Positions 1 to 64,000 of a DNA stretch of 64,000 nt are shown here, piece by piece. How positions within the stretch are numbered: the stretch's first letter is position 1; the number at the start of each line of letters is the position of its first letter. Origin of the DNA: a virus; IMG/VR virus record IMGVR_UViG_3300047469_000395, positions 6,644-70,643 of that record. One strand, given 5' to 3'. The notes under the pieces were generated by a model. That model worked only from the letters and a program-made list of their open reading frames with translations. It made no database searches and was not told the DNA's origin. Both the position numbers and the translations under genes were made by a program.

Positions 1-7
1 GGGAGGC

Positions 8-706
8 TCATGCTACAATTTCCTTATGAAAACGATAATTGAATTTTTCGATCCGTGGGTCACGCGGCTTTGCGCGATAATCTTTGCCGGAGCTGTGACG
101 ATGGCGGGCTATAACTGGATAGCTTGGTCTGACATGAAAGCGTCCGATTGGGCTGCCTGGGTTCAAGCGGTTGGTGCTATCGCCGCCATCATTGGTGCGT
201 TTCAAATCGCGCAGCGGCAGCACGCCGAAGAGCGCATACTTGACGAACGTCGCCGCATTGAAAGCGCACGAGATCGCGAGAACGCAGACATATTTGCCCG
301 GACTCTGGCGGCGAAAAACATGGTCCAGGTGGCTACCCAGGCGATTGATGCGCTCGACAGCGTGGTGAAGGTCGCGCGTGACCCGACGCTTATTTACGAG
401 ATAGGCGACTATCGGGAGCGTCTGGGTCAACTGCGGGAGTTGATTGACGGCCTGATCACAGCCAGCACTGACCATATTGCCGTTGTCGCCGCGTTGAACC
501 TTTCGCGGTATATGACGCAGACAATCAGCGACACTGCGAATACGGGGGGAGCAATGTCGGAAATGCTTCTGCAGCGCTGTGAGAAGCGTGCTTTGGACGC
601 GACTAACTTCGTAGCCAACCTCTACGGCTTGCAAGCAAGACTGATTAGCCTTTGCGCTGACCGTGAAATCTCGTTGGACGCACGCGATTTTGAATGACAG
701 TGCCAT
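8..706 (-). CDS. Putative 'bridge' ORF spanning the 26..697 gene
   Basis: Starts 3 nt after the RdgC stop; ends AAGGAAATTGTAGC-ATGA, overlapping the ATG (11-9) of a next gene running off the window. Confidence 0.4.
   Translation of the reverse strand: MALSFKIACVQRDFTVSAKANQSCLQAVEVGYEVSRVQSTLLTALQKHFRHCSPRIRSVADCLRHIPRKVQRGDNGNMVSAGCDQAVNQLPQLTQTLPIVAYLVNKRRVTRDLHHAVERINRLGSHLDHVFRRQSPGKYVCVLAISCAFNAATFVKYALFGVLPLRDLKRTNDGGDSTNRLNPGSPIGRFHVRPSYPVIARHRHSSGKDYRAKPRDPRIEKFNYRFHKEIVA
26..697 (+). CDS. Counter-oriented membrane protein (two N-terminal hydrophobic segments + helical domain)
   Basis: 223 aa ORF opposite to the left operon; motif DWAAWVQAVGAIAAI resembles that in 20969..21628. Confidence 0.75.
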   Translation: MKTIIEFFDPWVTRLCAIIFAGAVTMAGYNWIAWSDMKASDWAAWVQAVGAIAAIIGAFQIAQRQHAEERILDERRRIESARDRENADIFARTLAAKNMVQVATQAIDALDSVVKVARDPTLIYEIGDYRERLGQLRELIDGLITASTDHIAVVAALNLSRYMTQTISDTANTGGAMSEMLLQRCEKRALDATNFVANLYGLQARLISLCADREISLDARDFE

Positions 707-709
707 GGA

Positions 710-1927
710 TTAAGTCGCCGCTGCGATTAGCGTTCGATTCCCATTAGATTCCAACGGCCCTACGACTGTACCCTCCATGGCTTCCAGTAACCGCGCCGCG
801 CGGTTGTAACCCACTCTTAGGTGGCGCTGGATCAGCGATATCGAAGCACGCTGGTTGGTGCGCACCACGGTGACGGCCTGGTCGTACAGCGGGTCGCTGG
901 CGCTGCCGTCGGCGGCGGGCTGGTCGTCCAGACCGCGACCATTTACCGTGCGCTGCTCCCGCACTGGCTCGTCGCCTTTGGCTGGTGCCGTAGCGGCCGT
1001 GCGCGATGCCGCCTTCTGTTCGCCCGGCGCATCCATCGTCGCCTCGCCGCCCAGCGCCTCAACCAGGTCGGCCATCAGCTTGGCGAGTTCGCCGGTCATC
1101 AGCATGAAGTCGCCATCGAAGCGCTCGTCGTCGTTGCGAATCGAGCCGCGCGAATCTTCCGTCAGCACGTCCAGCAGCTTCACCGATTTGACGGCCAGGC
1201 TCTCGTCCAGCACGAAGCTGATCTTGCTTTCCCAGGTCATGGCCAGGCGCGTGCACTGCTTGCCGGCCTTGATGTGCTCCGCAACCTCGGCGCCGCCCAG
1301 TGTGTGGCGTTTGTACTGGACCTGCGCCTTGCTCTCGCCAGTGGCGCGAAGGGTAGCATCCTGGTCGACCGTGAAGCCGGGCGGCGCCTCGTCGCTTTGC
1401 AGCCATTCGGTCATCACGCCCACCGGCGAGCGCCGCACCCGCAGGCTTTCCAGCGGCATGCGGTCGACCGCCTTCAGCAGCAGCTTGATCACGTCGTCCG
1501 CCTTGCTCGGGCTGGCCGCGTCCACCACCAGCCAGCCGTTTTTCGGATCGATCCAGGCGAGGGTGGTGCTGGCGATGGAGAACGCGCGCGGCAGCAGTTC
1601 GTCGGCGACGCGCTCCTTCAGTTCCTTCATCGCCTTCTTGCCCGGGGCGAAGCCCTGTGCTTCTTCCATTTCCGCGGCGCGCGCCTTCGTCACCTGGTTG
1701 ATTACGGTGGCCGGCAGCAGCTTCTTCTCGCTCTGCAGCTTGATCAGGTACTGGCCGTTGACGACGTGCACCAGTTGGTCGGCGGCGCGCGGCGGCGCCC
1801 AGCCTTCGCGCAACAGTTCGTTGCTGCTGGCCGGCGCGAACTTGTTCGAGGATAGCGCGCTGGCCAGCGCCTCGGCGGTCATCTGCCAGTTGCGCGGCAG
1901 GCGGTAAATTTGTAAGTTCTTAAACAT
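710..1927 (-). CDS. rdgC: Recombination-associated protein RdgC fused to a C-terminal FtsK gamma (winged-helix) domain
   Basis: N-term MFKNLQIYRL...KKLLPATVI...ELLPRAF typical of RdgC; C-term DPLYDQAV..RASISLIQRHLRVGYNRAARLLEAME is the FtsK-gamma signature. Confidence 0.9.
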   Translation of the reverse strand: MFKNLQIYRLPRNWQMTAEALASALSSNKFAPASSNELLREGWAPPRAADQLVHVVNGQYLIKLQSEKKLLPATVINQVTKARAAEMEEAQGFAPGKKAMKELKERVADELLPRAFSIASTTLAWIDPKNGWLVVDAASPSKADDVIKLLLKAVDRMPLESLRVRRSPVGVMTEWLQSDEAPPGFTVDQDATLRATGESKAQVQYKRHTLGGAEVAEHIKAGKQCTRLAMTWESKISFVLDESLAVKSVKLLDVLTEDSRGSIRNDDERFDGDFMLMTGELAKLMADLVEALGGEATMDAPGEQKAASRTAATAPAKGDEPVREQRTVNGRGLDDQPAADGSASDPLYDQAVTVVRTNQRASISLIQRHLRVGYNRAARLLEAMEGTVVGPLESNGNRTLIAAAT

Positions 1928-1938
1928 CGTTGGTCCTA

Positions 1939-2403
1939 TCAAAAGCCGCGCGGCGGCGCTTCGTGAAACTCGACGCCCATCTGGCCGCCGAACGCGTGAA
2001 TCTGTTCCATGTACTGGGCAAAGCCCTTGACCGTGAGGTCGGTCGAACTACCCACCAGCACCGGCTGGCCGCGCGGGTCGTAGTCCCACTTGCGGTAGGC
2101 CTCGTCCTTGCACAGCTCCGGGTCGAACTCGTCCGGCAGGAACTGCTGCTTGAAGTACTCGTGCCAGATTTCGGCGCTGTACTGCCGCCCGTCGCTCCAG
2201 CACTGCTCGGCGATGTCCTTCAGCGGCCCCGCCCACATGCGCGCGTTCTGGTCCAGCTTCCGTGCCTTGACCTCTTCGCGCACCAGCAGTTCCAGTGGCC
2301 GCTCGGCGTCCAGCGGCACATTGCGGAGCAGGGCGATGGCGCGGTCGACTTGCTCCTGGCCGCGCAGCAGCAATTTGCGCTGCTCGAATTTCTGGCGGGT
2401 CAA
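1939..2403 (-). CDS. NinB/Orf-like recombination protein
   Basis: Motifs LDQNARMW..LKDIAEQ and SSTDLTVKGFAQYMEQIHAFG resemble the NinB family. Confidence 0.7.
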   Translation of the reverse strand: MTRQKFEQRKLLLRGQEQVDRAIALLRNVPLDAERPLELLVREEVKARKLDQNARMWAGPLKDIAEQCWSDGRQYSAEIWHEYFKQQFLPDEFDPELCKDEAYRKWDYDPRGQPVLVGSSTDLTVKGFAQYMEQIHAFGGQMGVEFHEAPPRGF

Positions 2404-2588
2404 GGCGGTGCTCCCGCTGCGATCGACACCGCTACCTTGCCAAACAGCAGCGGCGCCACCGCGCGCGTCTCGTCCAGCGTCAGGCCCTTGATCGTGATCA
2501 GCTCACCGTTCGGGCGTTGCACCGCAGCGCCGAGCGTTCCTTCGTCGTCCAGCTGACCGACTTCAACGAGAGTGCCGACGGCGATCAT
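2400..2588 (-). CDS. Hypothetical phage protein
   Basis: 62 aa; start/stop overlaps with both neighbours. Confidence 0.6.
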   Translation of the reverse strand: MIAVGTLVEVGQLDDEGTLGAAVQRPNGELITIKGLTLDETRAVAPLLFGKVAVSIAAGAPP

Positions 2589-2830
2589 TCGACATCCGAA
2601 ACCAGCGCCCAGCCGGTTGCGCCTTTGTGCATGCGGCGGATAGATAAGCGTGAGGCATACGGCTTGCCGTTCGATTTCGTCACGCCGTTGGTGGTGACGA
2701 AGGCGCCGCCATCGACTACGCGATCGACGGTCACAGTGCGTTTACCGCCATTGGTGCGCTTATCGAGATCCTTCCAGACCTGACCTGGCTTTACGGCGAT
2801 GCCTTCCTTCGTGACGTTGGAGTTGCTCAT
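2585..2830 (-). CDS. Hypothetical phage protein (SH3-like, VKPGQVWKDLDKR)
   Basis: 81 aa; ATGA-coupled. Confidence 0.65.
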   Translation of the reverse strand: MSNSNVTKEGIAVKPGQVWKDLDKRTNGGKRTVTVDRVVDGGAFVTTNGVTKSNGKPYASRLSIRRMHKGATGWALVSDVE

Positions 2831-3063
2831 GCGGTCTCCGCCTTCACCGGCTTCACGCGATCCAGCAGGTAGCAGCCGCTGATGCCCTTGAGCCAGATCA
2901 CCGCGCTGTGGCCGCTCAGCACCTGCGCCTCGCTGGTGGTGATCGTCTCGCGAGTCTCGCCGCTGTCAAGGCGCACGGTGACGGCGGCGCCGACTTGGTG
3001 CGCGGCGTTGAACTTGTCGCAGGTCGCCTGCAGCTGGGCGGCCGATGGCGGGCGGCGGTTCAC
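2827..3063 (-). CDS. Hypothetical phage protein
   Basis: 78 aa; coupled overlaps. Confidence 0.65.
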   Translation of the reverse strand: MNRRPPSAAQLQATCDKFNAAHQVGAAVTVRLDSGETRETITTSEAQVLSGHSAVIWLKGISGCYLLDRVKPVKAETA

Positions 3064-3614
3064 GCTGCTTGCTCCTGCGGCTGGTCCGCTGCGGCCTCGG
3101 CGGCCGGCGCCGGCGTCGGCACGCCCATGTTCTGGTACGGGTGCTTCTCGGCGTGCGGCTTGATGTGCTGCTTGAAGTGGCGGCCGATCGATTCCGCGCC
3201 AGCAAAAGCGGTATATTCCTCGGCGGTGAAGTTGCCGTAGTGGTAGACGTTGCCCGGAGCGCCCTTGTGGAAGAACTGGATGGCCAGGGTCTGGCTGGCG
3301 GCGTCGTGGCCGATCGCGGCGATCTGGCTGGAAGCGACTTTCATCAGCGGTATGGAATTTGCGGTGTGCACAGTTCGCTGCCCGGACGATTCGCTGCTGA
3401 TTGACGCGTTGTGGTGATTCACTATTTCGGATACGGCGACATGTGTCGCCTCATCGCCGCCCACGTAGGCGATCAATTCGCCAGTGGAGTCATGCACGAT
3501 TGCCGAGCCTTTTTCAGGATCGGAGCCATTCCAACGCTCGCGCAGTTTAACGTTCGCCAGCGTTGGGTTGCCGGCCACAATCGCGGAAATCTCTGCTATT
3601 TGGATGTGTTGCAT
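3060..3614 (-). CDS. KTSC domain-containing protein
   Basis: C-term VASSQIAAIGHD...LAIQF...YHY.N...Y.AF..AESIGRHFKQHIK matches the KTSC consensus. Confidence 0.8.
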   Translation of the reverse strand: MQHIQIAEISAIVAGNPTLANVKLRERWNGSDPEKGSAIVHDSTGELIAYVGGDEATHVAVSEIVNHHNASISSESSGQRTVHTANSIPLMKVASSQIAAIGHDAASQTLAIQFFHKGAPGNVYHYGNFTAEEYTAFAGAESIGRHFKQHIKPHAEKHPYQNMGVPTPAPAAEAAADQPQEQAA

Positions 3615-3637
3615 TTAGTGCTCCTGGTGGTTGATGG

Positions 3638-5527
3638 TTATGCTGCGAATTTGGCTTGTGCCGCGCCGATGTGGCGCATCATGGCTGCGCACATGCGCGG
3701 GAAATCGGCATCGTGGTACAGCTTGGATGCGCGGTCGGTAGCGGCCGGCTCGAAACCCAGGGCGCGCAAGCCGTCGACGGTGATGGCCATCGGCGCGATG
3801 CGCTCGTTGATCTGGCCCAGCTTGAGCGTTGGCGGCGCGTCCGGCGCGGCGGCAGGCGTGCTGAACAGGTCGCCAACAGGGCCAGGCGCAGCTGCCGCAG
3901 CCTGCGCGTCTGCCAAGTCGGTCAGGCGCGCCTGGTCGGCGAGCGCGGTGGCTTGGGCGATTGCAGCGGCGGCGGTGGTCGGACGCTCGGTCTGGGCGGC
4001 CTGCTGCGTACGTTGCTCGTCAGCTTGGCGCTGCGCGGCGAGATGCGCAGCCTGCGCTTCGAGTTGGCGTTTCGTTTCGGCGGCGACACGTGCCTGTTCG
4101 GTGGCTTGGCGGTCGGCATCCGCTTTGCGCTCGGCGGCCAGCTTCTCAGCGGCGGCGGTCTCGGCCTTCGCGCGCTCTTGCTCTTCGATCTGCTTGCGCA
4201 GCGCTTCGGCTTTGGCCAGCTCTTCGGCTTTTTTCTTCTCGATGCGGGTGTTCGCCACCAGCTGGAAATCTTCCTGCGCCTTGCCAATGAGCTGTTGCAG
4301 GTCCGCGAACAGGCCAGCATGTTCGCCCACATTGGCGTTGTACCAGGTAAGTTTCGCGCGCAGTTCGGTCGCGGTCTGGCTGGTGGCGACCTTGCCGCTG
4401 GCCAGCGCCGCGTCTACCGCATCCTGCAAGCCCTTGATGGTGCGCTTGCCCTTCGCGGCGCCAGCGAAATCCGGCACCTGGTGTGCCAGGCGAATCGGGG
4501 CGATCTCCGTTTCGAGTTGAGCGACGTGGGCCTCGAAGTTGCGCTTGCCTTCGTTGATGATCGTTTCTTTGCGGTTCAGCTTCTCGTTGTCGATCAGCTT
4601 GGACAGCGTCAACCGGCGCGCGCGGATCATTTCTTTCACCTGGTCGGCGACGCGTAGCACATCATCCACGGTGGCCATCTGCGCGGTGGCGGCCGTCTTG
4701 GCGTGCTCGATGTCGCGCTCGGCCTTTTCGCAGTCCTTCACGGCCTGGTCGGCGTCGATAAAGTCCTCGTCGGTTTCCAGTGTCGTCTTGATCCCGGCCA
4801 GGAACAACTCGGCGGCCGCCTTAAATGCCGGCAGGTTGCTTTGTGTGACCTCGCCGCGCGTCTGGATGACCAGAGCAGGCAGGGTGATCGCCGGCGCGGC
4901 GACGTGCGTCACTTCCGATGCCGCCGGCGTGTAGCTCGCCACGTCCGCGTGGAACTGCTCCCAACCGCCGATGATTTGCTGGCGCAGCACCAGGTCAGGC
5001 TCGTACCAGAAGTGCTTCTCCTCAACCAGGTTGTCATAGGCATCCCAGCGGGTGGCCGAGAACAGCGCGCGCTCGGCGCTGACGATGTGGAGTTGCTGCT
5101 CCATCTGAACTCGGTACACCAGCGGCAGGCCGGCAGCGCTGTCGCAGGCGCGTATGTCGTTGTTGAGGGATTTGTGCTCCCACACAACCGTTTCGCACAT
5201 GGTCAGCCCGTCGAAGGACGCCGACAGCCGGCCCAGCGACGCGATGACCGGGTAGAGCTCCATGCCGATGATCTTTTCGGCCAGTGGGCGCGCAAGCGCC
5301 TCGTAGCGGTGGCCATCATCGAACAGCTTCTGGGTCCGCGCGTCGACTTCGGGCGAAATGCCGCTGGCGCACTGGCGGATCAGATCAGAGCGCGTCTTGT
5401 ACGGCGAGCACGACATCATGGCCGGCGCGTCGCTGGCGTTGTCGTGTTCGACGCGGTAGGCGTCCCACTCCGGGGTGCCTTGCACCAGTTCGTGGATTTC
5501 GCGGTGAATGTTTGGGTCGCGTTGCAT
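3638..5527 (-). CDS. YqaJ/lambda-exonuclease family nuclease with long coiled-coil C-terminus
   Basis: QGTPEW..YR, ASDAPAMM, GHRYE, LSASFDGL, WEHK, QMEQQL motifs; Ala/Glu/Lys-rich tail. Confidence 0.85.
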   Translation of the reverse strand: MQRDPNIHREIHELVQGTPEWDAYRVEHDNASDAPAMMSCSPYKTRSDLIRQCASGISPEVDARTQKLFDDGHRYEALARPLAEKIIGMELYPVIASLGRLSASFDGLTMCETVVWEHKSLNNDIRACDSAAGLPLVYRVQMEQQLHIVSAERALFSATRWDAYDNLVEEKHFWYEPDLVLRQQIIGGWEQFHADVASYTPAASEVTHVAAPAITLPALVIQTRGEVTQSNLPAFKAAAELFLAGIKTTLETDEDFIDADQAVKDCEKAERDIEHAKTAATAQMATVDDVLRVADQVKEMIRARRLTLSKLIDNEKLNRKETIINEGKRNFEAHVAQLETEIAPIRLAHQVPDFAGAAKGKRTIKGLQDAVDAALASGKVATSQTATELRAKLTWYNANVGEHAGLFADLQQLIGKAQEDFQLVANTRIEKKKAEELAKAEALRKQIEEQERAKAETAAAEKLAAERKADADRQATEQARVAAETKRQLEAQAAHLAAQRQADEQRTQQAAQTERPTTAAAAIAQATALADQARLTDLADAQAAAAAPGPVGDLFSTPAAAPDAPPTLKLGQINERIAPMAITVDGLRALGFEPAATDRASKLYHDADFPRMCAAMMRHIGAAQAKFAA

Positions 5528-5563
5528 CGTGATTCCTTCGTAATGGTTGTGCGCGGGCTGGAC

Positions 5564-6403
5564 TTATTTGGCCCAGGAGTTGATGGTTTTTTGCTGGTCC
5601 TCGGTCAGCGTCGCCTTCGTGTTGAGAAAGCGGATCATGGCGGCCGGGGTTTTCTTGCCTTCCTCAACCATCCGCCTCCACTCGGCGGAGTTCGCGGCAA
5701 AGCGCTCTGCGCTGTACTCAGGAAGACTGTTCTTTTGTGCGCCCGCGCCGCGACCACTGGGTTGCTCGGTCGCTCCGGCGTCTTGGCGGGCCGCGCCGCC
5801 GCGACCGTCATCATCAAGTTGCTCATTTGTGGCGAGGCCGCAAGCTGCCAACAGGGTGTAGCGCTGCAAGTAAGTGATGGTCGACGCGATCTGTTGGATC
5901 GCATTTTTTTTGCCGGAGGCGTCCGGCGGCGCCTGCATGCGTGTTACTTCCGAGTGCCCCATGGAATGCGTGATCGTGCAGGTGACCGATACCATGCCGC
6001 TTGCCGGCTGTTCGGTGTCCCAGCGGTGCGAGAAGCCTTGCTTCCCCAGTCCTTCGACGATTGCGCCGCACACGCTGCCCAGAGTTGCATGCATGTAGCT
6101 CGTGTTGCTGCCATCGCGGCCATCGAAGCTGACAAACTTGTCCTTCACGATCTGCGGTGGATTGCGCTTGAACTCTGCCATGGCCGCGACGTAGGCCTTA
6201 CGGGCCTGATTCGCCTCCAGGCGCTCTTGCAGTTCAATGAAAGTGCGCAGTTCTTCCATCGAGGCGCCGCGCGCAGCCGCGTGGGCGACCAGCTCAAATG
6301 GGGTGGTCGGCACGACGGCCAAAGGCTGTGTTGCCGGCACCGCCACGGCGCGCGGTTCGGCCGCCTGCCGCTCCATTTCCAGTACGTCGTTCATTTGACC
6401 CAT
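5564..6403 (-). CDS. ERF-family single-strand annealing protein
   Basis: H.MGHSE, KNAIQQIASTITYLQRYTL, DDDG motifs; adjacent to the exonuclease (start could be 6394). Confidence 0.85.
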   Translation of the reverse strand: MGQMNDVLEMERQAAEPRAVAVPATQPLAVVPTTPFELVAHAAARGASMEELRTFIELQERLEANQARKAYVAAMAEFKRNPPQIVKDKFVSFDGRDGSNTSYMHATLGSVCGAIVEGLGKQGFSHRWDTEQPASGMVSVTCTITHSMGHSEVTRMQAPPDASGKKNAIQQIASTITYLQRYTLLAACGLATNEQLDDDGRGGAARQDAGATEQPSGRGAGAQKNSLPEYSAERFAANSAEWRRMVEEGKKTPAAMIRFLNTKATLTEDQQKTINSWAK

Positions 6404-6528
6404 TTTGTTCTCCGGTTCAATTTATTGACTTCGTTATTCAGCAGCGCCAGGCGCAGCGCGTGTGCTGGACGGTGGCCGGCGCGCAGGTTGCACAGCGCCT
6501 GGCCGGCGATGTGGGCGAGGGCGGTCAT
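6391..6528 (-). CDS. Small hypothetical protein (45 aa)
   Basis: Read from sequence: MTALAHIAGQ...; ATGA overlaps at both ends. Confidence 0.45.
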   Translation of the reverse strand: MTALAHIAGQALCNLRAGHRPAHALRLALLNNEVNKLNRRTKWVK

Positions 6529-6659
6529 TTGTCCGCTTTCCCGCAAAAAACCGCCTGGTCGCGCAGCGCGGACTCTTCATCGGAGTGCTGCATGTAGGCG
6601 TAGGCCGAGCCGATCAGCATGCCCAGCAAGGCGATGGTCAGGGCGTCACGCAGCTTCAC
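6525..6659 (-). CDS. Small membrane peptide (44 aa)
   Basis: GTG start after GGAGG; MKLRDALTIALLGMLIGSAYAY...; stop overlaps next ATG. Confidence 0.55.
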   Translation of the reverse strand: MKLRDALTIALLGMLIGSAYAYMQHSDEESALRDQAVFCGKADK

Positions 6660-6915
6660 GGCGAACCTCCTGGCGGGCGGCATACATCGCCATGATTCGG
6701 TCGCGCTTCAACTGGATCGCAGCTTGCAACTGCTCGCGGCGCCGAGGTGCCGGGATTCCAAGGCCTTCCATCGCGATCTCGTACACGCGCAGTTCGTGAT
6801 CACTCATGCGGGAGTTGTCGGCGAACAGCGTCATGATTCGGCGGCAAGCGACTTCCGCCTGTGAAGGCTCTGCGCCGAACAGCTGGGCCAGCAGGCCGCG
6901 CTCGTTCGCACTCAC
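6646..6915 (-). CDS. Hypothetical phage protein
   Basis: 89 aa, operonic. Confidence 0.6.
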   Translation of the reverse strand: MSANERGLLAQLFGAEPSQAEVACRRIMTLFADNSRMSDHELRVYEIAMEGLGIPAPRRREQLQAAIQLKRDRIMAMYAARQEVRREAA

Positions 6916-7268
6916 TGGCGCACCATGATCGTCACGCCCATCGCGCCGCCGTCGTAGGCTGCAGCTTCCAGCGCGCGAGCATCGCCGATAGCGGTGTAGG
7001 TGCGTCCGCGGTCGCGCTCATCCTTCACGGTGATCAGGTAGGTCAGGCCGAATTCGCGCGCGGCCATCTGCGGCGCCACGCTGTTGCGCGCGCGGCCGTG
7101 GATCGGGTAGCGGCTGATGTGGCTGCCGGCCGGTGCTGCCTCTGGCGCATCCAGGCTGCCGTTCATCAGCGATTCAGTCAGGCCCGAGTCCTGGTAGGCG
7201 AAGGCGAGGGCGGCGAACACGGCGAGGCGCGATTGGCGACCGGCGGTGGTGTGGGTGGTGGTGCTCAT
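6912..7268 (-). CDS. Hypothetical phage protein
   Basis: Start MSTTTH after GGAG; coupled to next gene. Confidence 0.6.
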   Translation of the reverse strand: MSTTTHTTAGRQSRLAVFAALAFAYQDSGLTESLMNGSLDAPEAAPAGSHISRYPIHGRARNSVAPQMAAREFGLTYLITVKDERDRGRTYTAIGDARALEAAAYDGGAMGVTIMVRQ

Positions 7269-7562
7269 GACGTTCTCCGTGTTTGCTTCGTTGTTGGAGA
7301 CCGCGTGACGCCGGTCGCTGCGTGTGGTGGTCTTCGGTACTGGTGGGGTGCGCCGTCGGCGCTTTGGCTCGATGGCACACCAGCGGTTTTCCCTACTTTC
7401 ACCACATAGCCAGCCCCTGGAGTCCCTCGCCGTGTCTCGGCCTACGCTTTCGCCTTCGCGCAAGCCGTTGGTAGGCTTACGAGGGCAAGGGCTGGGTATG
7501 TGGTTCCTGCGCGCGCCTGGCGCAGGTCAGGTGCGCGGCCGTGCTGCTGGCCGCGCCGGCGA

Positions 7563-7736
7563 TCAGGCCGCAGTCACCTGCGATGGGCGATACTTCTTGG
7601 TCACGCCGTCGCCGTGGTCGACTTCCAGAAACACGCCCTTGGCTGCGGGATGCTCGGCGACGAACTTGCCTTCGGTGACCTTGCCGCTCTTCGCGCTGCG
7701 TGCCTTCACTGCCGCGCCTTTTTTGAATGCCGCCAT
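7563..7736 (-). CDS. Small basic SH3/KOW-like hypothetical protein
   Basis: MAAFKKGAAVK... after AAGGAAG RBS. Confidence 0.7.
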   Translation of the reverse strand: MAAFKKGAAVKARSAKSGKVTEGKFVAEHPAAKGVFLEVDHGDGVTKKYRPSQVTAA

Positions 7737-7893
7737 GTGATACTTCCTTTCGTTGGTTGGTGCCGCGCTTGCCCGGGATGGGCCGACCGCGCGGCGAAGT
7801 CGAGGCATTTCAGGTCCCACTGGGCGCATTTCTATCGCCTGGCCAACGGCTATCGCTGCGTTGTACTCCGGGGCAGCGCGCTCCGGATTCGGA

Positions 7894-8256
7894 TCAAGGT
7901 GGCTCGGAACCGCAGCTGCGCTCCCACATGCGGCGCTCGGCGCGCGCTTCCTGCTGCGATACCAGGCCCATGGCGTGCGCACTCGGCAGCATGCGGTCGC
8001 ACCAGTCGCTCATTTCGCGTAGCACGTCGCGGGCATAGGTCACGCCGATGTCGATCCTGTCTTGCGCGCTGCTGACGCCGACGTGTTCGACTTCGTAGCC
8101 CGCAGCATCCAACGCGCCATACAGGTCAACCCACAGGCCGTCGTGTTCGTAGCCGTGGCACAGCAGGCGCGCCGTGGGTGGGATCAGCGGCTGCACGCGC
8201 GCCGCCGGCACGTTGGCGCGCAGCTGAAGCAGGGCGGCGGAGATCGGGGCGTTCAC
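7894..8256 (-). CDS. Hypothetical phage protein
   Basis: 120 aa, operonic. Confidence 0.6.
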   Translation of the reverse strand: MNAPISAALLQLRANVPAARVQPLIPPTARLLCHGYEHDGLWVDLYGALDAAGYEVEHVGVSSAQDRIDIGVTYARDVLREMSDWCDRMLPSAHAMGLVSQQEARAERRMWERSCGSEPP

Positions 8257-8259
8257 GGA

Positions 8260-8367
8260 TTAACCCAGCGTCGCCGGCGCGGCCGCGGTGCTGAAGTCGA
8301 AGGAAGGAACAACGTCGCCAGCAGCGGCTGCTGCGTCGGAAAGGGCTTTCAGTTCGGCTTGGGACAT
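8260..8367 (-). CDS. First PL gene, small peptide (MSQAELKALSDAAAAG...)
   Basis: GGAG RBS, directly downstream of the putative PL; below ORF-track cutoff. Confidence 0.5.
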   Translation of the reverse strand: MSQAELKALSDAAAAAGDVVPSFDFSTAAAPATLG

Positions 8368-8403
8368 TTCGTTCTCCATCGGATTTGGTGCGTCGATGGA
8401 GTA

Positions 8404-8469
8404 ATAATAGCAAAGCTATTTTATAGATGCAATAGCGGTGCTATTAAATAATTGTGTAGCGTTGCTATT
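8404..8469 (-). promoter_or_regulatory. PL promoter with three OL operators
   Basis: Palindromes AATAGC-N3-GCTATT at 8406-8420 and 8431-8445, variant at 8455-8469; minus strand TTGCAT-17-TATTAT. Confidence 0.85.
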
Positions 8470-8493
8470 TGTTGAAAAATTGCTTCGTTGCGA

Positions 8494-8617
8494 TTAGAAG
8501 GGTAGTTCGCACGGCTCATCCGGCAGCACCGCCGGCCGCCAGTCGATCTCATCCGTATTGATGTCCTTGATGTGGTGTCGAAGTGCGCGAAGCTGCGCGA
8601 GGCAACGCCGATGCGCG
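8494..8617 (-). pseudogene. 3' remnant of a thrice-repeated small gene (copy 1)
   Basis: Encodes RIGVASRSFAHFD, then frameshifted IKDINTDEIDWRP..ELPF*; 34/40 nt identical to 9855-9894. Confidence 0.7.
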
Positions 8618-8751
8618 TTGCAACATTGAGAAGTTGGAGCCCGGCGATTTGGGGCGCCTCAATATGCCGATGCGTGAGAATTGGATAGATTTGTTGATTT
8701 TTGGAAATTTATAATGGGGTGTTAATATTTCCAAAGATTAAAGGAGCGGAT

Positions 8752-9213
8752 ATGGATGATCTTCAGGCCCGGCTGCAGCGGGAGGAAGAAATCAGGCGAC
8801 AAAATGCGGCGTTATTTACACGCGACGAGGGCGCTTGGTTCACGGGGGTGCCGGGTACTGACCCGGTCGACAGCAGCTGGATCTTTTGGACTTACTTCTC
8901 TATCTTCGCCGCCTTGGTGTTGATGGGAATCCTTACAGCACTTTACGATGGGATACCCGAGTTCCTGCGAATTTGGGGGAGATATTCTCCTTGGCTGCCA
9001 TCGGGCACCGTGCCGGTCGTACTGGCACTGATCGTCCGCCGCAAAAGGCTGACTGCTGGAAGTTACGGTGTCGTTGCGGCGATTATGGCCTTTTCGTTCT
9101 TGGTCAATATGGCGACCATGTCACTCGCCCCATTGGTATGTCCGATCCTGGCGTTCGTAGTGCTCATCAAAATATTCTTTTTCCCAGGAAGGAAGAGGGC
9201 AAAAACCGTATAG
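8752..9213 (+). CDS. Multi-pass membrane protein (cargo)
   Basis: AAGGAG RBS; about four hydrophobic segments; followed by a terminator. Confidence 0.75.
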   Translation: MDDLQARLQREEEIRRQNAALFTRDEGAWFTGVPGTDPVDSSWIFWTYFSIFAALVLMGILTALYDGIPEFLRIWGRYSPWLPSGTVPVVLALIVRRKRLTAGSYGVVAAIMAFSFLVNMATMSLAPLVCPILAFVVLIKIFFFPGRKRAKTV

Positions 9214-9228
9214 CTAGTTCGAAGCTAT

Positions 9229-9258
9229 GCCAGCCGCCTGAGGGCGGCTTTTTTATTG
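9229..9258 (+). terminator. Rho-independent terminator
   Basis: AGCCGCC-TGAG-GGCGGCT then T-run. Confidence 0.75.
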
Positions 9259-9433
9259 GTTAGTTATCTTGACTCCTAGGCTGGGCTTCTTGCTGCACCA
9301 AGAACATGCCATTACAGTCGGATATTGTATAAGAGTGACACCTGGAAATCGTACTAATTGCGCACGCACTTGGTGCAAAAAAGCCCGCCGGGGCGGGCCT
9401 TACGGTTGAGTGTTGGCCGATCAGATGTAGCTA

Positions 9434-9682
9434 TTACATGCCTGGTTCGTGTCCTGGGTTGCAGTCGAAGGTTTCGTATGTGTAATATTGAGTCTTGATT
9501 CCCCAGTGGAATCCAGCATGACAGCCATTGCCTGACTCGCCCACCAACTCATTCATCTCCGGATCAGCGTAATATGAATAGAGGCGTGCTGTATCTGGTT
9601 CGGCGACCACTACGTTGGAATAGGCAACCCCAGCTAGACCCGCTGCGGCCAATACCGCCGCCATCAGTTTTCCTGCTTTCAT
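9434..9682 (-). CDS. Small secreted protein, DUF6289-like
   Basis: Signal peptide; YYAD....LVGE...GC....WG..T.Y......C pattern. Confidence 0.7.
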   Translation of the reverse strand: MKAGKLMAAVLAAAGLAGVAYSNVVVAEPDTARLYSYYADPEMNELVGESGNGCHAGFHWGIKTQYYTYETFDCNPGHEPGM

Positions 9683-9851
9683 TTTTCAATTCCCCTCGAA
9701 GTTAAAACGCAAATATCGATAAGTGACCTCAGATCGATGATTTATGCTAACAGACAACAATGACAAAAAAACTATCGAATTGTCACCCCAAGTCGGCTTA
9801 CTCTTGTCGCAGTTTGAAGGCAAAGAAGTCCCCGGGCGGCTTTTTGCTGGT

Positions 9852-10044
9852 CAATCGAAGTGTGCGAAGCTGCACGAGAAGCCGCCGATGCGCGGAGACA
9901 CCAAGATGATGGGCGAGGAAGGGATGGATCGCTGGGCCTGCGCAATCAGCCGAGCGCCAGGCGCAATATGGGTCTAGTCAGGTTCGACCAGTATGCGGCG
10001 AGGGTTTCACGGCTGATGGTGATGACGGCAGACTTGTATTGCAT
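9852..10044 (-). pseudogene. Decayed copy 2 of the repeated gene
   Basis: ATG CAA TAC start, internal stop/frameshift, ..PIILVSPRIGGFSCSFAHFD*. Confidence 0.7.
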
Positions 10045-10122
10045 CCGAGTATTATGCAGCAAACATCGATGCAGCACCTCGGATGCAAAGAGGCGAGGCA
10101 GGAGGCCTGCCAAAGATTGAAC

Positions 10123-10389
10123 TTAACGCCTATTACGGACGTTCGGGCGAGAACCTGTTGCTCTAGGAGAGTCGATATGACGGAACGTGATGCGGCCCTT
10201 GCTCAAGTCGTATGCCGAAAGCTCTAGGGTGACGCGGTCGCCGGCGAGAATGCGAATGAAGTTTTTCTTCATTCGGCCAGCGGTGTAGGCAACAAGTTTG
10301 TGGCCGTTTTCTAATTCGACGCGGAAACGGGTGTCTGGCAGGACGTCTTGGACAACGCCTTGCATCTCGATGAGTTCTTCTTTTGCCAT
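10123..10389 (-). CDS. infA: Translation initiation factor IF-1
   Basis: [30 protein letters not shown]...[34 protein letters not shown] is a clear IF-1. Confidence 0.97.
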
Positions 10390-10392
10390 GAC

Positions 10393-10611
10393 TTAGACCC
10401 CCTGTACGAGGTGGATCTGTCGAGCTTGTCCGCCGAAATCTGAATTGGCGAGCTTGTACGAGACAAGCTTGTGTTCAAGCGAGCCTGTTGGCTGCGCATC
10501 AACGAAATCATTTATGTTGGCCATGACATCATAGCCACCGGCATTCGGCCTGATCTGGCCAATACCTTTTAACCTGCTAAACCAATGAATAGTTCCTGTG
10601 TGTGTACTGAT
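10393..10611 (-). CDS. Divergent cold-shock domain protein with non-canonical ATC start (or pseudogene)
   Basis: 72 open codons: STHTGTIHWFSRLKGIGQIRPNAGGYDVMANI...VSYKL...GGQARQIHLV; AGGAG just upstream of ATC; stop 3 nt before infA. Confidence 0.7.
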   Translation of the reverse strand: MSTHTGTIHWFSRLKGIGQIRPNAGGYDVMANINDFVDAQPTGSLEHKLVSYKLANSDFGGQARQIHLVQGV

Positions 10612-10873
10612 ATGCTACTCCTAGCTGTTGACGAATTTACCCAACTCTTTGGTAGAGCCAAAGGTCAAGATTCGGACAGGAATGGGCTAGGCCTAAACAG
10701 GAAGGAAAAAAGACGGAGACAATGTACAGAGGTGGGAACGCTCAGTGTACAGCAAAAGGTTGTATTAACCTAATAACGCGTATCTGTCGGGCTCTCATCA
10801 AGATAGACGAGGAGCTCGTTTGCACAGTCAATTAGCACGTTTAAGAGCTCTGTTTATGGGAGCTTTGAAGATT

Positions 10874-11077
10874 AGTAATGTGGTAATCGCAAAGTGCGCA
10901 AAGCTCCGACAGAAGCCGCCAATGCGCGGCGATACCAGAATGATGGGGAGGGTGCGCAAGTAGTGCCGGCCACCGCAATCAGGCGCCCGCCTGGCGCCGG
11001 ATAAGTCAGATCTGGACCGACTAGGAGGGCGGCAGGGGAGCGCGGTCGATGGTAATGAAAGCTGAGACATATTGCAT
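10874..11077 (-). pseudogene. Decayed copy 3 of the repeated gene
   Basis: ATG CAA TAT start, frameshifts, LPIILVSPRIGGFCRSFAHF; 45/56 nt identical to copy 2, mostly synonymous differences. Confidence 0.7.
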
Positions 11078-11216
11078 TTGAGCATTTGCCTTAGATGCTT
11101 AAATCATCTGATATTGCCCGGGTTTACGAGGTGCGTTTGCAAGCAAAAATAAAAAAATGCTTGCAATATGCATTTTGCATGCTAATATTTCGAAAAATCT
11201 ACTGTAGAGGAAAACA

Positions 11217-12221
11217 ATGGTTACGAAAAAAATCGGACGTGCAGCCGGCGGGGCCGCGAGAGCGGCTTCGTTATCGCCCGCTGAGCGCTCGCAGATTGCG
11301 AAAAAAGCAGCTTTGGCAAAGTCGGAGATTGCTAAATTGCCGAAGGCGACCCACTCATCGGCGGACCATCCCCTCAAAATTGGCGAGGTTGAACTGCCTT
11401 GCTATGTGCTTGATGATGGCACTCGAGTGCTGTCGCAACGCGGGGTGATTTCGGGCTTAGGAATGAGTTACGGAACCCGCGCAGGTGGTGCTGATCGGCT
11501 TACCAATTTTCTAGAGGGGAAAGGCATTTCCCCTTTTGTAAACAATGACTTGATGCAGCTGATCTCGAACCCCATAAGGTTTACTTCATCCATGGGTGGC
11601 GGTGTGGCTTTCGGCTATCCTGCAACCATTCTTGCCGATATCTGCGACGTCGTGCTTAATGCACGTGCGGCTGGGGCGCTTCAGAAGCAGCAGGAGCATA
11701 TTGCTGCACAAGCTGAGGTACTAGTGAGGGGATTTGCGCGTGTTGGTATTATTGCACTTGTAGATGAGGCGACTGGTTTCCAAAAGGACCGGGCCAAAGA
11801 TGCGCTTGCTAAGATATTAGAAAGCTTCGTGGCGAAAGAGCTCCAACCATATGTCAAGACTTTTCCAGTGGATTTCTATGAGCAAATGTTCAGGTTACGA
11901 GGTTTGGCCTACCCTCCGGAGAATCCAAGCTTCCGACCTCAATATTTTGGGTTGCTTACAAACGACATAGTTTACGAACGTTTGGCACCAGGACTTCTTG
12001 AAGAATTAAAGAAGAAAGCAAAAAAAGACGAGAAGAAAGCCCATCTTCACCGCCGGCTCACCCAGGAAATTGGACATCCAAAGCTGCGAGAGCACTTGGC
12101 GTCGGTGGTGACAGCAATGAAATTATCAAAAGACTACGAGGATTTTATTTCGAAGCTGAATACGATACACCCGCGATTTGGTGATTCCTTATCCCTCGAT
12201 CTTGAGGATGGCGATCGATAG
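11217..12221 (+). CDS. P63C domain-containing protein
   Basis: CYVLDDGTRVLSQRG; GFARVGIIALVDEATGFQ..R.KDAL..IL..F.AKELQP..KTFP.DFY..YERLAPG. Confidence 0.85.
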   Translation: MVTKKIGRAAGGAARAASLSPAERSQIAKKAALAKSEIAKLPKATHSSADHPLKIGEVELPCYVLDDGTRVLSQRGVISGLGMSYGTRAGGADRLTNFLEGKGISPFVNNDLMQLISNPIRFTSSMGGGVAFGYPATILADICDVVLNARAAGALQKQQEHIAAQAEVLVRGFARVGIIALVDEATGFQKDRAKDALAKILESFVAKELQPYVKTFPVDFYEQMFRLRGLAYPPENPSFRPQYFGLLTNDIVYERLAPGLLEELKKKAKKDEKKAHLHRRLTQEIGHPKLREHLASVVTAMKLSKDYEDFISKLNTIHPRFGDSLSLDLEDGDR

Positions 12222-12287
12222 GAACGGGTGGTGTTGTGCGGTCGTCTCCCGCGCACCAAATGGTGCGCGGGTTTTGCTCAGGTCGTT

Positions 12288-12315
12288 AAAAAGCCCCAAC
12301 TAGCGGGGCTTTTCT
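12288..12315. terminator. Bidirectional terminator between convergent genes
   Basis: AAAAGCCCC-AACTAGC-GGGGCTTTT. Confidence 0.7.
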
Positions 12316-12755
12316 CATTTGTGATCCGACGCAGCAGCGGATGCTGGTGCGATAGGCGCAGGTGCTGGAGGTGCCTGTGTATATACGGTCACAGGCGACT
12401 GCGGCACTGCCGCAGGCTTCGACGCGTTGCTCATGGTGAAGAACAGGCCTGCAAACCCCAAGAACAGCGAGATCACCGTGGCCAACATCCAGCGCGTAAT
12501 ATCGGTGCTGGACTTGTGCAGGTCAGCCTTGAGGTCGGAAATATCGGACTTTGTAGCCGTCTGCTCCAGGCGTGACTCGATCTTCACCAAGCGCTCCTTG
12601 GCGTCGGTGGCGAATTCCTCGAGCTTTGCTATACGGGCTTCCATGCGACCATCATAGCCACCGCCATCGCCGCCGTCAAACGATAGCTCGCGGTCAGAGC
12701 TCATCATTTTTCGCACTTCATCATTCATGTAGTGAAGATTTTGATTTGGGTCCAT
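12315..12755 (-). CDS. Coiled-coil protein with C-terminal TM helix (DUF1640/XhlA-like)
   Basis: MEARIAKLE...ATKSDI...ITRWMLATVISLFLGFAGLFF; start uncertain. Confidence 0.7.
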   Translation of the reverse strand: MDPNQNLHYMNDEVRKMMSSDRELSFDGGDGGGYDGRMEARIAKLEEFATDAKERLVKIESRLEQTATKSDISDLKADLHKSSTDITRWMLATVISLFLGFAGLFFTMSNASKPAAVPQSPVTVYTQAPPAPAPIAPASAAASDHK

Positions 12756-12770
12756 GGGATAAGTGCTTCG

Positions 12771-13016
12771 TTATTTAGATGGGAATTCTTCTGATAACTC
12801 GGTCAGCCAATTACTAACCGATTCAGCTTTCTCTATTATGGCCTGTAAATTCGGGGCAATATCGCGCTGACTATCCACCGAAAGGTGCTTAGTAATATCA
12901 ATAAGACCTCTCAACAGTGCAAGATTCAGAGATTGCTGCAGAGCTAGCGCCTTAACTATTTTCGGATTAAGGTCATTAGCGTTTTGCTTCGGTTCGTCCA
13001 TGCTTGCCAAGTCCAT
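12771..13016 (-). CDS. Hypothetical protein (AT-rich cargo)
   Basis: 81 aa helical ORF. Confidence 0.55.
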   Translation of the reverse strand: MDLASMDEPKQNANDLNPKIVKALALQQSLNLALLRGLIDITKHLSVDSQRDIAPNLQAIIEKAESVSNWLTELSEEFPSK

Positions 13017-13141
13017 TCTGTTAGTAATTGCAACTTTTCACTGTGATGCCTTACACCTATTCGCTCTATCGTACGCTATGGCTGCCCGTCGGATGGTGCG
13101 CGGCTCAATTCGCGTAAATAGCCTTTCAGTGATCTTCGAAT

Positions 13142-13480
13142 CTACAACCAAGCCGCGACACCACCATGTCGCGAACACGTTCCGCGCCGGCTCTTGCTGA
13201 AGCTGTAGCTCCCATCTCGGCACTTCGCGCTGGCGCCGGCCGGCACCTTGCCGTCGACGGACTTCGCCGGCGAGTGCACGTCCTGGCCAGCCTTGTTCAC
13301 GTAGTGGTTGTGCGTCTGCAGGTCGGCTTCGTTTGGCTCGGCTTTCTTCGGCGCAGCGGGTACGGCGGGAGCGCTGGCCGGCGGCGCCAGCTGGGCGCGC
13401 AGCGGCAGCGCGAATGCCGCTAGAAGAAGCGCTGCTACGAAGCTTCGTAGCCAGGCTTGATGGCTGTCTTTGCGCTTCAT
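13142..13480 (-). CDS. DUF3761 domain secreted protein
   Basis: YVNKAG..VHSPA...PAGASAKCRDGSYSFSKSRRGTCSRHGGVAAWL. Confidence 0.85.
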   Translation of the reverse strand: MKRKDSHQAWLRSFVAALLLAAFALPLRAQLAPPASAPAVPAAPKKAEPNEADLQTHNHYVNKAGQDVHSPAKSVDGKVPAGASAKCRDGSYSFSKSRRGTCSRHGGVAAWL

Positions 13481-14343
13481 AGATCGGTAGTCGAGAGCAT
13501 TTTTCCCGTCGTTATGTCATACAACACAATCTTTGAGAGCTGGATAACGACGGCATCACCGGAGTAAATCAGCTCAGTAGGATTATCGATCGTTGGTTTG
13601 ATGTAATTTACATATTGAGCCAGGAAAGGGGCCTTGATCGTACCAACATACAGCACTCCAATGTTTTCTTTCAACGTCCTAGCGTAGTCGGCCGGAACCT
13701 TAAAGAAGAAACTGTGAGGGAGCGTGACCTGCCGCGTTATTGTGTTGACGTTCGAAAATGCTACTGCGCAAGCGCTATGGCTCGTCTGGTGTACATTTAC
13801 CTTCTTGCCGTATCCGTTCTCTCCAACATATTCCTTGCTATCGGTGATGCGCGATTCCACTAGAACTGATTGCACAAAGTTGCTACCCACCCTGGTGCTC
13901 AGGCTGCCCGACGTGAAGTATGTAACTTGCATTCCCTCCGTATCTGCATTGTAGGTGACCGAGGTTACAGGCCTTTCGGAGGTGAAGGCTACGATACTGC
14001 TACCTGTGATGCTTCCGTACAGGACATCGCTTTCCAAATGGGCGACTCGTTCTTTATACGCAGTGCTGCTTTCGAACTCGTCCTTCTGCGGATTGGATAA
14101 CTTCAAAATTCTCGTAATCTCTCGGCAACTATGCCCTCGATACCCAGCTGGAAGCACTTCGCCTGCCGGATCGAATGGCTCGTGCGCATACTTTGCCAGA
14201 GAGTCGGCTACTTGAATTTTTTGCCGAGAAGAGGGTTGCGCAGTGCTCCGCTTTTGTTGTGGCTTCGAAATCTTCTCTTGACCAAAAGCGGAGTAGGTTA
14301 CGCCCAACGAAAGCGCAATCAGTGCGGAAAGTATTTTTTGCAT
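13477..14343 (-). CDS. Secreted hypothetical protein
   Basis: Signal peptide MQKILSALIALSLG..AFG; KDEFESSTAY..R motif; directly downstream of cI. Confidence 0.75.
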   Translation of the reverse strand: MQKILSALIALSLGVTYSAFGQEKISKPQQKRSTAQPSSRQKIQVADSLAKYAHEPFDPAGEVLPAGYRGHSCREITRILKLSNPQKDEFESSTAYKERVAHLESDVLYGSITGSSIVAFTSERPVTSVTYNADTEGMQVTYFTSGSLSTRVGSNFVQSVLVESRITDSKEYVGENGYGKKVNVHQTSHSACAVAFSNVNTITRQVTLPHSFFFKVPADYARTLKENIGVLYVGTIKAPFLAQYVNYIKPTIDNPTELIYSGDAVVIQLSKIVLYDITTGKMLSTTDL

Positions 14344-14423
14344 GAGGGAGCCACGGGGCGCAAAGTAGTTCCCAATTATATGAAAAATTGACAACTGGAA
14401 ATCTATCGAATTGTTGCGAACTG

Positions 14424-15170
14424 TCAGAGGCGGTCGCGGAAGTTTTTGGGAGTAAAGTGAACAACGCGACCAATAACTATGCAGTCGGCGCCATGGCACG
14501 GAGCCGGCTTGAATTCAGGATTTTCCGAGGTCAAATACCATTCGCGGCGTTCATACTTTAGGCGTTTAATCACAGCCTGGCCGTTATAGTTCATCGCAAA
14601 GACGCCTCCGTTTTTCCTTGCTTTGTCCGTTGTGTTTACAACGGCGATGTCGCCCTCGAACATGAGTGGCTGCATGCTTTCGCCTTTGATCTTTACGGCC
14701 ACCAACGAAGCGGGGTTGAGGTCGTTTTCTTCCAACCATTGTCTTGGGACATGGTGCGCTGCGTCGTCACCACGGATCGGCTCAAGATTGACATCGTCAA
14801 TTCCAGCCTGCACGTGCATCGAGACCATGCGAATGGATACCGATGCTGGCGCGTGATCATCATCATCGGTCACTGCTCGCACGCCAGGTATCTCTCCTGC
14901 GGCCAATGATGCTTCGTTAATTTGAGCCGCAATGTGTGGGCTGAAATCGGCGACGGAGACACCCAAGCCGCGCGCGAACGCCGTCGCTGCCTTGATGTTG
15001 AGTGGCCGTCTGGCGAGAAGGTACTGCGAGACCATCCCCTGCGTGCCCAGCTCAAACTGAGAACCGAAATCTGACTGCGAAATCTTGGGTTCGCGCTTAT
15101 CGAATAGCGCCTTCAGGCGATCCGCGTCGTCGATTTGCCACTGTTCTAAGGGTTTAGGATCTGCTTTCAT
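14424..15170 (-). CDS. CI-like repressor (HTH + S24 autoproteolytic domain)
   Basis: HTH SQSDFG..TQGMVSQYL; AG cleavage site (VQAG), GESMQP, VIKRL; start placed at MKAD because upstream codons lie in the operators. Confidence 0.93.
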   Translation of the reverse strand: MKADPKPLEQWQIDDADRLKALFDKREPKISQSDFGSQFELGTQGMVSQYLLARRPLNIKAATAFARGLGVSVADFSPHIAAQINEASLAAGEIPGVRAVTDDDDHAPASVSIRMVSMHVQAGIDDVNLEPIRGDDAAHHVPRQWLEENDLNPASLVAVKIKGESMQPLMFEGDIAVVNTTDKARKNGGVFAMNYNGQAVIKRLKYERREWYLTSENPEFKPAPCHGADCIVIGRVVHFTPKNFRDRL

Positions 15171-15179
15171 TTGGCGGAG

Positions 15180-15245
15180 TATAGCAATGCTATTATTCAT
15201 CGCAACGAGCAATGCTATTGACTTATGTAATAGCGGTGCTATTAT
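15180..15245 (+). promoter_or_regulatory. OR operators (three) and PR promoter
   Basis: TATAGCAATGCTATT 15180-15194, ACGAGCAATGCTATT 15205-15219, AATAGCGGTGCTATT 15229-15243 (identical to 8431-8445); TTGACT..TATTAT. Confidence 0.88.
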
Positions 15246-15251
15246 TGCGCC

Positions 15252-15530
15252 ATGGACCTGAAAAACTACTTCTCAAGCTCGGTCACCACGAAGGCAGCAT
15301 TTGCTCGTTCGATTGGTGTGTCGTCAGCGCTTCTCCATCAGTGGGTTGAGCGCATCCGGCCTGTGGCACCTCAGCATTGTCCGCAGATTGAAGTGCAGAC
15401 GGGAGGTGCGGTCACCCGCGCAGATCTGCGGCCAGACGACTGGCATTTGATCTGGCCCGAGCTTCCAGCATCGCCTGGTGCGGCCCAGTCCGCCGTGACC
15501 CAGCACAACACCACCGGAGAAACCGCATGA
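15252..15530 (+). CDS. Cro-like (YdaS family) regulator
   Basis: Divergent from cI; HTH and TGGAVTRADLRPDDW..IWPEL motif. Confidence 0.9.
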   Translation: MDLKNYFSSSVTTKAAFARSIGVSSALLHQWVERIRPVAPQHCPQIEVQTGGAVTRADLRPDDWHLIWPELPASPGAAQSAVTQHNTTGETA

Positions 15531-15910
15531 AGCGCTTCATCGACCGCCTGATGGCACGGCTCGGGTATGTCCCGGTCGAGCAAGTGAACAACTTGCGTGC
15601 AGCTATCGATGGACTCACCAAGTCGATCGATATCCGAGCGGCCAGCGTACCGCTGAAGATCGAAGTCGACGACAGCCAGGTGCGCGAGGTGCTGGCACTG
15701 CTGGAGCAGGTGGTTGGCGCCGCTGCTGCCGCCGAACTGGCGCTCTCGCGAGTGCGCGATGCTGCGCCGCGCGCGGAAGAGGCACTGGCCGCGGCGAATC
15801 GTTTGGCAGGCTTCCAGAAATTGGCCCAGCAGACCAGTTCGATCGGAACTCGATTGATCAGTGAAGCGGCCGCGGCGGAAGCCCGGAAAGAATCTCGACA
15901 AACGGATTGA
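15527..15910 (+). CDS. Hypothetical phage protein
   Basis: 127 aa; ATGA-coupled to cro. Confidence 0.65.
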   Translation: MKRFIDRLMARLGYVPVEQVNNLRAAIDGLTKSIDIRAASVPLKIEVDDSQVREVLALLEQVVGAAAAAELALSRVRDAAPRAEEALAAANRLAGFQKLAQQTSSIGTRLISEAAAAEARKESRQTD

Positions 15911-16118
15911 TGCGCACCATTACGCGCTTCCATGCATCCCGTGTTCCATCTTTCTCGCGTGCGGGGTCGGCGAAGTGCTCCTGGAGTCGAGCGAGATGAA
16001 TTAGGACTTTGTCTGCTTGCTCCTTCGGGAGTGCTGAGCAAATTCCTTGCAGTACGAATTCCATTGCGAGAGTTTTTTCGCAGTAGGCCTCGATATCGAA
16101 GTCGGAGTCCTGTTCCAT
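15858..16118 (-). CDS. Counter-oriented hypothetical protein (86 aa)
   Basis: MEQDSDFDIEAY... after AAGGGA; protein-like composition. Confidence 0.55.
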   Translation of the reverse strand: MEQDSDFDIEAYCEKTLAMEFVLQGICSALPKEQADKVLIHLARLQEHFADPAREKDGTRDAWKRVMVRINPFVEILSGLPPRPLH

Positions 16119-16202
16119 GGGAGATCCCTTTGCAAGTTGTTGTGTGAGAACTGCAACTGTAACGCATTGGAATCTCCCGCCCGAATATTTAGAAAGGTAG
16201 TC

Positions 16203-16517
16203 ATGAGCAATCACCAAACCATCACCGCCGCGCTGCTGGCTGCGTTCAACCTGGACGCCGACAACGCTGACCCGGCTGCCGTCGCCAGCGCCGCCGCGAC
16301 CGTGCTGCTGGCGTTCGCCGACGCGGTGCGCGGCCCGGCGCCGGTGGTTGCCGAGGTGGCCGGCGTCGAGTTGGCCGCTGACGAAACGCCGGCCTTGATC
16401 CTCTCCGAGCTGCGCAAGCAGACCACGCTGCTGGAAGTGCTGGCGAAGCAGGGCGATCGCTTCACTCATTACGTCGCGCCAGCCACCGGCGCCGCTACTT
16501 GCGGCCTGCCTGGCTGA
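16203..16517 (+). CDS. Hypothetical phage protein
   Basis: AAAGG RBS, Ala-rich, GC-rich third positions. Confidence 0.65.
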   Translation: MSNHQTITAALLAAFNLDADNADPAAVASAAATVLLAFADAVRGPAPVVAEVAGVELAADETPALILSELRKQTTLLEVLAKQGDRFTHYVAPATGAATCGLPG

Positions 16518-16596
16518 CGGCGCCGGCCACCAAGTTTGCAACACCTGAATCATCAGCATCACCCGAAAGCCTGAATCACTTTTATAGGAAAACATC

Positions 16597-16869
16597 ATGA
16601 ACCATACCCAGATGCCCAAACCTCGCATCCTCGTTGCGAAAGTGCTTTTCAACGAGGACGAATACCGCGATTTCAACCAGGCCTGCGCCGCCGCTGATGT
16701 GCCGCAAAGCCGCAAGCTGCGGGACTTGGCGCGTGGTTGGGTGGAGCAGCGCAAGAATGATAAGCCGCCACGCTCGCGCATGGAATGGCCAGTCGGTGGC
16801 CAGAACATGGCCATGGTGCTGCCGGGCCGGACGAACTTCAGCATGCCACGCCACCACATGCGCATGTGA
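16597..16869 (+). CDS. Small putative DNA-binding protein (ribbon-helix-helix-like)
   Basis: AGGA RBS; VAKVLFNEDEY..F..AC....QSRKLRDLA pattern. Confidence 0.55.
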   Translation: MNHTQMPKPRILVAKVLFNEDEYRDFNQACAAADVPQSRKLRDLARGWVEQRKNDKPPRSRMEWPVGGQNMAMVLPGRTNFSMPRHHMRM

Positions 16870-16955
16870 ATCCTCGACCAGCCAGTTGCATACGCCACCA
16901 ATGCAAAGGAGCCACCATGAATCCTCTTGTAAACCCATAGGAGAGCAGAACCACC

Positions 16956-17732
16956 ATGCAACAGCACCTCGCAGTAAAGAATGCTCCCGATATCGAGATG
17001 CGCCTCGTCGCAATCGCCGATCTGTACGTTGATTCAGGAAGCGGCGGTTATCAGCGCGCACTGGACGTGATCCGCGCCAATAGCTACGCAAAGAACTTCG
17101 AGCCAGGCGCGATGAAGGCGATCAACGTCTCCGTGCGCCCCGATGGCCGAATGATGATCACCGACGGACAACACACCGTGCATATGGCCGGTCAACTGGG
17201 CTACACGCATATCCAGGCGATGGTGGTGCATGGTTCCCGCGAAAGCGAGGCCAAGTGCTTTTTAATTGGGAATGGCAAAGGCAAAAAAAACGCCACGTCC
17301 AAACAACGGCATGACGCTGCGCTCGTCGCCAGAGATCCTGTCGCGCTCGCTGCACAGTCCATCATGAATACATATGATATAGCGGTCAGCACCGGTGGCC
17401 TCCGTAAGGGGTTCACCAATGCGATTGGCGCCATTACCTCGTATTCAAACGCGAATCCCGCGGCGTTGAAGCGCGCAATGGACTGCATCGCCTCGGCCTG
17501 GAAGGAGGACGACTGCGCTTGGTCTGGTGTGGTGCTGCGCGGCATGTTTGATCTTGCGGTTGGCGCTCACGATATGGAGTTGATTGCCGCAAAGCTGCGC
17601 AAGCGCAAGGCGACGGCAAGGCAGGTGATGGACATTGCCAGCGCGCTGCAGACAGCTGCTGGCGCACGCGGCGGCGGTGCTGCCCACGCAAAGGCGGCGA
17701 TTTTGAAGGCGTGTGGAATCAAGGTGCCCTGA
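16956..17732 (+). CDS. ParB-like (DUF6551-like) protein
   Basis: YQRAL, VSVRPDG...TDGQHT, EAKCF motifs. Confidence 0.7.
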   Translation: MQQHLAVKNAPDIEMRLVAIADLYVDSGSGGYQRALDVIRANSYAKNFEPGAMKAINVSVRPDGRMMITDGQHTVHMAGQLGYTHIQAMVVHGSRESEAKCFLIGNGKGKKNATSKQRHDAALVARDPVALAAQSIMNTYDIAVSTGGLRKGFTNAIGAITSYSNANPAALKRAMDCIASAWKEDDCAWSGVVLRGMFDLAVGAHDMELIAAKLRKRKATARQVMDIASALQTAAGARGGGAAHAKAAILKACGIKVP

Positions 17733-17786
17733 ACTCAACGAGCGGTAACGGGATGCCGCGCCCCGATGCGCGCGGCGACATAAAAG

Positions 17787-18038
17787 ATGGAGAACCGCAT
17801 GTCATTGACTGCACAAGCGCAACCTGGCGCGCCAGCGCTGCTGGACACCCTGATCGACAAACTGAAACTGAAGAATGATGCGGAGCTGGCGCGTGCTTTC
17901 GAAGTGGCTCCGCCAGTGATCAGCAAGATCCGTCACCGCAAGTTGCCGTTCGGCGACAGCATGATCCTGAAGGCGCACGAAAAGTTCAACTTCGCCGTGG
18001 CTGACATCCGCGCCGGTCTGGCCGAGAAGACGCAGTAA
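17787..18038 (+). CDS. Small HTH DNA-binding protein
   Basis: LKNDAELARAFEVAPPVISKIRH. Confidence 0.75.
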   Translation: MENRMSLTAQAQPGAPALLDTLIDKLKLKNDAELARAFEVAPPVISKIRHRKLPFGDSMILKAHEKFNFAVADIRAGLAEKTQ

Positions 18039-18041
18039 TCG

Positions 18042-18167
18042 ATGAGTCAGCAACACCAGAAAAAAGAGCAGGGAGTCGAGCCGCTGCCGACTGAGCCGGG
18101 CCATGTGATGGCTCGGGGGCATTACGAGCGCCTAGCGCGCGAAGCCGCCGCTGAACAGCAGAAATAG
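18042..18167 (+). CDS. Small hypothetical protein (41 aa)
   Basis: ATG 3 nt after previous stop; fills the gap. Confidence 0.4.
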   Translation: MSQQHQKKEQGVEPLPTEPGHVMARGHYERLAREAAAEQQK

Positions 18168-18214
18168 AAAAGGCCGCGTTGCAGCGCGGCCCGATCACCT
18201 ACAAGAGGAATTAC

Positions 18215-18421
18215 ATGCCAGCTATTTTACAGCAAGGACCGGCGCCAGCACAGACTGGCACGCCGGAGGAGAAAGTCACACTCGCGGCCCGCGAATGGCG
18301 CGAAAAAGACCGTGAGCACATCGCTGAGAAGAACGCGACTACCGGCGCTGCGGAGTACCGCGCGCGCCGCAAGCTGCGCATGACGGTCGACCTCACCGAC
18401 AGGAAGGCGGGCCACCCATGA
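18215..18421 (+). CDS. Hypothetical phage protein
   Basis: GAGG RBS before MPAILQ. Confidence 0.6.
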   Translation: MPAILQQGPAPAQTGTPEEKVTLAAREWREKDREHIAEKNATTGAAEYRARRKLRMTVDLTDRKAGHP

Positions 18422-18783
18422 GGAAGATCCACTTACTTGTACTTCCGGGTCGCCCAGTAATAAGCGGCCGCGAACGCCTCGTCTGCCGTCGGGAAGACCT
18501 TATCGGCAACGCTGTCGTGATGAGCAAGTCCGCTCGGCTGTTCTGTGTTAGTAATGGAAGAAATGTAGTACACGAATCCTTCGGTATCACGCGAGACGCG
18601 TTCGACCTCAATTCTCATGCGCCATTTGCCTATCTGTACAACTTCGTTGATGCTATTCATGCGCGATTCCCCGGTGAGAATGCGAGAGTAGCACGTAGTG
18701 GCGAAAACTCCGGTCGGGTATGCGGCACGTCTTACCCTGCGCATGTCACCATTGCGCGCCGCGCAGCGGGAGCGCGGGCATGA
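18418..18783 (+). CDS. Putative 'bridge' ORF spanning 18433..18660
   Basis: ATGA overlap with upstream stop and ATGA overlap with methylase start. Confidence 0.45.
   Translation: MRKIHLLVLPGRPVISGRERLVCRREDLIGNAVVMSKSARLFCVSNGRNVVHESFGITRDAFDLNSHAPFAYLYNFVDAIHARFPGENARVARSGENSGRVCGTSYPAHVTIARRAAGARA
18433..18660 (-). CDS. Counter-oriented small hypothetical protein
   Basis: MNSINEVV...FPTADEAFAAAYYWA; lower GC. Confidence 0.65.
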   Translation of the reverse strand: MNSINEVVQIGKWRMRIEVERVSRDTEGFVYYISSITNTEQPSGLAHHDSVADKVFPTADEAFAAAYYWATRKYK

Positions 18784-20957
18784 AGCGCGACAACTTCAAT
18801 TTTGATCTGCCTCTGGAAGACGTTGCCACCATGATGGCATCGCCGGTTCCAGCATCACGGCCAGCGGCGCGCCGTACTCCGCGCCGCGCGAGTCGCGACA
18901 TCATGACGCCGCAGCTGGACTTGGGCCATGAGCTGATCATTGACAACTTCGCCGGCGGCGGCGGCACCAGCACCGGCCTGGAAGAAGCGTTCGGCCGGCC
19001 GGTCGATATCGCGATCAACCATGATCCGGAAGCCCTGGCGCTGCACGCCATGAATCACCCGCACACCAAGCACCTGTGCGAGAGCGTGTGGGACGTAGAT
19101 CCTATCAAGGTCACGAACAACCAGCCCGTGGGCCTTGTCTGGCTTTCGCCGGACTGCAAACACTTCAGCAAGGCCAAGGGCGGCACGCCGGTGGCGAAGA
19201 ACATTCGCGGCCTGGCCTGGGTGACGCTGCGCTGGGCGGCGAAGTGCAAGCCGCGCGTGATCATGCTGGAAAACGTTGAAGAGTTCAAAACGTGGGGGCC
19301 GCTGCTGGTCGACGCCGAGGGCAACTTCCGCCCTGATCCGGCGAAGAAGGGCAAGACTTTCGAGAGCTTCCTGCGCCAGCTGCGCGGCCACGGCTACACG
19401 GTCGACCACCGCGAGCTGCGCGCCAGCGACTACGACACGCCGACAATCCGGAAGCGCTTCTTCCTCGTGGCGCGCCGCGACGGCCTGCCGATCCGCTGGC
19501 CGGCGCCGACCAACGGCGCGCCGACTTCGGCCGGCGTGCTGGCCGGAAACCTCGCACCGTGGCGAACTGCCGCCGAATGCATCGATTGGTCCATTCCGTG
19601 TCCGTCGATCTTCGAGCGCAAGCGCCCGCTGGCGGACGCCACGCTGCGCCGCATCGCGAAGGGCATCCAGCGCTACGTAGTGGACGCGGAAACGCCGTTC
19701 ATCATCGGGCAGGGCGGCCCGATCTACTCGGGCAAACCGGTGCCGGCCGACCAACCGTTCGGCACGCTGACGACGGAGAACCACCGCGCCATTGTCGTGC
19801 CCAGCATCGTGCCGGTGACGCACCAAGGCGGCTACCGCAGCGAATCCGTTCACGAGCCGTTCCGCACGATCACCAGCGCGCAGCGCGGCGAGAAGGCGCT
19901 GGCCGTCGCCACCATGGTGCAGACCGGCTACGGTGAGCGCGATGGCCAGACGCCGCGTGCGCTCGATATCGAGAAGTCGCTGGGCACGGTGGTGGCCGGC
20001 GCAAGCAAGGCGGCGCTGGTGACCGCCTTCCTCAACGAGCACGCCAACTCCAGCAACCAGCGCACCATGCCTGCCGACCAGCCGCTACGCACCATCTGCG
20101 CGCAGGTCAAGGGCGGTCACTTCAGCGCCGTCTCGGCGACGCTGGTCGGCGTGGGCGGCCGTGCCGGAGACAGCCGGCCGCGTGGTGCTGACGAGCCGGC
20201 GGCTACGATCACGGCCAAGGGCGACACCGCGATCGCCACAGCGTTTCTCGCAAAGCATTACACCGGCGTCGTAGGCTCGGATCTCGAAGACCCGCTCGGA
20301 ACGGTCACAGGCTGCGATCACCATAGCCTGGTTACTGCGAATCTGATCCACATGGGTCACGGTGAAGGCGCGGGCGGTGGAAAGCGTTTCAGCCATGGAA
20401 TCCGTGATGTCGAGCAGCCAATCAATACGATCACCGCGAGCGGCGCCACAGCTGGTGTCGTGACCAGCAGCCTGGTCAAGTTGCGCGGCACCAGCAGCAC
20501 GGCCGACATGGACGAGCCGCTGCACACGGTCAGCGCCGGCGGCCAGCACCACGCCGAAGTGCGCGCCTTCCTGGTGAAGTACTACGGCACCGATCAAGAT
20601 CCGCGCCTCGAAGAACCGCTGCATACGGTCACCACCAAGGACCGCTACGGCCTGGTGACGATCGAGGGCGTGGACTATCAGATCGTCGATATCGGCCTGC
20701 GCATGCTGGAACCGGCGGAGTTGTACCGCGCGCAGGGTTTCCCGGCCAGCTACGTGATCCGCGAGATCCCTGATCCAAAGCTGCTGTTCAAGGACGGACA
20801 CCAGGCCGACGGCGATCCGCTGGCGCTGCCGCGTGTGCCGCTGACGAAATCAGCCCAGGTCCGCATGTGCGGTAACAGCGTCTGCCCGCCGATGGCCCGC
20901 GCGCTGATCCAGGCGAACTTCATGCACGAACGCGAGATTGGTTCGGTGGCAGCGTGA
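18780..20957 (+). CDS. DNA cytosine-C5 methyltransferase
   Basis: IDNFAGGGG (I), SPDCKHFS (IV), ENVEEF (VI), RKRFF (VIII), GNSV (X); long TRD with repeated P..T(I/V)T units. Confidence 0.93.
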   Translation: MKRDNFNFDLPLEDVATMMASPVPASRPAARRTPRRASRDIMTPQLDLGHELIIDNFAGGGGTSTGLEEAFGRPVDIAINHDPEALALHAMNHPHTKHLCESVWDVDPIKVTNNQPVGLVWLSPDCKHFSKAKGGTPVAKNIRGLAWVTLRWAAKCKPRVIMLENVEEFKTWGPLLVDAEGNFRPDPAKKGKTFESFLRQLRGHGYTVDHRELRASDYDTPTIRKRFFLVARRDGLPIRWPAPTNGAPTSAGVLAGNLAPWRTAAECIDWSIPCPSIFERKRPLADATLRRIAKGIQRYVVDAETPFIIGQGGPIYSGKPVPADQPFGTLTTENHRAIVVPSIVPVTHQGGYRSESVHEPFRTITSAQRGEKALAVATMVQTGYGERDGQTPRALDIEKSLGTVVAGASKAALVTAFLNEHANSSNQRTMPADQPLRTICAQVKGGHFSAVSATLVGVGGRAGDSRPRGADEPAATITAKGDTAIATAFLAKHYTGVVGSDLEDPLGTVTGCDHHSLVTANLIHMGHGEGAGGGKRFSHGIRDVEQPINTITASGATAGVVTSSLVKLRGTSSTADMDEPLHTVSAGGQHHAEVRAFLVKYYGTDQDPRLEEPLHTVTTKDRYGLVTIEGVDYQIVDIGLRMLEPAELYRAQGFPASYVIREIPDPKLLFKDGHQADGDPLALPRVPLTKSAQVRMCGNSVCPPMARALIQANFMHEREIGSVAA

Positions 20958-21667
20958 AAAACACCGCTTTACGGTCCGTACAGCTCCTCCGGCGTGGGTG
21001 GCGGAGCATGAGTCCTCGCTGCATGGGTGCATCGAAGAGCTATCACGCTAAACCGCTCTGCGAGTTCATCGCCAAGCCGCTCCCACTTTTCAGCGTCTCT
21101 TTTTTGCAATGGAGCTCCGTCGCTTGCACTCACATATTCGGATATTGCTCGGCAAATGATATCCAGCCTACCCTGCGCATATGCGAGTTTGCTAGCGAAT
21201 CCGTTTTCGAGCGCCGCGAGCACCATCAGTTCCTCCGTCGTCGCTGGAAGGTACGTTATTCCGAGGATATATATAGCTTCCTCAGCGGGACTCCTGTATG
21301 GCGCGCCCTCCAAGTTTTCAAACATCAGGTTGTCTCGAAAAGCGCGAAGCTGGTTGGCGAGCAGCTCAACTCTTGGTGCCAAAGCTGCTGCAGTGATATT
21401 TGCCCTGAGAACTTCCTCGCTGCGTCGTCGCCTGCTTTCTGTCGTGGCTATCCACATCGTGCCAAGCAGAGCGCCAACCGTTCCTATCGATCCTATCCAT
21501 GTGCCCCAATCGCCGGCAGTCATGGTTTTCCAACCGTGGTGATCGAAAAGGAATGCAATGTATTGATGGATGGCGACGAGCATTGCGATGCCGAACAGTG
21601 TGAGCACGGTCCATTTCTCGAATTTCATTGCAGCCCCAATAGTTACCAAAAAGGAATCCTATCATGA
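20954..21667 (+). CDS. Putative 'bridge' ORF spanning 20969..21628
   Basis: 237 open codons; GTGA overlap upstream, AAGGA..ATGA overlap downstream. Confidence 0.45.
   Translation: MKNTALRSVQLLRRGWRSMSPRCMGASKSYHAKPLCEFIAKPLPLFSVSFLQWSSVACTHIFGYCSANDIQPTLRICEFASESVFERREHHQFLRRRWKVRYSEDIYSFLSGTPVWRALQVFKHQVVSKSAKLVGEQLNSWCQSCCSDICPENFLAASSPAFCRGYPHRAKQSANRSYRSYPCAPIAGSHGFPTVVIEKECNVLMDGDEHCDAEQCEHGPFLEFHCSPNSYQKGILS
20969..21628 (-). CDS. Counter-oriented membrane protein, similar to 26..697
   Basis: Two hydrophobic segments, DWGTWIGSIGTVGALLG, then charged helix. Confidence 0.75.
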   Translation of the reverse strand: MKFEKWTVLTLFGIAMLVAIHQYIAFLFDHHGWKTMTAGDWGTWIGSIGTVGALLGTMWIATTESRRRRSEEVLRANITAAALAPRVELLANQLRAFRDNLMFENLEGAPYRSPAEEAIYILGITYLPATTEELMVLAALENGFASKLAYAQGRLDIICRAISEYVSASDGAPLQKRDAEKWERLGDELAERFSVIALRCTHAARTHAPPPTPEELYGP

Positions 21668-22101
21668 TGTATGACTTATCGCGCCCAGAGCGCCAGCACC
21701 GGGCCATCGCCAACGAAAAGCCGGGCCCGGTGCTGCAATCGAAGCGCTGCACCTGCGGCAAGGCGGCACCGGCAAAAGTGCTGTTGCAGCACAAGAAGTG
21801 CCACGGCTGCCAGGTGGCCGACCGCGTCGCTACGCTGCAGGACGGCGACTTGGACATTCTGCGTCACATGGTCGGTGCGACGCCGCACCACCCGATGGTG
21901 CGCTGGGGCTTCCGCAACGAATACTTGGTGAACCGCCGCGATGCGGCTGCACTGGAGCGCCTGGTCGCCGCCGGCTTCGCGCGTGCTAGCCAGCAGCTGC
22001 TGCAGCTGCAGTACTTCCATGCAACCGACGGCGGTTGCCGCGTGGCTGGCCTGACTGCGAAGCGCGCACGCGTGGCGCTGTCGCTGGGAGCGCGGCCATG
22101 A
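21664..22101 (+). CDS. Hypothetical phage protein with Cys motifs
   Basis: CTCGK..CHGC; LRHMVGA..WGFRN. Confidence 0.7.
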   Translation: MMYDLSRPERQHRAIANEKPGPVLQSKRCTCGKAAPAKVLLQHKKCHGCQVADRVATLQDGDLDILRHMVGATPHHPMVRWGFRNEYLVNRRDAAALERLVAAGFARASQQLLQLQYFHATDGGCRVAGLTAKRARVALSLGARP

Positions 22102-22463
22102 CTGCAGTCGCACAAGTGATCAACGCAGTGGGAGCGGAGCGCCCATCAAGGAACTTTCAACGCATCGATCATCTCGCGAAGCGATTCAACGACTGTCGCG
22201 TGAGCGGCATTGAAATCCGTGTAGAGATTGTCAAAGTCAGGACGAGCTACGATTGTCGCCTTGGAAAGCCACGCTCCCTTATGGGCGCTGGGATTGACAA
22301 GCTCAGCTTTGCCGCTGGCGCAGTACTGATATGGATCGCCAGGCTTCCAGTATGGCGGGACCTCGTCCCAGCATGCCGTCGAAATCAACCAACCTTCGTG
22401 CGAAATCTGCATCGCTGGAATCATGATTACCTCCTGACGGTAGAGGAGGTAATCGTAGCATGA
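22098..22463 (+). CDS. Putative 'bridge' ORF spanning 22146..22424
   Basis: ATGA overlaps at both ends. Confidence 0.45.
   Translation: MTAVAQVINAVGAERPSRNFQRIDHLAKRFNDCRVSGIEIRVEIVKVRTSYDCRLGKPRSLMGAGIDKLSFAAGAVLIWIARLPVWRDLVPACRRNQPTFVRNLHRWNHDYLLTVEEVIVA
22146..22424 (-). CDS. Counter-oriented small hypothetical protein
   Basis: AGGAGG RBS; 92 aa; HEGWLIST motif similar in style to YRGWDITI of 23731..23988. Confidence 0.7.
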   Translation of the reverse strand: MIPAMQISHEGWLISTACWDEVPPYWKPGDPYQYCASGKAELVNPSAHKGAWLSKATIVARPDFDNLYTDFNAAHATVVESLREMIDALKVP

Positions 22464-23686
22464 ACCAAGCCGATATTTTCGCTGCCGGCGCCAAGCGCCT
22501 GCAGATGACCGACTCCATCGAAATGACGATTCAGTCGCTGCTGGCCTACGGCGCGTCGCACGACCACTGGGGCATAGCCTGGTCCGGCGGCAAAGACAGT
22601 AGCGCCACGCTGACCCTGATCATCTGGCTGCTGGACACCGGCCGCGTGCCACGCCCTAAAACCCTGACCGTTTTCTACGCTGACACGCGTCAGGAGCTAC
22701 TTCCGCTGGCGCACTCCGCCCAGCAGATCATCGACGAGCTGCGCGAGCGCGGCATCCAAGTTGAAGTCGTGACCGCGACGCTGGACAAGCGCTTCATGGT
22801 CTACATCCTGGGGCGCGGCGTGCCGCCGCCGAACAACAATACGTTGCGCTGGTGCACGCGGCAGATCAAGATCGATCCGATGCAGCACGCGCTGGAGCAG
22901 CGTCTCGCGGAGCTCGATGGCCAGGTACTGATGATCACCGGCGTGCGCCAGGGGGAACGCGCTATCCGCGACCAGCGCATTGAAATGAGTTGCAGCAAGG
23001 ACGGCGCCGAGTGCGGCCAAGGCTGGTATCAGAAGGTGCTGCCAGAGGCGAAGGGTTTGCGCGGCCGGCTCGCGACGCTTGCGCCGCTGCTGCACTGGCG
23101 CGTCTGCCATGTGTGGGAGTGGTTGCGCCATTGGGCGCCTGGCGCCGAGTTCGGCGACTGGAGCACGGCCGCGATCGCGGAGGCCTATGGAGGCGACGAG
23201 GCGGAGGAGATCAACGCGCGCACCGGCTGCACTGGCTGCCCGCTGGTTGACTCCGATATGGCGCTGGATAACATTCTGCTGAGCCCGCAGTGGGCCTACC
23301 TGGCGCCGCTGAAGCGCATCAAGCCGCTTTGGCGTGAACTGCGGTTGCCGAAGCATCGACTGCGCAAGGCCGGCCTTGAGATCCTGAGGAGTGGAAAAAC
23401 GGCGGCCAATCCGCAGCGCATGGGGCCGCTGACCTTCGAGGCGCGCCTAATGGGCCTCGCGACGATCCTCGGCATCCAAGCTGAGGTGAACGAGGCCGCG
23501 CGTGCCGCCGGCCGGCCGCTGGTGGACCTAATCAACGCCGAGGAGGCACGCATCCGCGAGCTGATCAAACTGGAAACCTGGCCAGATGGCTGGGACGGCG
23601 ATGAGCCGATCGCCACCACCATCATGGATACCGTGTATGCGAATGGCGCGGTTCAGCCGCGGTTGTTTTCGGAGGCCGATCTTTGA
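22460..23686 (+). CDS. PAPS-reductase family (DndC-like) PP-loop protein
   Basis: AWSGGKDSSA, ADT, PPP....RWCT..IKIDP, TGVR..E, ARTGCTGCPL. Confidence 0.85.
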   Translation: MNQADIFAAGAKRLQMTDSIEMTIQSLLAYGASHDHWGIAWSGGKDSSATLTLIIWLLDTGRVPRPKTLTVFYADTRQELLPLAHSAQQIIDELRERGIQVEVVTATLDKRFMVYILGRGVPPPNNNTLRWCTRQIKIDPMQHALEQRLAELDGQVLMITGVRQGERAIRDQRIEMSCSKDGAECGQGWYQKVLPEAKGLRGRLATLAPLLHWRVCHVWEWLRHWAPGAEFGDWSTAAIAEAYGGDEAEEINARTGCTGCPLVDSDMALDNILLSPQWAYLAPLKRIKPLWRELRLPKHRLRKAGLEILRSGKTAANPQRMGPLTFEARLMGLATILGIQAEVNEAARAAGRPLVDLINAEEARIRELIKLETWPDGWDGDEPIATTIMDTVYANGAVQPRLFSEADL

Positions 23687-24081
23687 TGCGCCGCTCACCC
23701 ATGAAGCCCGGCATCGCGCCGATGAACCCGTCAGCGTCGCAACGCGTCGATCAACTGCTTAGCCTCGCTGAGCAGCGCGCTGATGCACGCATCATCGGTC
23801 GGGAAGCTCCTGCCGCCCGTGCTGAGTACCTGCATTCGCGGATCGACCCAGTCGTCCGGATTCTCGCCTTGCTGCAATTCTGCCTCGGCAATAGCGGTGT
23901 ATCGCGAAGGGTGAATCTTGCTCGCGATATGACTGCACCGAATCGTTATGTCCCAGCCTCGATAAGGTTCCTGAATGATGTGGGGCATCTCACGCCTCCG
24001 AATTTTGTTGCAAATAATATTACTCGAATTGCTGAGTTTGATCATAGCAATTTGCTATCGAATCAAGGCGGTCTGCTATGA
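23683..24081 (+). CDS. Putative 'bridge' ORF spanning 23731..23988
   Basis: TTGATG overlap upstream; ATGA overlap with NinG-like start. Confidence 0.45.
   Translation: MMRRSPMKPGIAPMNPSASQRVDQLLSLAEQRADARIIGREAPAARAEYLHSRIDPVVRILALLQFCLGNSGVSRRVNLARDMTAPNRYVPASIRFLNDVGHLTPPNFVANNITRIAEFDHSNLLSNQGGLL
23731..23988 (-). CDS. Counter-oriented small hypothetical protein
   Basis: GGAGG RBS before MPHIIQEPYRGWDITI...AKQLIDA. Confidence 0.7.
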   Translation of the reverse strand: MPHIIQEPYRGWDITIRCSHIASKIHPSRYTAIAEAELQQGENPDDWVDPRMQVLSTGGRSFPTDDACISALLSEAKQLIDALRR

Positions 24082-24779
24082 GGCGCGCACCGATGCCGGC
24101 TCGCAAAACGGGAATGAAATCCAACGGCTTCGCACGCGCCGAACGCATCGAGGCGCGCGAGGTGACGAAGATCGCGACCAAGGCGGCGCGCGCGAAGAAG
24201 TGCAAGGTGCGGTCCTGCCGCGCCGAGTTCGTGCCCGATCAGCCGTTTGTCGAATGGTGCTCGCCGGACTGCGGCGCCGCGCTGGCCATGGCAAAGATCG
24301 AGAAGCAACGCCTGGCCGTTGCAAAGGCCGAACGCAAGGATCGCAAGGAGAAGCTGGCCAAGTTCAAGCGCAAGGCCGACCACGTGGCCGACTGCCAGAA
24401 GGCGTTCAACGCCTGGGTGCGATTCCGCGACCGCTTCGAGCCGTGCATCGACTGCAGCAAGTTCGCTCACGATGACGGCATACACGGCGGCGCCTGGGAT
24501 GCGGGCCACTACCTCTCGCGCGGCAGCCACCCGCATCTGCGATTCGACCATCGCAACGTGTTCAAGCAGCTCAAGGGCTGCAACCGCCCCGGCGGCACCA
24601 CTGCAGCATCGTTCCGCGCCGGCGTGATCGCGCGCATCGGCCTGGCCGCCGTTGAGGCGCTGGAGGCCGACAACGAGCCGCGCCACTACACGGTCGACCA
24701 GTTGGTCGCCATGACCGCGCACTACCGAAAATTATTGAAAGCCCTGAAGGCTGCTGCTGCACCAGCTGCTGGAATTTAA
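24078..24779 (+). CDS. NinG/Rap-like endonuclease
   Basis: WCSPDC, QKAFNAWVRFRD..PCIDC, WDAGHY.SRGS.PHLRF...N. Confidence 0.88.
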   Translation: MRRAPMPARKTGMKSNGFARAERIEAREVTKIATKAARAKKCKVRSCRAEFVPDQPFVEWCSPDCGAALAMAKIEKQRLAVAKAERKDRKEKLAKFKRKADHVADCQKAFNAWVRFRDRFEPCIDCSKFAHDDGIHGGAWDAGHYLSRGSHPHLRFDHRNVFKQLKGCNRPGGTTAASFRAGVIARIGLAAVEALEADNEPRHYTVDQLVAMTAHYRKLLKALKAAAAPAAGI

Positions 24780-24796
24780 CCTGAAACGGAAAAGAC

Positions 24797-27427
24797 ATGA
24801 GCGCATTTAGTCCTGAAGAACAAAAATTGCTGGTGCAGGCCGAATACGGCCAGTTCCTGCGCGAGAAGATCAAGCTGGCCCAGAAGAAGGGCTTCGACGT
24901 GCCGCTGGAGCAGATCCACCCCGGCCTCAAGCCGCACACGCGCGACATCGTGCGCTGGGCGCTCACTGGTGGCCAGCGGGCCATCTTCGCATCATTCGGC
25001 TTGCACAAGACCAGCACCAACCTGGAGGTGATGCGGCAGATCGGCATCCACCGGCCGGGCGGGATTCGCGGCATCGTGGCGCCGCTCGGCGTGCGCCAGG
25101 AGTTCTCCCGCGAGGTGGCGAAGCGCTTCACCGGAGACCAGGCGGTCGACCTGCGCTTTATCCGCTCGGACGCCGAGATCGACGACCCGGCTACGATCTA
25201 CATGACAAACTACGAATCGGTGCGCGAGGCAAAGGTCGACGTCACGAAGTGGCAAGCGTCGGGCCTGGACGAGGCCAGCGTACTGCGCAGCTACGGCAGC
25301 AAGACCTATCAGGAATTCCTCCCGATGTTCGAGCCGGTCGAGTTTAAGTTCGTCTACACGGCCACGCCGAGCCCGAACCGCTTCAAGGAGCTGATCCACT
25401 ACGCCGGCTATCTTGGCGTGATGGACACCGGCCAGGCGCTGACCCGCTTCTTCCAGCGCGACAGCGAGAAGGCCGGCAATCTGACCCTGTACCCGCACAA
25501 GGAACATGAATTTTGGCTCTGGGTAGCCAGCTGGGCCGTGTTCATCCAGCGGCCGAGCGACCTCGGCCACTCGGATGAGGGCTACGATCTGCCGCCGATC
25601 GAAGTCCGCTACCACGAGGTGCCCAGTAATTACGAGACGGCCGGCGCCGAGAAGAACGGCCAGGGTCTGCTGATCCCGAACGTGGCCATGGGCCTGTCGG
25701 CCGCCGCCGGCGAGAAGCGCGACAGCATGCCGGCGCGTGTCGCCAAGGTCGCCGAAATCATCGCGGCCGCGCCGGAAGATCATTTCGTGGTCTGGCACGA
25801 CCTGGAGGACGAGCGGCACGCCATCCAGGCCGCAATCCCTGCCGCCGTGAGCGTGTGGGGCACGCAGGATCTGGAGGAGCGCGAGCAGCGTATTGCCGAC
25901 TTCAGCGACGGCAAGTTCCCGGTCCTGTCGACGAAGCCTATCATCGCGGGCTCAGGCTGCAACTTCCAGGTGCATTGTCACCGCGAGATTTTTGCCGGCA
26001 TCGGCTTCAAGTTCAATGACTTCATCCAGGCCATTCACCGCGTCCAGCGCTTCCAGCAGAAGCACCCGGTCATCATCGACATCGTGCACACCGAGGTCGA
26101 GCGAAAGGTACTGGCGGACCTGCAGGTGAAGTGGCAGCAGCACGAGGAGATGCAGGCCAAGATGGGCGAGATCATCCGCACCTATGGGCTGGACCAGTTG
26201 TCGATGCAGGATTCGCTCGCTCGTACCATCGGCGTGCAGCGCCAGGTCGCCGTCGGTGAGCGCTTTAGCGTCGCGCACAACGACTGCGTGTTGGAGGCGC
26301 TGGAGCAGCCGGCAAACTCCGTCGGCATGATCCTGACGTCGATCCCGTTCGCAAACCATTACGAATACAGCCCGAGCTATAACGACTTCGGCCATACTCA
26401 GGACAATGCCCAGTTCTGGCGCCAGATGGATTTCCTCACGCCGCAACTGCTGCGCATCTTGCAGCCTGGCCGCATCTACGCCTGCCACGTCAAGGATCGG
26501 ATCCTGTTCGGGAACGTCACCGGTGCCGGCGTGCCGACGGTCAGCCCATTCCACGCCGAGGCGCTGTTCCATGGCCTGAAGCACGGGTTCGACTACATGG
26601 GCATGATCACGGTCGTGACCGACGTGGTGCGCGAGAACAACCAGACCTACCGCCTTGGCTATTCCGAGGTGTGCAAGGACGGCACGAAAATGGGCGTCGG
26701 CTCGCCGGAGTACATCCTGTTGTTCCACAAACCGCAGACGGACCGCGCGCGTGGCTACGCCGACACGCCGGTGACGAAGGCCAAGCCGCAGTGCTTGGGT
26801 GATGACGGCCTGCCGGTGGACTTCGATCGCGCGCTGCCGCCGATCCCCGGCACCGGCTACAGCGTCGCGCGCTGGCAGGTCGATGCGCACGCATTCTGGC
26901 GCTCCAGCGGCAACCGCCTGCTGGGCGCGGCGGAGCTGGCCAGTTACGGGCCGGCCAAGCTGGCGAAGATGTTCACCGAGCTGTCCCTGGCCAACGTCTA
27001 CGACTACCAGCTGCACGTCGACACCGGCGAGCAGATGCTGGCGAACAAGTCGCTGCCGGCCACCTACATGAGCTTGGCGCCGGGCAGCAGCGACCCGATG
27101 GTCTGGCACGACATCGTGCGCATGAAGACGCTGAACGGCGCCCAGGCGGCGCGCGCCGTGGAGAACCACGTATGCCCGTTCCAGATCGATATCGTTGAGC
27201 GGCTGATCAACCGCTATACCAATCCCGGCGAAACCGTCTACGACCCATTTCATGGTCTGGGCACGGTAGGGGTGCGCTCCGTGAAGCTGGGCCGCCGCGG
27301 CGCCGGCTCGGAACTCAACGCCGCGTACTTCCGCGACCAGGTGCATTACCTGAAGGAGGCCGAGCGCGAAGTCAGCATGCCAACGCTGTTCGACCTGGTG
27401 GCGCTGGACCAGGAGAATGCATCGTGA
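24797..27427 (+). CDS. SF2 helicase-like / N4-N6 DNA methyltransferase fusion
   Basis: FGLHKT, LDEAS, TATPSPN, QAIHRVQRF; then TSIPF, HVCPFQ, YDPFHGLGT. Confidence 0.85.
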   Translation: MSAFSPEEQKLLVQAEYGQFLREKIKLAQKKGFDVPLEQIHPGLKPHTRDIVRWALTGGQRAIFASFGLHKTSTNLEVMRQIGIHRPGGIRGIVAPLGVRQEFSREVAKRFTGDQAVDLRFIRSDAEIDDPATIYMTNYESVREAKVDVTKWQASGLDEASVLRSYGSKTYQEFLPMFEPVEFKFVYTATPSPNRFKELIHYAGYLGVMDTGQALTRFFQRDSEKAGNLTLYPHKEHEFWLWVASWAVFIQRPSDLGHSDEGYDLPPIEVRYHEVPSNYETAGAEKNGQGLLIPNVAMGLSAAAGEKRDSMPARVAKVAEIIAAAPEDHFVVWHDLEDERHAIQAAIPAAVSVWGTQDLEEREQRIADFSDGKFPVLSTKPIIAGSGCNFQVHCHREIFAGIGFKFNDFIQAIHRVQRFQQKHPVIIDIVHTEVERKVLADLQVKWQQHEEMQAKMGEIIRTYGLDQLSMQDSLARTIGVQRQVAVGERFSVAHNDCVLEALEQPANSVGMILTSIPFANHYEYSPSYNDFGHTQDNAQFWRQMDFLTPQLLRILQPGRIYACHVKDRILFGNVTGAGVPTVSPFHAEALFHGLKHGFDYMGMITVVTDVVRENNQTYRLGYSEVCKDGTKMGVGSPEYILLFHKPQTDRARGYADTPVTKAKPQCLGDDGLPVDFDRALPPIPGTGYSVARWQVDAHAFWRSSGNRLLGAAELASYGPAKLAKMFTELSLANVYDYQLHVDTGEQMLANKSLPATYMSLAPGSSDPMVWHDIVRMKTLNGAQAARAVENHVCPFQIDIVERLINRYTNPGETVYDPFHGLGTVGVRSVKLGRRGAGSELNAAYFRDQVHYLKEAEREVSMPTLFDLVALDQENAS

Positions 27428-27606
27428 CGCGCCGCCGAGCACTGTCCAACGAGCAGCTGCAGCAGGTGGCGGCGCTCTACAAGCCCGGCGTGCGCGGCGC
27501 TGGCTACGAGTCCGTGGCGCGCCAGCTGGGCGTCGGCGTTTCGACGATCCGTGACGCCGTGACCGGCCGGACGGCATATGCCGCCGCGCGAGGAGGCCGG
27601 CCTTGA
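27424..27606 (+). CDS. Small HTH protein
   Basis: GYESVARQLGVGVSTIRDAVTGRT. Confidence 0.7.
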   Translation: MTRRRALSNEQLQQVAALYKPGVRGAGYESVARQLGVGVSTIRDAVTGRTAYAAARGGRP

Positions 27607-28553
27607 ACTATTTTGAGCACCATATCGGCGACTACGACAAGAACACATCGCACCTTTCGGCGTGCGAGGATGGGATCTACTGCCGCATGATTCGAAGATA
27701 CCTGGACAAGGAATTGCCGCTCGATCCGGACACGGATGAAATAAAACGCGTGGTCCGTGCACGCACCCGCGAAGAAAAAAAATCAGTTGATGCTGTTCTC
27801 AAAGAATTTTTTTTTCTTGAGACGGATGGCTGGCATCACAAAACCTGCGACGAAATAATCGCGGCTTACCAGGCAGGCGAGCCCGAACGTGAGGCGAAAA
27901 AAGCCAACGAGGAAACTCGCATGAAACGGCATAGAGACGAGCGTGCAGGCCTGTTTGCGCAGCTTACAGCGGCCGGCAGGCATGCCGCCTGGAATATCGG
28001 AATCAAGGAATTGCGGCTGCTGGTGGCCGCGTTGCAAGAGCCGGAACAGCCGGAACCTGTAACGCCACCTGCAACGGCACCTGCAACGCCTGCAACGGCT
28101 ACCCAAACACCAATACCCACTACCCATACACCATATATAAAACCTTTGTCGGCGAAAAACGCCGACGAGCAGATTGACGGTGGGCAGGACGCGTCCGCGG
28201 AGCGGCGCACGAAGCGCAGGCCGTCGCCCGATGACGAGACCTGTGCACGCTACTGCTTCGGGCTGGTCAAGCGCCTGGACGCCAGCGCAAAGCCGCCGAA
28301 CTTCGAAGCATGGGGCAACGACGTCCGCCTGATGGTCGAGCGGGATAAGCGCACGCACCGCGAGATCTGCGAACTGTTCCTGTGGGCGAACAACGACAGC
28401 TTCTGGCAATCAAACATCCTCTCGCCGGCCAAGCTGCGCGAGAAGTGGAATCAGCTGATCATCAAACGCGGCACGCCGCAGAAAGGGGCAGTACATGGAA
28501 ACTTCGGCTCGCAGGATTACCGCGCAGGGGTTAGTGACGATGGCAAGTTCTGA
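27603..28553 (+). CDS. Replication initiator, YdaU/DUF1376 family
   Basis: MNYFEHHIGDY..T.HLS..E.G.Y; C-term FWQSNILSPAKLREKW. Confidence 0.85.
   Translation: MNYFEHHIGDYDKNTSHLSACEDGIYCRMIRRYLDKELPLDPDTDEIKRVVRARTREEKKSVDAVLKEFFFLETDGWHHKTCDEIIAAYQAGEPEREAKKANEETRMKRHRDERAGLFAQLTAAGRHAAWNIGIKELRLLVAALQEPEQPEPVTPPATAPATPATATQTPIPTTHTPYIKPLSAKNADEQIDGGQDASAERRTKRRPSPDDETCARYCFGLVKRLDASAKPPNFEAWGNDVRLMVERDKRTHREICELFLWANNDSFWQSNILSPAKLREKWNQLIIKRGTPQKGAVHGNFGSQDYRAGVSDDGKF
28056..28146 (+). repeat. Candidate replication origin iterons
   Basis: CCTG(T/C)AACG x4 (28056, 28068, 28080, 28089) inside the initiator gene, then an A/C-rich and ATATATAAAA tract. Confidence 0.55.
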
Positions 28554-29313
28554 GCGCCGGCCGCGCTACATGAGCGCCATCCTCGAAAGCTGCGCGCAGC
28601 ACGGCGAGTACACGTCGTTACTGCTGCCTGCCGGCTGGTCTGGCTGCGTGAAGTGTGAGCACGCTGCTGAGCATGCCGCTGCGGCTGTGGCACAGGCCTC
28701 CTGGCAAGCCGAACTGCGTAGCCGGGCCTGGGATGCCCGGCTGGGCCGCGCGGCGATTCCTGAGCGCTTTGCTGACCGCCGGCTCGAAACCTACGTGCCG
28801 ACCTGCGACGATGCGGAGAAGGCGCTGCGCGTCGCCACCCGGTACGCCGCGAACTTCGCCGCGGTGCGTCGCGCCGGCACCTGCCTGATCCTCTGCGGCG
28901 ACGTTGGTACCGGCAAGACCCACCTGGCCATCGGCATCGCGCACGTGGTGCTGGAGCAGGGCGGCCAGGCGGTGTTCACGTCCGTGATGCGCGCGGTGCG
29001 CTCGGTCAAGGAGACCTACACGAAGGGCAACAGTCGAACCGAGGCACAGGCGATCGCGGATCTGGTCGACCCGGACCTTCTGATCCTCGACGAGGTGGGC
29101 GTGCAGCACGGCACCGACACGGAGAAGCTCGTGCTGTTCGAGATCATCAACGGCCGCTATGAGGCCGGCCGGCCAACCATTGTGATCAGCAACCTGGCGA
29201 TCAAGGCGTTGGAGGACTACCTGGGCGCCCGGGCATTCGATCGGTTGCGCGAGGGCGGAGGCCACCTGGTGGTCTGCGACTGGGAATCGTATCGTGCGCG
29301 GAGGGCTACCTGA
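28495..29313 (+). CDS. DnaC/IstB-like ATPase (helicase loader)
   Basis: IPERF, GDVGTGKTHLA, LLILDEVG, IINGRY, DRLRE. Confidence 0.9.
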   Translation: METSARRITAQGLVTMASSERRPRYMSAILESCAQHGEYTSLLLPAGWSGCVKCEHAAEHAAAAVAQASWQAELRSRAWDARLGRAAIPERFADRRLETYVPTCDDAEKALRVATRYAANFAAVRRAGTCLILCGDVGTGKTHLAIGIAHVVLEQGGQAVFTSVMRAVRSVKETYTKGNSRTEAQAIADLVDPDLLILDEVGVQHGTDTEKLVLFEIINGRYEAGRPTIVISNLAIKALEDYLGARAFDRLREGGGHLVVCDWESYRARRAT

Positions 29314-29726
29314 TGGGCGCGCGGTTCACCTATGTTGCCAATCCACTCGACGTTCTCGCCGCGAAGCGGCTGCTCGATTCGGCGGACGTGTTCATGATCC
29401 GCATGGCCGTGCTCACGGCCCTTGATGCGGCGAAGCGCGGCCTTGCCACCGGCCGCATGGCGAACACGCTCAGCCAGCACCTGCTGACGGCGTGCGCGAT
29501 CTGGTCGCAGCAGGGCAACCGACCGGCATACGTCGCCGGCGCGAAGGCCTGGGCCGCGCATTCGAAAGCGCTCGCCAGGCCAACCTCGCTGCTGGACCTG
29601 ACGACCGGCGAGTACGCCGCCATCCGCTTGGCTGTGCGCCACTACGTGATTGCGCTGCCGTTGCTGGAGATGGGCGCCTACTTGGCCGCGCAGCTGAAGG
29701 CTGTCACCGAACTGGAGGGCGAATGA
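29313..29726 (+). CDS. Hypothetical phage protein
   Basis: 137 aa; coupled. Confidence 0.7.
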   Translation: MGARFTYVANPLDVLAAKRLLDSADVFMIRMAVLTALDAAKRGLATGRMANTLSQHLLTACAIWSQQGNRPAYVAGAKAWAAHSKALARPTSLLDLTTGEYAAIRLAVRHYVIALPLLEMGAYLAAQLKAVTELEGE

Positions 29727-29917
29727 ACGCGCCGCTCAGCAAGGCGGAACTGCTGGCCGTGATGTTGGCGCCGGCTCGGCAGGCGCCCGAACGCAGCCGC
29801 GCGCTTCCAGCGGCATGCTACCGCGACCCGGCCGAATCGGTGAAGCTGGAGGTCGAGAAGCCGAAGCCAAAACCGAAGAAACCCAAGCCGCCAAAGGTGA
29901 ACAAGAAGTGGAGGTGA
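29723..29917 (+). CDS. Small basic hypothetical protein
   Basis: ATGA-coupled; KP-rich tail. Confidence 0.55.
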   Translation: MNAPLSKAELLAVMLAPARQAPERSRALPAACYRDPAESVKLEVEKPKPKPKKPKPPKVNKKWR

Positions 29918-30000
29918 CGCAGAACAACAGATTCCCGGCAACGCCTCTTTCTTTTTTTCATGGATGTGTTAACGTTCGGGCTTCCACATCGAGGTAACCC

Positions 30001-30549
30001 ATGGGCTTCGCCGACCGCTTTCTTCACGCTGTAAATTCCACCAATTTGCAGGACGACGCGCACCACCACGACACCGATCCGCTGTGCGCTGCAGCGCTGG
30101 CGGATACGGCGGGCGCTGGCATTGGCTCGCTGCTGTCGCGCGTGAAGTACGCCGACGGCACGCAGCACAAGCTGTTCGAATCCGGTAGTGCCAACCTGGC
30201 GCAGCTGCTGCGCATCTGGACCGCGCGGGTGATCGAGAAGGGCCGCGAGCGCAAATGGGTGAAGGAGGGTACCGCGTGGGACGCCCAAGCCGCCCAGGTG
30301 CTGTACCGCCGCGTCGCCGAGCGCTCTCTGGGCTACTGGCTCGATGGGAAGTGCGAGAGTTGCCACGGCAGCGGCAACACCGTCGACCGTCGCATCTGCG
30401 CGCCCTGCAAGGGATCAGGGCGTGGAGCGGTTGGCGGCTCTGGGTTCGAGCGCGAGCGGGTGCTCGACATGGTCAGCGAGCTGGAGGGGCTTCTGCAAGC
30501 GCACAACGGCCGTGCCGCCGGCATGCTGCGTACTCAACGCGAGGTTTGA
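30001..30549 (+). CDS. Q-like late antiterminator
   Basis: CESCHGSG..CAPCKGSG zinc motifs; position at the end of the early operon. Confidence 0.75.
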   Translation: MGFADRFLHAVNSTNLQDDAHHHDTDPLCAAALADTAGAGIGSLLSRVKYADGTQHKLFESGSANLAQLLRIWTARVIEKGRERKWVKEGTAWDAQAAQVLYRRVAERSLGYWLDGKCESCHGSGNTVDRRICAPCKGSGRGAVGGSGFERERVLDMVSELEGLLQAHNGRAAGMLRTQREV

Positions 30550-30592
30550 TCTCGCGCAAACTACCGGTAGCAGTGTCCGGTAGCATGTGCCT

Positions 30593-30820
30593 ATGGATAT
30601 CCGAACTGAACGAATGTGCAGAGTGGCGGCGGAGCTGGCAGAGATGCACGGGCGCCTGTTCGCTGCGGCGTTTTTGGCAGAAAATCGTGTTGCGATTGAC
30701 GTAGCTCTTGACTTGCTTGCCGGCGGGGCCGCGCGGTCGTGCTATCGTTGGCACGTTGGGCTAACTGATCGAGGTACCCCATGCCATCAAAAAAATCCGC
30801 TTCCCACGCAGGAAAAGTAG
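30593..30820 (+). CDS. Hypothetical protein
   Basis: Short ORF between Q and the recombinase. Confidence 0.45.
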   Translation: MDIRTERMCRVAAELAEMHGRLFAAAFLAENRVAIDVALDLLAGGAARSCYRWHVGLTDRGTPCHQKNPLPTQEK

Positions 30821-32319
30821 TAACGCGGAAAGCAGCCTCCTATCTTCGAATGTCTTCTGATGGCCAAGCCGGATCCATCGCCAACCAGCGCGCGGCGATC
30901 GCAGCGTATGCGCGCCTGCACCGGATGGAGGTGATAACTGAGTATGCCGACCCCGGCAAGAGCGGCCTCGGCATAAAGGGGCGGCCCGGTCTTCAGCGAT
31001 TATTTTCGGACGTTGCGAGCAGGGGCGTCGAGTACTCGGTGATACTGGTCTACGACGTTAGCCGGTGGGGGCGATTCCAGGATGTCGATGAGAGCGCACA
31101 CTACGAATTCCTCTGCCGGAATGCTGGAATCGACGTGATTTACTGCGCGGAGGAGTTCGATAACGACGGTTCTGCAATCGCCGCGATCGTCAAGACCATG
31201 AAGCGCGCCATGGCTGCGGAATACAGCCGTGCGCTGTCAGTCAAAGTGTTTGAGGCCCAGTCCCGGCTCGCGAAGGCTGGATATAAGCAAGGTGGGCCGG
31301 CTGGCTATGGCTTGCGCAGGGCGTCGGTAGGAGCAGATGGCGCCATCCGCCGGATCTTGGCGAGCGGGGACCGTAAGGGTGCGCCGGCTGATCACGTGGT
31401 GTTTGTAGCGGGCCCCGATGATGAAGTGGCCATGGTGCGCCAGATATATGATTGGTACATAAGCAGGGAGAAAGGGGATACAGCTATTGCCGCTGAACTG
31501 AATGCGCGCGGCATTAAATCTGAATCCGGTAGGCCGTGGACGCCGCCGGTCGTCGTGAGCATACTGACGAATGAGAAGTACATCGGCACCGTGGTGTACA
31601 ACCGGAGATCGTACAAGCTGCAGGGTGAAGTTTGCGACAACCCGCGTGGTGCTTGGATCAAAAAATCTCGTGCCTTTCCGGCCCTGGTTGATCCAGAAGT
31701 CTTCCATCAGGCACAGGACATTCGACGGGAGCGCGCGCAGCGATACTCGCGGCAGGAGCTGGTAGGCATCCTGCGGCGCATCTATTCGAAGCACGGCGAA
31801 ATATCAACGAAGCTGATCGACGAAGATCCGGGCGGGCCGCACCACAATGCGTTTCTCAACCGATTTCAAACGCTCAGCAATGCCTACCGTCTCGCCGGAG
31901 TGCCAGCTACGCAGCGAGCGGACCGTTACCTCGACAGCTTGCGGAAGATCGAGACCATCCGCAACGACGCGATGGCGAAGATCAGGGAGTGCGTGGCCGC
32001 TGTCGGTGGCACGCTCGATCTGCTGCCATCGAAGAATGCGTTCGTTCTAAACGGCTCGGCGCACACAAGGTTATTGGTCGTCCGGGCGCGTCGCAACCGG
32101 AGTGACCGGCCTTTCCGCTGGAATGTGCCGCTGAAGCAGGTGCCGGGTGTTCAATTTGTCATCGCCGTCCAGCTGGAGCCATCCCACAACCAGATACGAA
32201 ACGTTCTCCTTTTCCCAGTGGAGGCGTTTGCCTATTCAAACATCGTGATGCGAGAGGAGTGGCCAGACGAATTTGCGCGCTTTCGATATTTTGATATTGC
32301 TGCGATTTTTGGATGTTGA
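30781..32319 (+). CDS. Large serine recombinase (resolvase + recombinase domains)
   Basis: YLRMS catalytic Ser, D.GKSG...RPGL, YDVSRWGR, AGYG, ILTNEKYIG. Confidence 0.9.
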   Translation: MPSKKSASHAGKVVTRKAASYLRMSSDGQAGSIANQRAAIAAYARLHRMEVITEYADPGKSGLGIKGRPGLQRLFSDVASRGVEYSVILVYDVSRWGRFQDVDESAHYEFLCRNAGIDVIYCAEEFDNDGSAIAAIVKTMKRAMAAEYSRALSVKVFEAQSRLAKAGYKQGGPAGYGLRRASVGADGAIRRILASGDRKGAPADHVVFVAGPDDEVAMVRQIYDWYISREKGDTAIAAELNARGIKSESGRPWTPPVVVSILTNEKYIGTVVYNRRSYKLQGEVCDNPRGAWIKKSRAFPALVDPEVFHQAQDIRRERAQRYSRQELVGILRRIYSKHGEISTKLIDEDPGGPHHNAFLNRFQTLSNAYRLAGVPATQRADRYLDSLRKIETIRNDAMAKIRECVAAVGGTLDLLPSKNAFVLNGSAHTRLLVVRARRNRSDRPFRWNVPLKQVPGVQFVIAVQLEPSHNQIRNVLLFPVEAFAYSNIVMREEWPDEFARFRYFDIAAIFGC

Positions 32320-32344
32320 CATCACGCATTGAGTACGTTAACGT
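32316..32344 (+). promoter_or_regulatory. Putative late promoter PR'
   Basis: TTGACA-17-TAACGT; the -35 overlaps the recombinase stop codon. Confidence 0.65.
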
Positions 32345-32485
32345 CCAGTCTCACACACTTACTGCGTGTCGTAATGCAGGCTTCGAGCCTCACCGCTAGC
32401 AGTGATTCGAGGCTTGCACCAACTCCGTTGATGCTTTCGCTCGCGTGTACCGCTCACTTCGCAGATAGCGCTGGAGCAAACATCG

Positions 32486-32515
32486 AAGCCACCCTTGCGG
32501 TGGCTTTTTCTATTT
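32486..32515 (+). terminator. Putative tR' terminator
   Basis: AAGCCACC-CTTGC-GGTGGCTT then TTTCTATTT. Confidence 0.75.
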
Positions 32516-32538
32516 CGGCGCCACTTCGCGAGGCGGCC

Positions 32539-32700
32539 ATGACGCAAACGACGCACCCGACAAAGCAGCTGGTCCGTGACTACATGGACGAGCGCACGAA
32601 GTCGGACGACCCACCGCCGGCGCCGGCTGAGATTCGGCGCCAGCTGGGATGGGATCTGTTGCCGGCCAACCGCCAGCCAGACCGCGCCGACCGAGATTGA
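32539..32700 (+). CDS. Small hypothetical protein
   Basis: GAGG RBS; HPTKQLVRDYM...PPPAPAEIRRQLGWDL. Confidence 0.65.
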   Translation: MTQTTHPTKQLVRDYMDERTKSDDPPPAPAEIRRQLGWDLLPANRQPDRADRD

Positions 32701-33126
32701 ACCGCGCAGGCCGCGCAAAGCCGGCCGCCAAGGAGGTGCATCATGAAGTAGCGAAGCCCCAAGCTCCACCGCCCAGTGCCAATTCCGACACGCCAGCGGC
32801 GTAGAAGCGCGACGTGATGCGCAAGGGTCAAAAATCGGCTGATGAGTTTCGGAGCACCCGCCCGGAGATACTCAGGGGACGCCACAAAGCGCAGCTATCT
32901 AATTCACGGCCTACGGGCCACCACCAGCCGGACGCCGCCGCAAGGCCGCGCGCCAGACCGGCCCTCAGGACGCTGTAACCTGGGAACCACACACCAGCGA
33001 CGACATCGCGCGCGATGAATCAAAGTCCGCAGGCAATTAGACCACGAACACGCTGAGCCGCAGCACCTGGCGGCCAATGACCCAAAGGTACTCGTGGAAA
33101 CCGACCGGCAAGCCGGTTCGCTGATG

Positions 33127-33269
33127 TGTGGTGAATGCGCAGGCTGATGCGCTTAGTCTAAGCCCGAGAGGGTGATGGGTAGTTGGGCATACCGAGCCGG
33201 CAGACTCCGGCGGTGAGGCTGAAACGCTGCCACCCAACCCATGCCGGGGTATCAGTTCCGGCCGCCGCA
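33127..33269 (+). ncRNA. Structured RNA candidate with kissing-loop pseudoknot
   Basis: Terminal stem TGTGGTG/CGCCGCA; loops GGCTGAT and ATCAGTT complementary; several internal stems. Confidence 0.6.
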
Positions 33270-33332
33270 ACAATTCGCTGCACCTGCGTTAGTCCCGAGG
33301 CCACGGCAGAGGACGAGACCGCAGGGCGGCAG

Positions 33333-33617
33333 TCAGCGTGCCGCTTGCGGCGTGCTGCTCACACCGAGCAAAGTAGCAGATCGCGCAGCTAAGTGTTTGT
33401 GCTTCAGCTGATAGTACAAAGAGGTCTCGCCGGTGTCGTGAGTCTCGACGGGGTGCTCTTCGAATGTCAGGTAAAAGTGCGACTCGGCGAGCGTCAGGCC
33501 AACCAGCACTTCATCGCCATCGTCGTCGACCGTTAGCGCTCCCCGCAGGAGGAGTTCGCTGCGTCGCGCATCGTCCAGGTCTAGCATTTCCGCCTCGCTC
33601 GTTGTTAGGGGCGTCAT
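33333..33617 (-). CDS. Counter-oriented acidic hypothetical protein
   Basis: 94 aa MTPLTTSE...DDDGDEVLVGLT.AES..Y. Confidence 0.6.
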   Translation of the reverse strand: MTPLTTSEAEMLDLDDARRSELLLRGALTVDDDGDEVLVGLTLAESHFYLTFEEHPVETHDTGETSLYYQLKHKHLAARSATLLGVSSTPQAAR

Positions 33618-33693
33618 GGATTTTACGTCTTTTGATCGAGGCACGCGGCACGCTACGGCTGAGAAAAGCAGGTTGCAAATTAGCAAAAGATAC

Positions 33694-33768
33694 GCGGGCA
33701 TAGCCAAGTGGCAAGGCGTCGTCCTTCCAAGTCGATACGCGCGGGTTCGATCCCCGCTGCCCGCTCCA
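33694..33768 (+). tRNA. tRNA-Gly (anticodon TCC)
   Basis: Acceptor GCGGGCA/TGCCCGC, U73, encoded CCA, loop CT-TCC-AA, T-arm GCGGG-TTCGATC-CCCGC; one T:T mismatch in the anticodon stem. Confidence 0.9.
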
Positions 33769-33837
33769 GAGTCTCCCGTCCAGCGCCTGTTGGACCTTTG
33801 CCGCCGGACACGTTTTGGTGGTTCTTTTATTCGGCGG

Positions 33838-34200
33838 TCACTCCGCGTACCGTAGTAGCGACGCGGTGATGACCTCGAGATGAACTGGCTTTAACAGGTA
33901 GGCATCAAAGTCAGCCATCGCAGCGAGCGGGTTTGTTGGCTCAAAAGGAGTTGCCGAGACTGCTACGAGACTGAGATGCTTGCGAGACGCGGATAGTCTC
34001 CTGATGTGACATGCGAGCACGTAGCCATCAAGATCGGGCAGCCTTATGTCCAGGACGATGGCATCATATTCATTCGCAGTTGCAAGGTTTAGTGCGCGAT
34101 AGCCAGAGTGTGCCAGCTCCACCTTGTGGCCAAGCAATGCAAAATACTCACCATAGAGCTCGGCCGTATCGGAATTGTCGTCTACGAACAGCAAGCGCAT
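33838..34200 (-). CDS. Stand-alone response regulator receiver (CheY-like)
   Basis: LFVDD, DAIVLDIRLPDLDGY, VAVSA, YLLKPV. Confidence 0.9.
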   Translation of the reverse strand: MRLLFVDDNSDTAELYGEYFALLGHKVELAHSGYRALNLATANEYDAIVLDIRLPDLDGYVLACHIRRLSASRKHLSLVAVSATPFEPTNPLAAMADFDAYLLKPVHLEVITASLLRYAE

Positions 34201-34340
34201 CGGGAAGTCCTATTGAGTTTGGTCGACCATAGTACCATTCTGGTCGTTATCGGCTTGATTCAATTGCAAGGCTGCGTGATTTTACTGATCGCCGATCACA
34301 ATCTTGTTTGCGGAGGATTGCGCAGCGCCGCTTCCCTGGC

Positions 34341-34530
34341 CTGTTGCCGCCGAATCTGTGAGCCGCGCTCATGCGTATAAATAAGACACGGCGCGTACCT
34401 GCCATCGCACCCCAGCGGCATGGCTTGCAAAAGCGGGTGCAGTTCGCCGACGAAACATGACCAGGTGGGTCCGGCTGCCGGGTGCAGAAGATCGTGCCCT
34501 GCGGTTCCAGCCCGGAGCGGGCGGCGACAG
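34341..34530 (+). ncRNA. Structured RNA candidate
   Basis: 11-bp long-range stem CTGTTGCCGCC/GGCGGCGACAG enclosing several hairpins. Confidence 0.4.
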
Positions 34531-34541
34531 CGAGGTGAATT

Positions 34542-34787
34542 ATGAATAAACATCAACACCACACGAACAACGGCGTGCTCGGCGCGCCGAAGGGCTGGGA
34601 CCAGGCGCAGCTGCCATGCGACGCGCTGCCGATCAGCCGTATCGAGGTGGAGGGCATGCCTGCTGTGGTGAGCTACTGGAAGCCGTCCGAGAACGAGCTG
34701 GCCATGCTGGCCGCCGGCGGGTCAGTCGCGCTGACCATGCTGGGCGTGACGATGCCGCCTGTGATGCTGGCGGTCGACCCGCTGTAA
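34542..34787 (+). CDS. Hypothetical phage protein
   Basis: GAGG RBS; GAPKGWD..C.ALP..SYWKPS..EL..L..GG. Confidence 0.75.
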   Translation: MNKHQHHTNNGVLGAPKGWDQAQLPCDALPISRIEVEGMPAVVSYWKPSENELAMLAAGGSVALTMLGVTMPPVMLAVDPL

Positions 34788-35431
34788 TGGCGAAGAAGGC
34801 CGCCGCGCCCGTCCAGTCCCGGCCGCTGCCGCCGCAGAGCTACACCGACCCACTGAGTGCTCGCTACGCGCCGGCGCCGGAGGTGCTGAACTGGGCGAGG
34901 GCCGAGATCCTCACCGAAGGCGGCCAGCTGCACAATCCCGACCACGCCCACCTGGAGTACTGCGACGTGCAGTTCCTGTGGGCGCCGGGCGGCTTTAACA
35001 AGCAGGGCCGCACCGTGATCGGCCAGTGCGAAGAGATGCTGTTCCGCTGTGGACCGTGGCAGAAGGGCCGCCAGCAACAGCAGATGGCCGACTGTTTCGG
35101 CATGGTGCCGGATTACCTGATCACCCTGGACGCCAGCTATTGCCTGACCTGCAGCGACGCGGAGTTCTGCGCGCTGGTCGAGCACGAGCTGTATCACATC
35201 GGCCAGGAGCGCGATCTCTTCGGCGGCCCGGCATTCACCAAGGACGGATTGCCCAAGCTGATGATTCGCGGGCACGACGTCGAGGAGTTCGTCGGCGTGG
35301 TCCGCCGCTACGGTGTGGGCCATCCAGACGGCACGCTGGCCCAGCTGGTTGCCGCTGCAAACGCCGCCCCCGAGGTGGCAAAGATCAATATTGCGAGGGC
35401 GTGCGGTACCTGTCTGCTGAAGGCGGCTTGA
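34787..35431 (+). CDS. Putative phage metallopeptidase
   Basis: VEHELYHIGQ (HExxH), HDVEEFVGVVRRYG. Confidence 0.85.
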   Translation: MAKKAAAPVQSRPLPPQSYTDPLSARYAPAPEVLNWARAEILTEGGQLHNPDHAHLEYCDVQFLWAPGGFNKQGRTVIGQCEEMLFRCGPWQKGRQQQQMADCFGMVPDYLITLDASYCLTCSDAEFCALVEHELYHIGQERDLFGGPAFTKDGLPKLMIRGHDVEEFVGVVRRYGVGHPDGTLAQLVAAANAAPEVAKINIARACGTCLLKAA

Positions 35432-35463
35432 CATTGACGGCCCCTTGACGGAAGGCAATCCCC

Positions 35464-35943
35464 ATGGCGGCACTCAAGGATGACGTAAAAGCCTTCATTG
35501 TGCAGGCCCTGGCGTGCTTCGACAAGCCGACCCAGGTTGTCACGTCGGTCAAGGAGCAATTCAAGCTCGACGTCACCCGCCAGCAGGTGGAGACTTACGA
35601 CCCGACGAAGTACGCCGGCCGGACGCTGAACATCAAGTGGCGCACGCTGTTTGATGACACGCGCAAGCGCTTCCGCGAGGAGACGGCCGAGATCGGTATC
35701 GCCAATCGCGCCGCGCGGCTGCGCGCTCTGGACCGAATGGCCGACAAGGCGGAGTCGAAGGGCAACCTGCCGCTGGCCATGCAGATCATCGAGCAGGCCG
35801 CCAAGGAAGTCGGCGACGTCTACGTGAACCGCCGACTGGATCCGCCAAAAGCACCGGTGGGCACCCAGGAAGGCGGTATTCCCGCCGCGCCGGAGTATGT
35901 GCTGAAGCCTGACGAAGATGTCCCAGACCAGCCCATACTCTGA
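35464..35943 (+). CDS. Terminase small subunit (DUF2280 family)
   Basis: MAALKDDVKAFIVQALACFD.P..V; directly upstream of TerL. Confidence 0.8.
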   Translation: MAALKDDVKAFIVQALACFDKPTQVVTSVKEQFKLDVTRQQVETYDPTKYAGRTLNIKWRTLFDDTRKRFREETAEIGIANRAARLRALDRMADKAESKGNLPLAMQIIEQAAKEVGDVYVNRRLDPPKAPVGTQEGGIPAAPEYVLKPDEDVPDQPIL

Positions 35944-37237
35944 TCCGCCGGTAAAGCTGACGCCGAAGCAGGCGAATATCTACTGCTGGGGATTCCAGAA
36001 GAAGGCCCGCTTCCGCGACGCGGTGTGCGGCCGCCGCTTCGGCAAGACGTTCCTGGGCAAGGCCGAGATTCGCCGCGCGGTGCGGCTGGCCGCCAAGTGG
36101 AACGTCAGCGTCGAGGATGAGATCTGGTACGGCGCGCCGACCTTCAAGCAGGCGAAGCGCGTTTTCTGGCGCCGGCTGAAGCAGGCGATTCCGGCCAGCT
36201 GGCGCGCAAGCAAGCCGAACGAGACCGAATGCTCGATCACGACGAAGGCTGGTCACGTGGTCCGCATCGTCGGCCTGGATTCATACGACAACCTGCGCGG
36301 CTCGGGCCTGTTCTTCGCGCTGGTGGACGAATGGGCGGATTGCCCATACGAGGCATGGGAAGAAGTGCTGCGCCCGATGCTGTCGACCTGTAAGTACGAG
36401 ATCGAGGGTGAGCAGCGGGTCGGCGGTCATGCGCTGCGGATCGGCACGCCGAAGGGCTTCAACCACTGCTACGACAGCTATCTGGACGGCCAGGGCCGCG
36501 AACCGGATCACAAGAGCTGGCTCTACACCTCGGTCGATGGCGGCAACGTTCCGTCGGAAGAGATCGAGGCGGCGCGGCGCAAGATGGACCCGCGCACGTT
36601 CCGGCAAGAGTACCTGGCCAGCTTCGAGAACTACCAGGGCGTCATCTATTACTGCTTCGACCGGCGGAAGAATCACACGGACGATACGGTCAAGCCCGGC
36701 GATGCGCTGCACATCGGCATGGACTTTAACGTCGGGAAAATGGCCGCGGTGGTCTACGTGATCCGCGACAGCGTGCCGCGTGCGGTTGACGAGTTCGCGG
36801 AAGTGTTCGACACGCCGGCGATGATCCAGAAGATCAAGGAGCGCTACCAGCAGGCCGGCCAGCAGCACGTCATTGCGGTGTACCCGGATGCATCCGGCCA
36901 GAACCGTAAGACCAGCGGCGCGAGCGATTCGGACCTGTCGCTGCTGCGCGCAGCGAAATTTACGGTGGTCGTCGATTCGACCAACCCGTCGGTCAAGGAC
37001 CGCATCAACAGCATGAACGCCATGCTGTGCAACACATACGACGAGCGCCGCTTCCTGGTCAACACGAACAAGTGCCAGAAGTACACGCTCTGCCTTGAGC
37101 GCCAGATCTACAACGACAAGGGCGAGCCGGACAAGAAGGGTGGATTCGACCACATGAACGATGCAGGCGGCTACTTCATTACGAAGCGCTGGCCCGTCGT
37201 CAAGCGCACCGGATCGTCCGAAGCGCTCAGAATTTAA
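35918..37237 (+). CDS. Terminase large subunit
   Basis: GRRFGKT Walker A, LVDE, GTPKG, GMDFN, DHMNDA. Confidence 0.93.
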   Translation: MSQTSPYSDPPVKLTPKQANIYCWGFQKKARFRDAVCGRRFGKTFLGKAEIRRAVRLAAKWNVSVEDEIWYGAPTFKQAKRVFWRRLKQAIPASWRASKPNETECSITTKAGHVVRIVGLDSYDNLRGSGLFFALVDEWADCPYEAWEEVLRPMLSTCKYEIEGEQRVGGHALRIGTPKGFNHCYDSYLDGQGREPDHKSWLYTSVDGGNVPSEEIEAARRKMDPRTFRQEYLASFENYQGVIYYCFDRRKNHTDDTVKPGDALHIGMDFNVGKMAAVVYVIRDSVPRAVDEFAEVFDTPAMIQKIKERYQQAGQQHVIAVYPDASGQNRKTSGASDSDLSLLRAAKFTVVVDSTNPSVKDRINSMNAMLCNTYDERRFLVNTNKCQKYTLCLERQIYNDKGEPDKKGGFDHMNDAGGYFITKRWPVVKRTGSSEALRI

Positions 37238-37248
37238 GCAAGGAAGCC

Positions 37249-38709
37249 ATGGCCAAGGTCAACGACATTTCAGCTGCGGTCGCGGCAATGCAGGAAGACT
37301 GGGCCAAGATCGATGCGCTGGTCGGCGGCACGAAGGCGATGCGCGCGGCCGGCGTCAAGTTCTTGCCGAAGTTCCCGGCGGAAGACCAGGAGAGCTACGA
37401 CTACCGCCTGGCGACGTCGACCTTGTTCAATGGTCTGGGCCGCACGCTGGAGAACATGGCCGCCAAGCCGTTCGCCGAGGCGATCACCTACACGGATATC
37501 GACCCGGCCGTCGAGGAGTGGCTGGAGAACATCGACCTCAGTGGCAACAATCTGATCGTGTTCGCGCACAGCGTGTTCACCGAGGGCATGGCGAAGGGGC
37601 TGACCCACATCCTGGTCGACATGCCGTCCACGGTCGATGCCGAGGGCCGCCAGAAGTACATCACCAAGGCCGACGAGAAGGCCGCCGGCCTGCGCCCATA
37701 CATGATCCACGTCAAGCCCGGCCAGGTGCTGGGCTGGCGCAGCCAGAAGGGCGCGGATGGCGTCGAGCGCCTCACCATGCTGCGCATGATGGAGTGCATC
37801 GAGGAGGATGACGGCGAGTTCGGCGTAAAGTCGGTGCCGCAGGTGCGCGTGCTGATTCCGGGCGCCTGGGCCACGTATCGTGAGGACAAGCAGAAGAAGG
37901 GCGAGTGGGTGCTTTTCGAAGAAGGTCGCACCTCGATCGACTTCATCCCACTGGTCACGTTCTACACGAAACGCACCGGATTCATGACCGCCGTGCCGCC
38001 GCTGCTGGACCTGGCCGACCTGAACATCAAGCACTGGCAGTCGTCCAGCGATCAGGACAGCATCCTGCATACCGCGCGCGTGCCGATCCTGTCGATCAGC
38101 GGCCTGCAAGACGACGACAAGGTCGAAATCGGCGCGAAATCGTTCCTTCGGCTGCCGATGGGCGCGGAGGCAAAGTATGTCGAGCATACCGGCGCCGCTA
38201 TCGATGCTGGCCGGGTGTCGCTGCAGGATCTGGAAAACCAGATGCGCGCCATGGGTGCCGAACTGCTGGTCGAGACGCAGGTGGCCAGCACCGCGACCCA
38301 GAACAACATCGAGGACGGCGAGGCCAAATGCCAGCTGTCGCGTATGGTGCAGTCCGAAGAGGACACGCTCGACAACGCCCTGGACATGATGCACCGCTGG
38401 ATGAATCTCGAATACAAGGGCGCGGTCGACATCTACGACGACTTCTCGTCCGATGCGATCCTGGCCACGGCCGGCCCGTTCGTTCTGGCGCTGATCCAGC
38501 TGGTGAACAACGGGCTGCTGGACAAGGAATCGGCCTTTGAAGAGATGCAGCGCTACGGCATCATCAATCCAGACAAAGTATGGGAGGACGTGCAGGCGAA
38601 ACTGGAGCTGGAAGGGCCTGTGTTCGGCGTGCCGATGCCCGGTGCTCAGCCGCCGGCACCTTCGCCCGCACCGACTCCAGCGCCAGCACCAGCCCTGGCC
38701 GGTGAATAA
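37249..38709 (+). CDS. Portal protein (DUF4055 family)
   Basis: After TerL; GGTKAMR..G..FLP..P.E, PPLLDLA.LNI.HWQ. Confidence 0.85.
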   Translation: MAKVNDISAAVAAMQEDWAKIDALVGGTKAMRAAGVKFLPKFPAEDQESYDYRLATSTLFNGLGRTLENMAAKPFAEAITYTDIDPAVEEWLENIDLSGNNLIVFAHSVFTEGMAKGLTHILVDMPSTVDAEGRQKYITKADEKAAGLRPYMIHVKPGQVLGWRSQKGADGVERLTMLRMMECIEEDDGEFGVKSVPQVRVLIPGAWATYREDKQKKGEWVLFEEGRTSIDFIPLVTFYTKRTGFMTAVPPLLDLADLNIKHWQSSSDQDSILHTARVPILSISGLQDDDKVEIGAKSFLRLPMGAEAKYVEHTGAAIDAGRVSLQDLENQMRAMGAELLVETQVASTATQNNIEDGEAKCQLSRMVQSEEDTLDNALDMMHRWMNLEYKGAVDIYDDFSSDAILATAGPFVLALIQLVNNGLLDKESAFEEMQRYGIINPDKVWEDVQAKLELEGPVFGVPMPGAQPPAPSPAPTPAPAPALAGE

Positions 38710-39857
38710 TGAGCGCCCTCGAAGAGTGGTTGCTTGAGGTACTGCTCGGCAACGGCATCAAGATGCTGCGCGCCGAGGCGGAGATAAAGGCCAAGGTGCT
38801 GGCCCTGCTGGTGCTGATGCAGAAAGACCTGGTCGGCATGCTGTCGAACGCCGGCGAACTGTCGGTGATGGGCAAGCAGGCCAAGGCCGCGCTGCTGCGC
38901 GAGTCGAACGACCTGATCGCCAGCTATTACGGCAAGGCGCTGGTGCAGCTGGACCTGTTTGGCGTGGCCGAGGTCGAATCACTGGGCGTGCGGAAGGCGC
39001 TGGCGGCCGTGATCGAGCGCGCGGCGCCAGGCCACATCAGCGCCGAGGTGCGCCTGGGCCTGAGCATGCCGTCGGAGACCTACCTGAAGAAGCTGGTCAG
39101 CGACGTGCTGATCCAGGGTTCGCCCGCCAAGAACTGGTGGCTTCGCCAGCAGCAGGACACGCAGTTCAAGGTGGCGACCCAGATCCGGATCGGCGCCGCG
39201 CAGGGCGAGACGAATGCGCAGATCATCAAGCGCATCGTCGGCGAAGAGGCCAAGGTCGTGCCGGCCGTGGCCGCGCCCACCGCCAAGGCGCCGACACCGG
39301 AGATTCAGCCGGGTGTGCCTGGCGTGATGCCGCTGGCGAAGAAGAACGCCGCCGCAATCGTGCAGACCAGCATGGCAACCGTCTCCGCCGCCGCGCGCCG
39401 CGCCACGCTGGAACTGAACAAGGATGTGACCAACGGCTTCATGCAGGTCAGCACCCTGGATAGCCACACCAGCCTGACGTGCATCGCCTACAGCGGAGCC
39501 TGCTGGAACTGGGACTACGAGCCGATCAACGGCAACGACCTGCCATGGAACGGCGGCGTGCCGCGTCACTGGAATTGCCGCAGCGCCGAGATCGCGCTGA
39601 TGAAGACCCTGCGCGAGATGGGCATCGACATGGACGAGCCGGAGCCTGTCCAGCGCGCTTCGGCCGCCGGCCCGATCAGCGCGAAGTCCACTTTTGCCGA
39701 CTTCCTCAAGATGATGGGGCCGGCGTACCAGGACGAATCGCTGGGCAAGGGCAGGGCGGAGCTGTTCCGCGCCGGCAAGCTCACCCCGCGCGAGCTAGTC
39801 GACGCGTCGGGTCGACCGCTGAAGCTGTCGCAGCTCAAGGAGGAGTACTCGAAGTGA
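38709..39857 (+). CDS. Minor head morphogenesis protein (Mu F/SPP1 gp7-like)
   Basis: STLDSHTSLTC...P.HWNCRS. Confidence 0.85.
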   Translation: MSALEEWLLEVLLGNGIKMLRAEAEIKAKVLALLVLMQKDLVGMLSNAGELSVMGKQAKAALLRESNDLIASYYGKALVQLDLFGVAEVESLGVRKALAAVIERAAPGHISAEVRLGLSMPSETYLKKLVSDVLIQGSPAKNWWLRQQQDTQFKVATQIRIGAAQGETNAQIIKRIVGEEAKVVPAVAAPTAKAPTPEIQPGVPGVMPLAKKNAAAIVQTSMATVSAAARRATLELNKDVTNGFMQVSTLDSHTSLTCIAYSGACWNWDYEPINGNDLPWNGGVPRHWNCRSAEIALMKTLREMGIDMDEPEPVQRASAAGPISAKSTFADFLKMMGPAYQDESLGKGRAELFRAGKLTPRELVDASGRPLKLSQLKEEYSK

Positions 39858-39872
39858 TGTAGAATTTGGCGC

Positions 39873-40085
39873 ATGACCTTCGATGCCAAATCTCTGCTGA
39901 ACGCGCCGCTGCCGCTGGACCTGACCGTCGATCGGCTTGCCGCTGCGCTCGCACAGTTGCAATTGATGGGGCTGGGCGGCGCTCAAGTACGACTCCCTGA
40001 TGGAGCCTCGATCCGAAAGGTCGAGCTGGTAGCGCACGGCGAGGAGCCAGCGCACCTCATCCTCAAACGCACGACGGGGTCGTAG
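39873..40085 (+). CDS. Hypothetical protein
   Basis: 70 aa after the MuF-like gene. Confidence 0.55.
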   Translation: MTFDAKSLLNAPLPLDLTVDRLAAALAQLQLMGLGGAQVRLPDGASIRKVELVAHGEEPAHLILKRTTGS

Positions 40086-40088
40086 TAA

Positions 40089-40358
40089 GTGGCATCCGTC
40101 AGCCTCATTACACTGGGATTAGGCCGCGTGCCAGGGCTCGAACATCTCGACGAGTGGAACGTGGAAGCATATCAGCGTGGATATTCAATCGAATTGCTCA
40201 TTGATATTGAACTCCATGAAGTCGCGCTTTTGACTTTACACACCCCGGTTTTCAGAGCGCTCGTGGATTACGAGCCTGTAGATGTTCGGTTTGTTGGTGA
40301 ACCTTACCCCATCAGAGTCCGTGGGCGCATATTCGTGCGATTGTTAATCGTTAGTTAA
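40089..40358 (+). CDS. Hypothetical protein (lower GC)
   Basis: 89 aa followed by two terminator-like hairpins. Confidence 0.5.
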   Translation: MASVSLITLGLGRVPGLEHLDEWNVEAYQRGYSIELLIDIELHEVALLTLHTPVFRALVDYEPVDVRFVGEPYPIRVRGRIFVRLLIVS

Positions 40359-40523
40359 TATTTGATTGTTTCGAACGAAGCCTCCCAGGCAACTTGGCGG
40401 CTTTTTTTAAGCCCACAGATTTACCAGACCGCCCTTGAGGCGGTTTTTTTATGCCGCAAGCGGACGCGACGCGGTGCTCGGCCGGAAGGCCATCGATAGG
40501 GCGGATGCCCGGAAAGTCAGACC

Positions 40524-41333
40524 ATGCCATACAAATTCAATGCCGACGGCACCATCGCCATGGACGCCGAGAAGAAGCTGCCGATCTTCGTCCACCCGAA
40601 CGGCACGGAGGCGCCTTTTGACGCCGACAGCACGCTGGGAACCATCACCAAGCTGAACGGCGAGGCGAAGGGCCACCGCGAGCGCGCCGAGGCCGCCGAA
40701 ACCAAGCTGAAGACCTTCGATGGCATCGAAGACGGCGTGGCCGCGCTGGCCGCCCTGAACACCGTAAAGAGCCTGAGCGTCGGAGACCTGAAGACTGCTG
40801 CCCAGGTCAAGGAAATCCAAGACGCGGCAGCAAAGACCGCTCAAGAGCAGGTCGCTGCCCAAGCCAAGGCAAACGCGACCCAAATTCAAGAGCTGAGCGC
40901 GCAGCTGGAAAAGCGCACCAACGAACTGAACACCCACATGATCGGCGGCGGCTTCGCCAGCTCGAAGCTATTCACCGATGACAAGCATCCGGCGCGTCTG
41001 CAAATTCATCCTGAGATGGCAAAGGCATATTTCGGTGCCAACTTCAAGGTCGAAGACGGCAAAATGGTCCCTTACGACGCTGCTGGTAACAAGATCTTTT
41101 CGCCGACCCGCCCCGGCGAGATCGCAGACTTTGACGAGGGCTTGACCCATCTGGTGCAAGCCTGCCCATTCAAGGACCAGATCCTGAAAGCCAGCGGCGC
41201 TTCCGGTGGCGGCGCCCAAGGCGGCAAGGGCGCCGCCGGTGCGGCGAAACAAGTCACGCGCGCTCAGTACGAAGCCGCCGATCCATCCGCGCGCCCAGGC
41301 CTGCTGGCCGGCGGCGCCGTACTGGTCGACTGA
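40524..41333 (+). CDS. Head scaffolding protein (DUF6651-like)
   Basis: LNGEAKGHRE coiled coil; IGGGFASSK, FKVEDGK, PGEIADFDE; precedes capsid gene. Confidence 0.75.
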   Translation: MPYKFNADGTIAMDAEKKLPIFVHPNGTEAPFDADSTLGTITKLNGEAKGHRERAEAAETKLKTFDGIEDGVAALAALNTVKSLSVGDLKTAAQVKEIQDAAAKTAQEQVAAQAKANATQIQELSAQLEKRTNELNTHMIGGGFASSKLFTDDKHPARLQIHPEMAKAYFGANFKVEDGKMVPYDAAGNKIFSPTRPGEIADFDEGLTHLVQACPFKDQILKASGASGGGAQGGKGAAGAAKQVTRAQYEAADPSARPGLLAGGAVLVD

Positions 41334-41352
41334 TTGACCATTCTGCTTCACC

Positions 41353-41382
41353 GAAGGCCTGCCACTGAGCAGGCCTTTTTTG
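41353..41382 (+). terminator. Terminator-like hairpin between scaffold and capsid genes
   Basis: AAGGCCTGC-CACTGA-GCAGGCCTT then T-run. Confidence 0.65.
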
Positions 41383-41495
41383 TATCCGCAGCACCTGCAA
41401 CACATAGCCAACGCCTGGATGGGGGTTGGTGCTTTGGGCTGGATGGCCTGTCTGCTTCGCATATTCCAAACCACCAACTTCCAAAAGGCTACACC

Positions 41496-42860
41496 ATGAA
41501 GAAAACCATGCTGTCGGTCATGGCGCTGTGCGCTCTGGCCCTTTCCTCGGCCGCTCACGCGGTCACCGCCTTCGGTCACAAGGCCTGCGATGTTGTCGCG
41601 GCCGTACCAGCGAAGGCTGAGTTCTGCGCGCGCGTTGCGGCGGAAATTGGCTACCGCTACCTGTGGAACTACTCGGCGAGCACCGGCATCATGCTGGGCG
41701 CCAACAACCTGACCGGCCTGATCACCTCGATCTATAACGCGATGGACGTCGTGTCCCGCGAGCAGGTCGGTATGATCCCTGCAGTCACGGCGGACATGAC
41801 GTTCGCCCGCGCCGCAGTCGGCCAGACCGTTACGTCGCCAGTCGCGCCAGCCGCGACCGCGACCGACATCACGCCCGCCGTGACGCCGCCTAATGATGGC
41901 GATCAGAACATGGGCAACAAGTCGGTGACGCTGACCAAGGCCCGCCGCGTGCCGATCCGCTGGAATGGTGAAGAAAAGCTGGCACTGGACAACAACGGCG
42001 CCAGCTACAACATCATCCTGCGCGATCAGATCGCCCAAGGCATGCGCACGCTGTGCAACGAGGTCGAGTCCGATCTGGCAGCGCTGCACGTCAAGGCATC
42101 GCGCGCCTATGGCACCCCAGGCACCGCGCCATTCGGCACTGCGGCTGACCTGAGCGATACCGCCGGCGCGCTGCGCATTCTGGAAGACAATGGCGCTCAA
42201 GGTCTCGACTTCCAGCTGGTGCTGGGTTCGGCCGCCATGCAAAACATGCGTGGCAAGCAGTCGGGTCTGTTCAAGGTGAACGAGGCCGGCCGCGAAGATA
42301 TGCTGCGCAACGGCATCACCGACCGCCTGCAAAACTTCGCGCTGCGCCAGTCGGGCCAGATCAAGCGCCCGGCGGCCGGTACTGCTGCCGGCGCGACCAC
42401 CAACGCGGCTGGCTATCCTGTTGGTGCCACCGTCATCACTCTGGCCGCTGCGGGCACTGGCTCCCAGCTGGCCGGCGACGTGATCCAGTTTGCTGGCGAT
42501 ACCAACAAGTATGTGGTGTCGAGCGGCGATGCGAGCTCGGCTGACGGCGGCACGATTACGCTGGCGGCACCGGGCCTGCAACAGGCGATCCCAGCAGCCG
42601 CGACCGCGATCACGGTGGTTGCTGCGGGCTACCGCAATATGTTCTTCGCCCGCTCGGCCATCGTGCTGGCGACCCGCGTGCCGGCACTGCCGGCACAGGG
42701 TGATTCGGCTGTCGATCGCACCATCGTGACCGACCCGATCTCGGGCCTGTCGTTTGAGATTAGCATGTACATGCAGTACCGTCAGGTGCAGCTGGAGATC
42801 GCGCTGGTCTGGGGCGTGGGTTCGGCCAAGGATGAGCACATCGGCATCCTGCTGGGCTAA
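41496..42860 (+). CDS. Major capsid protein (P22 coat-like) with N-terminal signal-peptide-like extension
   Basis: ANNLTGLI..IY.AMDVVSRE.VG.IPAV, ..DPISGLSFE...Y.QYRQV..EI...WG; alternative start 41691. Confidence 0.85.
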   Translation: MKKTMLSVMALCALALSSAAHAVTAFGHKACDVVAAVPAKAEFCARVAAEIGYRYLWNYSASTGIMLGANNLTGLITSIYNAMDVVSREQVGMIPAVTADMTFARAAVGQTVTSPVAPAATATDITPAVTPPNDGDQNMGNKSVTLTKARRVPIRWNGEEKLALDNNGASYNIILRDQIAQGMRTLCNEVESDLAALHVKASRAYGTPGTAPFGTAADLSDTAGALRILEDNGAQGLDFQLVLGSAAMQNMRGKQSGLFKVNEAGREDMLRNGITDRLQNFALRQSGQIKRPAAGTAAGATTNAAGYPVGATVITLAAAGTGSQLAGDVIQFAGDTNKYVVSSGDASSADGGTITLAAPGLQQAIPAAATAITVVAAGYRNMFFARSAIVLATRVPALPAQGDSAVDRTIVTDPISGLSFEISMYMQYRQVQLEIALVWGVGSAKDEHIGILLG

Positions 42861-42914
42861 TCAATCAACGCTACCCGGCGGCCAGCGCGGCGCCGGGCAA
42901 CCTGCGAGAACAAC

Positions 42915-43376
42915 ATGACCACCATCAAAATCAAATCGAGCCATCCGAGTCAGGGTGAATTCGTCGTCATCAACGCGGCCGACTTCGACGCCGAGAAGCA
43001 CGAGCCGTTCGATCAGGAGTCATATGACGCGCTGCGCGTCGCGATTCAGTCCGGCGGCCTGGCGCCGTCGGCGCCGGAGATTCTGGCAGCACGTGACCAA
43101 CTGCTGGCTCGCTCGGGCGAGTTGGATGACCGCGAACTGCAAATCAATCAGCGCGCTCTGTCGCTCGACGATCGCGAGCAGCAGCTGGTAGAGCGCGAGC
43201 AGGCGAATGCGGCCGAAGCCCAGCGCTTGGCCGATCTGGCCGCTGCCCGCGCCGCCGCGCCGGACTACAGCACGATGTCCAAGGACGAACTGCATGCCGC
43301 GCTGACCGCGAAGGGCACGCCGTTCCCGGCCGCAGCCAACAAGGCTGACCTGATCGCGCTGCTGACCGCCGCGTAA
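42915..43376 (+). CDS. Capsid-linked protein with coiled coil and C-terminal HeH/LEM-like domain
   Basis: MSKDELHAALTAKG..F..AANKADLIALL. Confidence 0.7.
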   Translation: MTTIKIKSSHPSQGEFVVINAADFDAEKHEPFDQESYDALRVAIQSGGLAPSAPEILAARDQLLARSGELDDRELQINQRALSLDDREQQLVEREQANAAEAQRLADLAAARAAAPDYSTMSKDELHAALTAKGTPFPAAANKADLIALLTAA

Positions 43377-43442
43377 TCCCGCGCCGCTCCACCGCCAGCC
43401 TGCCGCGTGCGGGCTTTTTCCATTCCACCGCCGAGATAGCCA

Positions 43443-44033
43443 ATGTCCCAGACCACCACCATCAAAGTAGGCGAGTCCGCCAAGACCATCACGCTGCTAG
43501 AGGGTAAAGCGCTGATTTTGACCGGCGCGGCCAGTACCAGCGGCGTGGCGTACCTGCTGGATCCGGTTCTCGGTGGCACGAACTCTTCGCGCTCCTGGAC
43601 GGTGGGTGTGGGCTCGCTCGCGCCAATCGGCCCATACGAGAACACCCAAAGGATTCGCGTTGCCTGCGCTGCGGGAAGTATCGACGCCACGGTTCAGGAC
43701 GCGGTGCTGACAGTTTCGACTGTCGCACCAGGTGGCGGCCTCTGGCACGCCAGCGGCGCGCTGCCTGATTCAGTGCCGGTTGTGGTTGCATTGGGCGGAA
43801 CGGCGAACTCAGTGTATCGAGTGTCGGTAAATCCAATTGCCGGCGACAGCGTGTTGGTCGAAAGCGGCACCAGCGCCGCTGGCCCTTGGACGGCTTGGCC
43901 GAACGCCTCCGTAGGCGTGCCAGACAACTCGACCTGGTATCCAGGCGCGCCCACCGCAACACACATGCGCTTTACGCGCACGGCAGGTAGCGGCACCACG
44001 TCGCGCTACTACGTCGACGAAATCTCGAACTGA
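43443..44033 (+). CDS. Putative virion accessory/decoration protein
   Basis: T/S/G-rich beta-type composition in the head module. Confidence 0.6.
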   Translation: MSQTTTIKVGESAKTITLLEGKALILTGAASTSGVAYLLDPVLGGTNSSRSWTVGVGSLAPIGPYENTQRIRVACAAGSIDATVQDAVLTVSTVAPGGGLWHASGALPDSVPVVVALGGTANSVYRVSVNPIAGDSVLVESGTSAAGPWTAWPNASVGVPDNSTWYPGAPTATHMRFTRTAGSGTTSRYYVDEISN

Positions 44034-44045
44034 TCGGAGAGCATA

Positions 44046-45299
44046 ATGGTTTGGGATCAAAAAAACGCCGTGCTGCGCCGCCCGGCAGGGCTACAAGTCG
44101 TTGGCCAGGCATTCTCGCCGTTCATCGACCTGCAGGCACCACTCGCCGCGGCGGTGCGCTGGCAAGGGCGCATCCCGATAACCTTCGGGCCCTGGCCGCT
44201 GTCCGAATTTCGCGTCCCTGTGCGCGGCTGGTATTTGAACAACGCACAACTGCGCGTTGCGTTGCCCAAGGACTACATGATTTCTCTGTCGCTGGAGGTT
44301 ATGCAGGGAAATCTGCTGCTGGCAAGCGTCCCGATCCTGTTTGGCGGTGTTCAGTCGAAAGTCGTGGCGGCCGGGTCCGACGATCTCAACTCCGACGATT
44401 GGTGCGCGGCCAACGGCGCCATCCCCGCCGGTGCGACTGGCTGGTTGCGCTACGATGTGACGGTCGCCACGGCGGGCATTCTGTCGGTAAGCTCGTTCAT
44501 CGGCAACATGCAGGTGTCGTCAATGGGCGGATCCGGCACGTGGTTTGCGACTACCGGCGCCGCCACCGGCAACGTGAATGCTGCCGGACCAATGCCGGCG
44601 GCCGGCGGCACCGCTGTCGGCGGTGGCTTCGCGCCGCTGTGCTTGGCTGGCCTGCTGGGCAAATATGACTACCAGCGTACGTCCATGTTCATCATCGGCA
44701 ATTCGCGAGATGCTGGCGTGGAAGGCATGCAAATCGCCTGCATCAACATGAATATCCCGGTCGTCAATTTTGGCTATTCCGGCACCGGCGTGATTCAGTG
44801 GGCCGCGATCCCGCTGAACTGCCTCAAAACGGTTATGTATTGCACCGATGTCTTTATAGGCGACCCCATCAACGACCTCCGCTACGGCACGACGCTGGCC
44901 GACGCCCAAGCTGCGTACACCACGCTGATCAGCCGGGTCAAGTCAGTCAATCCGAACATCCGCATCTGGGGCAAGAAATGCCTGCCGCATACAACTTCGA
45001 CTGATGCGTGGGCGACTGTCGAGAACCAGGCGCCGAGCGGCGCTTGGTCAGCTTGGCCGGGCTCTGCTCGGGACCTGTACAACACGTGGATCGATACGCT
45101 CGTCGGTACTTCGCTGTTCGGGGTGTTAGACCCGTGCGTGGCGCTGGAGGCGGGCGGCTCGGGCGCATCCGGGAAGTGGATTCCGTTAAGCACGACTGAT
45201 GGGCTGCATGAAATCAATGCTAACTACGTGAACGAGGCGGTACTGTTCGGCCATCAGTTACTGAGCAAAGGCTTTATCCCGAACACCGGGAAGTACTAA
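44046..45299 (+). CDS. SGNH/GDSL-hydrolase-like domain protein
   Basis: FIIGNSR (block I), NFGYSG (II), PINDL (III), TTDGLH (V). Confidence 0.7.
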   Translation: MVWDQKNAVLRRPAGLQVVGQAFSPFIDLQAPLAAAVRWQGRIPITFGPWPLSEFRVPVRGWYLNNAQLRVALPKDYMISLSLEVMQGNLLLASVPILFGGVQSKVVAAGSDDLNSDDWCAANGAIPAGATGWLRYDVTVATAGILSVSSFIGNMQVSSMGGSGTWFATTGAATGNVNAAGPMPAAGGTAVGGGFAPLCLAGLLGKYDYQRTSMFIIGNSRDAGVEGMQIACINMNIPVVNFGYSGTGVIQWAAIPLNCLKTVMYCTDVFIGDPINDLRYGTTLADAQAAYTTLISRVKSVNPNIRIWGKKCLPHTTSTDAWATVENQAPSGAWSAWPGSARDLYNTWIDTLVGTSLFGVLDPCVALEAGGSGASGKWIPLSTTDGLHEINANYVNEAVLFGHQLLSKGFIPNTGKY

Positions 45300-45394
45300 T
45301 TAGGAAGGGCGCCCACTTCAGCTGTCGAAAATTTCATTATGTCGCGGCAGGGTTGCTTAAAAGAAATTTGTTTGCATTACGTTTAGGAGTGGGC

Positions 45395-45892
45395 ATGCTT
45401 ATCACCGAAACCGGCGCCGGCCTGCCGAACGCCGAGAGCTACGCCAGCGTGGCCGCCGCCGATGCGCGCTGCGCCGCCCTGGGTGTGACCGACTGGGCGC
45501 CGCGCTCGGAGGCAGACAAGGAGGTCGCGCTGCGCAACGCAACCCGGTTCATGCTGGCGACGTACCGCCAGCGCTGGGCCGGCCGCCGCGTCTACCAGGC
45601 GCAGGCGCTGGATTGGCCGCGGTGGAATGTGGTGGTGGATAAATTCCCGGTACTGAGCACCATCGTGCCGACCGAGGTGGTGAACGCCTGCATTGACCTG
45701 GCCGTTCGTGTCGCCGACGGCACCGAGCTGATGCCTGATCTGGAGCGCGCCATCAAGCAGGACACGGTCGGCCCGATCACCACGATCTATGCAGACGGCT
45801 CGCCGGAGCGGCCGCGCTACACGGCCGTCGACGGCATGCTGGCGCCGTACCTGTGTGGCTCGGGCACGTCGGGAAGGCTGGTGCGCGGATGA
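45395..45892 (+). CDS. Head-tail adaptor (DnaT-like annotated family)
   Basis: MLITETG.G..NAESYASVA, QALDWPR, VGPI..IY, MLAPYL. Confidence 0.8.
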   Translation: MLITETGAGLPNAESYASVAAADARCAALGVTDWAPRSEADKEVALRNATRFMLATYRQRWAGRRVYQAQALDWPRWNVVVDKFPVLSTIVPTEVVNACIDLAVRVADGTELMPDLERAIKQDTVGPITTIYADGSPERPRYTAVDGMLAPYLCGSGTSGRLVRG

Positions 45893-46263
45893 GCGGCTAT
45901 CCAGTGGTGAAGATCGAGGGGTGCGCTGTGCACGAGAACACCTATTCGACTGACGGCAAGGTCTGGTCGGTCACCAATCTGATAGCGCAGGCGAAAGACC
46001 TGGTGCCGTTCGACCTGCCGCTGGCGGCGATTTACCTGGGCACCGAGGTTTGGACACCGGAAGGTTCGGTCTTCGGCTTGGCATTCCACATGCGCCGCGC
46101 GATGGATGTCGATACGAGCTATCCCGTCATCATGTGCGAGAAGGGCTTCATCATGGATGGCTGGCACCGCGTGCTGCGTGCGCTGATCGATGGCAAGACC
46201 ACCATCAAGGCGGTGCGCTTCCAGAAGACACCGCCGCACGACTACCTGGAATCGAAGGCATGA
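45889..46263 (+). CDS. ParB-N-like hypothetical protein
   Basis: D.SYPVIM...GFIMDGWHRV.RA...G. Confidence 0.65.
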   Translation: MSGYPVVKIEGCAVHENTYSTDGKVWSVTNLIAQAKDLVPFDLPLAAIYLGTEVWTPEGSVFGLAFHMRRAMDVDTSYPVIMCEKGFIMDGWHRVLRALIDGKTTIKAVRFQKTPPHDYLESKA

Positions 46264-46643
46264 GCAACTACGCCGCCAAGGCCAAGAGCACCGACAAGAC
46301 GTTCCGCCGCTCCGGCCAGCTGCTGACCCTAACCTTCAAGCAGCCCGGCACCTACGTCGGCGGCGCCCAGATCCCGGGTGTACCGATCACCAAGCGCGCA
46401 TGGGGCATCGAGACCGGCGTCACCGCACACGACTTGGGCGTGGGCACGATCAACGGCACGCTGATCAAGTCGGGCGACCGCAAGATTCTGATGTCCTCGC
46501 TGGACGACACCGGCGCCGCGCTGCCAGCGATGAAAGAAGACGACCTGGTGCTGGCCGGCGGCGTGACCTACAAGGTGAAGAACATTGACAAGGTCGCGCC
46601 GGGCGGCGTGGTCGTGATGTGGCAACTGGTGGCGCGGATCTGA
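46260..46643 (+). CDS. Head closure/stopper protein
   Basis: INGTLIKSGDRKI...PGG.V; position. Confidence 0.7.
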   Translation: MSNYAAKAKSTDKTFRRSGQLLTLTFKQPGTYVGGAQIPGVPITKRAWGIETGVTAHDLGVGTINGTLIKSGDRKILMSSLDDTGAALPAMKEDDLVLAGGVTYKVKNIDKVAPGGVVVMWQLVARI

Positions 46644-47233
46644 TGGCCTCGTTCGCCCTGCAGATTCGCGCCTGGGTCGACAAGACGAAAGGCGATCTTG
46701 ACACGGCCGTGCGTTACTGCGCGCTGGCCGTGGACGGTAAGCTGATGTACCGCTCGCCGGTCGGCGACCCGACAACCTGGAAGGTGAACCCGAACAAGCC
46801 GAAGGTCTTCGGCAAGTTCAGCGCAGCCGGCCCGAAGGCGAACTGGCAACTGGGGTTCATGAGCAAGGGCGCGTCGACGTACCGGATGTCCGGCGCCGGC
46901 TACGTTGGCGGCCGTTTCCGTGGCGCCTGGATGGTTTCCATCGGCTCGCCGGACAATTCGCTCGGAAGTGTGGTCGACCCGAGCGGCAACATCACGCTGG
47001 AAGCGCACAAGGCGATCATCGCCGCGGCGAAGGCCGGCGACGTGATCCATTTCCGAAACAACATGCCTTACGCGGTTCCGCTGGAGCGAGGATGGTCGAA
47101 GCAGGCGCCGCTGGGCATCGTGGCGCTGACCGTCATCGAGTGGCAGGTGATCGTCGACAACGTGGTCAACGGCATCCGCGCCGGAACCAGCGCCGAGGAC
47201 TTCGCGCAAGGCTTCAAAACTTACGCCCTATGA
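46643..47233 (+). CDS. Tail completion protein (HK97 gp10-like)
   Basis: RSPVG, GRFRGAW, NNMPYA..LE.GWSKQAP.G. Confidence 0.8.
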   Translation: MASFALQIRAWVDKTKGDLDTAVRYCALAVDGKLMYRSPVGDPTTWKVNPNKPKVFGKFSAAGPKANWQLGFMSKGASTYRMSGAGYVGGRFRGAWMVSIGSPDNSLGSVVDPSGNITLEAHKAIIAAAKAGDVIHFRNNMPYAVPLERGWSKQAPLGIVALTVIEWQVIVDNVVNGIRAGTSAEDFAQGFKTYAL

Positions 47234-47643
47234 GCATTCCGAATATCCGTAACGCGCTGGAGACGGCGCTGGCCAGCCTGGCACCGGCCATCGACATCGT
47301 GCACGAGAACGGCGAGCGCTATGAGCCGCAAGACGGCGTGCCGTACTGCGCCGCGTACCTGCTGGTGGCCGAGCCGAGCAACCCGGTGATGGGCCAGGCC
47401 TTCCACCGCGAGGCAGGCGTGTTCCAAGTCGACCTGCAGTATCCGCTGCTGGCCGGCACGCTGGCCTGCGCGATGCGGGCCGAGCAGATCCGGTGGCTGT
47501 TCAAGCGCGGCGCCGTGTTCACCGACGGCGGCGTTGAGGTCCAGATCGACAAGACGCCCGAGATTGCCGCTGGCGCGCCGGAAGAGGGGCGCTGGCGACA
47601 AACCTGCCGCATCCGCTGGCACGCCGACATCTTCACCGAATAA
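47230..47643 (+). CDS. Tail terminator-like protein (DUF4128)
   Basis: EN..Y.P, GVFQVDL.YP...G, FKRG. Confidence 0.75.
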   Translation: MSIPNIRNALETALASLAPAIDIVHENGERYEPQDGVPYCAAYLLVAEPSNPVMGQAFHREAGVFQVDLQYPLLAGTLACAMRAEQIRWLFKRGAVFTDGGVEVQIDKTPEIAAGAPEEGRWRQTCRIRWHADIFTE

Positions 47644-47721
47644 CCACCGAAACCGCCGCAGGGCGGTTTTTTCATTCTGGCCATCCATGTGATGGCCTTT
47701 TTCTTTTCTGAAAGGCATCAC

Positions 47722-48930
47722 ATGACCTCCGCTACCGCAAATGGCATCAACACGCTACTGGTCCTGGGCAAGCAGACCGCCGAGGGCACGAAGGCGCTGG
47801 TCGGCGCCGGCCAGTTGTACCCGCGAGTGACCTCGTCGTTCGACACCGACGCCGATAAATACAGTTCCAACGAGATCGATCCAAGCCAGCAACAGGGTGA
47901 CACCCGCCTGGGCAACTTCCGCACCAGCGGCGACCTGAAAGGCGAGGCATCGTGCGGCACCTACGCGATCCTGATGGCCGCGCTGATGCGCCGCGACTTC
48001 GCCGCCGCCGGCGCGACTGCGGCCGCCGTCACCATCGCTTCGGTAGCGGATGGCTTTACCCGGACCGCTGGTTCCTTCTTGGCCGACGGCCATCGTGCTG
48101 GCACCGTGGTGCGCGCTACCGGCTTCACCGCGCCGGCTGCCGCCAACAACGGCCGAAACTTCTTCGTTACCGGCGTCACAGCGCTGAAAATCACGGGCCA
48201 ATACCTGGACGGCAGCGCTATTGTCGTCAAGGCAGCCGGTGACAACGTCGCCATCGCCGCGCCAGGCAAACGCACCTTCACTCCGCTGACCGGCCACACG
48301 ACGGACTGGTTCACGGCCGAGATCCAACAGCCTGATGTGGGCGTGTTCCGTACCTTCATCGATCAGTTGGTGAGCAAGATGGATATGGCGGTCCAGCCGA
48401 ACGGTTTGACCAGCTGCGACTTCACCTTCATGGGCAAGCGGGAAGATCCGACGCTGGGCGCCGCATACTTTGGCGCGCCGGCCGCGACACCTGCCACCGG
48501 TAAGTTTTCCGGTGCCACCGCGCTGCTGTCGGTCAACGGCATCCCGTCGCAAATCTGCACCGGCATGTCGGTATCGCTGGACGGCCAGGTGAAAATCGAT
48601 GCTGTCCTGGGAACCAAATACGCCACTGCTGCATCTCGCGGCAAGGTGGTCGGCAGCGGCCAGTTCACGGTTCTGATGCAGGACAGCACGTACCTGGACT
48701 ACTTCAAGACCGAGACCGAAGTGTCGCTGGCCTACGCCATGGCGTCGAGCAATGCGGCCCTGGCCGACGTGCTGACGCTGGCCGCCGGCCGCATCAAGAT
48801 CACTTCCGCCAAGGTCGATGACGGCGAGAAGAACAAGATCATCACCTGCCAGTTCGACATCCTGCGCTACAAGGGCACCGACGCGCAGCACGAGCAAACC
48901 ACCCTGGCCATCCAGGACACCACCCTGTAA
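47722..48930 (+). CDS. Major tail tube protein
   Basis: SNEI...Q..D.RLG, G.L.GE.S; position before the chaperones. Confidence 0.8.
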   Translation: MTSATANGINTLLVLGKQTAEGTKALVGAGQLYPRVTSSFDTDADKYSSNEIDPSQQQGDTRLGNFRTSGDLKGEASCGTYAILMAALMRRDFAAAGATAAAVTIASVADGFTRTAGSFLADGHRAGTVVRATGFTAPAAANNGRNFFVTGVTALKITGQYLDGSAIVVKAAGDNVAIAAPGKRTFTPLTGHTTDWFTAEIQQPDVGVFRTFIDQLVSKMDMAVQPNGLTSCDFTFMGKREDPTLGAAYFGAPAATPATGKFSGATALLSVNGIPSQICTGMSVSLDGQVKIDAVLGTKYATAASRGKVVGSGQFTVLMQDSTYLDYFKTETEVSLAYAMASSNAALADVLTLAAGRIKITSAKVDDGEKNKIITCQFDILRYKGTDAQHEQTTLAIQDTTL

Positions 48931-49056
48931 TTCAGCGCCGGCGCCGCCGGCATCCCACTTCGGCGCAAGCCACCCCAGCACCGACCGGTCGCTGTCGCCT
49001 TCGCGGGCGCAGCGGCCGGCACGGGCACCTATTTACCCGCGAAGAAAGGCAACATC

Positions 49057-49557
49057 ATGAACCTGAACACCGCTCAAACCATCGCCGCCATCGGCTTCGA
49101 TATCTCCAACCTGACCGCCGTCGATACCGCGCCGGTGACTCATAAGGTCGACGTGCTGTTCGACGAAGACGGCAACGCCACTGCCGGCTTCGTCATCGTC
49201 GGCAAGAACAGCCCCGAATACCAAGCCGAGAGCCACGCCGTCCGCGCCGAAGGCTACAAAAAGTCGGCCGTGCGCAAAACCGCGATCGACGCGAAGACCG
49301 ACGAAGGCGCAAGCAAGCTGGTTTCCGTCATCGACGGCAACGCCACCCGCCTGGCGATGTCCGTGGTGGTGGACTGGTACGGCTTCACCAGCGCCGGCGC
49401 GCCGGTGCCGTTCGACAAGAAGTTGGTCGCTGCAGCGTTCGCCAAATTTCCGACCTGGGAAGACAAGGTGAACGCCGCGCTGGAGGTCGACGCCAATTTT
49501 TTGAAAGTCTCGTCGCCGCCCTCGTCGCCTTCGCCGACCACCGGTTCGAGCGACTAA
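49057..49557 (+). CDS. Tail assembly chaperone (gpG-like)
   Basis: Between tube and tape measure; ANFL at the slippery site. Confidence 0.8.
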   Translation: MNLNTAQTIAAIGFDISNLTAVDTAPVTHKVDVLFDEDGNATAGFVIVGKNSPEYQAESHAVRAEGYKKSAVRKTAIDAKTDEGASKLVSVIDGNATRLAMSVVVDWYGFTSAGAPVPFDKKLVAAAFAKFPTWEDKVNAALEVDANFLKVSSPPSSPSPTTGSSD

Positions 49558-49862
49558 AGAAAGCCGCCGACGGCAGTTCTGTCGGCGACCACGTCGACGC
49601 CGCCAAGCGCCACCCGCTCTACAAGGCGGAAGCGGCGCCGGCGGCGCCGGAACTGCCGTTCGAACTCGCCTACATCTGGGACTGGTTCCTGAAGCTCAGT
49701 CGCAAGCGGCAGAGCGGCATGGGACCAAACCCCATCACCAGCGAAGAGATCTTCTACTGGTGTGCCCGACAGGGCATTTCCTTCACCCCCTTTGAAAACA
49801 GCGTCATCGACCGCCTCGACGACCTGTACCTGTCGCACCAATACACGAAGAAGGATAAGTGA
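49497..49862 (+). CDS. -1 frameshift extension of the chaperone (gpGT-like)
   Basis: T-TTT-TTG at 49497-49503; -1 frame open (..YIWDWFLKLSRKR..GMGPNPI..) to a TGA overlapping the TMP ATG. Confidence 0.8.
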   Translation, partial: FFESLVAALVAFADHRFERLKKAADGSSVGDHVDAAKRHPLYKAEAAPAAPELPFELAYIWDWFLKLSRKRQSGMGPNPITSEEIFYWCARQGISFTPFENSVIDRLDDLYLSHQYTKKDK

Positions 49863-52800
49863 TGCCAGATATCGCCACCCTGGGCCTTGAAGTCAACTCC
49901 TCGCAGATCGTCGACGGCAAGAAGGCCATGGATTCCATGGCTGATGCCGCCGTCAATGTCGAGCAGAAAGTCGGCGGCGCCACCAAGGCCGTCGACAGCA
50001 TGGGCGAGGCAAGCGTCAAGGTCTGGCGGTACGGCACGGATGCAGCAAAAGGTGTGGATGCGTTGGGCGATGCAACCGAGCGCACCGGCCAACGCGCGCA
50101 GGTCACCAATGGCCAAATGAATGACACGGCCGAAATCATGCGCTCGCAGGCAGCGGCGGCAAAGGCGGCGGAGGACGCCAATAACAAGTTTCTGGCGTCG
50201 CTCGAGCGTGAGATCGCCGTCTTCGGCATGGGGCGCGGCGAGTTGGAGCGCTACACGGCCGCCGAGCTGGGCTTGGGCAGCGCGGCGCAGACCAAGGCGA
50301 TGGCGCTGGGCATGTCGATCGATGCGCTGCACCGTGAGGAGGCTGAGATGCGCGCGCTGGCTGCGGCGCAGGACAAGGCGGTGGCATCGGGTGATGCATT
50401 CATCAAGAAGCTGCAGGAGCAGGTCGCAACGCAGAACCTCTCCAGCAAAGAGATGGTCGCCTACCGCGCCTCGCAACTGGGCGTCGCCGATGCCGCCGGG
50501 CCGCTTATCGCGCAGCTGAAGGACACCAAAGGCCACATGGATGGCTTTTCGCTGTCCTCGGTCGGCGCGCGCCGCGAACTGCTGGTGCTGGCGCACGAAC
50601 TAAGCCAGGGCAACTACTCGAAGTTCGGCGGCTCCATGATGGTGCTGGGTGAGCAAACCGGTGCCGCCGGCTTGCTGTTCAGCGCGACAGGTGCCGCAGC
50701 GCTGGCTTTTGCCGGCGTGCTGGCAGCTGTGGGGTACGCCTTGATCAAGGGCGCGTCGGACCAGAAGCACATGAACGATGCACTGGTGATGACCGGGAAC
50801 TATGCCGGCGTGACCAGCGACAAGCTGAACGACCTGGCGCACGCCGCAGTGGAGGTCGGCGGCAGCTTAGGGGAAGCCAAGAAGGTCGCAACCGAGCTTG
50901 CTGGAAGCGGCAAATTCACAGGCGACCAGATCGGCTACATCACCGAGGCAACCGTCGCTTGGGAGCATGCCACTGGCATGTCCGTCAAAACCATCATCAA
51001 GGATTTCGAGTCGCTGGCGGTGCAATCCACCAGCACCGGCACCCGCGCAACTGAGGCTATCTCGCGCGCGACCCTGAAGCTGGACGACCAATATCACTTC
51101 TTGACCGAAGCCGTGTACGAGCAGATCCGCGCGCTGGAGAAGGAAGGCGACGCAAAGGGCGCATCGGCGCTCGCCACTGAAACGTTCGCGAAGATCACCC
51201 ATGACCGCGCCGAAGCGATCCTGGAAAACCTTGGCTCGATCGCGCGCGGCTGGAATGCCGTCAAGGAGGCCATCGGCCAAGCAGGTGACGCCATCGGCGC
51301 GTTTGGTGCACGCGCAACTCCGGCTTCTGAGGTCGCAAAGCAAAGCACGCGCCTGCGACTGTTCGATGAGGGTATCGCGGATTCGAACAAGCAGTTGGGT
51401 CGGCCTGCTGATTCGATGAACGCGGACCTCGCTGCCGCCCGAAATCGTATCGTCCTTCAACTGACGGACGCCGTGTCGAAACTGAACGAGGCCGATGCCG
51501 CGGCAATCGCTCAAGGCAAGGCCGCCGCCGCGCAATCGGCCGGCGCGCATGCGGCGTCGATGCTGGCCGCGAACGATGCCAAGCACTTGAAGGAGACGAA
51601 GCTGGAACTGGCGCTCGCTTCGAACAAAGAATATGAGGCGGCCGTGCGCGCTGCAAATCCGGATAGCCCACTGATCACCCAGCAAGCGATCGAAGAGCGT
51701 CGCCTGAAAACCATCAAGGACAACACGGATAAAACACCAAAAGCGAAGGTCGACCAGGTGGAGAGCACCGAGCTGGCCGACCGGCTCGCGCGCATCCAGG
51801 ATCTGGTGAACGCGGACAAAGAGATGTACGACACCATGTCCAAGATGGAGGACATGTTCCATGCCGCTGGGAAGATGGGCGACGAGGAGTTTTACCAGTT
51901 GAAGCGCGACCACATTATCGCTGCCGGCCAGGATCAGGCCTACGGGTACACCCAGCAGATCGCGGAACTGAAGGCGTACCACAATGCCACGGCCGCAGAG
52001 GCGGCAAAGCACGCCAAGCAGATCAACGACATCGACGAGAAGCGCAAAGCGGCTGACATCAAGATGCAGGATGAACTGAGCCTGCTCGATGCGAAGGAAT
52101 CTCTGCGCAAGGAGGCGGTGCTGACCGCCTCCGATGATGCGCAGAACAAGTATCTGGCCAGCCTGGACCAGGAAGCGAAGAAGCTGGAGGAGGCGAACGC
52201 AGCGCACGAAACCTCGAAAGGCGCCGTCGAGCGCGAAACCATCGCACGCCTGGATCTGGCGATCGCATACCAGAAGCAGTTCATCGCCGACCAGGCCAAC
52301 TCCGGCGCCACGGCCGAGGAAATCGCGCAAGCTCCGGCCATCTTGAAATATCTGGAAGACGTGCGCGCCGCCCGCGCGCGCATTGCCGCTGGTCTTGATC
52401 AGCAGCAGGCAATTCAGTACAAGGACAAGGCGGCCGACCAGGCGATCAAAGACTGGCAGCGCGCGGGCCAAAGTATTGCTGACAGCCTGACCACGGCGTT
52501 TGGCGAAGGGGGAAAGGCGCTTGGGCAGATGTTCCAGGCATATGCCAAAGGCGTCGAGGGGCAGCTGCGCGCGCAGAAGGATCTGGCCGCTGCCAAGAAG
52601 CTCGCCGAGGATAATCCAGACAAGATCGCGGCCATCAACCGCGCCCAGCTGGCCGGCGCGCAATCTCAGATCCAGGGCTATGCAGGTATGACGGCCGCTG
52701 CACAGGGCTTCTTCGCGGAAGGCTCGCGAGGCTACCAAGCCATGCACGCCGCCACGGTCGCGCTGCAGAGCGCCGAGGTTGCGCTGAGCCTGATCAAGGG

Positions 52801-55573
52801 CGTGAACGCCGTGCTGACGCAGGGCGAGGGCGATCCGTACTCGGCATTCGTACGCATGGCGGCCATGGCGGCCATCGTGACCGGCCTGGGCGTGGCGCTC
52901 ACCGGCGGTGGCGGTGGAGGCGGCGGGCAGTCGGCCGCCGATGTGCAGAAGGCGCAGGGTACCGGCTCGGTGTTCGGCGACAGCTCGGCGAAGTCCGATT
53001 CGATCCGCCGCTCGATCGAGCAGCTGACCGCCAATTCCAGCGACATGCTGCCGATCAATCAGGGCATGCTGACCGCGCTCCAAAACATCGAATCGTCGAT
53101 GACGGGACTGACGAACCTGGTGGTACGCACGACCGGCCTGACCGATGGCGCCAACATGGGTATCCAGACCGGCACGATCGCGACAGGCGGCCCAGTTGCG
53201 CTCGCCGGCAGCGCCCAGGTGGGCAGCATGATCGGTGGCGCGCTGGCCGGCCCGCTCGGTATCTGGATCGGCGGCGCCATCGGTGGTGCTGTATCCAAGC
53301 TGTGGGGCAAAACCACCCAGAACATCGTCGACTCCGGCTTGCAGTACGGCGGCAGCGTGCGTTCGCTGCAGCAGGGCCAGGGCTTCGACCAGTACGCCAG
53401 CATCGACACGACCAAGTCCAGCTTCTTTGGATTGTCGAAGAGCACGAGCAATCGCGTCGAGGTGCAGGGCCTGAACGATGAGCTGTCGAAGCAATTCGGC
53501 CTGATCTTCACGAACCTGGACAAGTCGCTGCAGGCCGCGGCGACCGCCATGGGCGGATCGGCCGCCGACGTAACCAAGGTGCTGGACGACCTGACGCTGG
53601 AAAGCACCAAGGTTTCCCTGAAAGGCCTCACCGGCACGGCGTTGACCGATGCGCTGAACTCCGTCATCTCGAAGTCGATGGATGAAATCGCGGAGGCGGC
53701 CTTCCCGCAACTGGACCAGTTCCGCCAGGTGGGTGAGGGCTACGCTGAGACGGTGATGCGCATCGCGGGCGACTACGCGAAGCTTGATTCGATCCTGGCC
53801 GCCAGCAGCACGACGTTCGGCGCTACGGGCATGGCCAGTATCGCGGCGCGCGAGCGCCTGATCGAGCTGGCCGGCGGCATCGACCAGTTGGCCAGCCAAA
53901 CGAATTCGTTCACGTCGAACTTCCTGTCGAAGGCCGAGCAGCTGGCGCCGGTGCAAAAATACGTCACCGACCAGCTGGCGGCCATGGGCCTGCAGAGCCT
54001 GGACACCCGTGATAAGTTCAAGGACTATGTCCTGGGCTTGGCCGACTCCGGCGCGCTGGCGACCGAAGCCGGCGCCAAGCAATATGCGGCGCTGCTCGCG
54101 CTGGCTGATGCGTTTGCCAAGACCCACGCTGCCACAGTCGACTTGACGAAAACTCAGCAGGAGATCGCCGACGAGTACACCGATCTGCAGAATAAGCTCG
54201 ATGACCTGACGATGACGCAGGAGCAGCGGGCCGAGAAAGCGCGGAACGCGATCGACGCGCACAACCGGGCGCTGTACGACCAGGTGCAAGCTGCTCAGGC
54301 GGCCAAGGATGCCCTGGACGTGCAGGCGCAGCTTTACGACGTCACCGGCAACAAGGCGGCGGCCGCCGCGCTCCTGGAGAAGCAGCACGCAGACGCTATC
54401 TCCGGCATGGCGCCCGTTTTGGCGGCTGCCACCATCGCGCTGTGGAACGCGCAGGCTGCTGCCGCTGCGACGAAGAACGTCCTCGGCGCGGTGAGCGATG
54501 CGTATGCGGCACTCCAGGCGGTTGTGAACAAGGAGAAGGACAAGCTCAACGAGGCTTACACCGCTGCCTCCGACGTGCTGCAACTCGGGATCGACGCGGC
54601 AACCGCCGCTGTGACAAAGCTCACCAGTCTCTCGCAGGAACTGCACTCGGCCCTGGATGCCATGGCGGTGCCGGGCCAGGAGAAGGCTGACCGTGCAGCA
54701 GCGCAGGCGCAGATCGAGGCGGCGCTGGCGATCGCGAAGGCTGGCGGCCCACTGCCAGAGGCCGACTCACTGAAGAATGCCCTGTCGACGGTGTCGAAAG
54801 ACGCCTCCGGTCAGTTCTCCTCGTACATCGACTACATGCGCGACCTGTACCGCACGAAAAATACTATCGGCGCGCTTTCCGGTCTGACCGATTCGCAACT
54901 TTCCGCCGAGCAGCTGACCCTCAAGACGCTGCAGGCGCAGAAGACTGCGCTTGACGCGGCCCACAAAGAGGACCTTGCCGCGCTCGATAAAACGCTCGAG
55001 GAGATGAAGAACCAGACTGACCTGCTGAATGGAATTTACACATCGCTGATGACGCTGCCGCAGGCGCTGGCCGCGCTGGGTTCTGCAGTGAAGGCCGCTC
55101 AAGCTGATCCGGGCGTGGGTGCAACCTCGGGCATTGCTGCTTCGTACCAGCTGCTGCTCGGCCGGGCGCCGGATGCCGCTGGTTTGGCGTTTTGGCAGTC
55201 CCAAGCGGCCAGCGGGGCGAGCATGGAGGCGATCTACAACTCCATCAAGTCGAGCAGCGAGTACAAGAGTTTGCACCCGTTCGCCGTTGGAACGAACTAC
55301 ATCCCCGGCGACATGCCAGCGCTGGTGCACGAGGGCGAGAGGATCATCCCCGCAGCCGACAATCGGGAGTTGATGTCCCGCCTGAGTAGCCCGACCAGCA
55401 GCAATGCCGACCTGGTCGCCGAGCTTCGCGCACTGCGCCAGCAGGTAGCGAACCTGGAGAATTCCGGTGCCCGCACGGCCAATGCCTGCGAGACCGGAAC
55501 CGGCTTGTGGAAGCGCGTCATCCGTAATGACCGCGTGTATGCATCGACGAAAGAGGAGGCAACGACAGCATGA
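49862..55573 (+). CDS. Tail tape measure protein
   Basis: ~1900 aa, Ala-rich; MPDIATLGL start, TGNYAG, FAVGTNYIP.DM.ALVHEGERIIP. Confidence 0.93.
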   Translation: MPDIATLGLEVNSSQIVDGKKAMDSMADAAVNVEQKVGGATKAVDSMGEASVKVWRYGTDAAKGVDALGDATERTGQRAQVTNGQMNDTAEIMRSQAAAAKAAEDANNKFLASLEREIAVFGMGRGELERYTAAELGLGSAAQTKAMALGMSIDALHREEAEMRALAAAQDKAVASGDAFIKKLQEQVATQNLSSKEMVAYRASQLGVADAAGPLIAQLKDTKGHMDGFSLSSVGARRELLVLAHELSQGNYSKFGGSMMVLGEQTGAAGLLFSATGAAALAFAGVLAAVGYALIKGASDQKHMNDALVMTGNYAGVTSDKLNDLAHAAVEVGGSLGEAKKVATELAGSGKFTGDQIGYITEATVAWEHATGMSVKTIIKDFESLAVQSTSTGTRATEAISRATLKLDDQYHFLTEAVYEQIRALEKEGDAKGASALATETFAKITHDRAEAILENLGSIARGWNAVKEAIGQAGDAIGAFGARATPASEVAKQSTRLRLFDEGIADSNKQLGRPADSMNADLAAARNRIVLQLTDAVSKLNEADAAAIAQGKAAAAQSAGAHAASMLAANDAKHLKETKLELALASNKEYEAAVRAANPDSPLITQQAIEERRLKTIKDNTDKTPKAKVDQVESTELADRLARIQDLVNADKEMYDTMSKMEDMFHAAGKMGDEEFYQLKRDHIIAAGQDQAYGYTQQIAELKAYHNATAAEAAKHAKQINDIDEKRKAADIKMQDELSLLDAKESLRKEAVLTASDDAQNKYLASLDQEAKKLEEANAAHETSKGAVERETIARLDLAIAYQKQFIADQANSGATAEEIAQAPAILKYLEDVRAARARIAAGLDQQQAIQYKDKAADQAIKDWQRAGQSIADSLTTAFGEGGKALGQMFQAYAKGVEGQLRAQKDLAAAKKLAEDNPDKIAAINRAQLAGAQSQIQGYAGMTAAAQGFFAEGSRGYQAMHAATVALQSAEVALSLIKGVNAVLTQGEGDPYSAFVRMAAMAAIVTGLGVALTGGGGGGGGQSAADVQKAQGTGSVFGDSSAKSDSIRRSIEQLTANSSDMLPINQGMLTALQNIESSMTGLTNLVVRTTGLTDGANMGIQTGTIATGGPVALAGSAQVGSMIGGALAGPLGIWIGGAIGGAVSKLWGKTTQNIVDSGLQYGGSVRSLQQGQGFDQYASIDTTKSSFFGLSKSTSNRVEVQGLNDELSKQFGLIFTNLDKSLQAAATAMGGSAADVTKVLDDLTLESTKVSLKGLTGTALTDALNSVISKSMDEIAEAAFPQLDQFRQVGEGYAETVMRIAGDYAKLDSILAASSTTFGATGMASIAARERLIELAGGIDQLASQTNSFTSNFLSKAEQLAPVQKYVTDQLAAMGLQSLDTRDKFKDYVLGLADSGALATEAGAKQYAALLALADAFAKTHAATVDLTKTQQEIADEYTDLQNKLDDLTMTQEQRAEKARNAIDAHNRALYDQVQAAQAAKDALDVQAQLYDVTGNKAAAAALLEKQHADAISGMAPVLAAATIALWNAQAAAAATKNVLGAVSDAYAALQAVVNKEKDKLNEAYTAASDVLQLGIDAATAAVTKLTSLSQELHSALDAMAVPGQEKADRAAAQAQIEAALAIAKAGGPLPEADSLKNALSTVSKDASGQFSSYIDYMRDLYRTKNTIGALSGLTDSQLSAEQLTLKTLQAQKTALDAAHKEDLAALDKTLEEMKNQTDLLNGIYTSLMTLPQALAALGSAVKAAQADPGVGATSGIAASYQLLLGRAPDAAGLAFWQSQAASGASMEAIYNSIKSSSEYKSLHPFAVGTNYIPGDMPALVHEGERIIPAADNRELMSRLSSPTSSNADLVAELRALRQQVANLENSGARTANACETGTGLWKRVIRNDRVYASTKEEATTA

Positions 55574-56625
55574 GAGTAATTCCTCCGATCGCCATCACCG
55601 AAAGCATGCTGGTGAACAGCTCAATCGTCGAGGTGCCGCCGGCGATGCATGCGCTTGGCACGACCTACGCGGCCGGTGCGACAGCCGGCACGGGAACAGT
55701 GGGCGGCGTGATCACGGTCTGGCGCTCGAAGCAGGCCGGTAACATCGGCCACGCACCCGCCAGCAGCCCCGACTGGTGGCTCAACATCGGTGATACCTAC
55801 GCGGTCTACGATCCGACCGCCACCTACGGACTGGGCGACACGGTGATTGATCCTGTCGCCCACCTCGTGTACGAGTCGCAAATGGCGGCCAACCATGACC
55901 AGCCGCTGGCGACCGGCACCGCGTGGCTGAAGCGGCGTTCCACAAACAAGTGGGCGTCTTTCGATCTGCTGCGCAACACCCAGGCGGTGGCTCCGGTGGA
56001 CATCGTGCAGTCGATATCGCCGGGTCAGCGCGTTTCGTCCATCGCGGTCATAGGCCTTGATGCCCGATGGGTGACGATTACTGTTTCAGTGGGCGGCGTG
56101 GTCAAGTACACCATCACCGTCCAGTTGAGCAAGCGCAAAAGCCGCACCTATCGGGAGTATTGCTTTGGCACATTCCCGATGCGAACCAGTGTTCAGTTTT
56201 TCAATCTTCCGCAATACCGTAACGCGACCATCACGGTGACGGCGGGCAAGACCACTGGCCAGCGTGGCGTCGGCGGGATTGTAGTGGGTAACGCAGTATA
56301 TCTCGGTGCTGCGCAGTACGAGGCCACATCGGACCACCTCAACTTCTCGACCATCAAGCGCGATGACTTCGGAAATCTTGAGCTCGACCCCGAGCGCTCC
56401 GTGCCCAAGGTCGATCTGACGATCTGGTTTGACAAAGAGCTTACCAGTCAGCTGCTGGAAGTTCGCGAGCAGCTTAACGGCCGGCCGGCGATCTGGTCCG
56501 GCCTCGATGACTTCACCCTCGATTATTTCGAGCCGCTCTTCATTTTCGGCCCACACAAGGAGTTCAGCTTGAACCTGAAAGAGTTCGAATTCGGCGTCGC
56601 CACCCTGCAAGTAGAGGAGATGTAA
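55570..56625 (+). CDS. Distal tail/tail tip protein
   Basis: After TMP; MRVIPP, TNKWASFD, FSTIKRDDFG. Confidence 0.7.
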   Translation: MRVIPPIAITESMLVNSSIVEVPPAMHALGTTYAAGATAGTGTVGGVITVWRSKQAGNIGHAPASSPDWWLNIGDTYAVYDPTATYGLGDTVIDPVAHLVYESQMAANHDQPLATGTAWLKRRSTNKWASFDLLRNTQAVAPVDIVQSISPGQRVSSIAVIGLDARWVTITVSVGGVVKYTITVQLSKRKSRTYREYCFGTFPMRTSVQFFNLPQYRNATITVTAGKTTGQRGVGGIVVGNAVYLGAAQYEATSDHLNFSTIKRDDFGNLELDPERSVPKVDLTIWFDKELTSQLLEVREQLNGRPAIWSGLDDFTLDYFEPLFIFGPHKEFSLNLKEFEFGVATLQVEEM

Positions 56626-56627
56626 AT

Positions 56628-58655
56628 ATGGCTATTCAAGCGCCAGTACCAGCAACACCGTTCGGCCCTGCACCCAATACGAACGACCCCGATAATTTCG
56701 ACGATCTGATGGACGCTCGACTGGAACAGGAGGGCGTGTTTGGCGACCAGATGAACGCGCTGGGGCAAAACGTCTTCAATAATGCAACGGAAGCGCAGGC
56801 TCGCGCGCTGCAGGCGCAGCAGGCGGCCGCCGATGCTGCCAGCGCCGCCAGCGCGGCCGCCGCATCGACCACGGCCGTCAAGTGGACCGCCGGCACATAT
56901 GGTGACGGCGTGGTGACCTGGTCGCCGACCAGTCGCTTCTCGTATCGCCACATTGGCAGCGGCGCCAGCGCCATCGATCCTGCGCTCGATCCGGGTAGCT
57001 GGGTGCTGCAGCTGTACGCGCTGGGCTTGGGCGGCATGTCGATCACCGGCAGCGTCGACCTGATCGTCACATCGGGCGGCGCCATCTTCGTCACGCCGGC
57101 GACGCCGGGCCTCTACATCACGCTGCCGGACGCGACCACGCTCACGCAGGGCGCCATCGCATTCCACGCCTTCAATGCTGGCGTGCACGATATGGGCGTG
57201 AGGAATAAGGCTGGCGTGGTGCTGGGCTGGATTCGTCCTGGTTCTTCCAGCGTGATCGGCCTGGCGTCCAACGCGACGGTGGCCGGCGTTTGGGTGGCGA
57301 GCAATCTGCAGAAGTTGGGCGTTACGGCGTCGTTGAACATTCCCTCCATGAGCGGCGGCTACGGCAACGGTATCAAGCGCATCACCGTGGATGCAAACCG
57401 CACTTTGTTTTTGTTTGGGCTTCTGTACGCGGTGGTTTATGACAGCAGCAATCAGCAATGGGGCGCGCCTGTACTTCTAAGCGCAAGTGGATCTATCGCA
57501 GGCACTTCAGGGATTCTGATTGCTCCCGATAAGGTACTGGTCGTTTCGATAGTTGGTGGCTCCCAGGTGGGCGGGAGTGTCCTGACCCTAAGCGGAACCT
57601 CGATTGCGTTGACGGCGACGCCGCCAGTCGCTACCAGCGGTGCTCATGGTCTGACAGACTTGATCGCCGTCGGTGCGGGCTTTGCGTTTGGCGTGTACAA
57701 CGGTAGCACCAATGTCACCTATGTTCGTGCCCTCACCGTGAGCGGCACGGCGGTGGTGTTTGGCAATGAGGCTACAGTCAGCAGCGGTGGCAGTAGCGGC
57801 GCCCTGCCTGTTCTGTTCACATCTGGTTCCGTGCTGCGTGTCGTGGCGCTCACCTATGGCAGCGGTGTGAACTATGTCACATGCACACCATACACGCTGT
57901 CTGGCGCCAATCTTGTGGTCGGGACGCCGGCAGTCAGCGGTGTCGCTGTTGCGAGCGTCAATTACAGCGGCCTGCGATGCTTCCAAAACGGGAATGGGAA
58001 TATCGTGGTCCTGTGTAACGCGGGCAATGTTTATGCAATCATTTTTAAGTTGACTGGTACTACCGAGGCTTATTCGGCTTCAGTGGTGGGTGCGGGCGGG
58101 CAGTTCGACTACGTCGTAATTTCCGGCACGAAGACAGCGGTGATCAGTACCGACGGCGCAAACGCTGTCTACTGGAATATCCACGTTGACACGGCCGGCA
58201 CTGGTTCGGCCGGGACCATGGATACATTTTATGTCAGCAATCCACAAATCGCGGCGCTGGGTGCGTCCGGGAACAACGCGCGGTTTGCCATCTACAGCGC
58301 TACCGAGGCCTTCCCAGCGACGCAATTGCAGGTCGACTGCTCGGCCGCTTCGCCGGTGCGAGCGAGCACTCAATCCCGATGGAACGTGAATACGCCGCGC
58401 TACGACACTAGCGGGAAAGCTTCTCGCCACTTCTCTTTGCTCTCTGCTGGGAGCAACCAATATGCGATTGGTGGCCAGCGCTCCTATGACGGCTGCTTCA
58501 ATGCGACCGGCATTCAGGCGCTCCCGACTCTCGGTGAGAACTGGGTTGCAGGCGTCAACGGGGCGGCAGCAAATGAGAGCTGGATACTAACAGGCGTCAG
58601 CACCAGCATCGCAACGATCGGCACCACCATCAAACGAATCGAGGCCGCAGCATGA
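56628..58655 (+). CDS. Tail fiber / receptor-binding protein
   Basis: DPDNFD N-terminus, Ala-rich linker, G/S/T/V-rich C-terminus with shifted codon usage. Confidence 0.75.
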   Translation: MAIQAPVPATPFGPAPNTNDPDNFDDLMDARLEQEGVFGDQMNALGQNVFNNATEAQARALQAQQAAADAASAASAAAASTTAVKWTAGTYGDGVVTWSPTSRFSYRHIGSGASAIDPALDPGSWVLQLYALGLGGMSITGSVDLIVTSGGAIFVTPATPGLYITLPDATTLTQGAIAFHAFNAGVHDMGVRNKAGVVLGWIRPGSSSVIGLASNATVAGVWVASNLQKLGVTASLNIPSMSGGYGNGIKRITVDANRTLFLFGLLYAVVYDSSNQQWGAPVLLSASGSIAGTSGILIAPDKVLVVSIVGGSQVGGSVLTLSGTSIALTATPPVATSGAHGLTDLIAVGAGFAFGVYNGSTNVTYVRALTVSGTAVVFGNEATVSSGGSSGALPVLFTSGSVLRVVALTYGSGVNYVTCTPYTLSGANLVVGTPAVSGVAVASVNYSGLRCFQNGNGNIVVLCNAGNVYAIIFKLTGTTEAYSASVVGAGGQFDYVVISGTKTAVISTDGANAVYWNIHVDTAGTGSAGTMDTFYVSNPQIAALGASGNNARFAIYSATEAFPATQLQVDCSAASPVRASTQSRWNVNTPRYDTSGKASRHFSLLSAGSNQYAIGGQRSYDGCFNATGIQALPTLGENWVAGVNGAAANESWILTGVSTSIATIGTTIKRIEAAA

Positions 58656-59068
58656 TGACACTCAAGACCCCGGCCGGCATCTTCGGCCCCTTCATCGCGG
58701 CGCACAAAGAGGGGGATGCCTGGATCTGTGACGGCGTGGTTTATTTCGAGTCCGTGGTTGGCGCCGCAACTCTGGTTCCTGGCGCTCCGGATGCGACTCC
58801 TCCGGCCGCCGCGCCGGCACCGCGCCAAGTCTCCATGCTGGCCGCGCGCACCGTACTCTACACGGCCGGCCTGCTGGAACTGGTCGAGGGCATCATCGCC
58901 AACATGCCGGGCGAGGCCGGCGACCTGGCGCGCATCAAATGGGCGACGGCGCTGACCGTGCGCCGTGACGATGACCTGGTCACGCAGGTGATTCCCGCGC
59001 TCGGCAAAACCGAGGCCGAGATCGATGCCATGTTCGTCGCGGCCGATCTGATCGACCGCCAGTCCTGA
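58652..59068 (+). CDS. Tail fiber-associated protein
   Basis: P.QVSM..AR..L...GLL, W..A..VRR, LG.T..EIDAMF..A. Confidence 0.7.
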   Translation: MMTLKTPAGIFGPFIAAHKEGDAWICDGVVYFESVVGAATLVPGAPDATPPAAAPAPRQVSMLAARTVLYTAGLLELVEGIIANMPGEAGDLARIKWATALTVRRDDDLVTQVIPALGKTEAEIDAMFVAADLIDRQS

Positions 59069-59094
59069 GCATTCAATTTTTCACGCGCCACCAC

Positions 59095-59118
59095 CACCCG
59101 CCCCGGCGGGTTTTTTAT
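59095..59118 (+). terminator. Terminator-like hairpin before the lysis cassette
   Basis: ACCCGCC-CC-GGCGGGT then T-run. Confidence 0.6.
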
Positions 59119-59138
59119 TGCTCAAAGAAAGGCCACAC

Positions 59139-59324
59139 ATGCCAGAGGAAGACCGAAAGCTTACCGATGCTGATATCGACGCCATTGTCGATCGGTTGGA
59201 GACGAAGGTCACAGAAAGGTTCTACGGCGATCTTGGCCGTGGCGTATGGGGCGTGGTCTGGAAGGCCATCGTCCTTGCAATCGTGGGCATCGCGGCCTAC
59301 GGCTCTATGAAAGGTATGAAATGA
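59139..59324 (+). CDS. Small membrane protein (holin/antiholin candidate)
   Basis: One C-terminal TM helix; first lysis gene. Confidence 0.6.
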   Translation: MPEEDRKLTDADIDAIVDRLETKVTERFYGDLGRGVWGVVWKAIVLAIVGIAAYGSMKGMK

Positions 59325-60274
59325 ATATTCTGAAAACGATCACCCGCCACCGCTCGGTGTTCCTGTTCGGCGGCGCGCTGCTGGCCGCTTGGGCCTCGCT
59401 GGAATCGGATCCTGATCACGGCTGGGCCACGGCGCTGGGCGGCCTGTCGATCTTGCAGGGCATCTGGGCGGTGGCCGCGTCGCACTGGGCCCGCAAGGCG
59501 CTGCTGGACTACCCGGAGGCGAACATGCGCAAGCTGTTTGAGCGCGCCAGCGAGGAGGCCACCGGCGCTGGCCTGGCGCTGATCGCCATGGCCATCATCC
59601 TGGCCGCGCTGATGCTCGTGTTTTCGCCGCGCGCGCACGCGGCCGACCTGCCTGCCGGCGCGGTGAAGTATCTGCCGGTGCTGAAGGCCGAGCAGCAGCG
59701 CCTGTGGCCGGAGCATCCGCGCCCGGCGCTGCTGGCCAGCCTGGTTGAGGAGGAATCGTGCATCACGCTGCGCGCGCGCGGCTGCTGGAACCCGGGTGCG
59801 CAGTTGAAGACGGCGCGCGAGGAGGGCGCCGGCGTCGGCCAGATCACGCGCGCCTATCGCGCCGACGGCAGCGTGCGTTTCGACGCACTGGCCGGCCTGC
59901 GCGACCAGTACAGCGCCGAGCTGGGCGGGCTTACGTGGTCGACCGTCTATCAGCGGCCTGACCTTCAATTCCGCGCGCTGGTGCTGATGTCGCGCGATTC
60001 GGCGCGCCAGTTCCGCGCGGCGCCGGCGGCCCTGGAGTTCGGCGACGCCGGCTACAACGGCGGCCCGGCCGGCGTGCAGCGCGAGCGTCGCGCATGCGCG
60101 CTCGTGAAGGGATGCGACCCTGGCCTGTGGTTCGGCAATGTGGAACTACACTGTTTGAAGTCGCGCGAGCCGCTGTACGGCACCCGGTCGGCGTGCGACA
60201 TCAACCGCGAGCACGTGCGCAACGTATTCCTGATCCGACCAGCGAAGTACATCACCGCCTGGGCGGCCCTATGA
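59321..60274 (+). CDS. Lytic transglycosylase endolysin with multi-TM N-terminus
   Basis: Three hydrophobic segments, AHA site, VEEES, EGAGVGQIT, AGYNGG, INREHV. Confidence 0.8.
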   Translation: MNILKTITRHRSVFLFGGALLAAWASLESDPDHGWATALGGLSILQGIWAVAASHWARKALLDYPEANMRKLFERASEEATGAGLALIAMAIILAALMLVFSPRAHAADLPAGAVKYLPVLKAEQQRLWPEHPRPALLASLVEEESCITLRARGCWNPGAQLKTAREEGAGVGQITRAYRADGSVRFDALAGLRDQYSAELGGLTWSTVYQRPDLQFRALVLMSRDSARQFRAAPAALEFGDAGYNGGPAGVQRERRACALVKGCDPGLWFGNVELHCLKSREPLYGTRSACDINREHVRNVFLIRPAKYITAWAAL

Positions 60275-60495
60275 GCTTCATCAAGGATCTGGTCACCTGC
60301 GCCGATGGTGAGTCCTACGACATCGGCCGCGTGTCGTGGGTGGTGGCGACTGGCGCCGTCCTGGCCGCCGCCGCGTGGAACGGCTGGCATGGCACCGTCA
60401 TCAGCCTGACGGAGCTCGCTGGCGCGCTGGGCGCTGTGGTGGTGGCTCACGGCGCTGCGCTGTGGGCGAAGGCCGCGACGGAGCCTAAGCCATGA
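60271..60495 (+). CDS. Small two-TM protein (holin candidate)
   Basis: DG.SYDIGR followed by two hydrophobic helices. Confidence 0.6.
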   Translation: MSFIKDLVTCADGESYDIGRVSWVVATGAVLAAAAWNGWHGTVISLTELAGALGAVVVAHGAALWAKAATEPKP

Positions 60496-60899
60496 GCGCA
60501 CTCGGCGACGTGGCGGCTGGCGCCGGCGGCGTTCTGGCGGGCCAGGCTTGGAAAATGGCCACCCTGGTGTTGCTGGCGGTTTTGCTGGTCGGTGGCGGCG
60601 CCGGCGGCGCGCTGTGGTGGGCGGCTGCTGCCGCGCGCGACAAGGCGCTGGTCGACCTGGAGGCGGAGAAGGGTGTCAGTGCCCAGCTGCGCGCCGGTGT
60701 GGTCGACCAGAACCGGACGATCCAGCATTGGTATGAGGCTTCGAAAGATGCCGCGGCGCGCGGCGCGGCCGCCCAGCAGCAGGCCTCTGCCGCTGGCCAG
60801 CGCTACGACCAGGCGCTGCAGCAGATCGCCGGCGCGCGGGCGACCAGCTGCGAGGACGCTATGCCCTACGTGAACCAGTTGCTGGAGAAGTTGCGATGA
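60492..60899 (+). CDS. i-spanin (Rz-like)
   Basis: N-terminal TM, coiled coil, C-terminal Cys. Confidence 0.75.
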   Translation: MSALGDVAAGAGGVLAGQAWKMATLVLLAVLLVGGGAGGALWWAAAAARDKALVDLEAEKGVSAQLRAGVVDQNRTIQHWYEASKDAAARGAAAQQQASAAGQRYDQALQQIAGARATSCEDAMPYVNQLLEKLR

Positions 60900-61171
60900 A
60901 CCTCAACTTGACCAAATTGGCAGGTTTAGCTGTCGCCTCGTTGCTGGCCGGCTGCTCCAGCACGCCGGCGCCGATTACCCAGCGTATCGACGTGCCGGTG
61001 CCGGTGCCCTGCGTGAAGGCCGCCGCTGTGCCCCTACGGCCGGAGTTCGAGGTGAAGAAACTCACCCTCAGTGCGTCGGAGGGCGAAAAGGTCTTGGCGT
61101 TCGCGAAGGACTGGCCCGTCGGCCGGAAGTACGAGGAGCAGCTGGAGGCGGTTATCGCGGGTTGCCTTTAG
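60896..61171 (+). CDS. o-spanin (Rz1-like) lipoprotein
   Basis: Lipobox LLAGC; Pro-rich VPVPVPC. Confidence 0.8.
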   Translation: MNLNLTKLAGLAVASLLAGCSSTPAPITQRIDVPVPVPCVKAAAVPLRPEFEVKKLTLSASEGEKVLAFAKDWPVGRKYEEQLEAVIAGCL

Positions 61172-61187
61172 TGAGCAGACCAGCGAG

Positions 61188-61502
61188 TTACGAACTGACG
61201 CCCGTTTCTATCATCGCCATCGCTTTCTCGTAGGTCAGGTCGTGACGCACCGCAGTGAAGCCATTGCTGCCACCATCAATCCCGTACCCCAGGTCGCGAA
61301 CGGTGTCATATGGAAGGCCAGAGGCCTTGGAGATTTCCATCCATAAATAGGAGCGGATGGGTTCGGTTTGCTTCAACAGGAGCTCGTTGATGACCTGCTC
61401 CATTTTTTGCGCCGCAGCGTTGGCCGCCCGTACTTTCTCCAACCTTTTCGCGTTGGAGCCGCGATAATTTTGTCGCGGCACATAGATCGGATGCTTTACC
61501 AA
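61188..61502 (-). CDS. Hypothetical protein (cargo)
   Basis: AAGGAG then TTG start; ~104 aa. Confidence 0.6.
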   Translation of the reverse strand: MVKHPIYVPRQNYRGSNAKRLEKVRAANAAAQKMEQVINELLLKQTEPIRSYLWMEISKASGLPYDTVRDLGYGIDGGSNGFTAVRHDLTYEKAMAMIETGVSS

Positions 61503-61573
61503 GTGGCTCTCCTTGTTGATATAGTGCAATTTTAAAGCATCAGGAGATCAGCTGCTGAGCCAGTTAGTACTCG

Positions 61574-61660
61574 CGGGGACACTTTCGGGGATAGTCGCGG
61601 GGATAGTGCTGCATTTCCGAGCGCTACAGCACTACGAAGTGATACCCTGAAATACCCTAA
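61574..61660. repeat. Direct repeats resembling integrase arm-type sites
   Basis: CGGGGACACT/CGGGGATAGT/CGGGGATAGT at 12-bp period; ATACCCT(G/A)AA x2. Confidence 0.5.
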
Positions 61661-61714
61661 ATCGACACCGCACGGGCCAGCCGCAACGCCGAAAGCGATG
61701 TCGGGAAATAGTCG

Positions 61715-62062
61715 TTAGAGTCGCACTTCACCTACGATGGAACGATCAAAGTAGGAAACTGGCGGTGGAGCGCCGGTATCCCCGCATCCAAGCATGACTT
61801 CGCCGCCGGCCGCTACTCCATACTGATTTGTTGTTGTGCTCTGCTGCGCACCGAATCGGGTTACTGTTTTTATTGTGACGTTATATGCAGCCGTCCTGTC
61901 GCCGTTGACTAAGTAATAAACCCTATTCGCATTCGTCCAACCACAGTGGCCGCGAGGTTCAATTCGGGTCGCAAAGCCTGCGTTGGTTGGTGTCTTCGAC
62001 ATGCAGCCGCTAAAAACAAGTGGCGCTGCAAGCGCAAGAAGGACGAAAATATTTTTAATCAT
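61715..62062 (-). CDS. Lipoprotein (cargo)
   Basis: GGAG RBS; MIKNIFVLLALAAPLVFSGC lipobox. Confidence 0.75.
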   Translation of the reverse strand: MIKNIFVLLALAAPLVFSGCMSKTPTNAGFATRIEPRGHCGWTNANRVYYLVNGDRTAAYNVTIKTVTRFGAQQSTTTNQYGVAAGGEVMLGCGDTGAPPPVSYFDRSIVGEVRL

Positions 62063-62291
62063 TGTTTTCTCCAATGAAAGGATGTTCATGGAGGATATCA
62101 TATAAAAAAGACAAAAAATATTGTGGCTAGAAGCATCCGATCCGGTGCCGTTCCTGAAGGCCGGCGACTTCGCGTCGAAATCAGCACAACAGTTCCACAG
62201 GCTGCCTTTCGAACCCGGCGATGGCGAAGTGTTTATCGAGCTGACTAGCTACTGTTTTGCCGTAAATATGTAGGGAAGCTGGAGGTGGTTA

Positions 62292-62531
62292 TTACTGGCT
62301 GTCGCTGACGGCCGGCGCTGCCTCCAGCATTTCCAGTTGGCCGGGCCTGAATACCTCGGTCTGTGGCTCACCATCCACCGTCCATTCGCAGAGAATCCCG
62401 TTCCGGACTCCCTCCCAATCGTGCTCTTCGCCCAGCGCGGAACACGTTACCCACATGACCTGGCCATCCGGGTCACCCTTTATCCTGACCAAGCTGCCCT
62501 CGGGCGGGCGGTCGTTCAAATCTTCGCTCAT
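62292..62531 (-). CDS. Small hypothetical protein (YodC/DUF2158-like)
   Basis: G.LVR.KG..G..M.V...CEW..DG..Q.E.F....LE. Confidence 0.6.
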   Translation of the reverse strand: MSEDLNDRPPEGSLVRIKGDPDGQVMWVTCSALGEEHDWEGVRNGILCEWTVDGEPQTEVFRPGQLEMLEAAPAVSDSQ

Positions 62532-63229
62532 AGCAATCCCATCTGCGCATCTGGCGCCGGTGTGTCCGGCTCAGCTTTCTTCGCGCGCGGCGGCACCGGG
62601 AATTCCCACGTCCGCATAAGCTCGGCGGGGTAGGGGCGCAAGAAGCTGCGGGCGTACTCCGGATCTGTGCATTCCAGCCAATCGTCCCACTCGGCCTGCG
62701 GCACGATCACCAACGCGCGCTTCTCGTCGCCCGGCTTATGAAAGCGCCGCATCAGCGCATGCTCGTCCGCGTTGATCGTTAGCTGCGTGAAGGAATGCTC
62801 CGGCCCGGCCTCGCCGTCCCATTGGCGCCACAGTCCGGCCACGGCGAACATCGACTGGTCTGCCATGCCGATGCCCCAGCGCACCGGCTTCTCGCTCTCG
62901 TAGTTCGGCTCGTAGAACGCGGTCATCGGCACCAGGCACAGCTGCTGCTGTTTCCATGCGCCGGAAAACGAACGTAGCTGGCCGACCGTCTCGGCACGCG
63001 CGTTCATGGTGTCGAACGGCCTCACACCAGACGGGATGCGCTTGCGCGGCACCATTCCGTAGCTGGCCAGCAGCGCCTCGCGGCCACCATCGGCGCCACG
63101 TCGCACGATCGGCGCGCCATAGTCCTTCCAGGTCTCAGTGCGCCAGAAACCAGTGTCGTGGAGATTGATGATGACGCCCATGACAGCTTCGAGCATCTCA
63201 GGTTCGGGTGGGCGGAAGTTGACACACAT
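62528..63229 (-). CDS. SOS response-associated peptidase (SRAP/HMCES family)
   Basis: N-terminal MC, NARAET, CLVP...FYEP, AGLW, LTINA, FH....KR. Confidence 0.9.
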   Translation of the reverse strand: MCVNFRPPEPEMLEAVMGVIINLHDTGFWRTETWKDYGAPIVRRGADGGREALLASYGMVPRKRIPSGVRPFDTMNARAETVGQLRSFSGAWKQQQLCLVPMTAFYEPNYESEKPVRWGIGMADQSMFAVAGLWRQWDGEAGPEHSFTQLTINADEHALMRRFHKPGDEKRALVIVPQAEWDDWLECTDPEYARSFLRPYPAELMRTWEFPVPPRAKKAEPDTPAPDAQMGLL

Positions 63230-63288
63230 GGCAGACCTTCAAGGCATATTGGCTTTGTAATAATAGCGCTTTTCTCGTCGGCTGATTA

Positions 63289-63308
63289 TACTGTATGCAT
63301 GTACAGTA
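63289..63308. promoter_or_regulatory. LexA (SOS) box
   Basis: TA-CTG-TATGCATGTA-CAG-TA, canonical CTG-N10-CAG between divergent genes. Confidence 0.85.
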
Positions 63309-63325
63309 TTTGAATTCGGGGAAAT

Positions 63326-64000
63326 ATGAAAGCGTGGGTGTCGCGGCGCAGGGACGACGGCGCGGTGTTGGCGGCGCCAGCACCGGTGGTGGAGGGCGCT
63401 TCGCTGCTCGAACTGGTTGTCGTCGAGATTACGGAAGAGGGAAACCGCCGGCCGATCCGGGTAGCCAGGCTGATGCCACTGGGAGAGCAGCGCATCTTGG
63501 CGCAGCTGAAGTTGCCGGCGTTGGTCCAGCTCAAAGGCTGGAAGCTGGTGGTGAGCGGTATCGAAGAATTGCGGGACAAACACGGCCATGTTCGGGGCGT
63601 GGCTCAGACTTGGCTATGCGACTTGCGACCGCCTGAGACCGCAGTTGGCTTCCGCCTAAAGGAAATGTACACCTCTGGCGTTCGCGTGCCGCGTGCTTCG
63701 CTTCACCAGGCGACCTGCGACCGAGGAACGATCGTGGTAACCGGCGGCCACTCCAATGCGTTGCAGCGGCACACCACATGCGCAGAATTGCACCATTACC
63801 AGATATCGACCTTCCCGGCGAAGCGGCTGATCGATTGCCATATCGAGTTCATGTCGGAAAGCAGCTTTGGGCTGGGTGGCCTGTTCGTGCGCGAGGCCTA
63901 TGAGGACCGTCCGCAGCGCATCGAGCGGAGCGGTTGGTTGTGCGAGTTCGACGTCACAGAGCGCGAGCTGACGAAGTCGGAATATCGGATGCTGAGGTAG
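63326..64000 (+). CDS. Hypothetical protein, probably LexA-regulated
   Basis: 224 aa; starts 17 nt after the SOS box; two similar halves ending QTWLCD / SGWLCE. Confidence 0.7.
   Translation: MKAWVSRRRDDGAVLAAPAPVVEGASLLELVVVEITEEGNRRPIRVARLMPLGEQRILAQLKLPALVQLKGWKLVVSGIEELRDKHGHVRGVAQTWLCDLRPPETAVGFRLKEMYTSGVRVPRASLHQATCDRGTIVVTGGHSNALQRHTTCAELHHYQISTFPAKRLIDCHIEFMSESSFGLGGLFVREAYEDRPQRIERSGWLCEFDVTERELTKSEYRMLR

Follow-up and report, generated by a model that had tools for sequence, protein, structure and literature searches.

Opposite each of five counter-oriented genes in this viral sequence, the operon-sense reading frame is open from the gene upstream to the gene downstream. Judging from sequence comparisons, we put the probability at roughly 55% that these are ambigrammatic cargo genes, whose sense ORF (the bridge ORF) is kept open for the transit of ribosomes and not for its peptide. 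The window that we analyzed is 64,000 nucleotides of IMG/VR record IMGVR_UViG_3300047469_000395, and the likely host is a GC-rich bacterium of the order Burkholderiales.

A sequence-only reading of this DNA had proposed five such nests, and the ORF list and our reading of the junctions confirm all five, each end of every bridge having a canonical stop/start junction. In case 1, the nested cargo gene n1 (26..697, + strand, 223 amino acids) lies within bridge ORF 1 (8..706, - strand, 232 codons), which starts 3 nt past the stop codon of the upstream operon gene (710..1942, -; RdgC plus FtsK-gamma domains). In case 2, n2 (18433..18660, -, 75 amino acids) has a single homologue and is the least well supported of the five; it lies within bridge ORF 2 (18418..18783, +, 121 codons), which leads to a C-5 cytosine DNA methylase (18780..20957, +). 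(The methylase has a possible alternative start at 18720; the ATGA junction at 18780 is kept in the sole homologue, L110.) Case 3 has n3 (20969..21628, -, 219 amino acids), a paralogue of n1, within bridge ORF 3 (20954..21667, +, 237 codons), between the methylase and a 145-amino-acid protein of no family (21664..22101, +). In case 4, n4 (22146..22424, -, 92 amino acids) lies within bridge ORF 4 (22098..22463, +, 121 codons), which runs from that gene to a PAPS-reductase-like gene (22460..23686, +). Finally, n5 (23731..23988, -, 85 amino acids) lies within bridge ORF 5 (23683..24081, +, 132 codons), between the PAPS-reductase-like gene and NinG (24078..24779, +). The upstream junctions of cases 1 to 5 are TAA-TCC-ATG, ATGA, GTGA, ATGA, and TTGATG (TTGA, also TGATG), and all five downstream junctions are ATGA on the next gene's ATG. 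Some of these starts lie within longer listed ORFs: bridge ORF 4 starts at an in-frame ATG (22098) of 22035-22463 (+), and the ATGs of n2, n3, and n5 (18660, 21628, and 23988) are internal to 18433-18744, 20969-21649, and 23731-24045 (-). All five pairs are codon-aligned, as had been proposed, and no stop interrupts the aligned sense frame, while sense frames +1 and +2 have 3-10 stops each, so the openness is specific to the frame.

The cargo genes appear to have their own expression signals. An extended -10-like motif, TGnTAnnAT, is directly upstream of four of the five nested genes: at 11..19 (+), 6 nt before the ATG of n1, with a 1-nt overlap with the downstream operon gene's ATG; at 21656..21664 (-), upstream of n3 and abutting the ATG of gene 21664-22101; at 22452..22460 (-), upstream of n4, with a 1-nt overlap with the ATG of the PAPS-reductase-like gene; and at 24041..24049 (-), upstream of n5. 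In relatives, 42 of 62 counter-oriented cargo genes have the motif nearby. There are Shine-Dalgarno boxes for n4 (AGGAGG, 5 nt before the ATG) and n5 (GGAGG). Promoter-like motifs that point against the operon fit independent expression of the cargo. Phage morons are autonomous cargo genes between phage genes, and these genes resemble them: their GC is below that of the surrounding DNA, they carry a promoter-like motif of their own, and which genes occupy a fixed junction varies. They differ from morons in that they run against the operon, the opposite strand is kept open, and terminator-like sites are no more common than in shuffled sequences.

The five counter-oriented nested ORFs are real genes. 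They had been taken as the protein-coding partners, and third-position substitutions, conservation of the frame in relatives, and the fold of n1 all support this. Across full-length comparisons to homologues (70-84% DNA identity), substitutions concentrate at position 3 of the nested codons in 6 of 6 distinct cases. The counts at positions 1/2/3 are 19/18/35 for n2, 25/21/50 for n4, and, in four comparisons for n5, 15/13/35, 22/20/50, 27/25/60, and 26/17/46. The nested frame also outscores the sense frame for n1 (1020 vs. 262 bits), n2 (139 vs. 103), n3 (270 vs. 84), and n5 (851 vs. 479). Within the n1/n3 family, which has 28 members, 219 of 378 pairs score 40 bits or more in the nested frame, vs. 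14 in the sense frame, and the sense frame outscores the nested frame in none of 212 diverged pairs. The protein encoded by n1 has a confident predicted structure (AF2 pLDDT of 91), with two transmembrane helices and a four-helix bundle, and the family shares a conserved SDWAAWVQAVGSI-like helix. An alternative in which the sense ORFs are genuine genes and the nested ORFs artefacts would match the operon direction and the junction style. But the phase of substitutions, conservation within the family, fold confidence, and Shine-Dalgarno boxes all favor the nested frame, and "closed" relatives (with stops in the sense frame) retain the nested frame only. Family frame conservation and substitution phase rule out this explanation.

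Alternatively, the sense ORFs might encode functional proteins of their own, so that both strands are coding. The frames are open, their junctions at both ends look like those of genes, and there is a parallel in Pseudomonas phage Fc02, where olg1, on the lysogeny side, is described as lying opposite gene 10 of an early lytic operon, with activity reported for both products (PMC9936078). Comparing by arrangement only, both are temperate phages of GC-rich hosts with antisense pairs on a lytic operon. However, whereas both Fc02 products are reported as active proteins, the sense peptides here lack conservation or a fold. None of the five sense peptides has a match in Pfam or PHROG. The peptide from bridge ORF 1 is not conserved (two-frame scores of 186 vs. 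738 bits), and AF2 gave it a pLDDT of just 45.9 (pTM 0.27). Across 74 diverged pairs with both sense frames open, the median sense-frame score is 18 bits, with a single pair reaching 40, which is no more conservation than the shared DNA imposes, and position 1 of the sense codons is freely substituted. Also, some single bridges in relatives cross several unrelated cargo genes, reaching 859-883 codons. We consider dual coding to be quite improbable. The suggestion that the sense peptides are antisense translations and not folded proteins stands, and the selected feature is probably the open frame, not the bridge peptide, which has no conserved sequence or predicted fold.

Selection seems to have removed TTA, CTA, and TCA from the nested genes. 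These three are the only sense codons that become stop codons when the other strand is read in the codon-aligned frame. They are absent from all 694 nested codons. In the 14 other window genes that we checked (GC3 of 0.43-0.76), they occur 62 times in 2,967 codons, and each gene has at least one. As had been noted, the un-nested P63C gene (11217-12221, +) contains TTA (7), CTA (2), and TCA (3). Other A-ending codons are present in the nested genes: 60 of 275 codons (22%) in six other four-fold families, 46 of 103 in K/E/Q/AGR, and ATA in 15 of 54, vs. 0 of 59 for CTA and TCA together and 0 of 13 for TTA. Using the empirical codon usage of non-bridged low-GC3 genes of related phages as the null, the probability of an open sense frame is 0.025, 0.40, 0.014, 0.22, and 0.19 for n1 to n5. 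Because n2, n4, and n5 are short (P = 0.19-0.40), they are unremarkable singly. For the five genes jointly, P = 5.5e-6, or 8e-5 if the null uses co-oriented genes only (about 1e-5). Overall, the sense frames are more open than chance would allow.

Long antiparallel shadow ORFs are reported to be common in GC-rich DNA (10.1101/724807, PMC8850804), and the bridges might be ordinary shadow ORFs of this kind, with coincidental junctions. They have the same frame relation, which is the frame that is most often open, and a low-GC3 sense gene in the window (DUF1376, 27603-28553) carries a 208-codon aligned shadow ORF. But the published shadow ORFs are attributed to high GC3, while here GC3 is 0.42-0.71 and TTA, CTA, and TCA are specifically missing. 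For both strands of the five pairs, GC3 is about 0.54-0.70, vs. 0.81-0.88 in the flanking operon genes; at such modest values the high-GC3 explanation does not apply. The ends of the bridge ORFs are also phased to the neighboring genes. The joint probability, the frequency of other A-ending codons, and the counts in relatives (below) all argue against composition or chance, and we disfavor it as highly improbable.

Whether different cargo genes keep the sense frame open at the same junctions had been put forward as a test, and in many diverged relatives and several cargo families, selection has kept it open. The pattern is all-or-none: in the n1/n3 family, 18 of 28 members have 0 sense-frame stops, 10 have 2-7, and none has 1. 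The open group has 0 stops vs. 139 expected and the closed group has 46 vs. 80 expected, and the A3 control is identical in the two groups (0.228). In a survey of conserved low-GC3 genes, 32 of 45 counter-oriented genes were stop-free, vs. 5 of 31 co-oriented genes (P = 2e-6, Fisher exact test). After dereplication at 60% identity, there were 26 open and 10 closed counter-oriented clusters, and open members were found in ten cargo families. Among species-representative genomes, the stop-free members numbered 26 of 68, vs. 0.3-3.3 expected (P <= 1e-18). A caveat on the survey sets is that some of their phages are related to one another and that part of the retrieval went via the n1 family. The bridge ends with TGA in 30 of 32 open cases, and the downstream sense start is at offset -1 in 25 of 32. 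Cases 2, 4, and 5 have 6 homologous regions, and every one keeps the open frame and ATGA: bridge 2 is open in L110 (80% DNA identity), where its junctions are unchanged, bridge 4 stays open in L001 (70%), and bridge 5 is open with an ATGA end in L001, L107, L108, and L109 (70-84%). At the 3' junction of the PAPS-reductase gene, we found at least 9 different stop-free cargo genes.

Openness might instead be intrinsic to the cassettes, if being open on both strands lets mobile cargo insert or invert either way, regardless of the host operon. Some stop-free genes sit at the boundary of an operon or have an unclassified context (in the low-GC3 survey, 6 of 20 boundary genes; also, 5 boundary and 10 unclassified members), and one long antisense ORF covers tandem arrays in L138 and L097. 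But the bridges are stop-free across non-coding spacers too, and end exactly at the next start, and co-oriented conserved genes are seldom stop-free where the expected counts are high. We find this explanation very doubtful.

The junction downstream of RdgC gives an unbiased set, and there the picture is mixed. The sequence-only reading had held that frequent sense-frame stops at homologous loci would speak against bridging, and such stops are frequent: of 17 counter-oriented genes at this junction, 4 are open, 1 has a single stop, and 12 have 3-12 stops. There is no effect of orientation in this set, as 4 of 17 counter-oriented and 6 of 25 co-oriented genes are stop-free (P = 1, Fisher exact test), and stops are 78 observed vs. 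149 expected for counter-oriented genes and 49 vs. 86 for co-oriented genes. The null orientation result is as expected by chance, but 4 genes with zero stops still exceed the 0.13-0.78 expected (P = 8e-7 to 4e-3). L177 has a 14-nt spacer and phase identical to case 1 of the window, yet has 6 stops, and L179, L173, L203, L168, and L199 have 7-12 stops at equally tight junctions. On single contigs, the cargo in the right operon is open while the RdgC-junction cargo is closed. Evidently, phages with closed cargo need no bridge to express the downstream gene, so the bridge is facultative, not required. Each downstream gene comes with a Shine-Dalgarno box of its own, and the ATGA belongs to a Met-Ser start that is conserved, in closed relatives as well. 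The double-ended coupling that had been claimed for all five cases is thus present as junctions, but it is weaker evidence than it seemed, and a need for coupling is not demonstrable.

We propose that, in this temperate phage, cargo genes with their own promoters sit between the genes of two early operons. With TTA, CTA, and TCA purged, an operon-sense ORF spans from the upstream stop across the entire cargo gene and ends in a TGA overlapping the next ATG. Ribosomes would then stay on the operon mRNA as RNA polymerase crosses several hundred antisense bases that would otherwise be untranslated. Untranslated RNA is described as a substrate for Rho loading, which leads to polarity (PMC12548453); translating the bridge might avoid this, or might keep the operon mRNA from decaying or from pairing with that of the cargo. 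The bridge would hand ribosomes to the next start by termination-reinitiation at ATGA. On this reading the bridges would be translated, and this would benefit the phage. The sequence-only reading had further proposed that the cargo would be expressed in lysogeny and might be silenced by lytic transcription. The ATGA, GTGA, and TGATG junctions resemble those of ordinary neighbors in the phage, but unlike in ordinary operon coupling, the bridge is not conserved as a protein and is antisense to a real gene. (In a term search, "antisense" and "opposite strand" did not appear in the review of Rho, PMC12548453.)

Ribosomes might cover this RNA for another reason, such as to block pairing of the operon and cargo mRNAs or to block RNases, with the hand-over at ATGA being incidental. 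Given the opposing promoter-like motifs, complementary RNAs are expected, and the downstream genes' own Shine-Dalgarno boxes and the conservation of ATGA in closed relatives would make sense. However, closed homologues are equally unexplained, and sequence alone cannot separate this from transit to the next gene. We consider it an unlikely alternative.

Our literature searches found no precedent for ambigrammatic genes in DNA phages. The closest analogue is the ambigrammatic narnaviruses, with a reverse ORF over the RdRp gene. As described in PMC8316113 and PMC8155312, this ORF is antiparallel and codon-aligned (the -0 frame), arises through avoidance of UUA, CUA, and UCA, is all-or-none among highly diverged relatives, and encodes no conserved protein. 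Only the codon-aligned frame can lose its stops by purely synonymous changes (PMC8155312), and translation itself has been proposed to be what matters (PMC8316113), which also suits ribosome cover. The phage bridges share the frame, the stop-codon avoidance, the all-or-none pattern, and the lack of a conserved peptide. They differ in being in a double-stranded DNA phage and in being gene-sized (75-230 codons, or about 880 over arrays) instead of genome-length. Also, the phage bridge rides on an operon mRNA, joined stop-to-start to the flanking genes, and among close relatives its open state is facultative. Since the open frame is missing from close homologues that have the very same junctions, the trait would be beneficial in some contexts and dispensable in others.

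The window is part (bases 6644-70643) of a 70.6-kb DNA phage record and is ~62% G+C. Its leftward early operon includes ERF, YqaJ-like, KTSC, NinB, and RdgC genes; an immunity region of lower G+C contains an S24 repressor and a P63C gene; and the rightward early operon encodes DUF6551, a C-5 methylase, a PAPS-reductase-like protein, NinG, an N6/N4 methylase, DUF1376, and a DnaC-like loader. (A large serine recombinase, at 30781-32319(+), and a stand-alone response-regulator receiver gene, at 33838-34200(-), lie between the replication and structural genes.) Five counter-oriented cargo genes, n1 to n5, are each nested within a "bridge" ORF that runs in the direction of the operon: n1 at 26-697(+) within 8-706(-), n2 at 18433-18660(-) within 18418-18783(+), n3 at 20969-21628(-) within 20954-21667(+), n4 at 22146-22424(-) within 22098-22463(+), and n5 at 23731-23988(-) within 23683-24081(+). 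We refer to these pairs as cases 1 to 5. Case 1 lies at the junction after the RdgC gene (710-1942(-)).

The sequence-only reading gave positions for all ten of these ORFs, and an ORF listing bore them out. It had also claimed that the bridges are joined to the operon genes at both ends. Indeed, all five sense ORFs start on or beside the stop codon of the upstream operon gene (TAA-TCC-ATG, ATGA, GTGA, ATGA, and TTGATG), and every one is closed by an ATGA that is shared with the next gene's start, giving both bridge ends the overlapping or abutting starts and stops that are typical of coupled operon genes (5/5). The nested and sense ORFs are codon-aligned, as proposed, and the 694 nested codons include no TTA, CTA, or TCA, whereas the un-nested P63C gene has 7, 2, and 3 of these codons, respectively. 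In the sense direction, the aligned frame has no internal stops, while the two other frames have 3-10 each. The interval that separates n4 from the PAPS-reductase-like gene contains an inverted repeat, at about 22427-22450, which provides an AGGAGG-type Shine-Dalgarno sequence on each strand, one per divergent gene.

Because the GC3 values are alike on the two strands of the pairs (0.54-0.70 on either strand, vs. 0.81-0.88 in neighboring genes), GC3 does not indicate which strand is coding, and evolution has to decide. For homologs of cases 2, 4, and 5 (70-84% DNA identity), the differences are mainly at the third position of the nested codons (19/18/35, 25/21/50, 15/13/35, 22/20/50, 27/25/60, and 26/17/46 substitutions at nested positions 1/2/3). 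Among 28 members of the family that includes n1 and n3, 219 of 378 pairs scored at least 40 bits in the nested frame, compared to 14 of 378 in the sense frame, and the sense frame was ahead in 0 of 212 diverged pairs. Scores for both frames from the same pairs of sequences favored the nested frame for n1, n3, n5, and n2, and good Shine-Dalgarno boxes precede n4 and n5. As a control, the frame comparison was right about the 208-codon ORF at 27783-28409(-), a shadow ORF whose real counterpart is the DUF1376 gene (27603-28553(+)). (The DUF1376 pair, with a GC3 of 0.66, resembles the bridge cases, but its real gene is on the opposite, sense strand.) These comparisons show that the nested genes, judged by how they evolve, are real.

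If the pairs were functional antisense overlapping genes, then both frames should be under purifying selection at the protein level. Frame scores, substitution phase, and predicted fold all indicate that protein-level constraint is absent from the sense ORF. When the family alignment was used, the predicted structure of n1 had a mean pLDDT of 91. For the sense peptide encoded by this DNA, an alignment assembled likewise from 16 open members gave just 45.9, which fits the earlier impression that the sense peptides are unlike folded proteins. Two other approaches were set aside. An amino-acid-composition classifier, for which high-GC3 genes had served as the training set, responded mainly to GC3 and was right for 8 of the 10 family members known to be closed. 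A survey with a 70%-identity cut-off wrongly favored the antisense frames of close homologs (it made bridge 5 appear "conserved"), so we compared frames within the same pairs instead.

Could the sense frames be open by chance, as shadows of GC-rich codon usage? The GC3 of 0.55-0.70 and the A-ending share of the control codons (22%) argue against a GC3-driven shadow ORF. In the nested genes, A-ending codons account for 60/275 codons in the six other four-fold families and 46/103 in the K/E/Q/AGR pairs, and ATA for 15/54, yet CTA and TCA together account for 0/59 and TTA for 0/13. All 14 of the other window genes of similar G+C carry TTA, CTA, or TCA (62 in 2,967 codons). Given the codon usage of non-bridged genes, the probabilities of an open frame for cases 1-5 are 0.025, 0.40, 0.014, 0.22, and 0.19 (jointly 5.5e-6, or 8e-5 under a stricter null). 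The signal comes from the two long genes; the three short ones are individually unremarkable.

We then considered related phages, using 80 loci around the PAPS-reductase-like gene and 25 around relatives of n1 and n3. Exact duplicate sequences were removed from the surveys. We also left out the second match in locus L082 and the match in L087, which are cut by the locus ends, and two matches in L092, whose contig is that of L015. We call a cargo gene "open" if it lacks TTA, CTA, and TCA, so that the aligned opposite frame has no stops, and "closed" otherwise. The n1/n3 family is bimodal: in 18 of its 28 members, the aligned sense frame has no stops, while 10 have 2-7, and none has just one. 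Open and closed members have similar G+C at position 3 (0.42-0.71) and an identical A-ending share of control codons (0.228). TTA, CTA, and TCA were observed 0 times in the open group, where 139 were expected, and 46 times in the closed group, where 80 were expected. For 12 of the 18 open members, the downstream sense start is at -1 from the bridge end, while closed members have their next sense start at a distance of 32-250 nt or lack one. In species-representative genomes, a scan with the family alignment found 68 members, of which 26 have no stops and nine have one (0.3-3.3 zeros expected, P <= 1e-18); genomic context was classified for part of this set.

Across all conserved genes with GC3 < 0.72 in these loci, 32 of 45 counter-oriented genes were stop-free, versus 5 of 31 co-oriented genes. 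Genes at operon boundaries were stop-free in 6 of 20 cases, and those at locus edges in 3 of 36. Clustering at 60% identity gave a similar picture, with 26 open and 10 closed clusters among the counter-oriented genes and 3 open, 2 mixed, and 17 closed among the co-oriented ones. Open counter-oriented members are present in ten cargo families. In regions homologous to cases 2, 4, and 5, the open frame and the ATGA are preserved in 6 of 6, and different stop-free genes occupy a single junction, at the 3' end of the PAPS-reductase gene. Among 32 open bridges in relatives, 25 have an offset of -1 between the bridge end and the next start, and 30 are terminated by TGA. In some cases, several cargo genes in tandem lie under one bridge, with 859 codons in L097 and an ORF of 883 codons in L138. 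In both the window and the relatives, avoidance of TTA, CTA, and TCA in nested genes exceeds the compositional expectation. These comparisons of codon usage show that in a large subset of nested genes, selection keeps the codon-aligned opposite frame stop-free, in a manner that is frame-specific and all-or-none.

We noticed related arrangements as well. Tandem arrays of n1-family genes lie under a single antisense ORF, with stop-free spacers, at L138:1310-3961(-), in L097, and in L120 (five tandem members). About 450-1090 bases upstream of the window's start, there is a sixth pair (G000:C1:5555-6223), in which a conserved 210-amino-acid gene (+) lies inside an operon-sense ORF (5564-6223(-)); the two frames score 173 vs. 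0 bits. As for n1, the extended -10-like motif TGnTAnnAT is 6 nt ahead of the nested ATG. This bridge ends 9 nt inside the 5' end of the nested gene and 24 nt short of the next gene's start.

As a general rule, the bridge did not hold up. We fetched a third set of loci via RdgC, and because it was retrieved through RdgC, this set is blind to the cargo. Just 4 of its 17 counter-oriented genes lack stops, with a single stop in a fifth, versus 6 of 25 co-oriented genes without stops, and the ratios of observed to expected stops are alike (78/149 and 49/86, respectively). Those co-oriented genes that have no stops are short, with 1-3 such codons expected, and the four counter-oriented zeros exceed expectation (0.13-0.78 expected, P = 8e-7 to 4e-3). 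Tight junctions also hold closed cargo: L177 has the 14-nt spacer and the phase of the window, along with six stops. On several contigs, cargo genes of the rightward methylase/PAPS/NinG operon are open and those after RdgC, in the leftward operon, are closed (L108/L110 vs. L168, L109 vs. L203, L107 vs. L204, L102 vs. L177, and L010 vs. L179).

The operon gene that follows has a conserved Met-Ser start, which includes the ATGA and has its own Shine-Dalgarno box, and this is found in closed relatives as well. Because the downstream genes have their own Shine-Dalgarno boxes and closed relatives exist, it seems doubtful that their translation depends on upstream translation. The ratio of C to G is 0.94-1.18 in the bridge RNA and 0.87-1.03 in flanking genes, a difference that is too small to argue for rut sites.

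TGnTAnnAT, a putative promoter motif, lies directly upstream of n1, n3, n4, and n5, on the cargo strand, either adjacent to the ATG of the operon gene or overlapping it. There are 16 matches to this motif in the window, versus 8.7 +/- 2.9 in shuffles, and among 62 counter-oriented cargo genes in relatives, both open and closed, 42 have it nearby. At the level of motifs, this fits with the cargo being transcribed independently, against the operon. Because it is absent from the operon strand within the cargo (0/62 spans in relatives), it does not explain the closed cases. A two-hexamer promoter scan of the window gave no more matches than shuffles, with none on the cargo strand. We also did not find the terminators of their own that would mark the cargo as morons (6 terminator-like sites vs. 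6.8 in shuffles). Further TGnTAnnAT sites are just upstream of gene starts, at 11180-11188(+), 34229-34237(-), 13637-13645(-), 15188-15245(+), and 8404-8412(-); the starts concerned include those of the P63C gene, of a response regulator, and of a DUF3761 gene, as well as the region of the divergent early promoters. This may be a general promoter type for the non-operon genes of this phage.

The proteins of the n1/n3 family have ~200 residues and two membrane helices, one with a conserved SDWAAWVQAVGSI-like motif, as well as a variable helical domain. The second helix is Trp-rich and almost invariant, the four-helix bundle is hypervariable, and the family is widespread in Burkholderiales prophages, which is where most of its relatives are found. 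Searches of Pfam, PHROGs, and PADLOC with both strands of the five pairs gave nothing useful: there is no model for the n1/n3 family in these databases, and the sole PHROG matches were three weak ones (E = 0.001-0.006), on nested n1 and n3. A fold search of the PDB with the n1 model found generic four-helix bundles (best E = 0.03). The Atlas gave unnamed clusters and weak leads, namely DUF4760 (0.78) and the retron Ec48 membrane effector (0.77). Our guess is that this family might have a role in defense or exclusion. A tblastn search of isolate phages with n1 found no match. Pattern scans found one relative of n2, four of n5, and none of n4, and BLAST found no similarity between n4 and n5. Megablast of positions 17000-25000 against phages matched only the PAPS-reductase-like and methylase genes; in phage Dobby, the inserts are absent from the junction we examined in this region.

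The sequence-only reading interpreted the bridges as conduits for ribosomes across antisense cargo, which our results support in part. There is real and recurrent selection for a sense frame that is open and phased to the junctions, but it is facultative, not general. Untranslated RNA is subject to Rho-dependent polarity, which is textbook knowledge (outlined in PMC12548453), and, as stated in a section of PMC8155312, synonymous changes can clear stops from the aligned frame only. We infer that the bridge frame is translated and that the phage gains from ribosomes covering the operon RNA; a ribosome-conduit mechanism is plausible. In this model, the counter-oriented cargo (probably defense or exclusion genes) would be recoded at no more than three codons. 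The lytic message would then be taken across the cargo by an operon-sense ORF that has no other meaning and is translated for ribosome transit alone, and the trait would be gained or lost at each junction according to need.

The nearest analog is the ambigrammatic narnaviruses (as portrayed in parts of PMC8316113 and PMC8155312). They share with the phage pairs the frame, the three avoided codons, the all-or-none conservation, and a reverse ORF without protein constraint. The same passages put forward the idea that in narnaviruses, translation itself is important, and we propose by analogy that this could be true of the phage bridges. The phage feature differs in being gene-sized and in a DNA phage, rather than a nearly segment-long ORF in an RNA genome. 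Pseudomonas phage Fc02 is similar in that an early-operon ORF lies opposite a lysogeny gene, but the products of both strands are reported as active proteins (in the portion of PMC9936078 that covers them). In searches of an open-access full-text library, we found no description of stop-free operon-sense phage ORFs that bridge counter-oriented genes. Overall, we give even odds (a probability of about 0.5) that the narnavirus ambigram has a DNA-based counterpart in temperate phages of GC-rich Proteobacteria, with recoding of three codons, a sense ORF translated just for ribosome transit, switching or loss junction by junction, and arrays of up to ~880 codons.

If this is true, it would explain how wrong-way genes are housed in tightly packed operons without breaking them, and ORFs that are selected only to be open, a phenomenon of a few RNA viruses so far, would also exist in DNA phages. 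For annotation, it would mean that gene callers choose the wrong strand or list bridge ORFs as hypothetical proteins. It would also give a design rule, in that an antisense gene could be embedded in an operon by recoding TTA, CTA, and TCA. And the extent to which translation protects bacterial mRNA from Rho, a long-standing question, would become directly testable by silent single-base changes.
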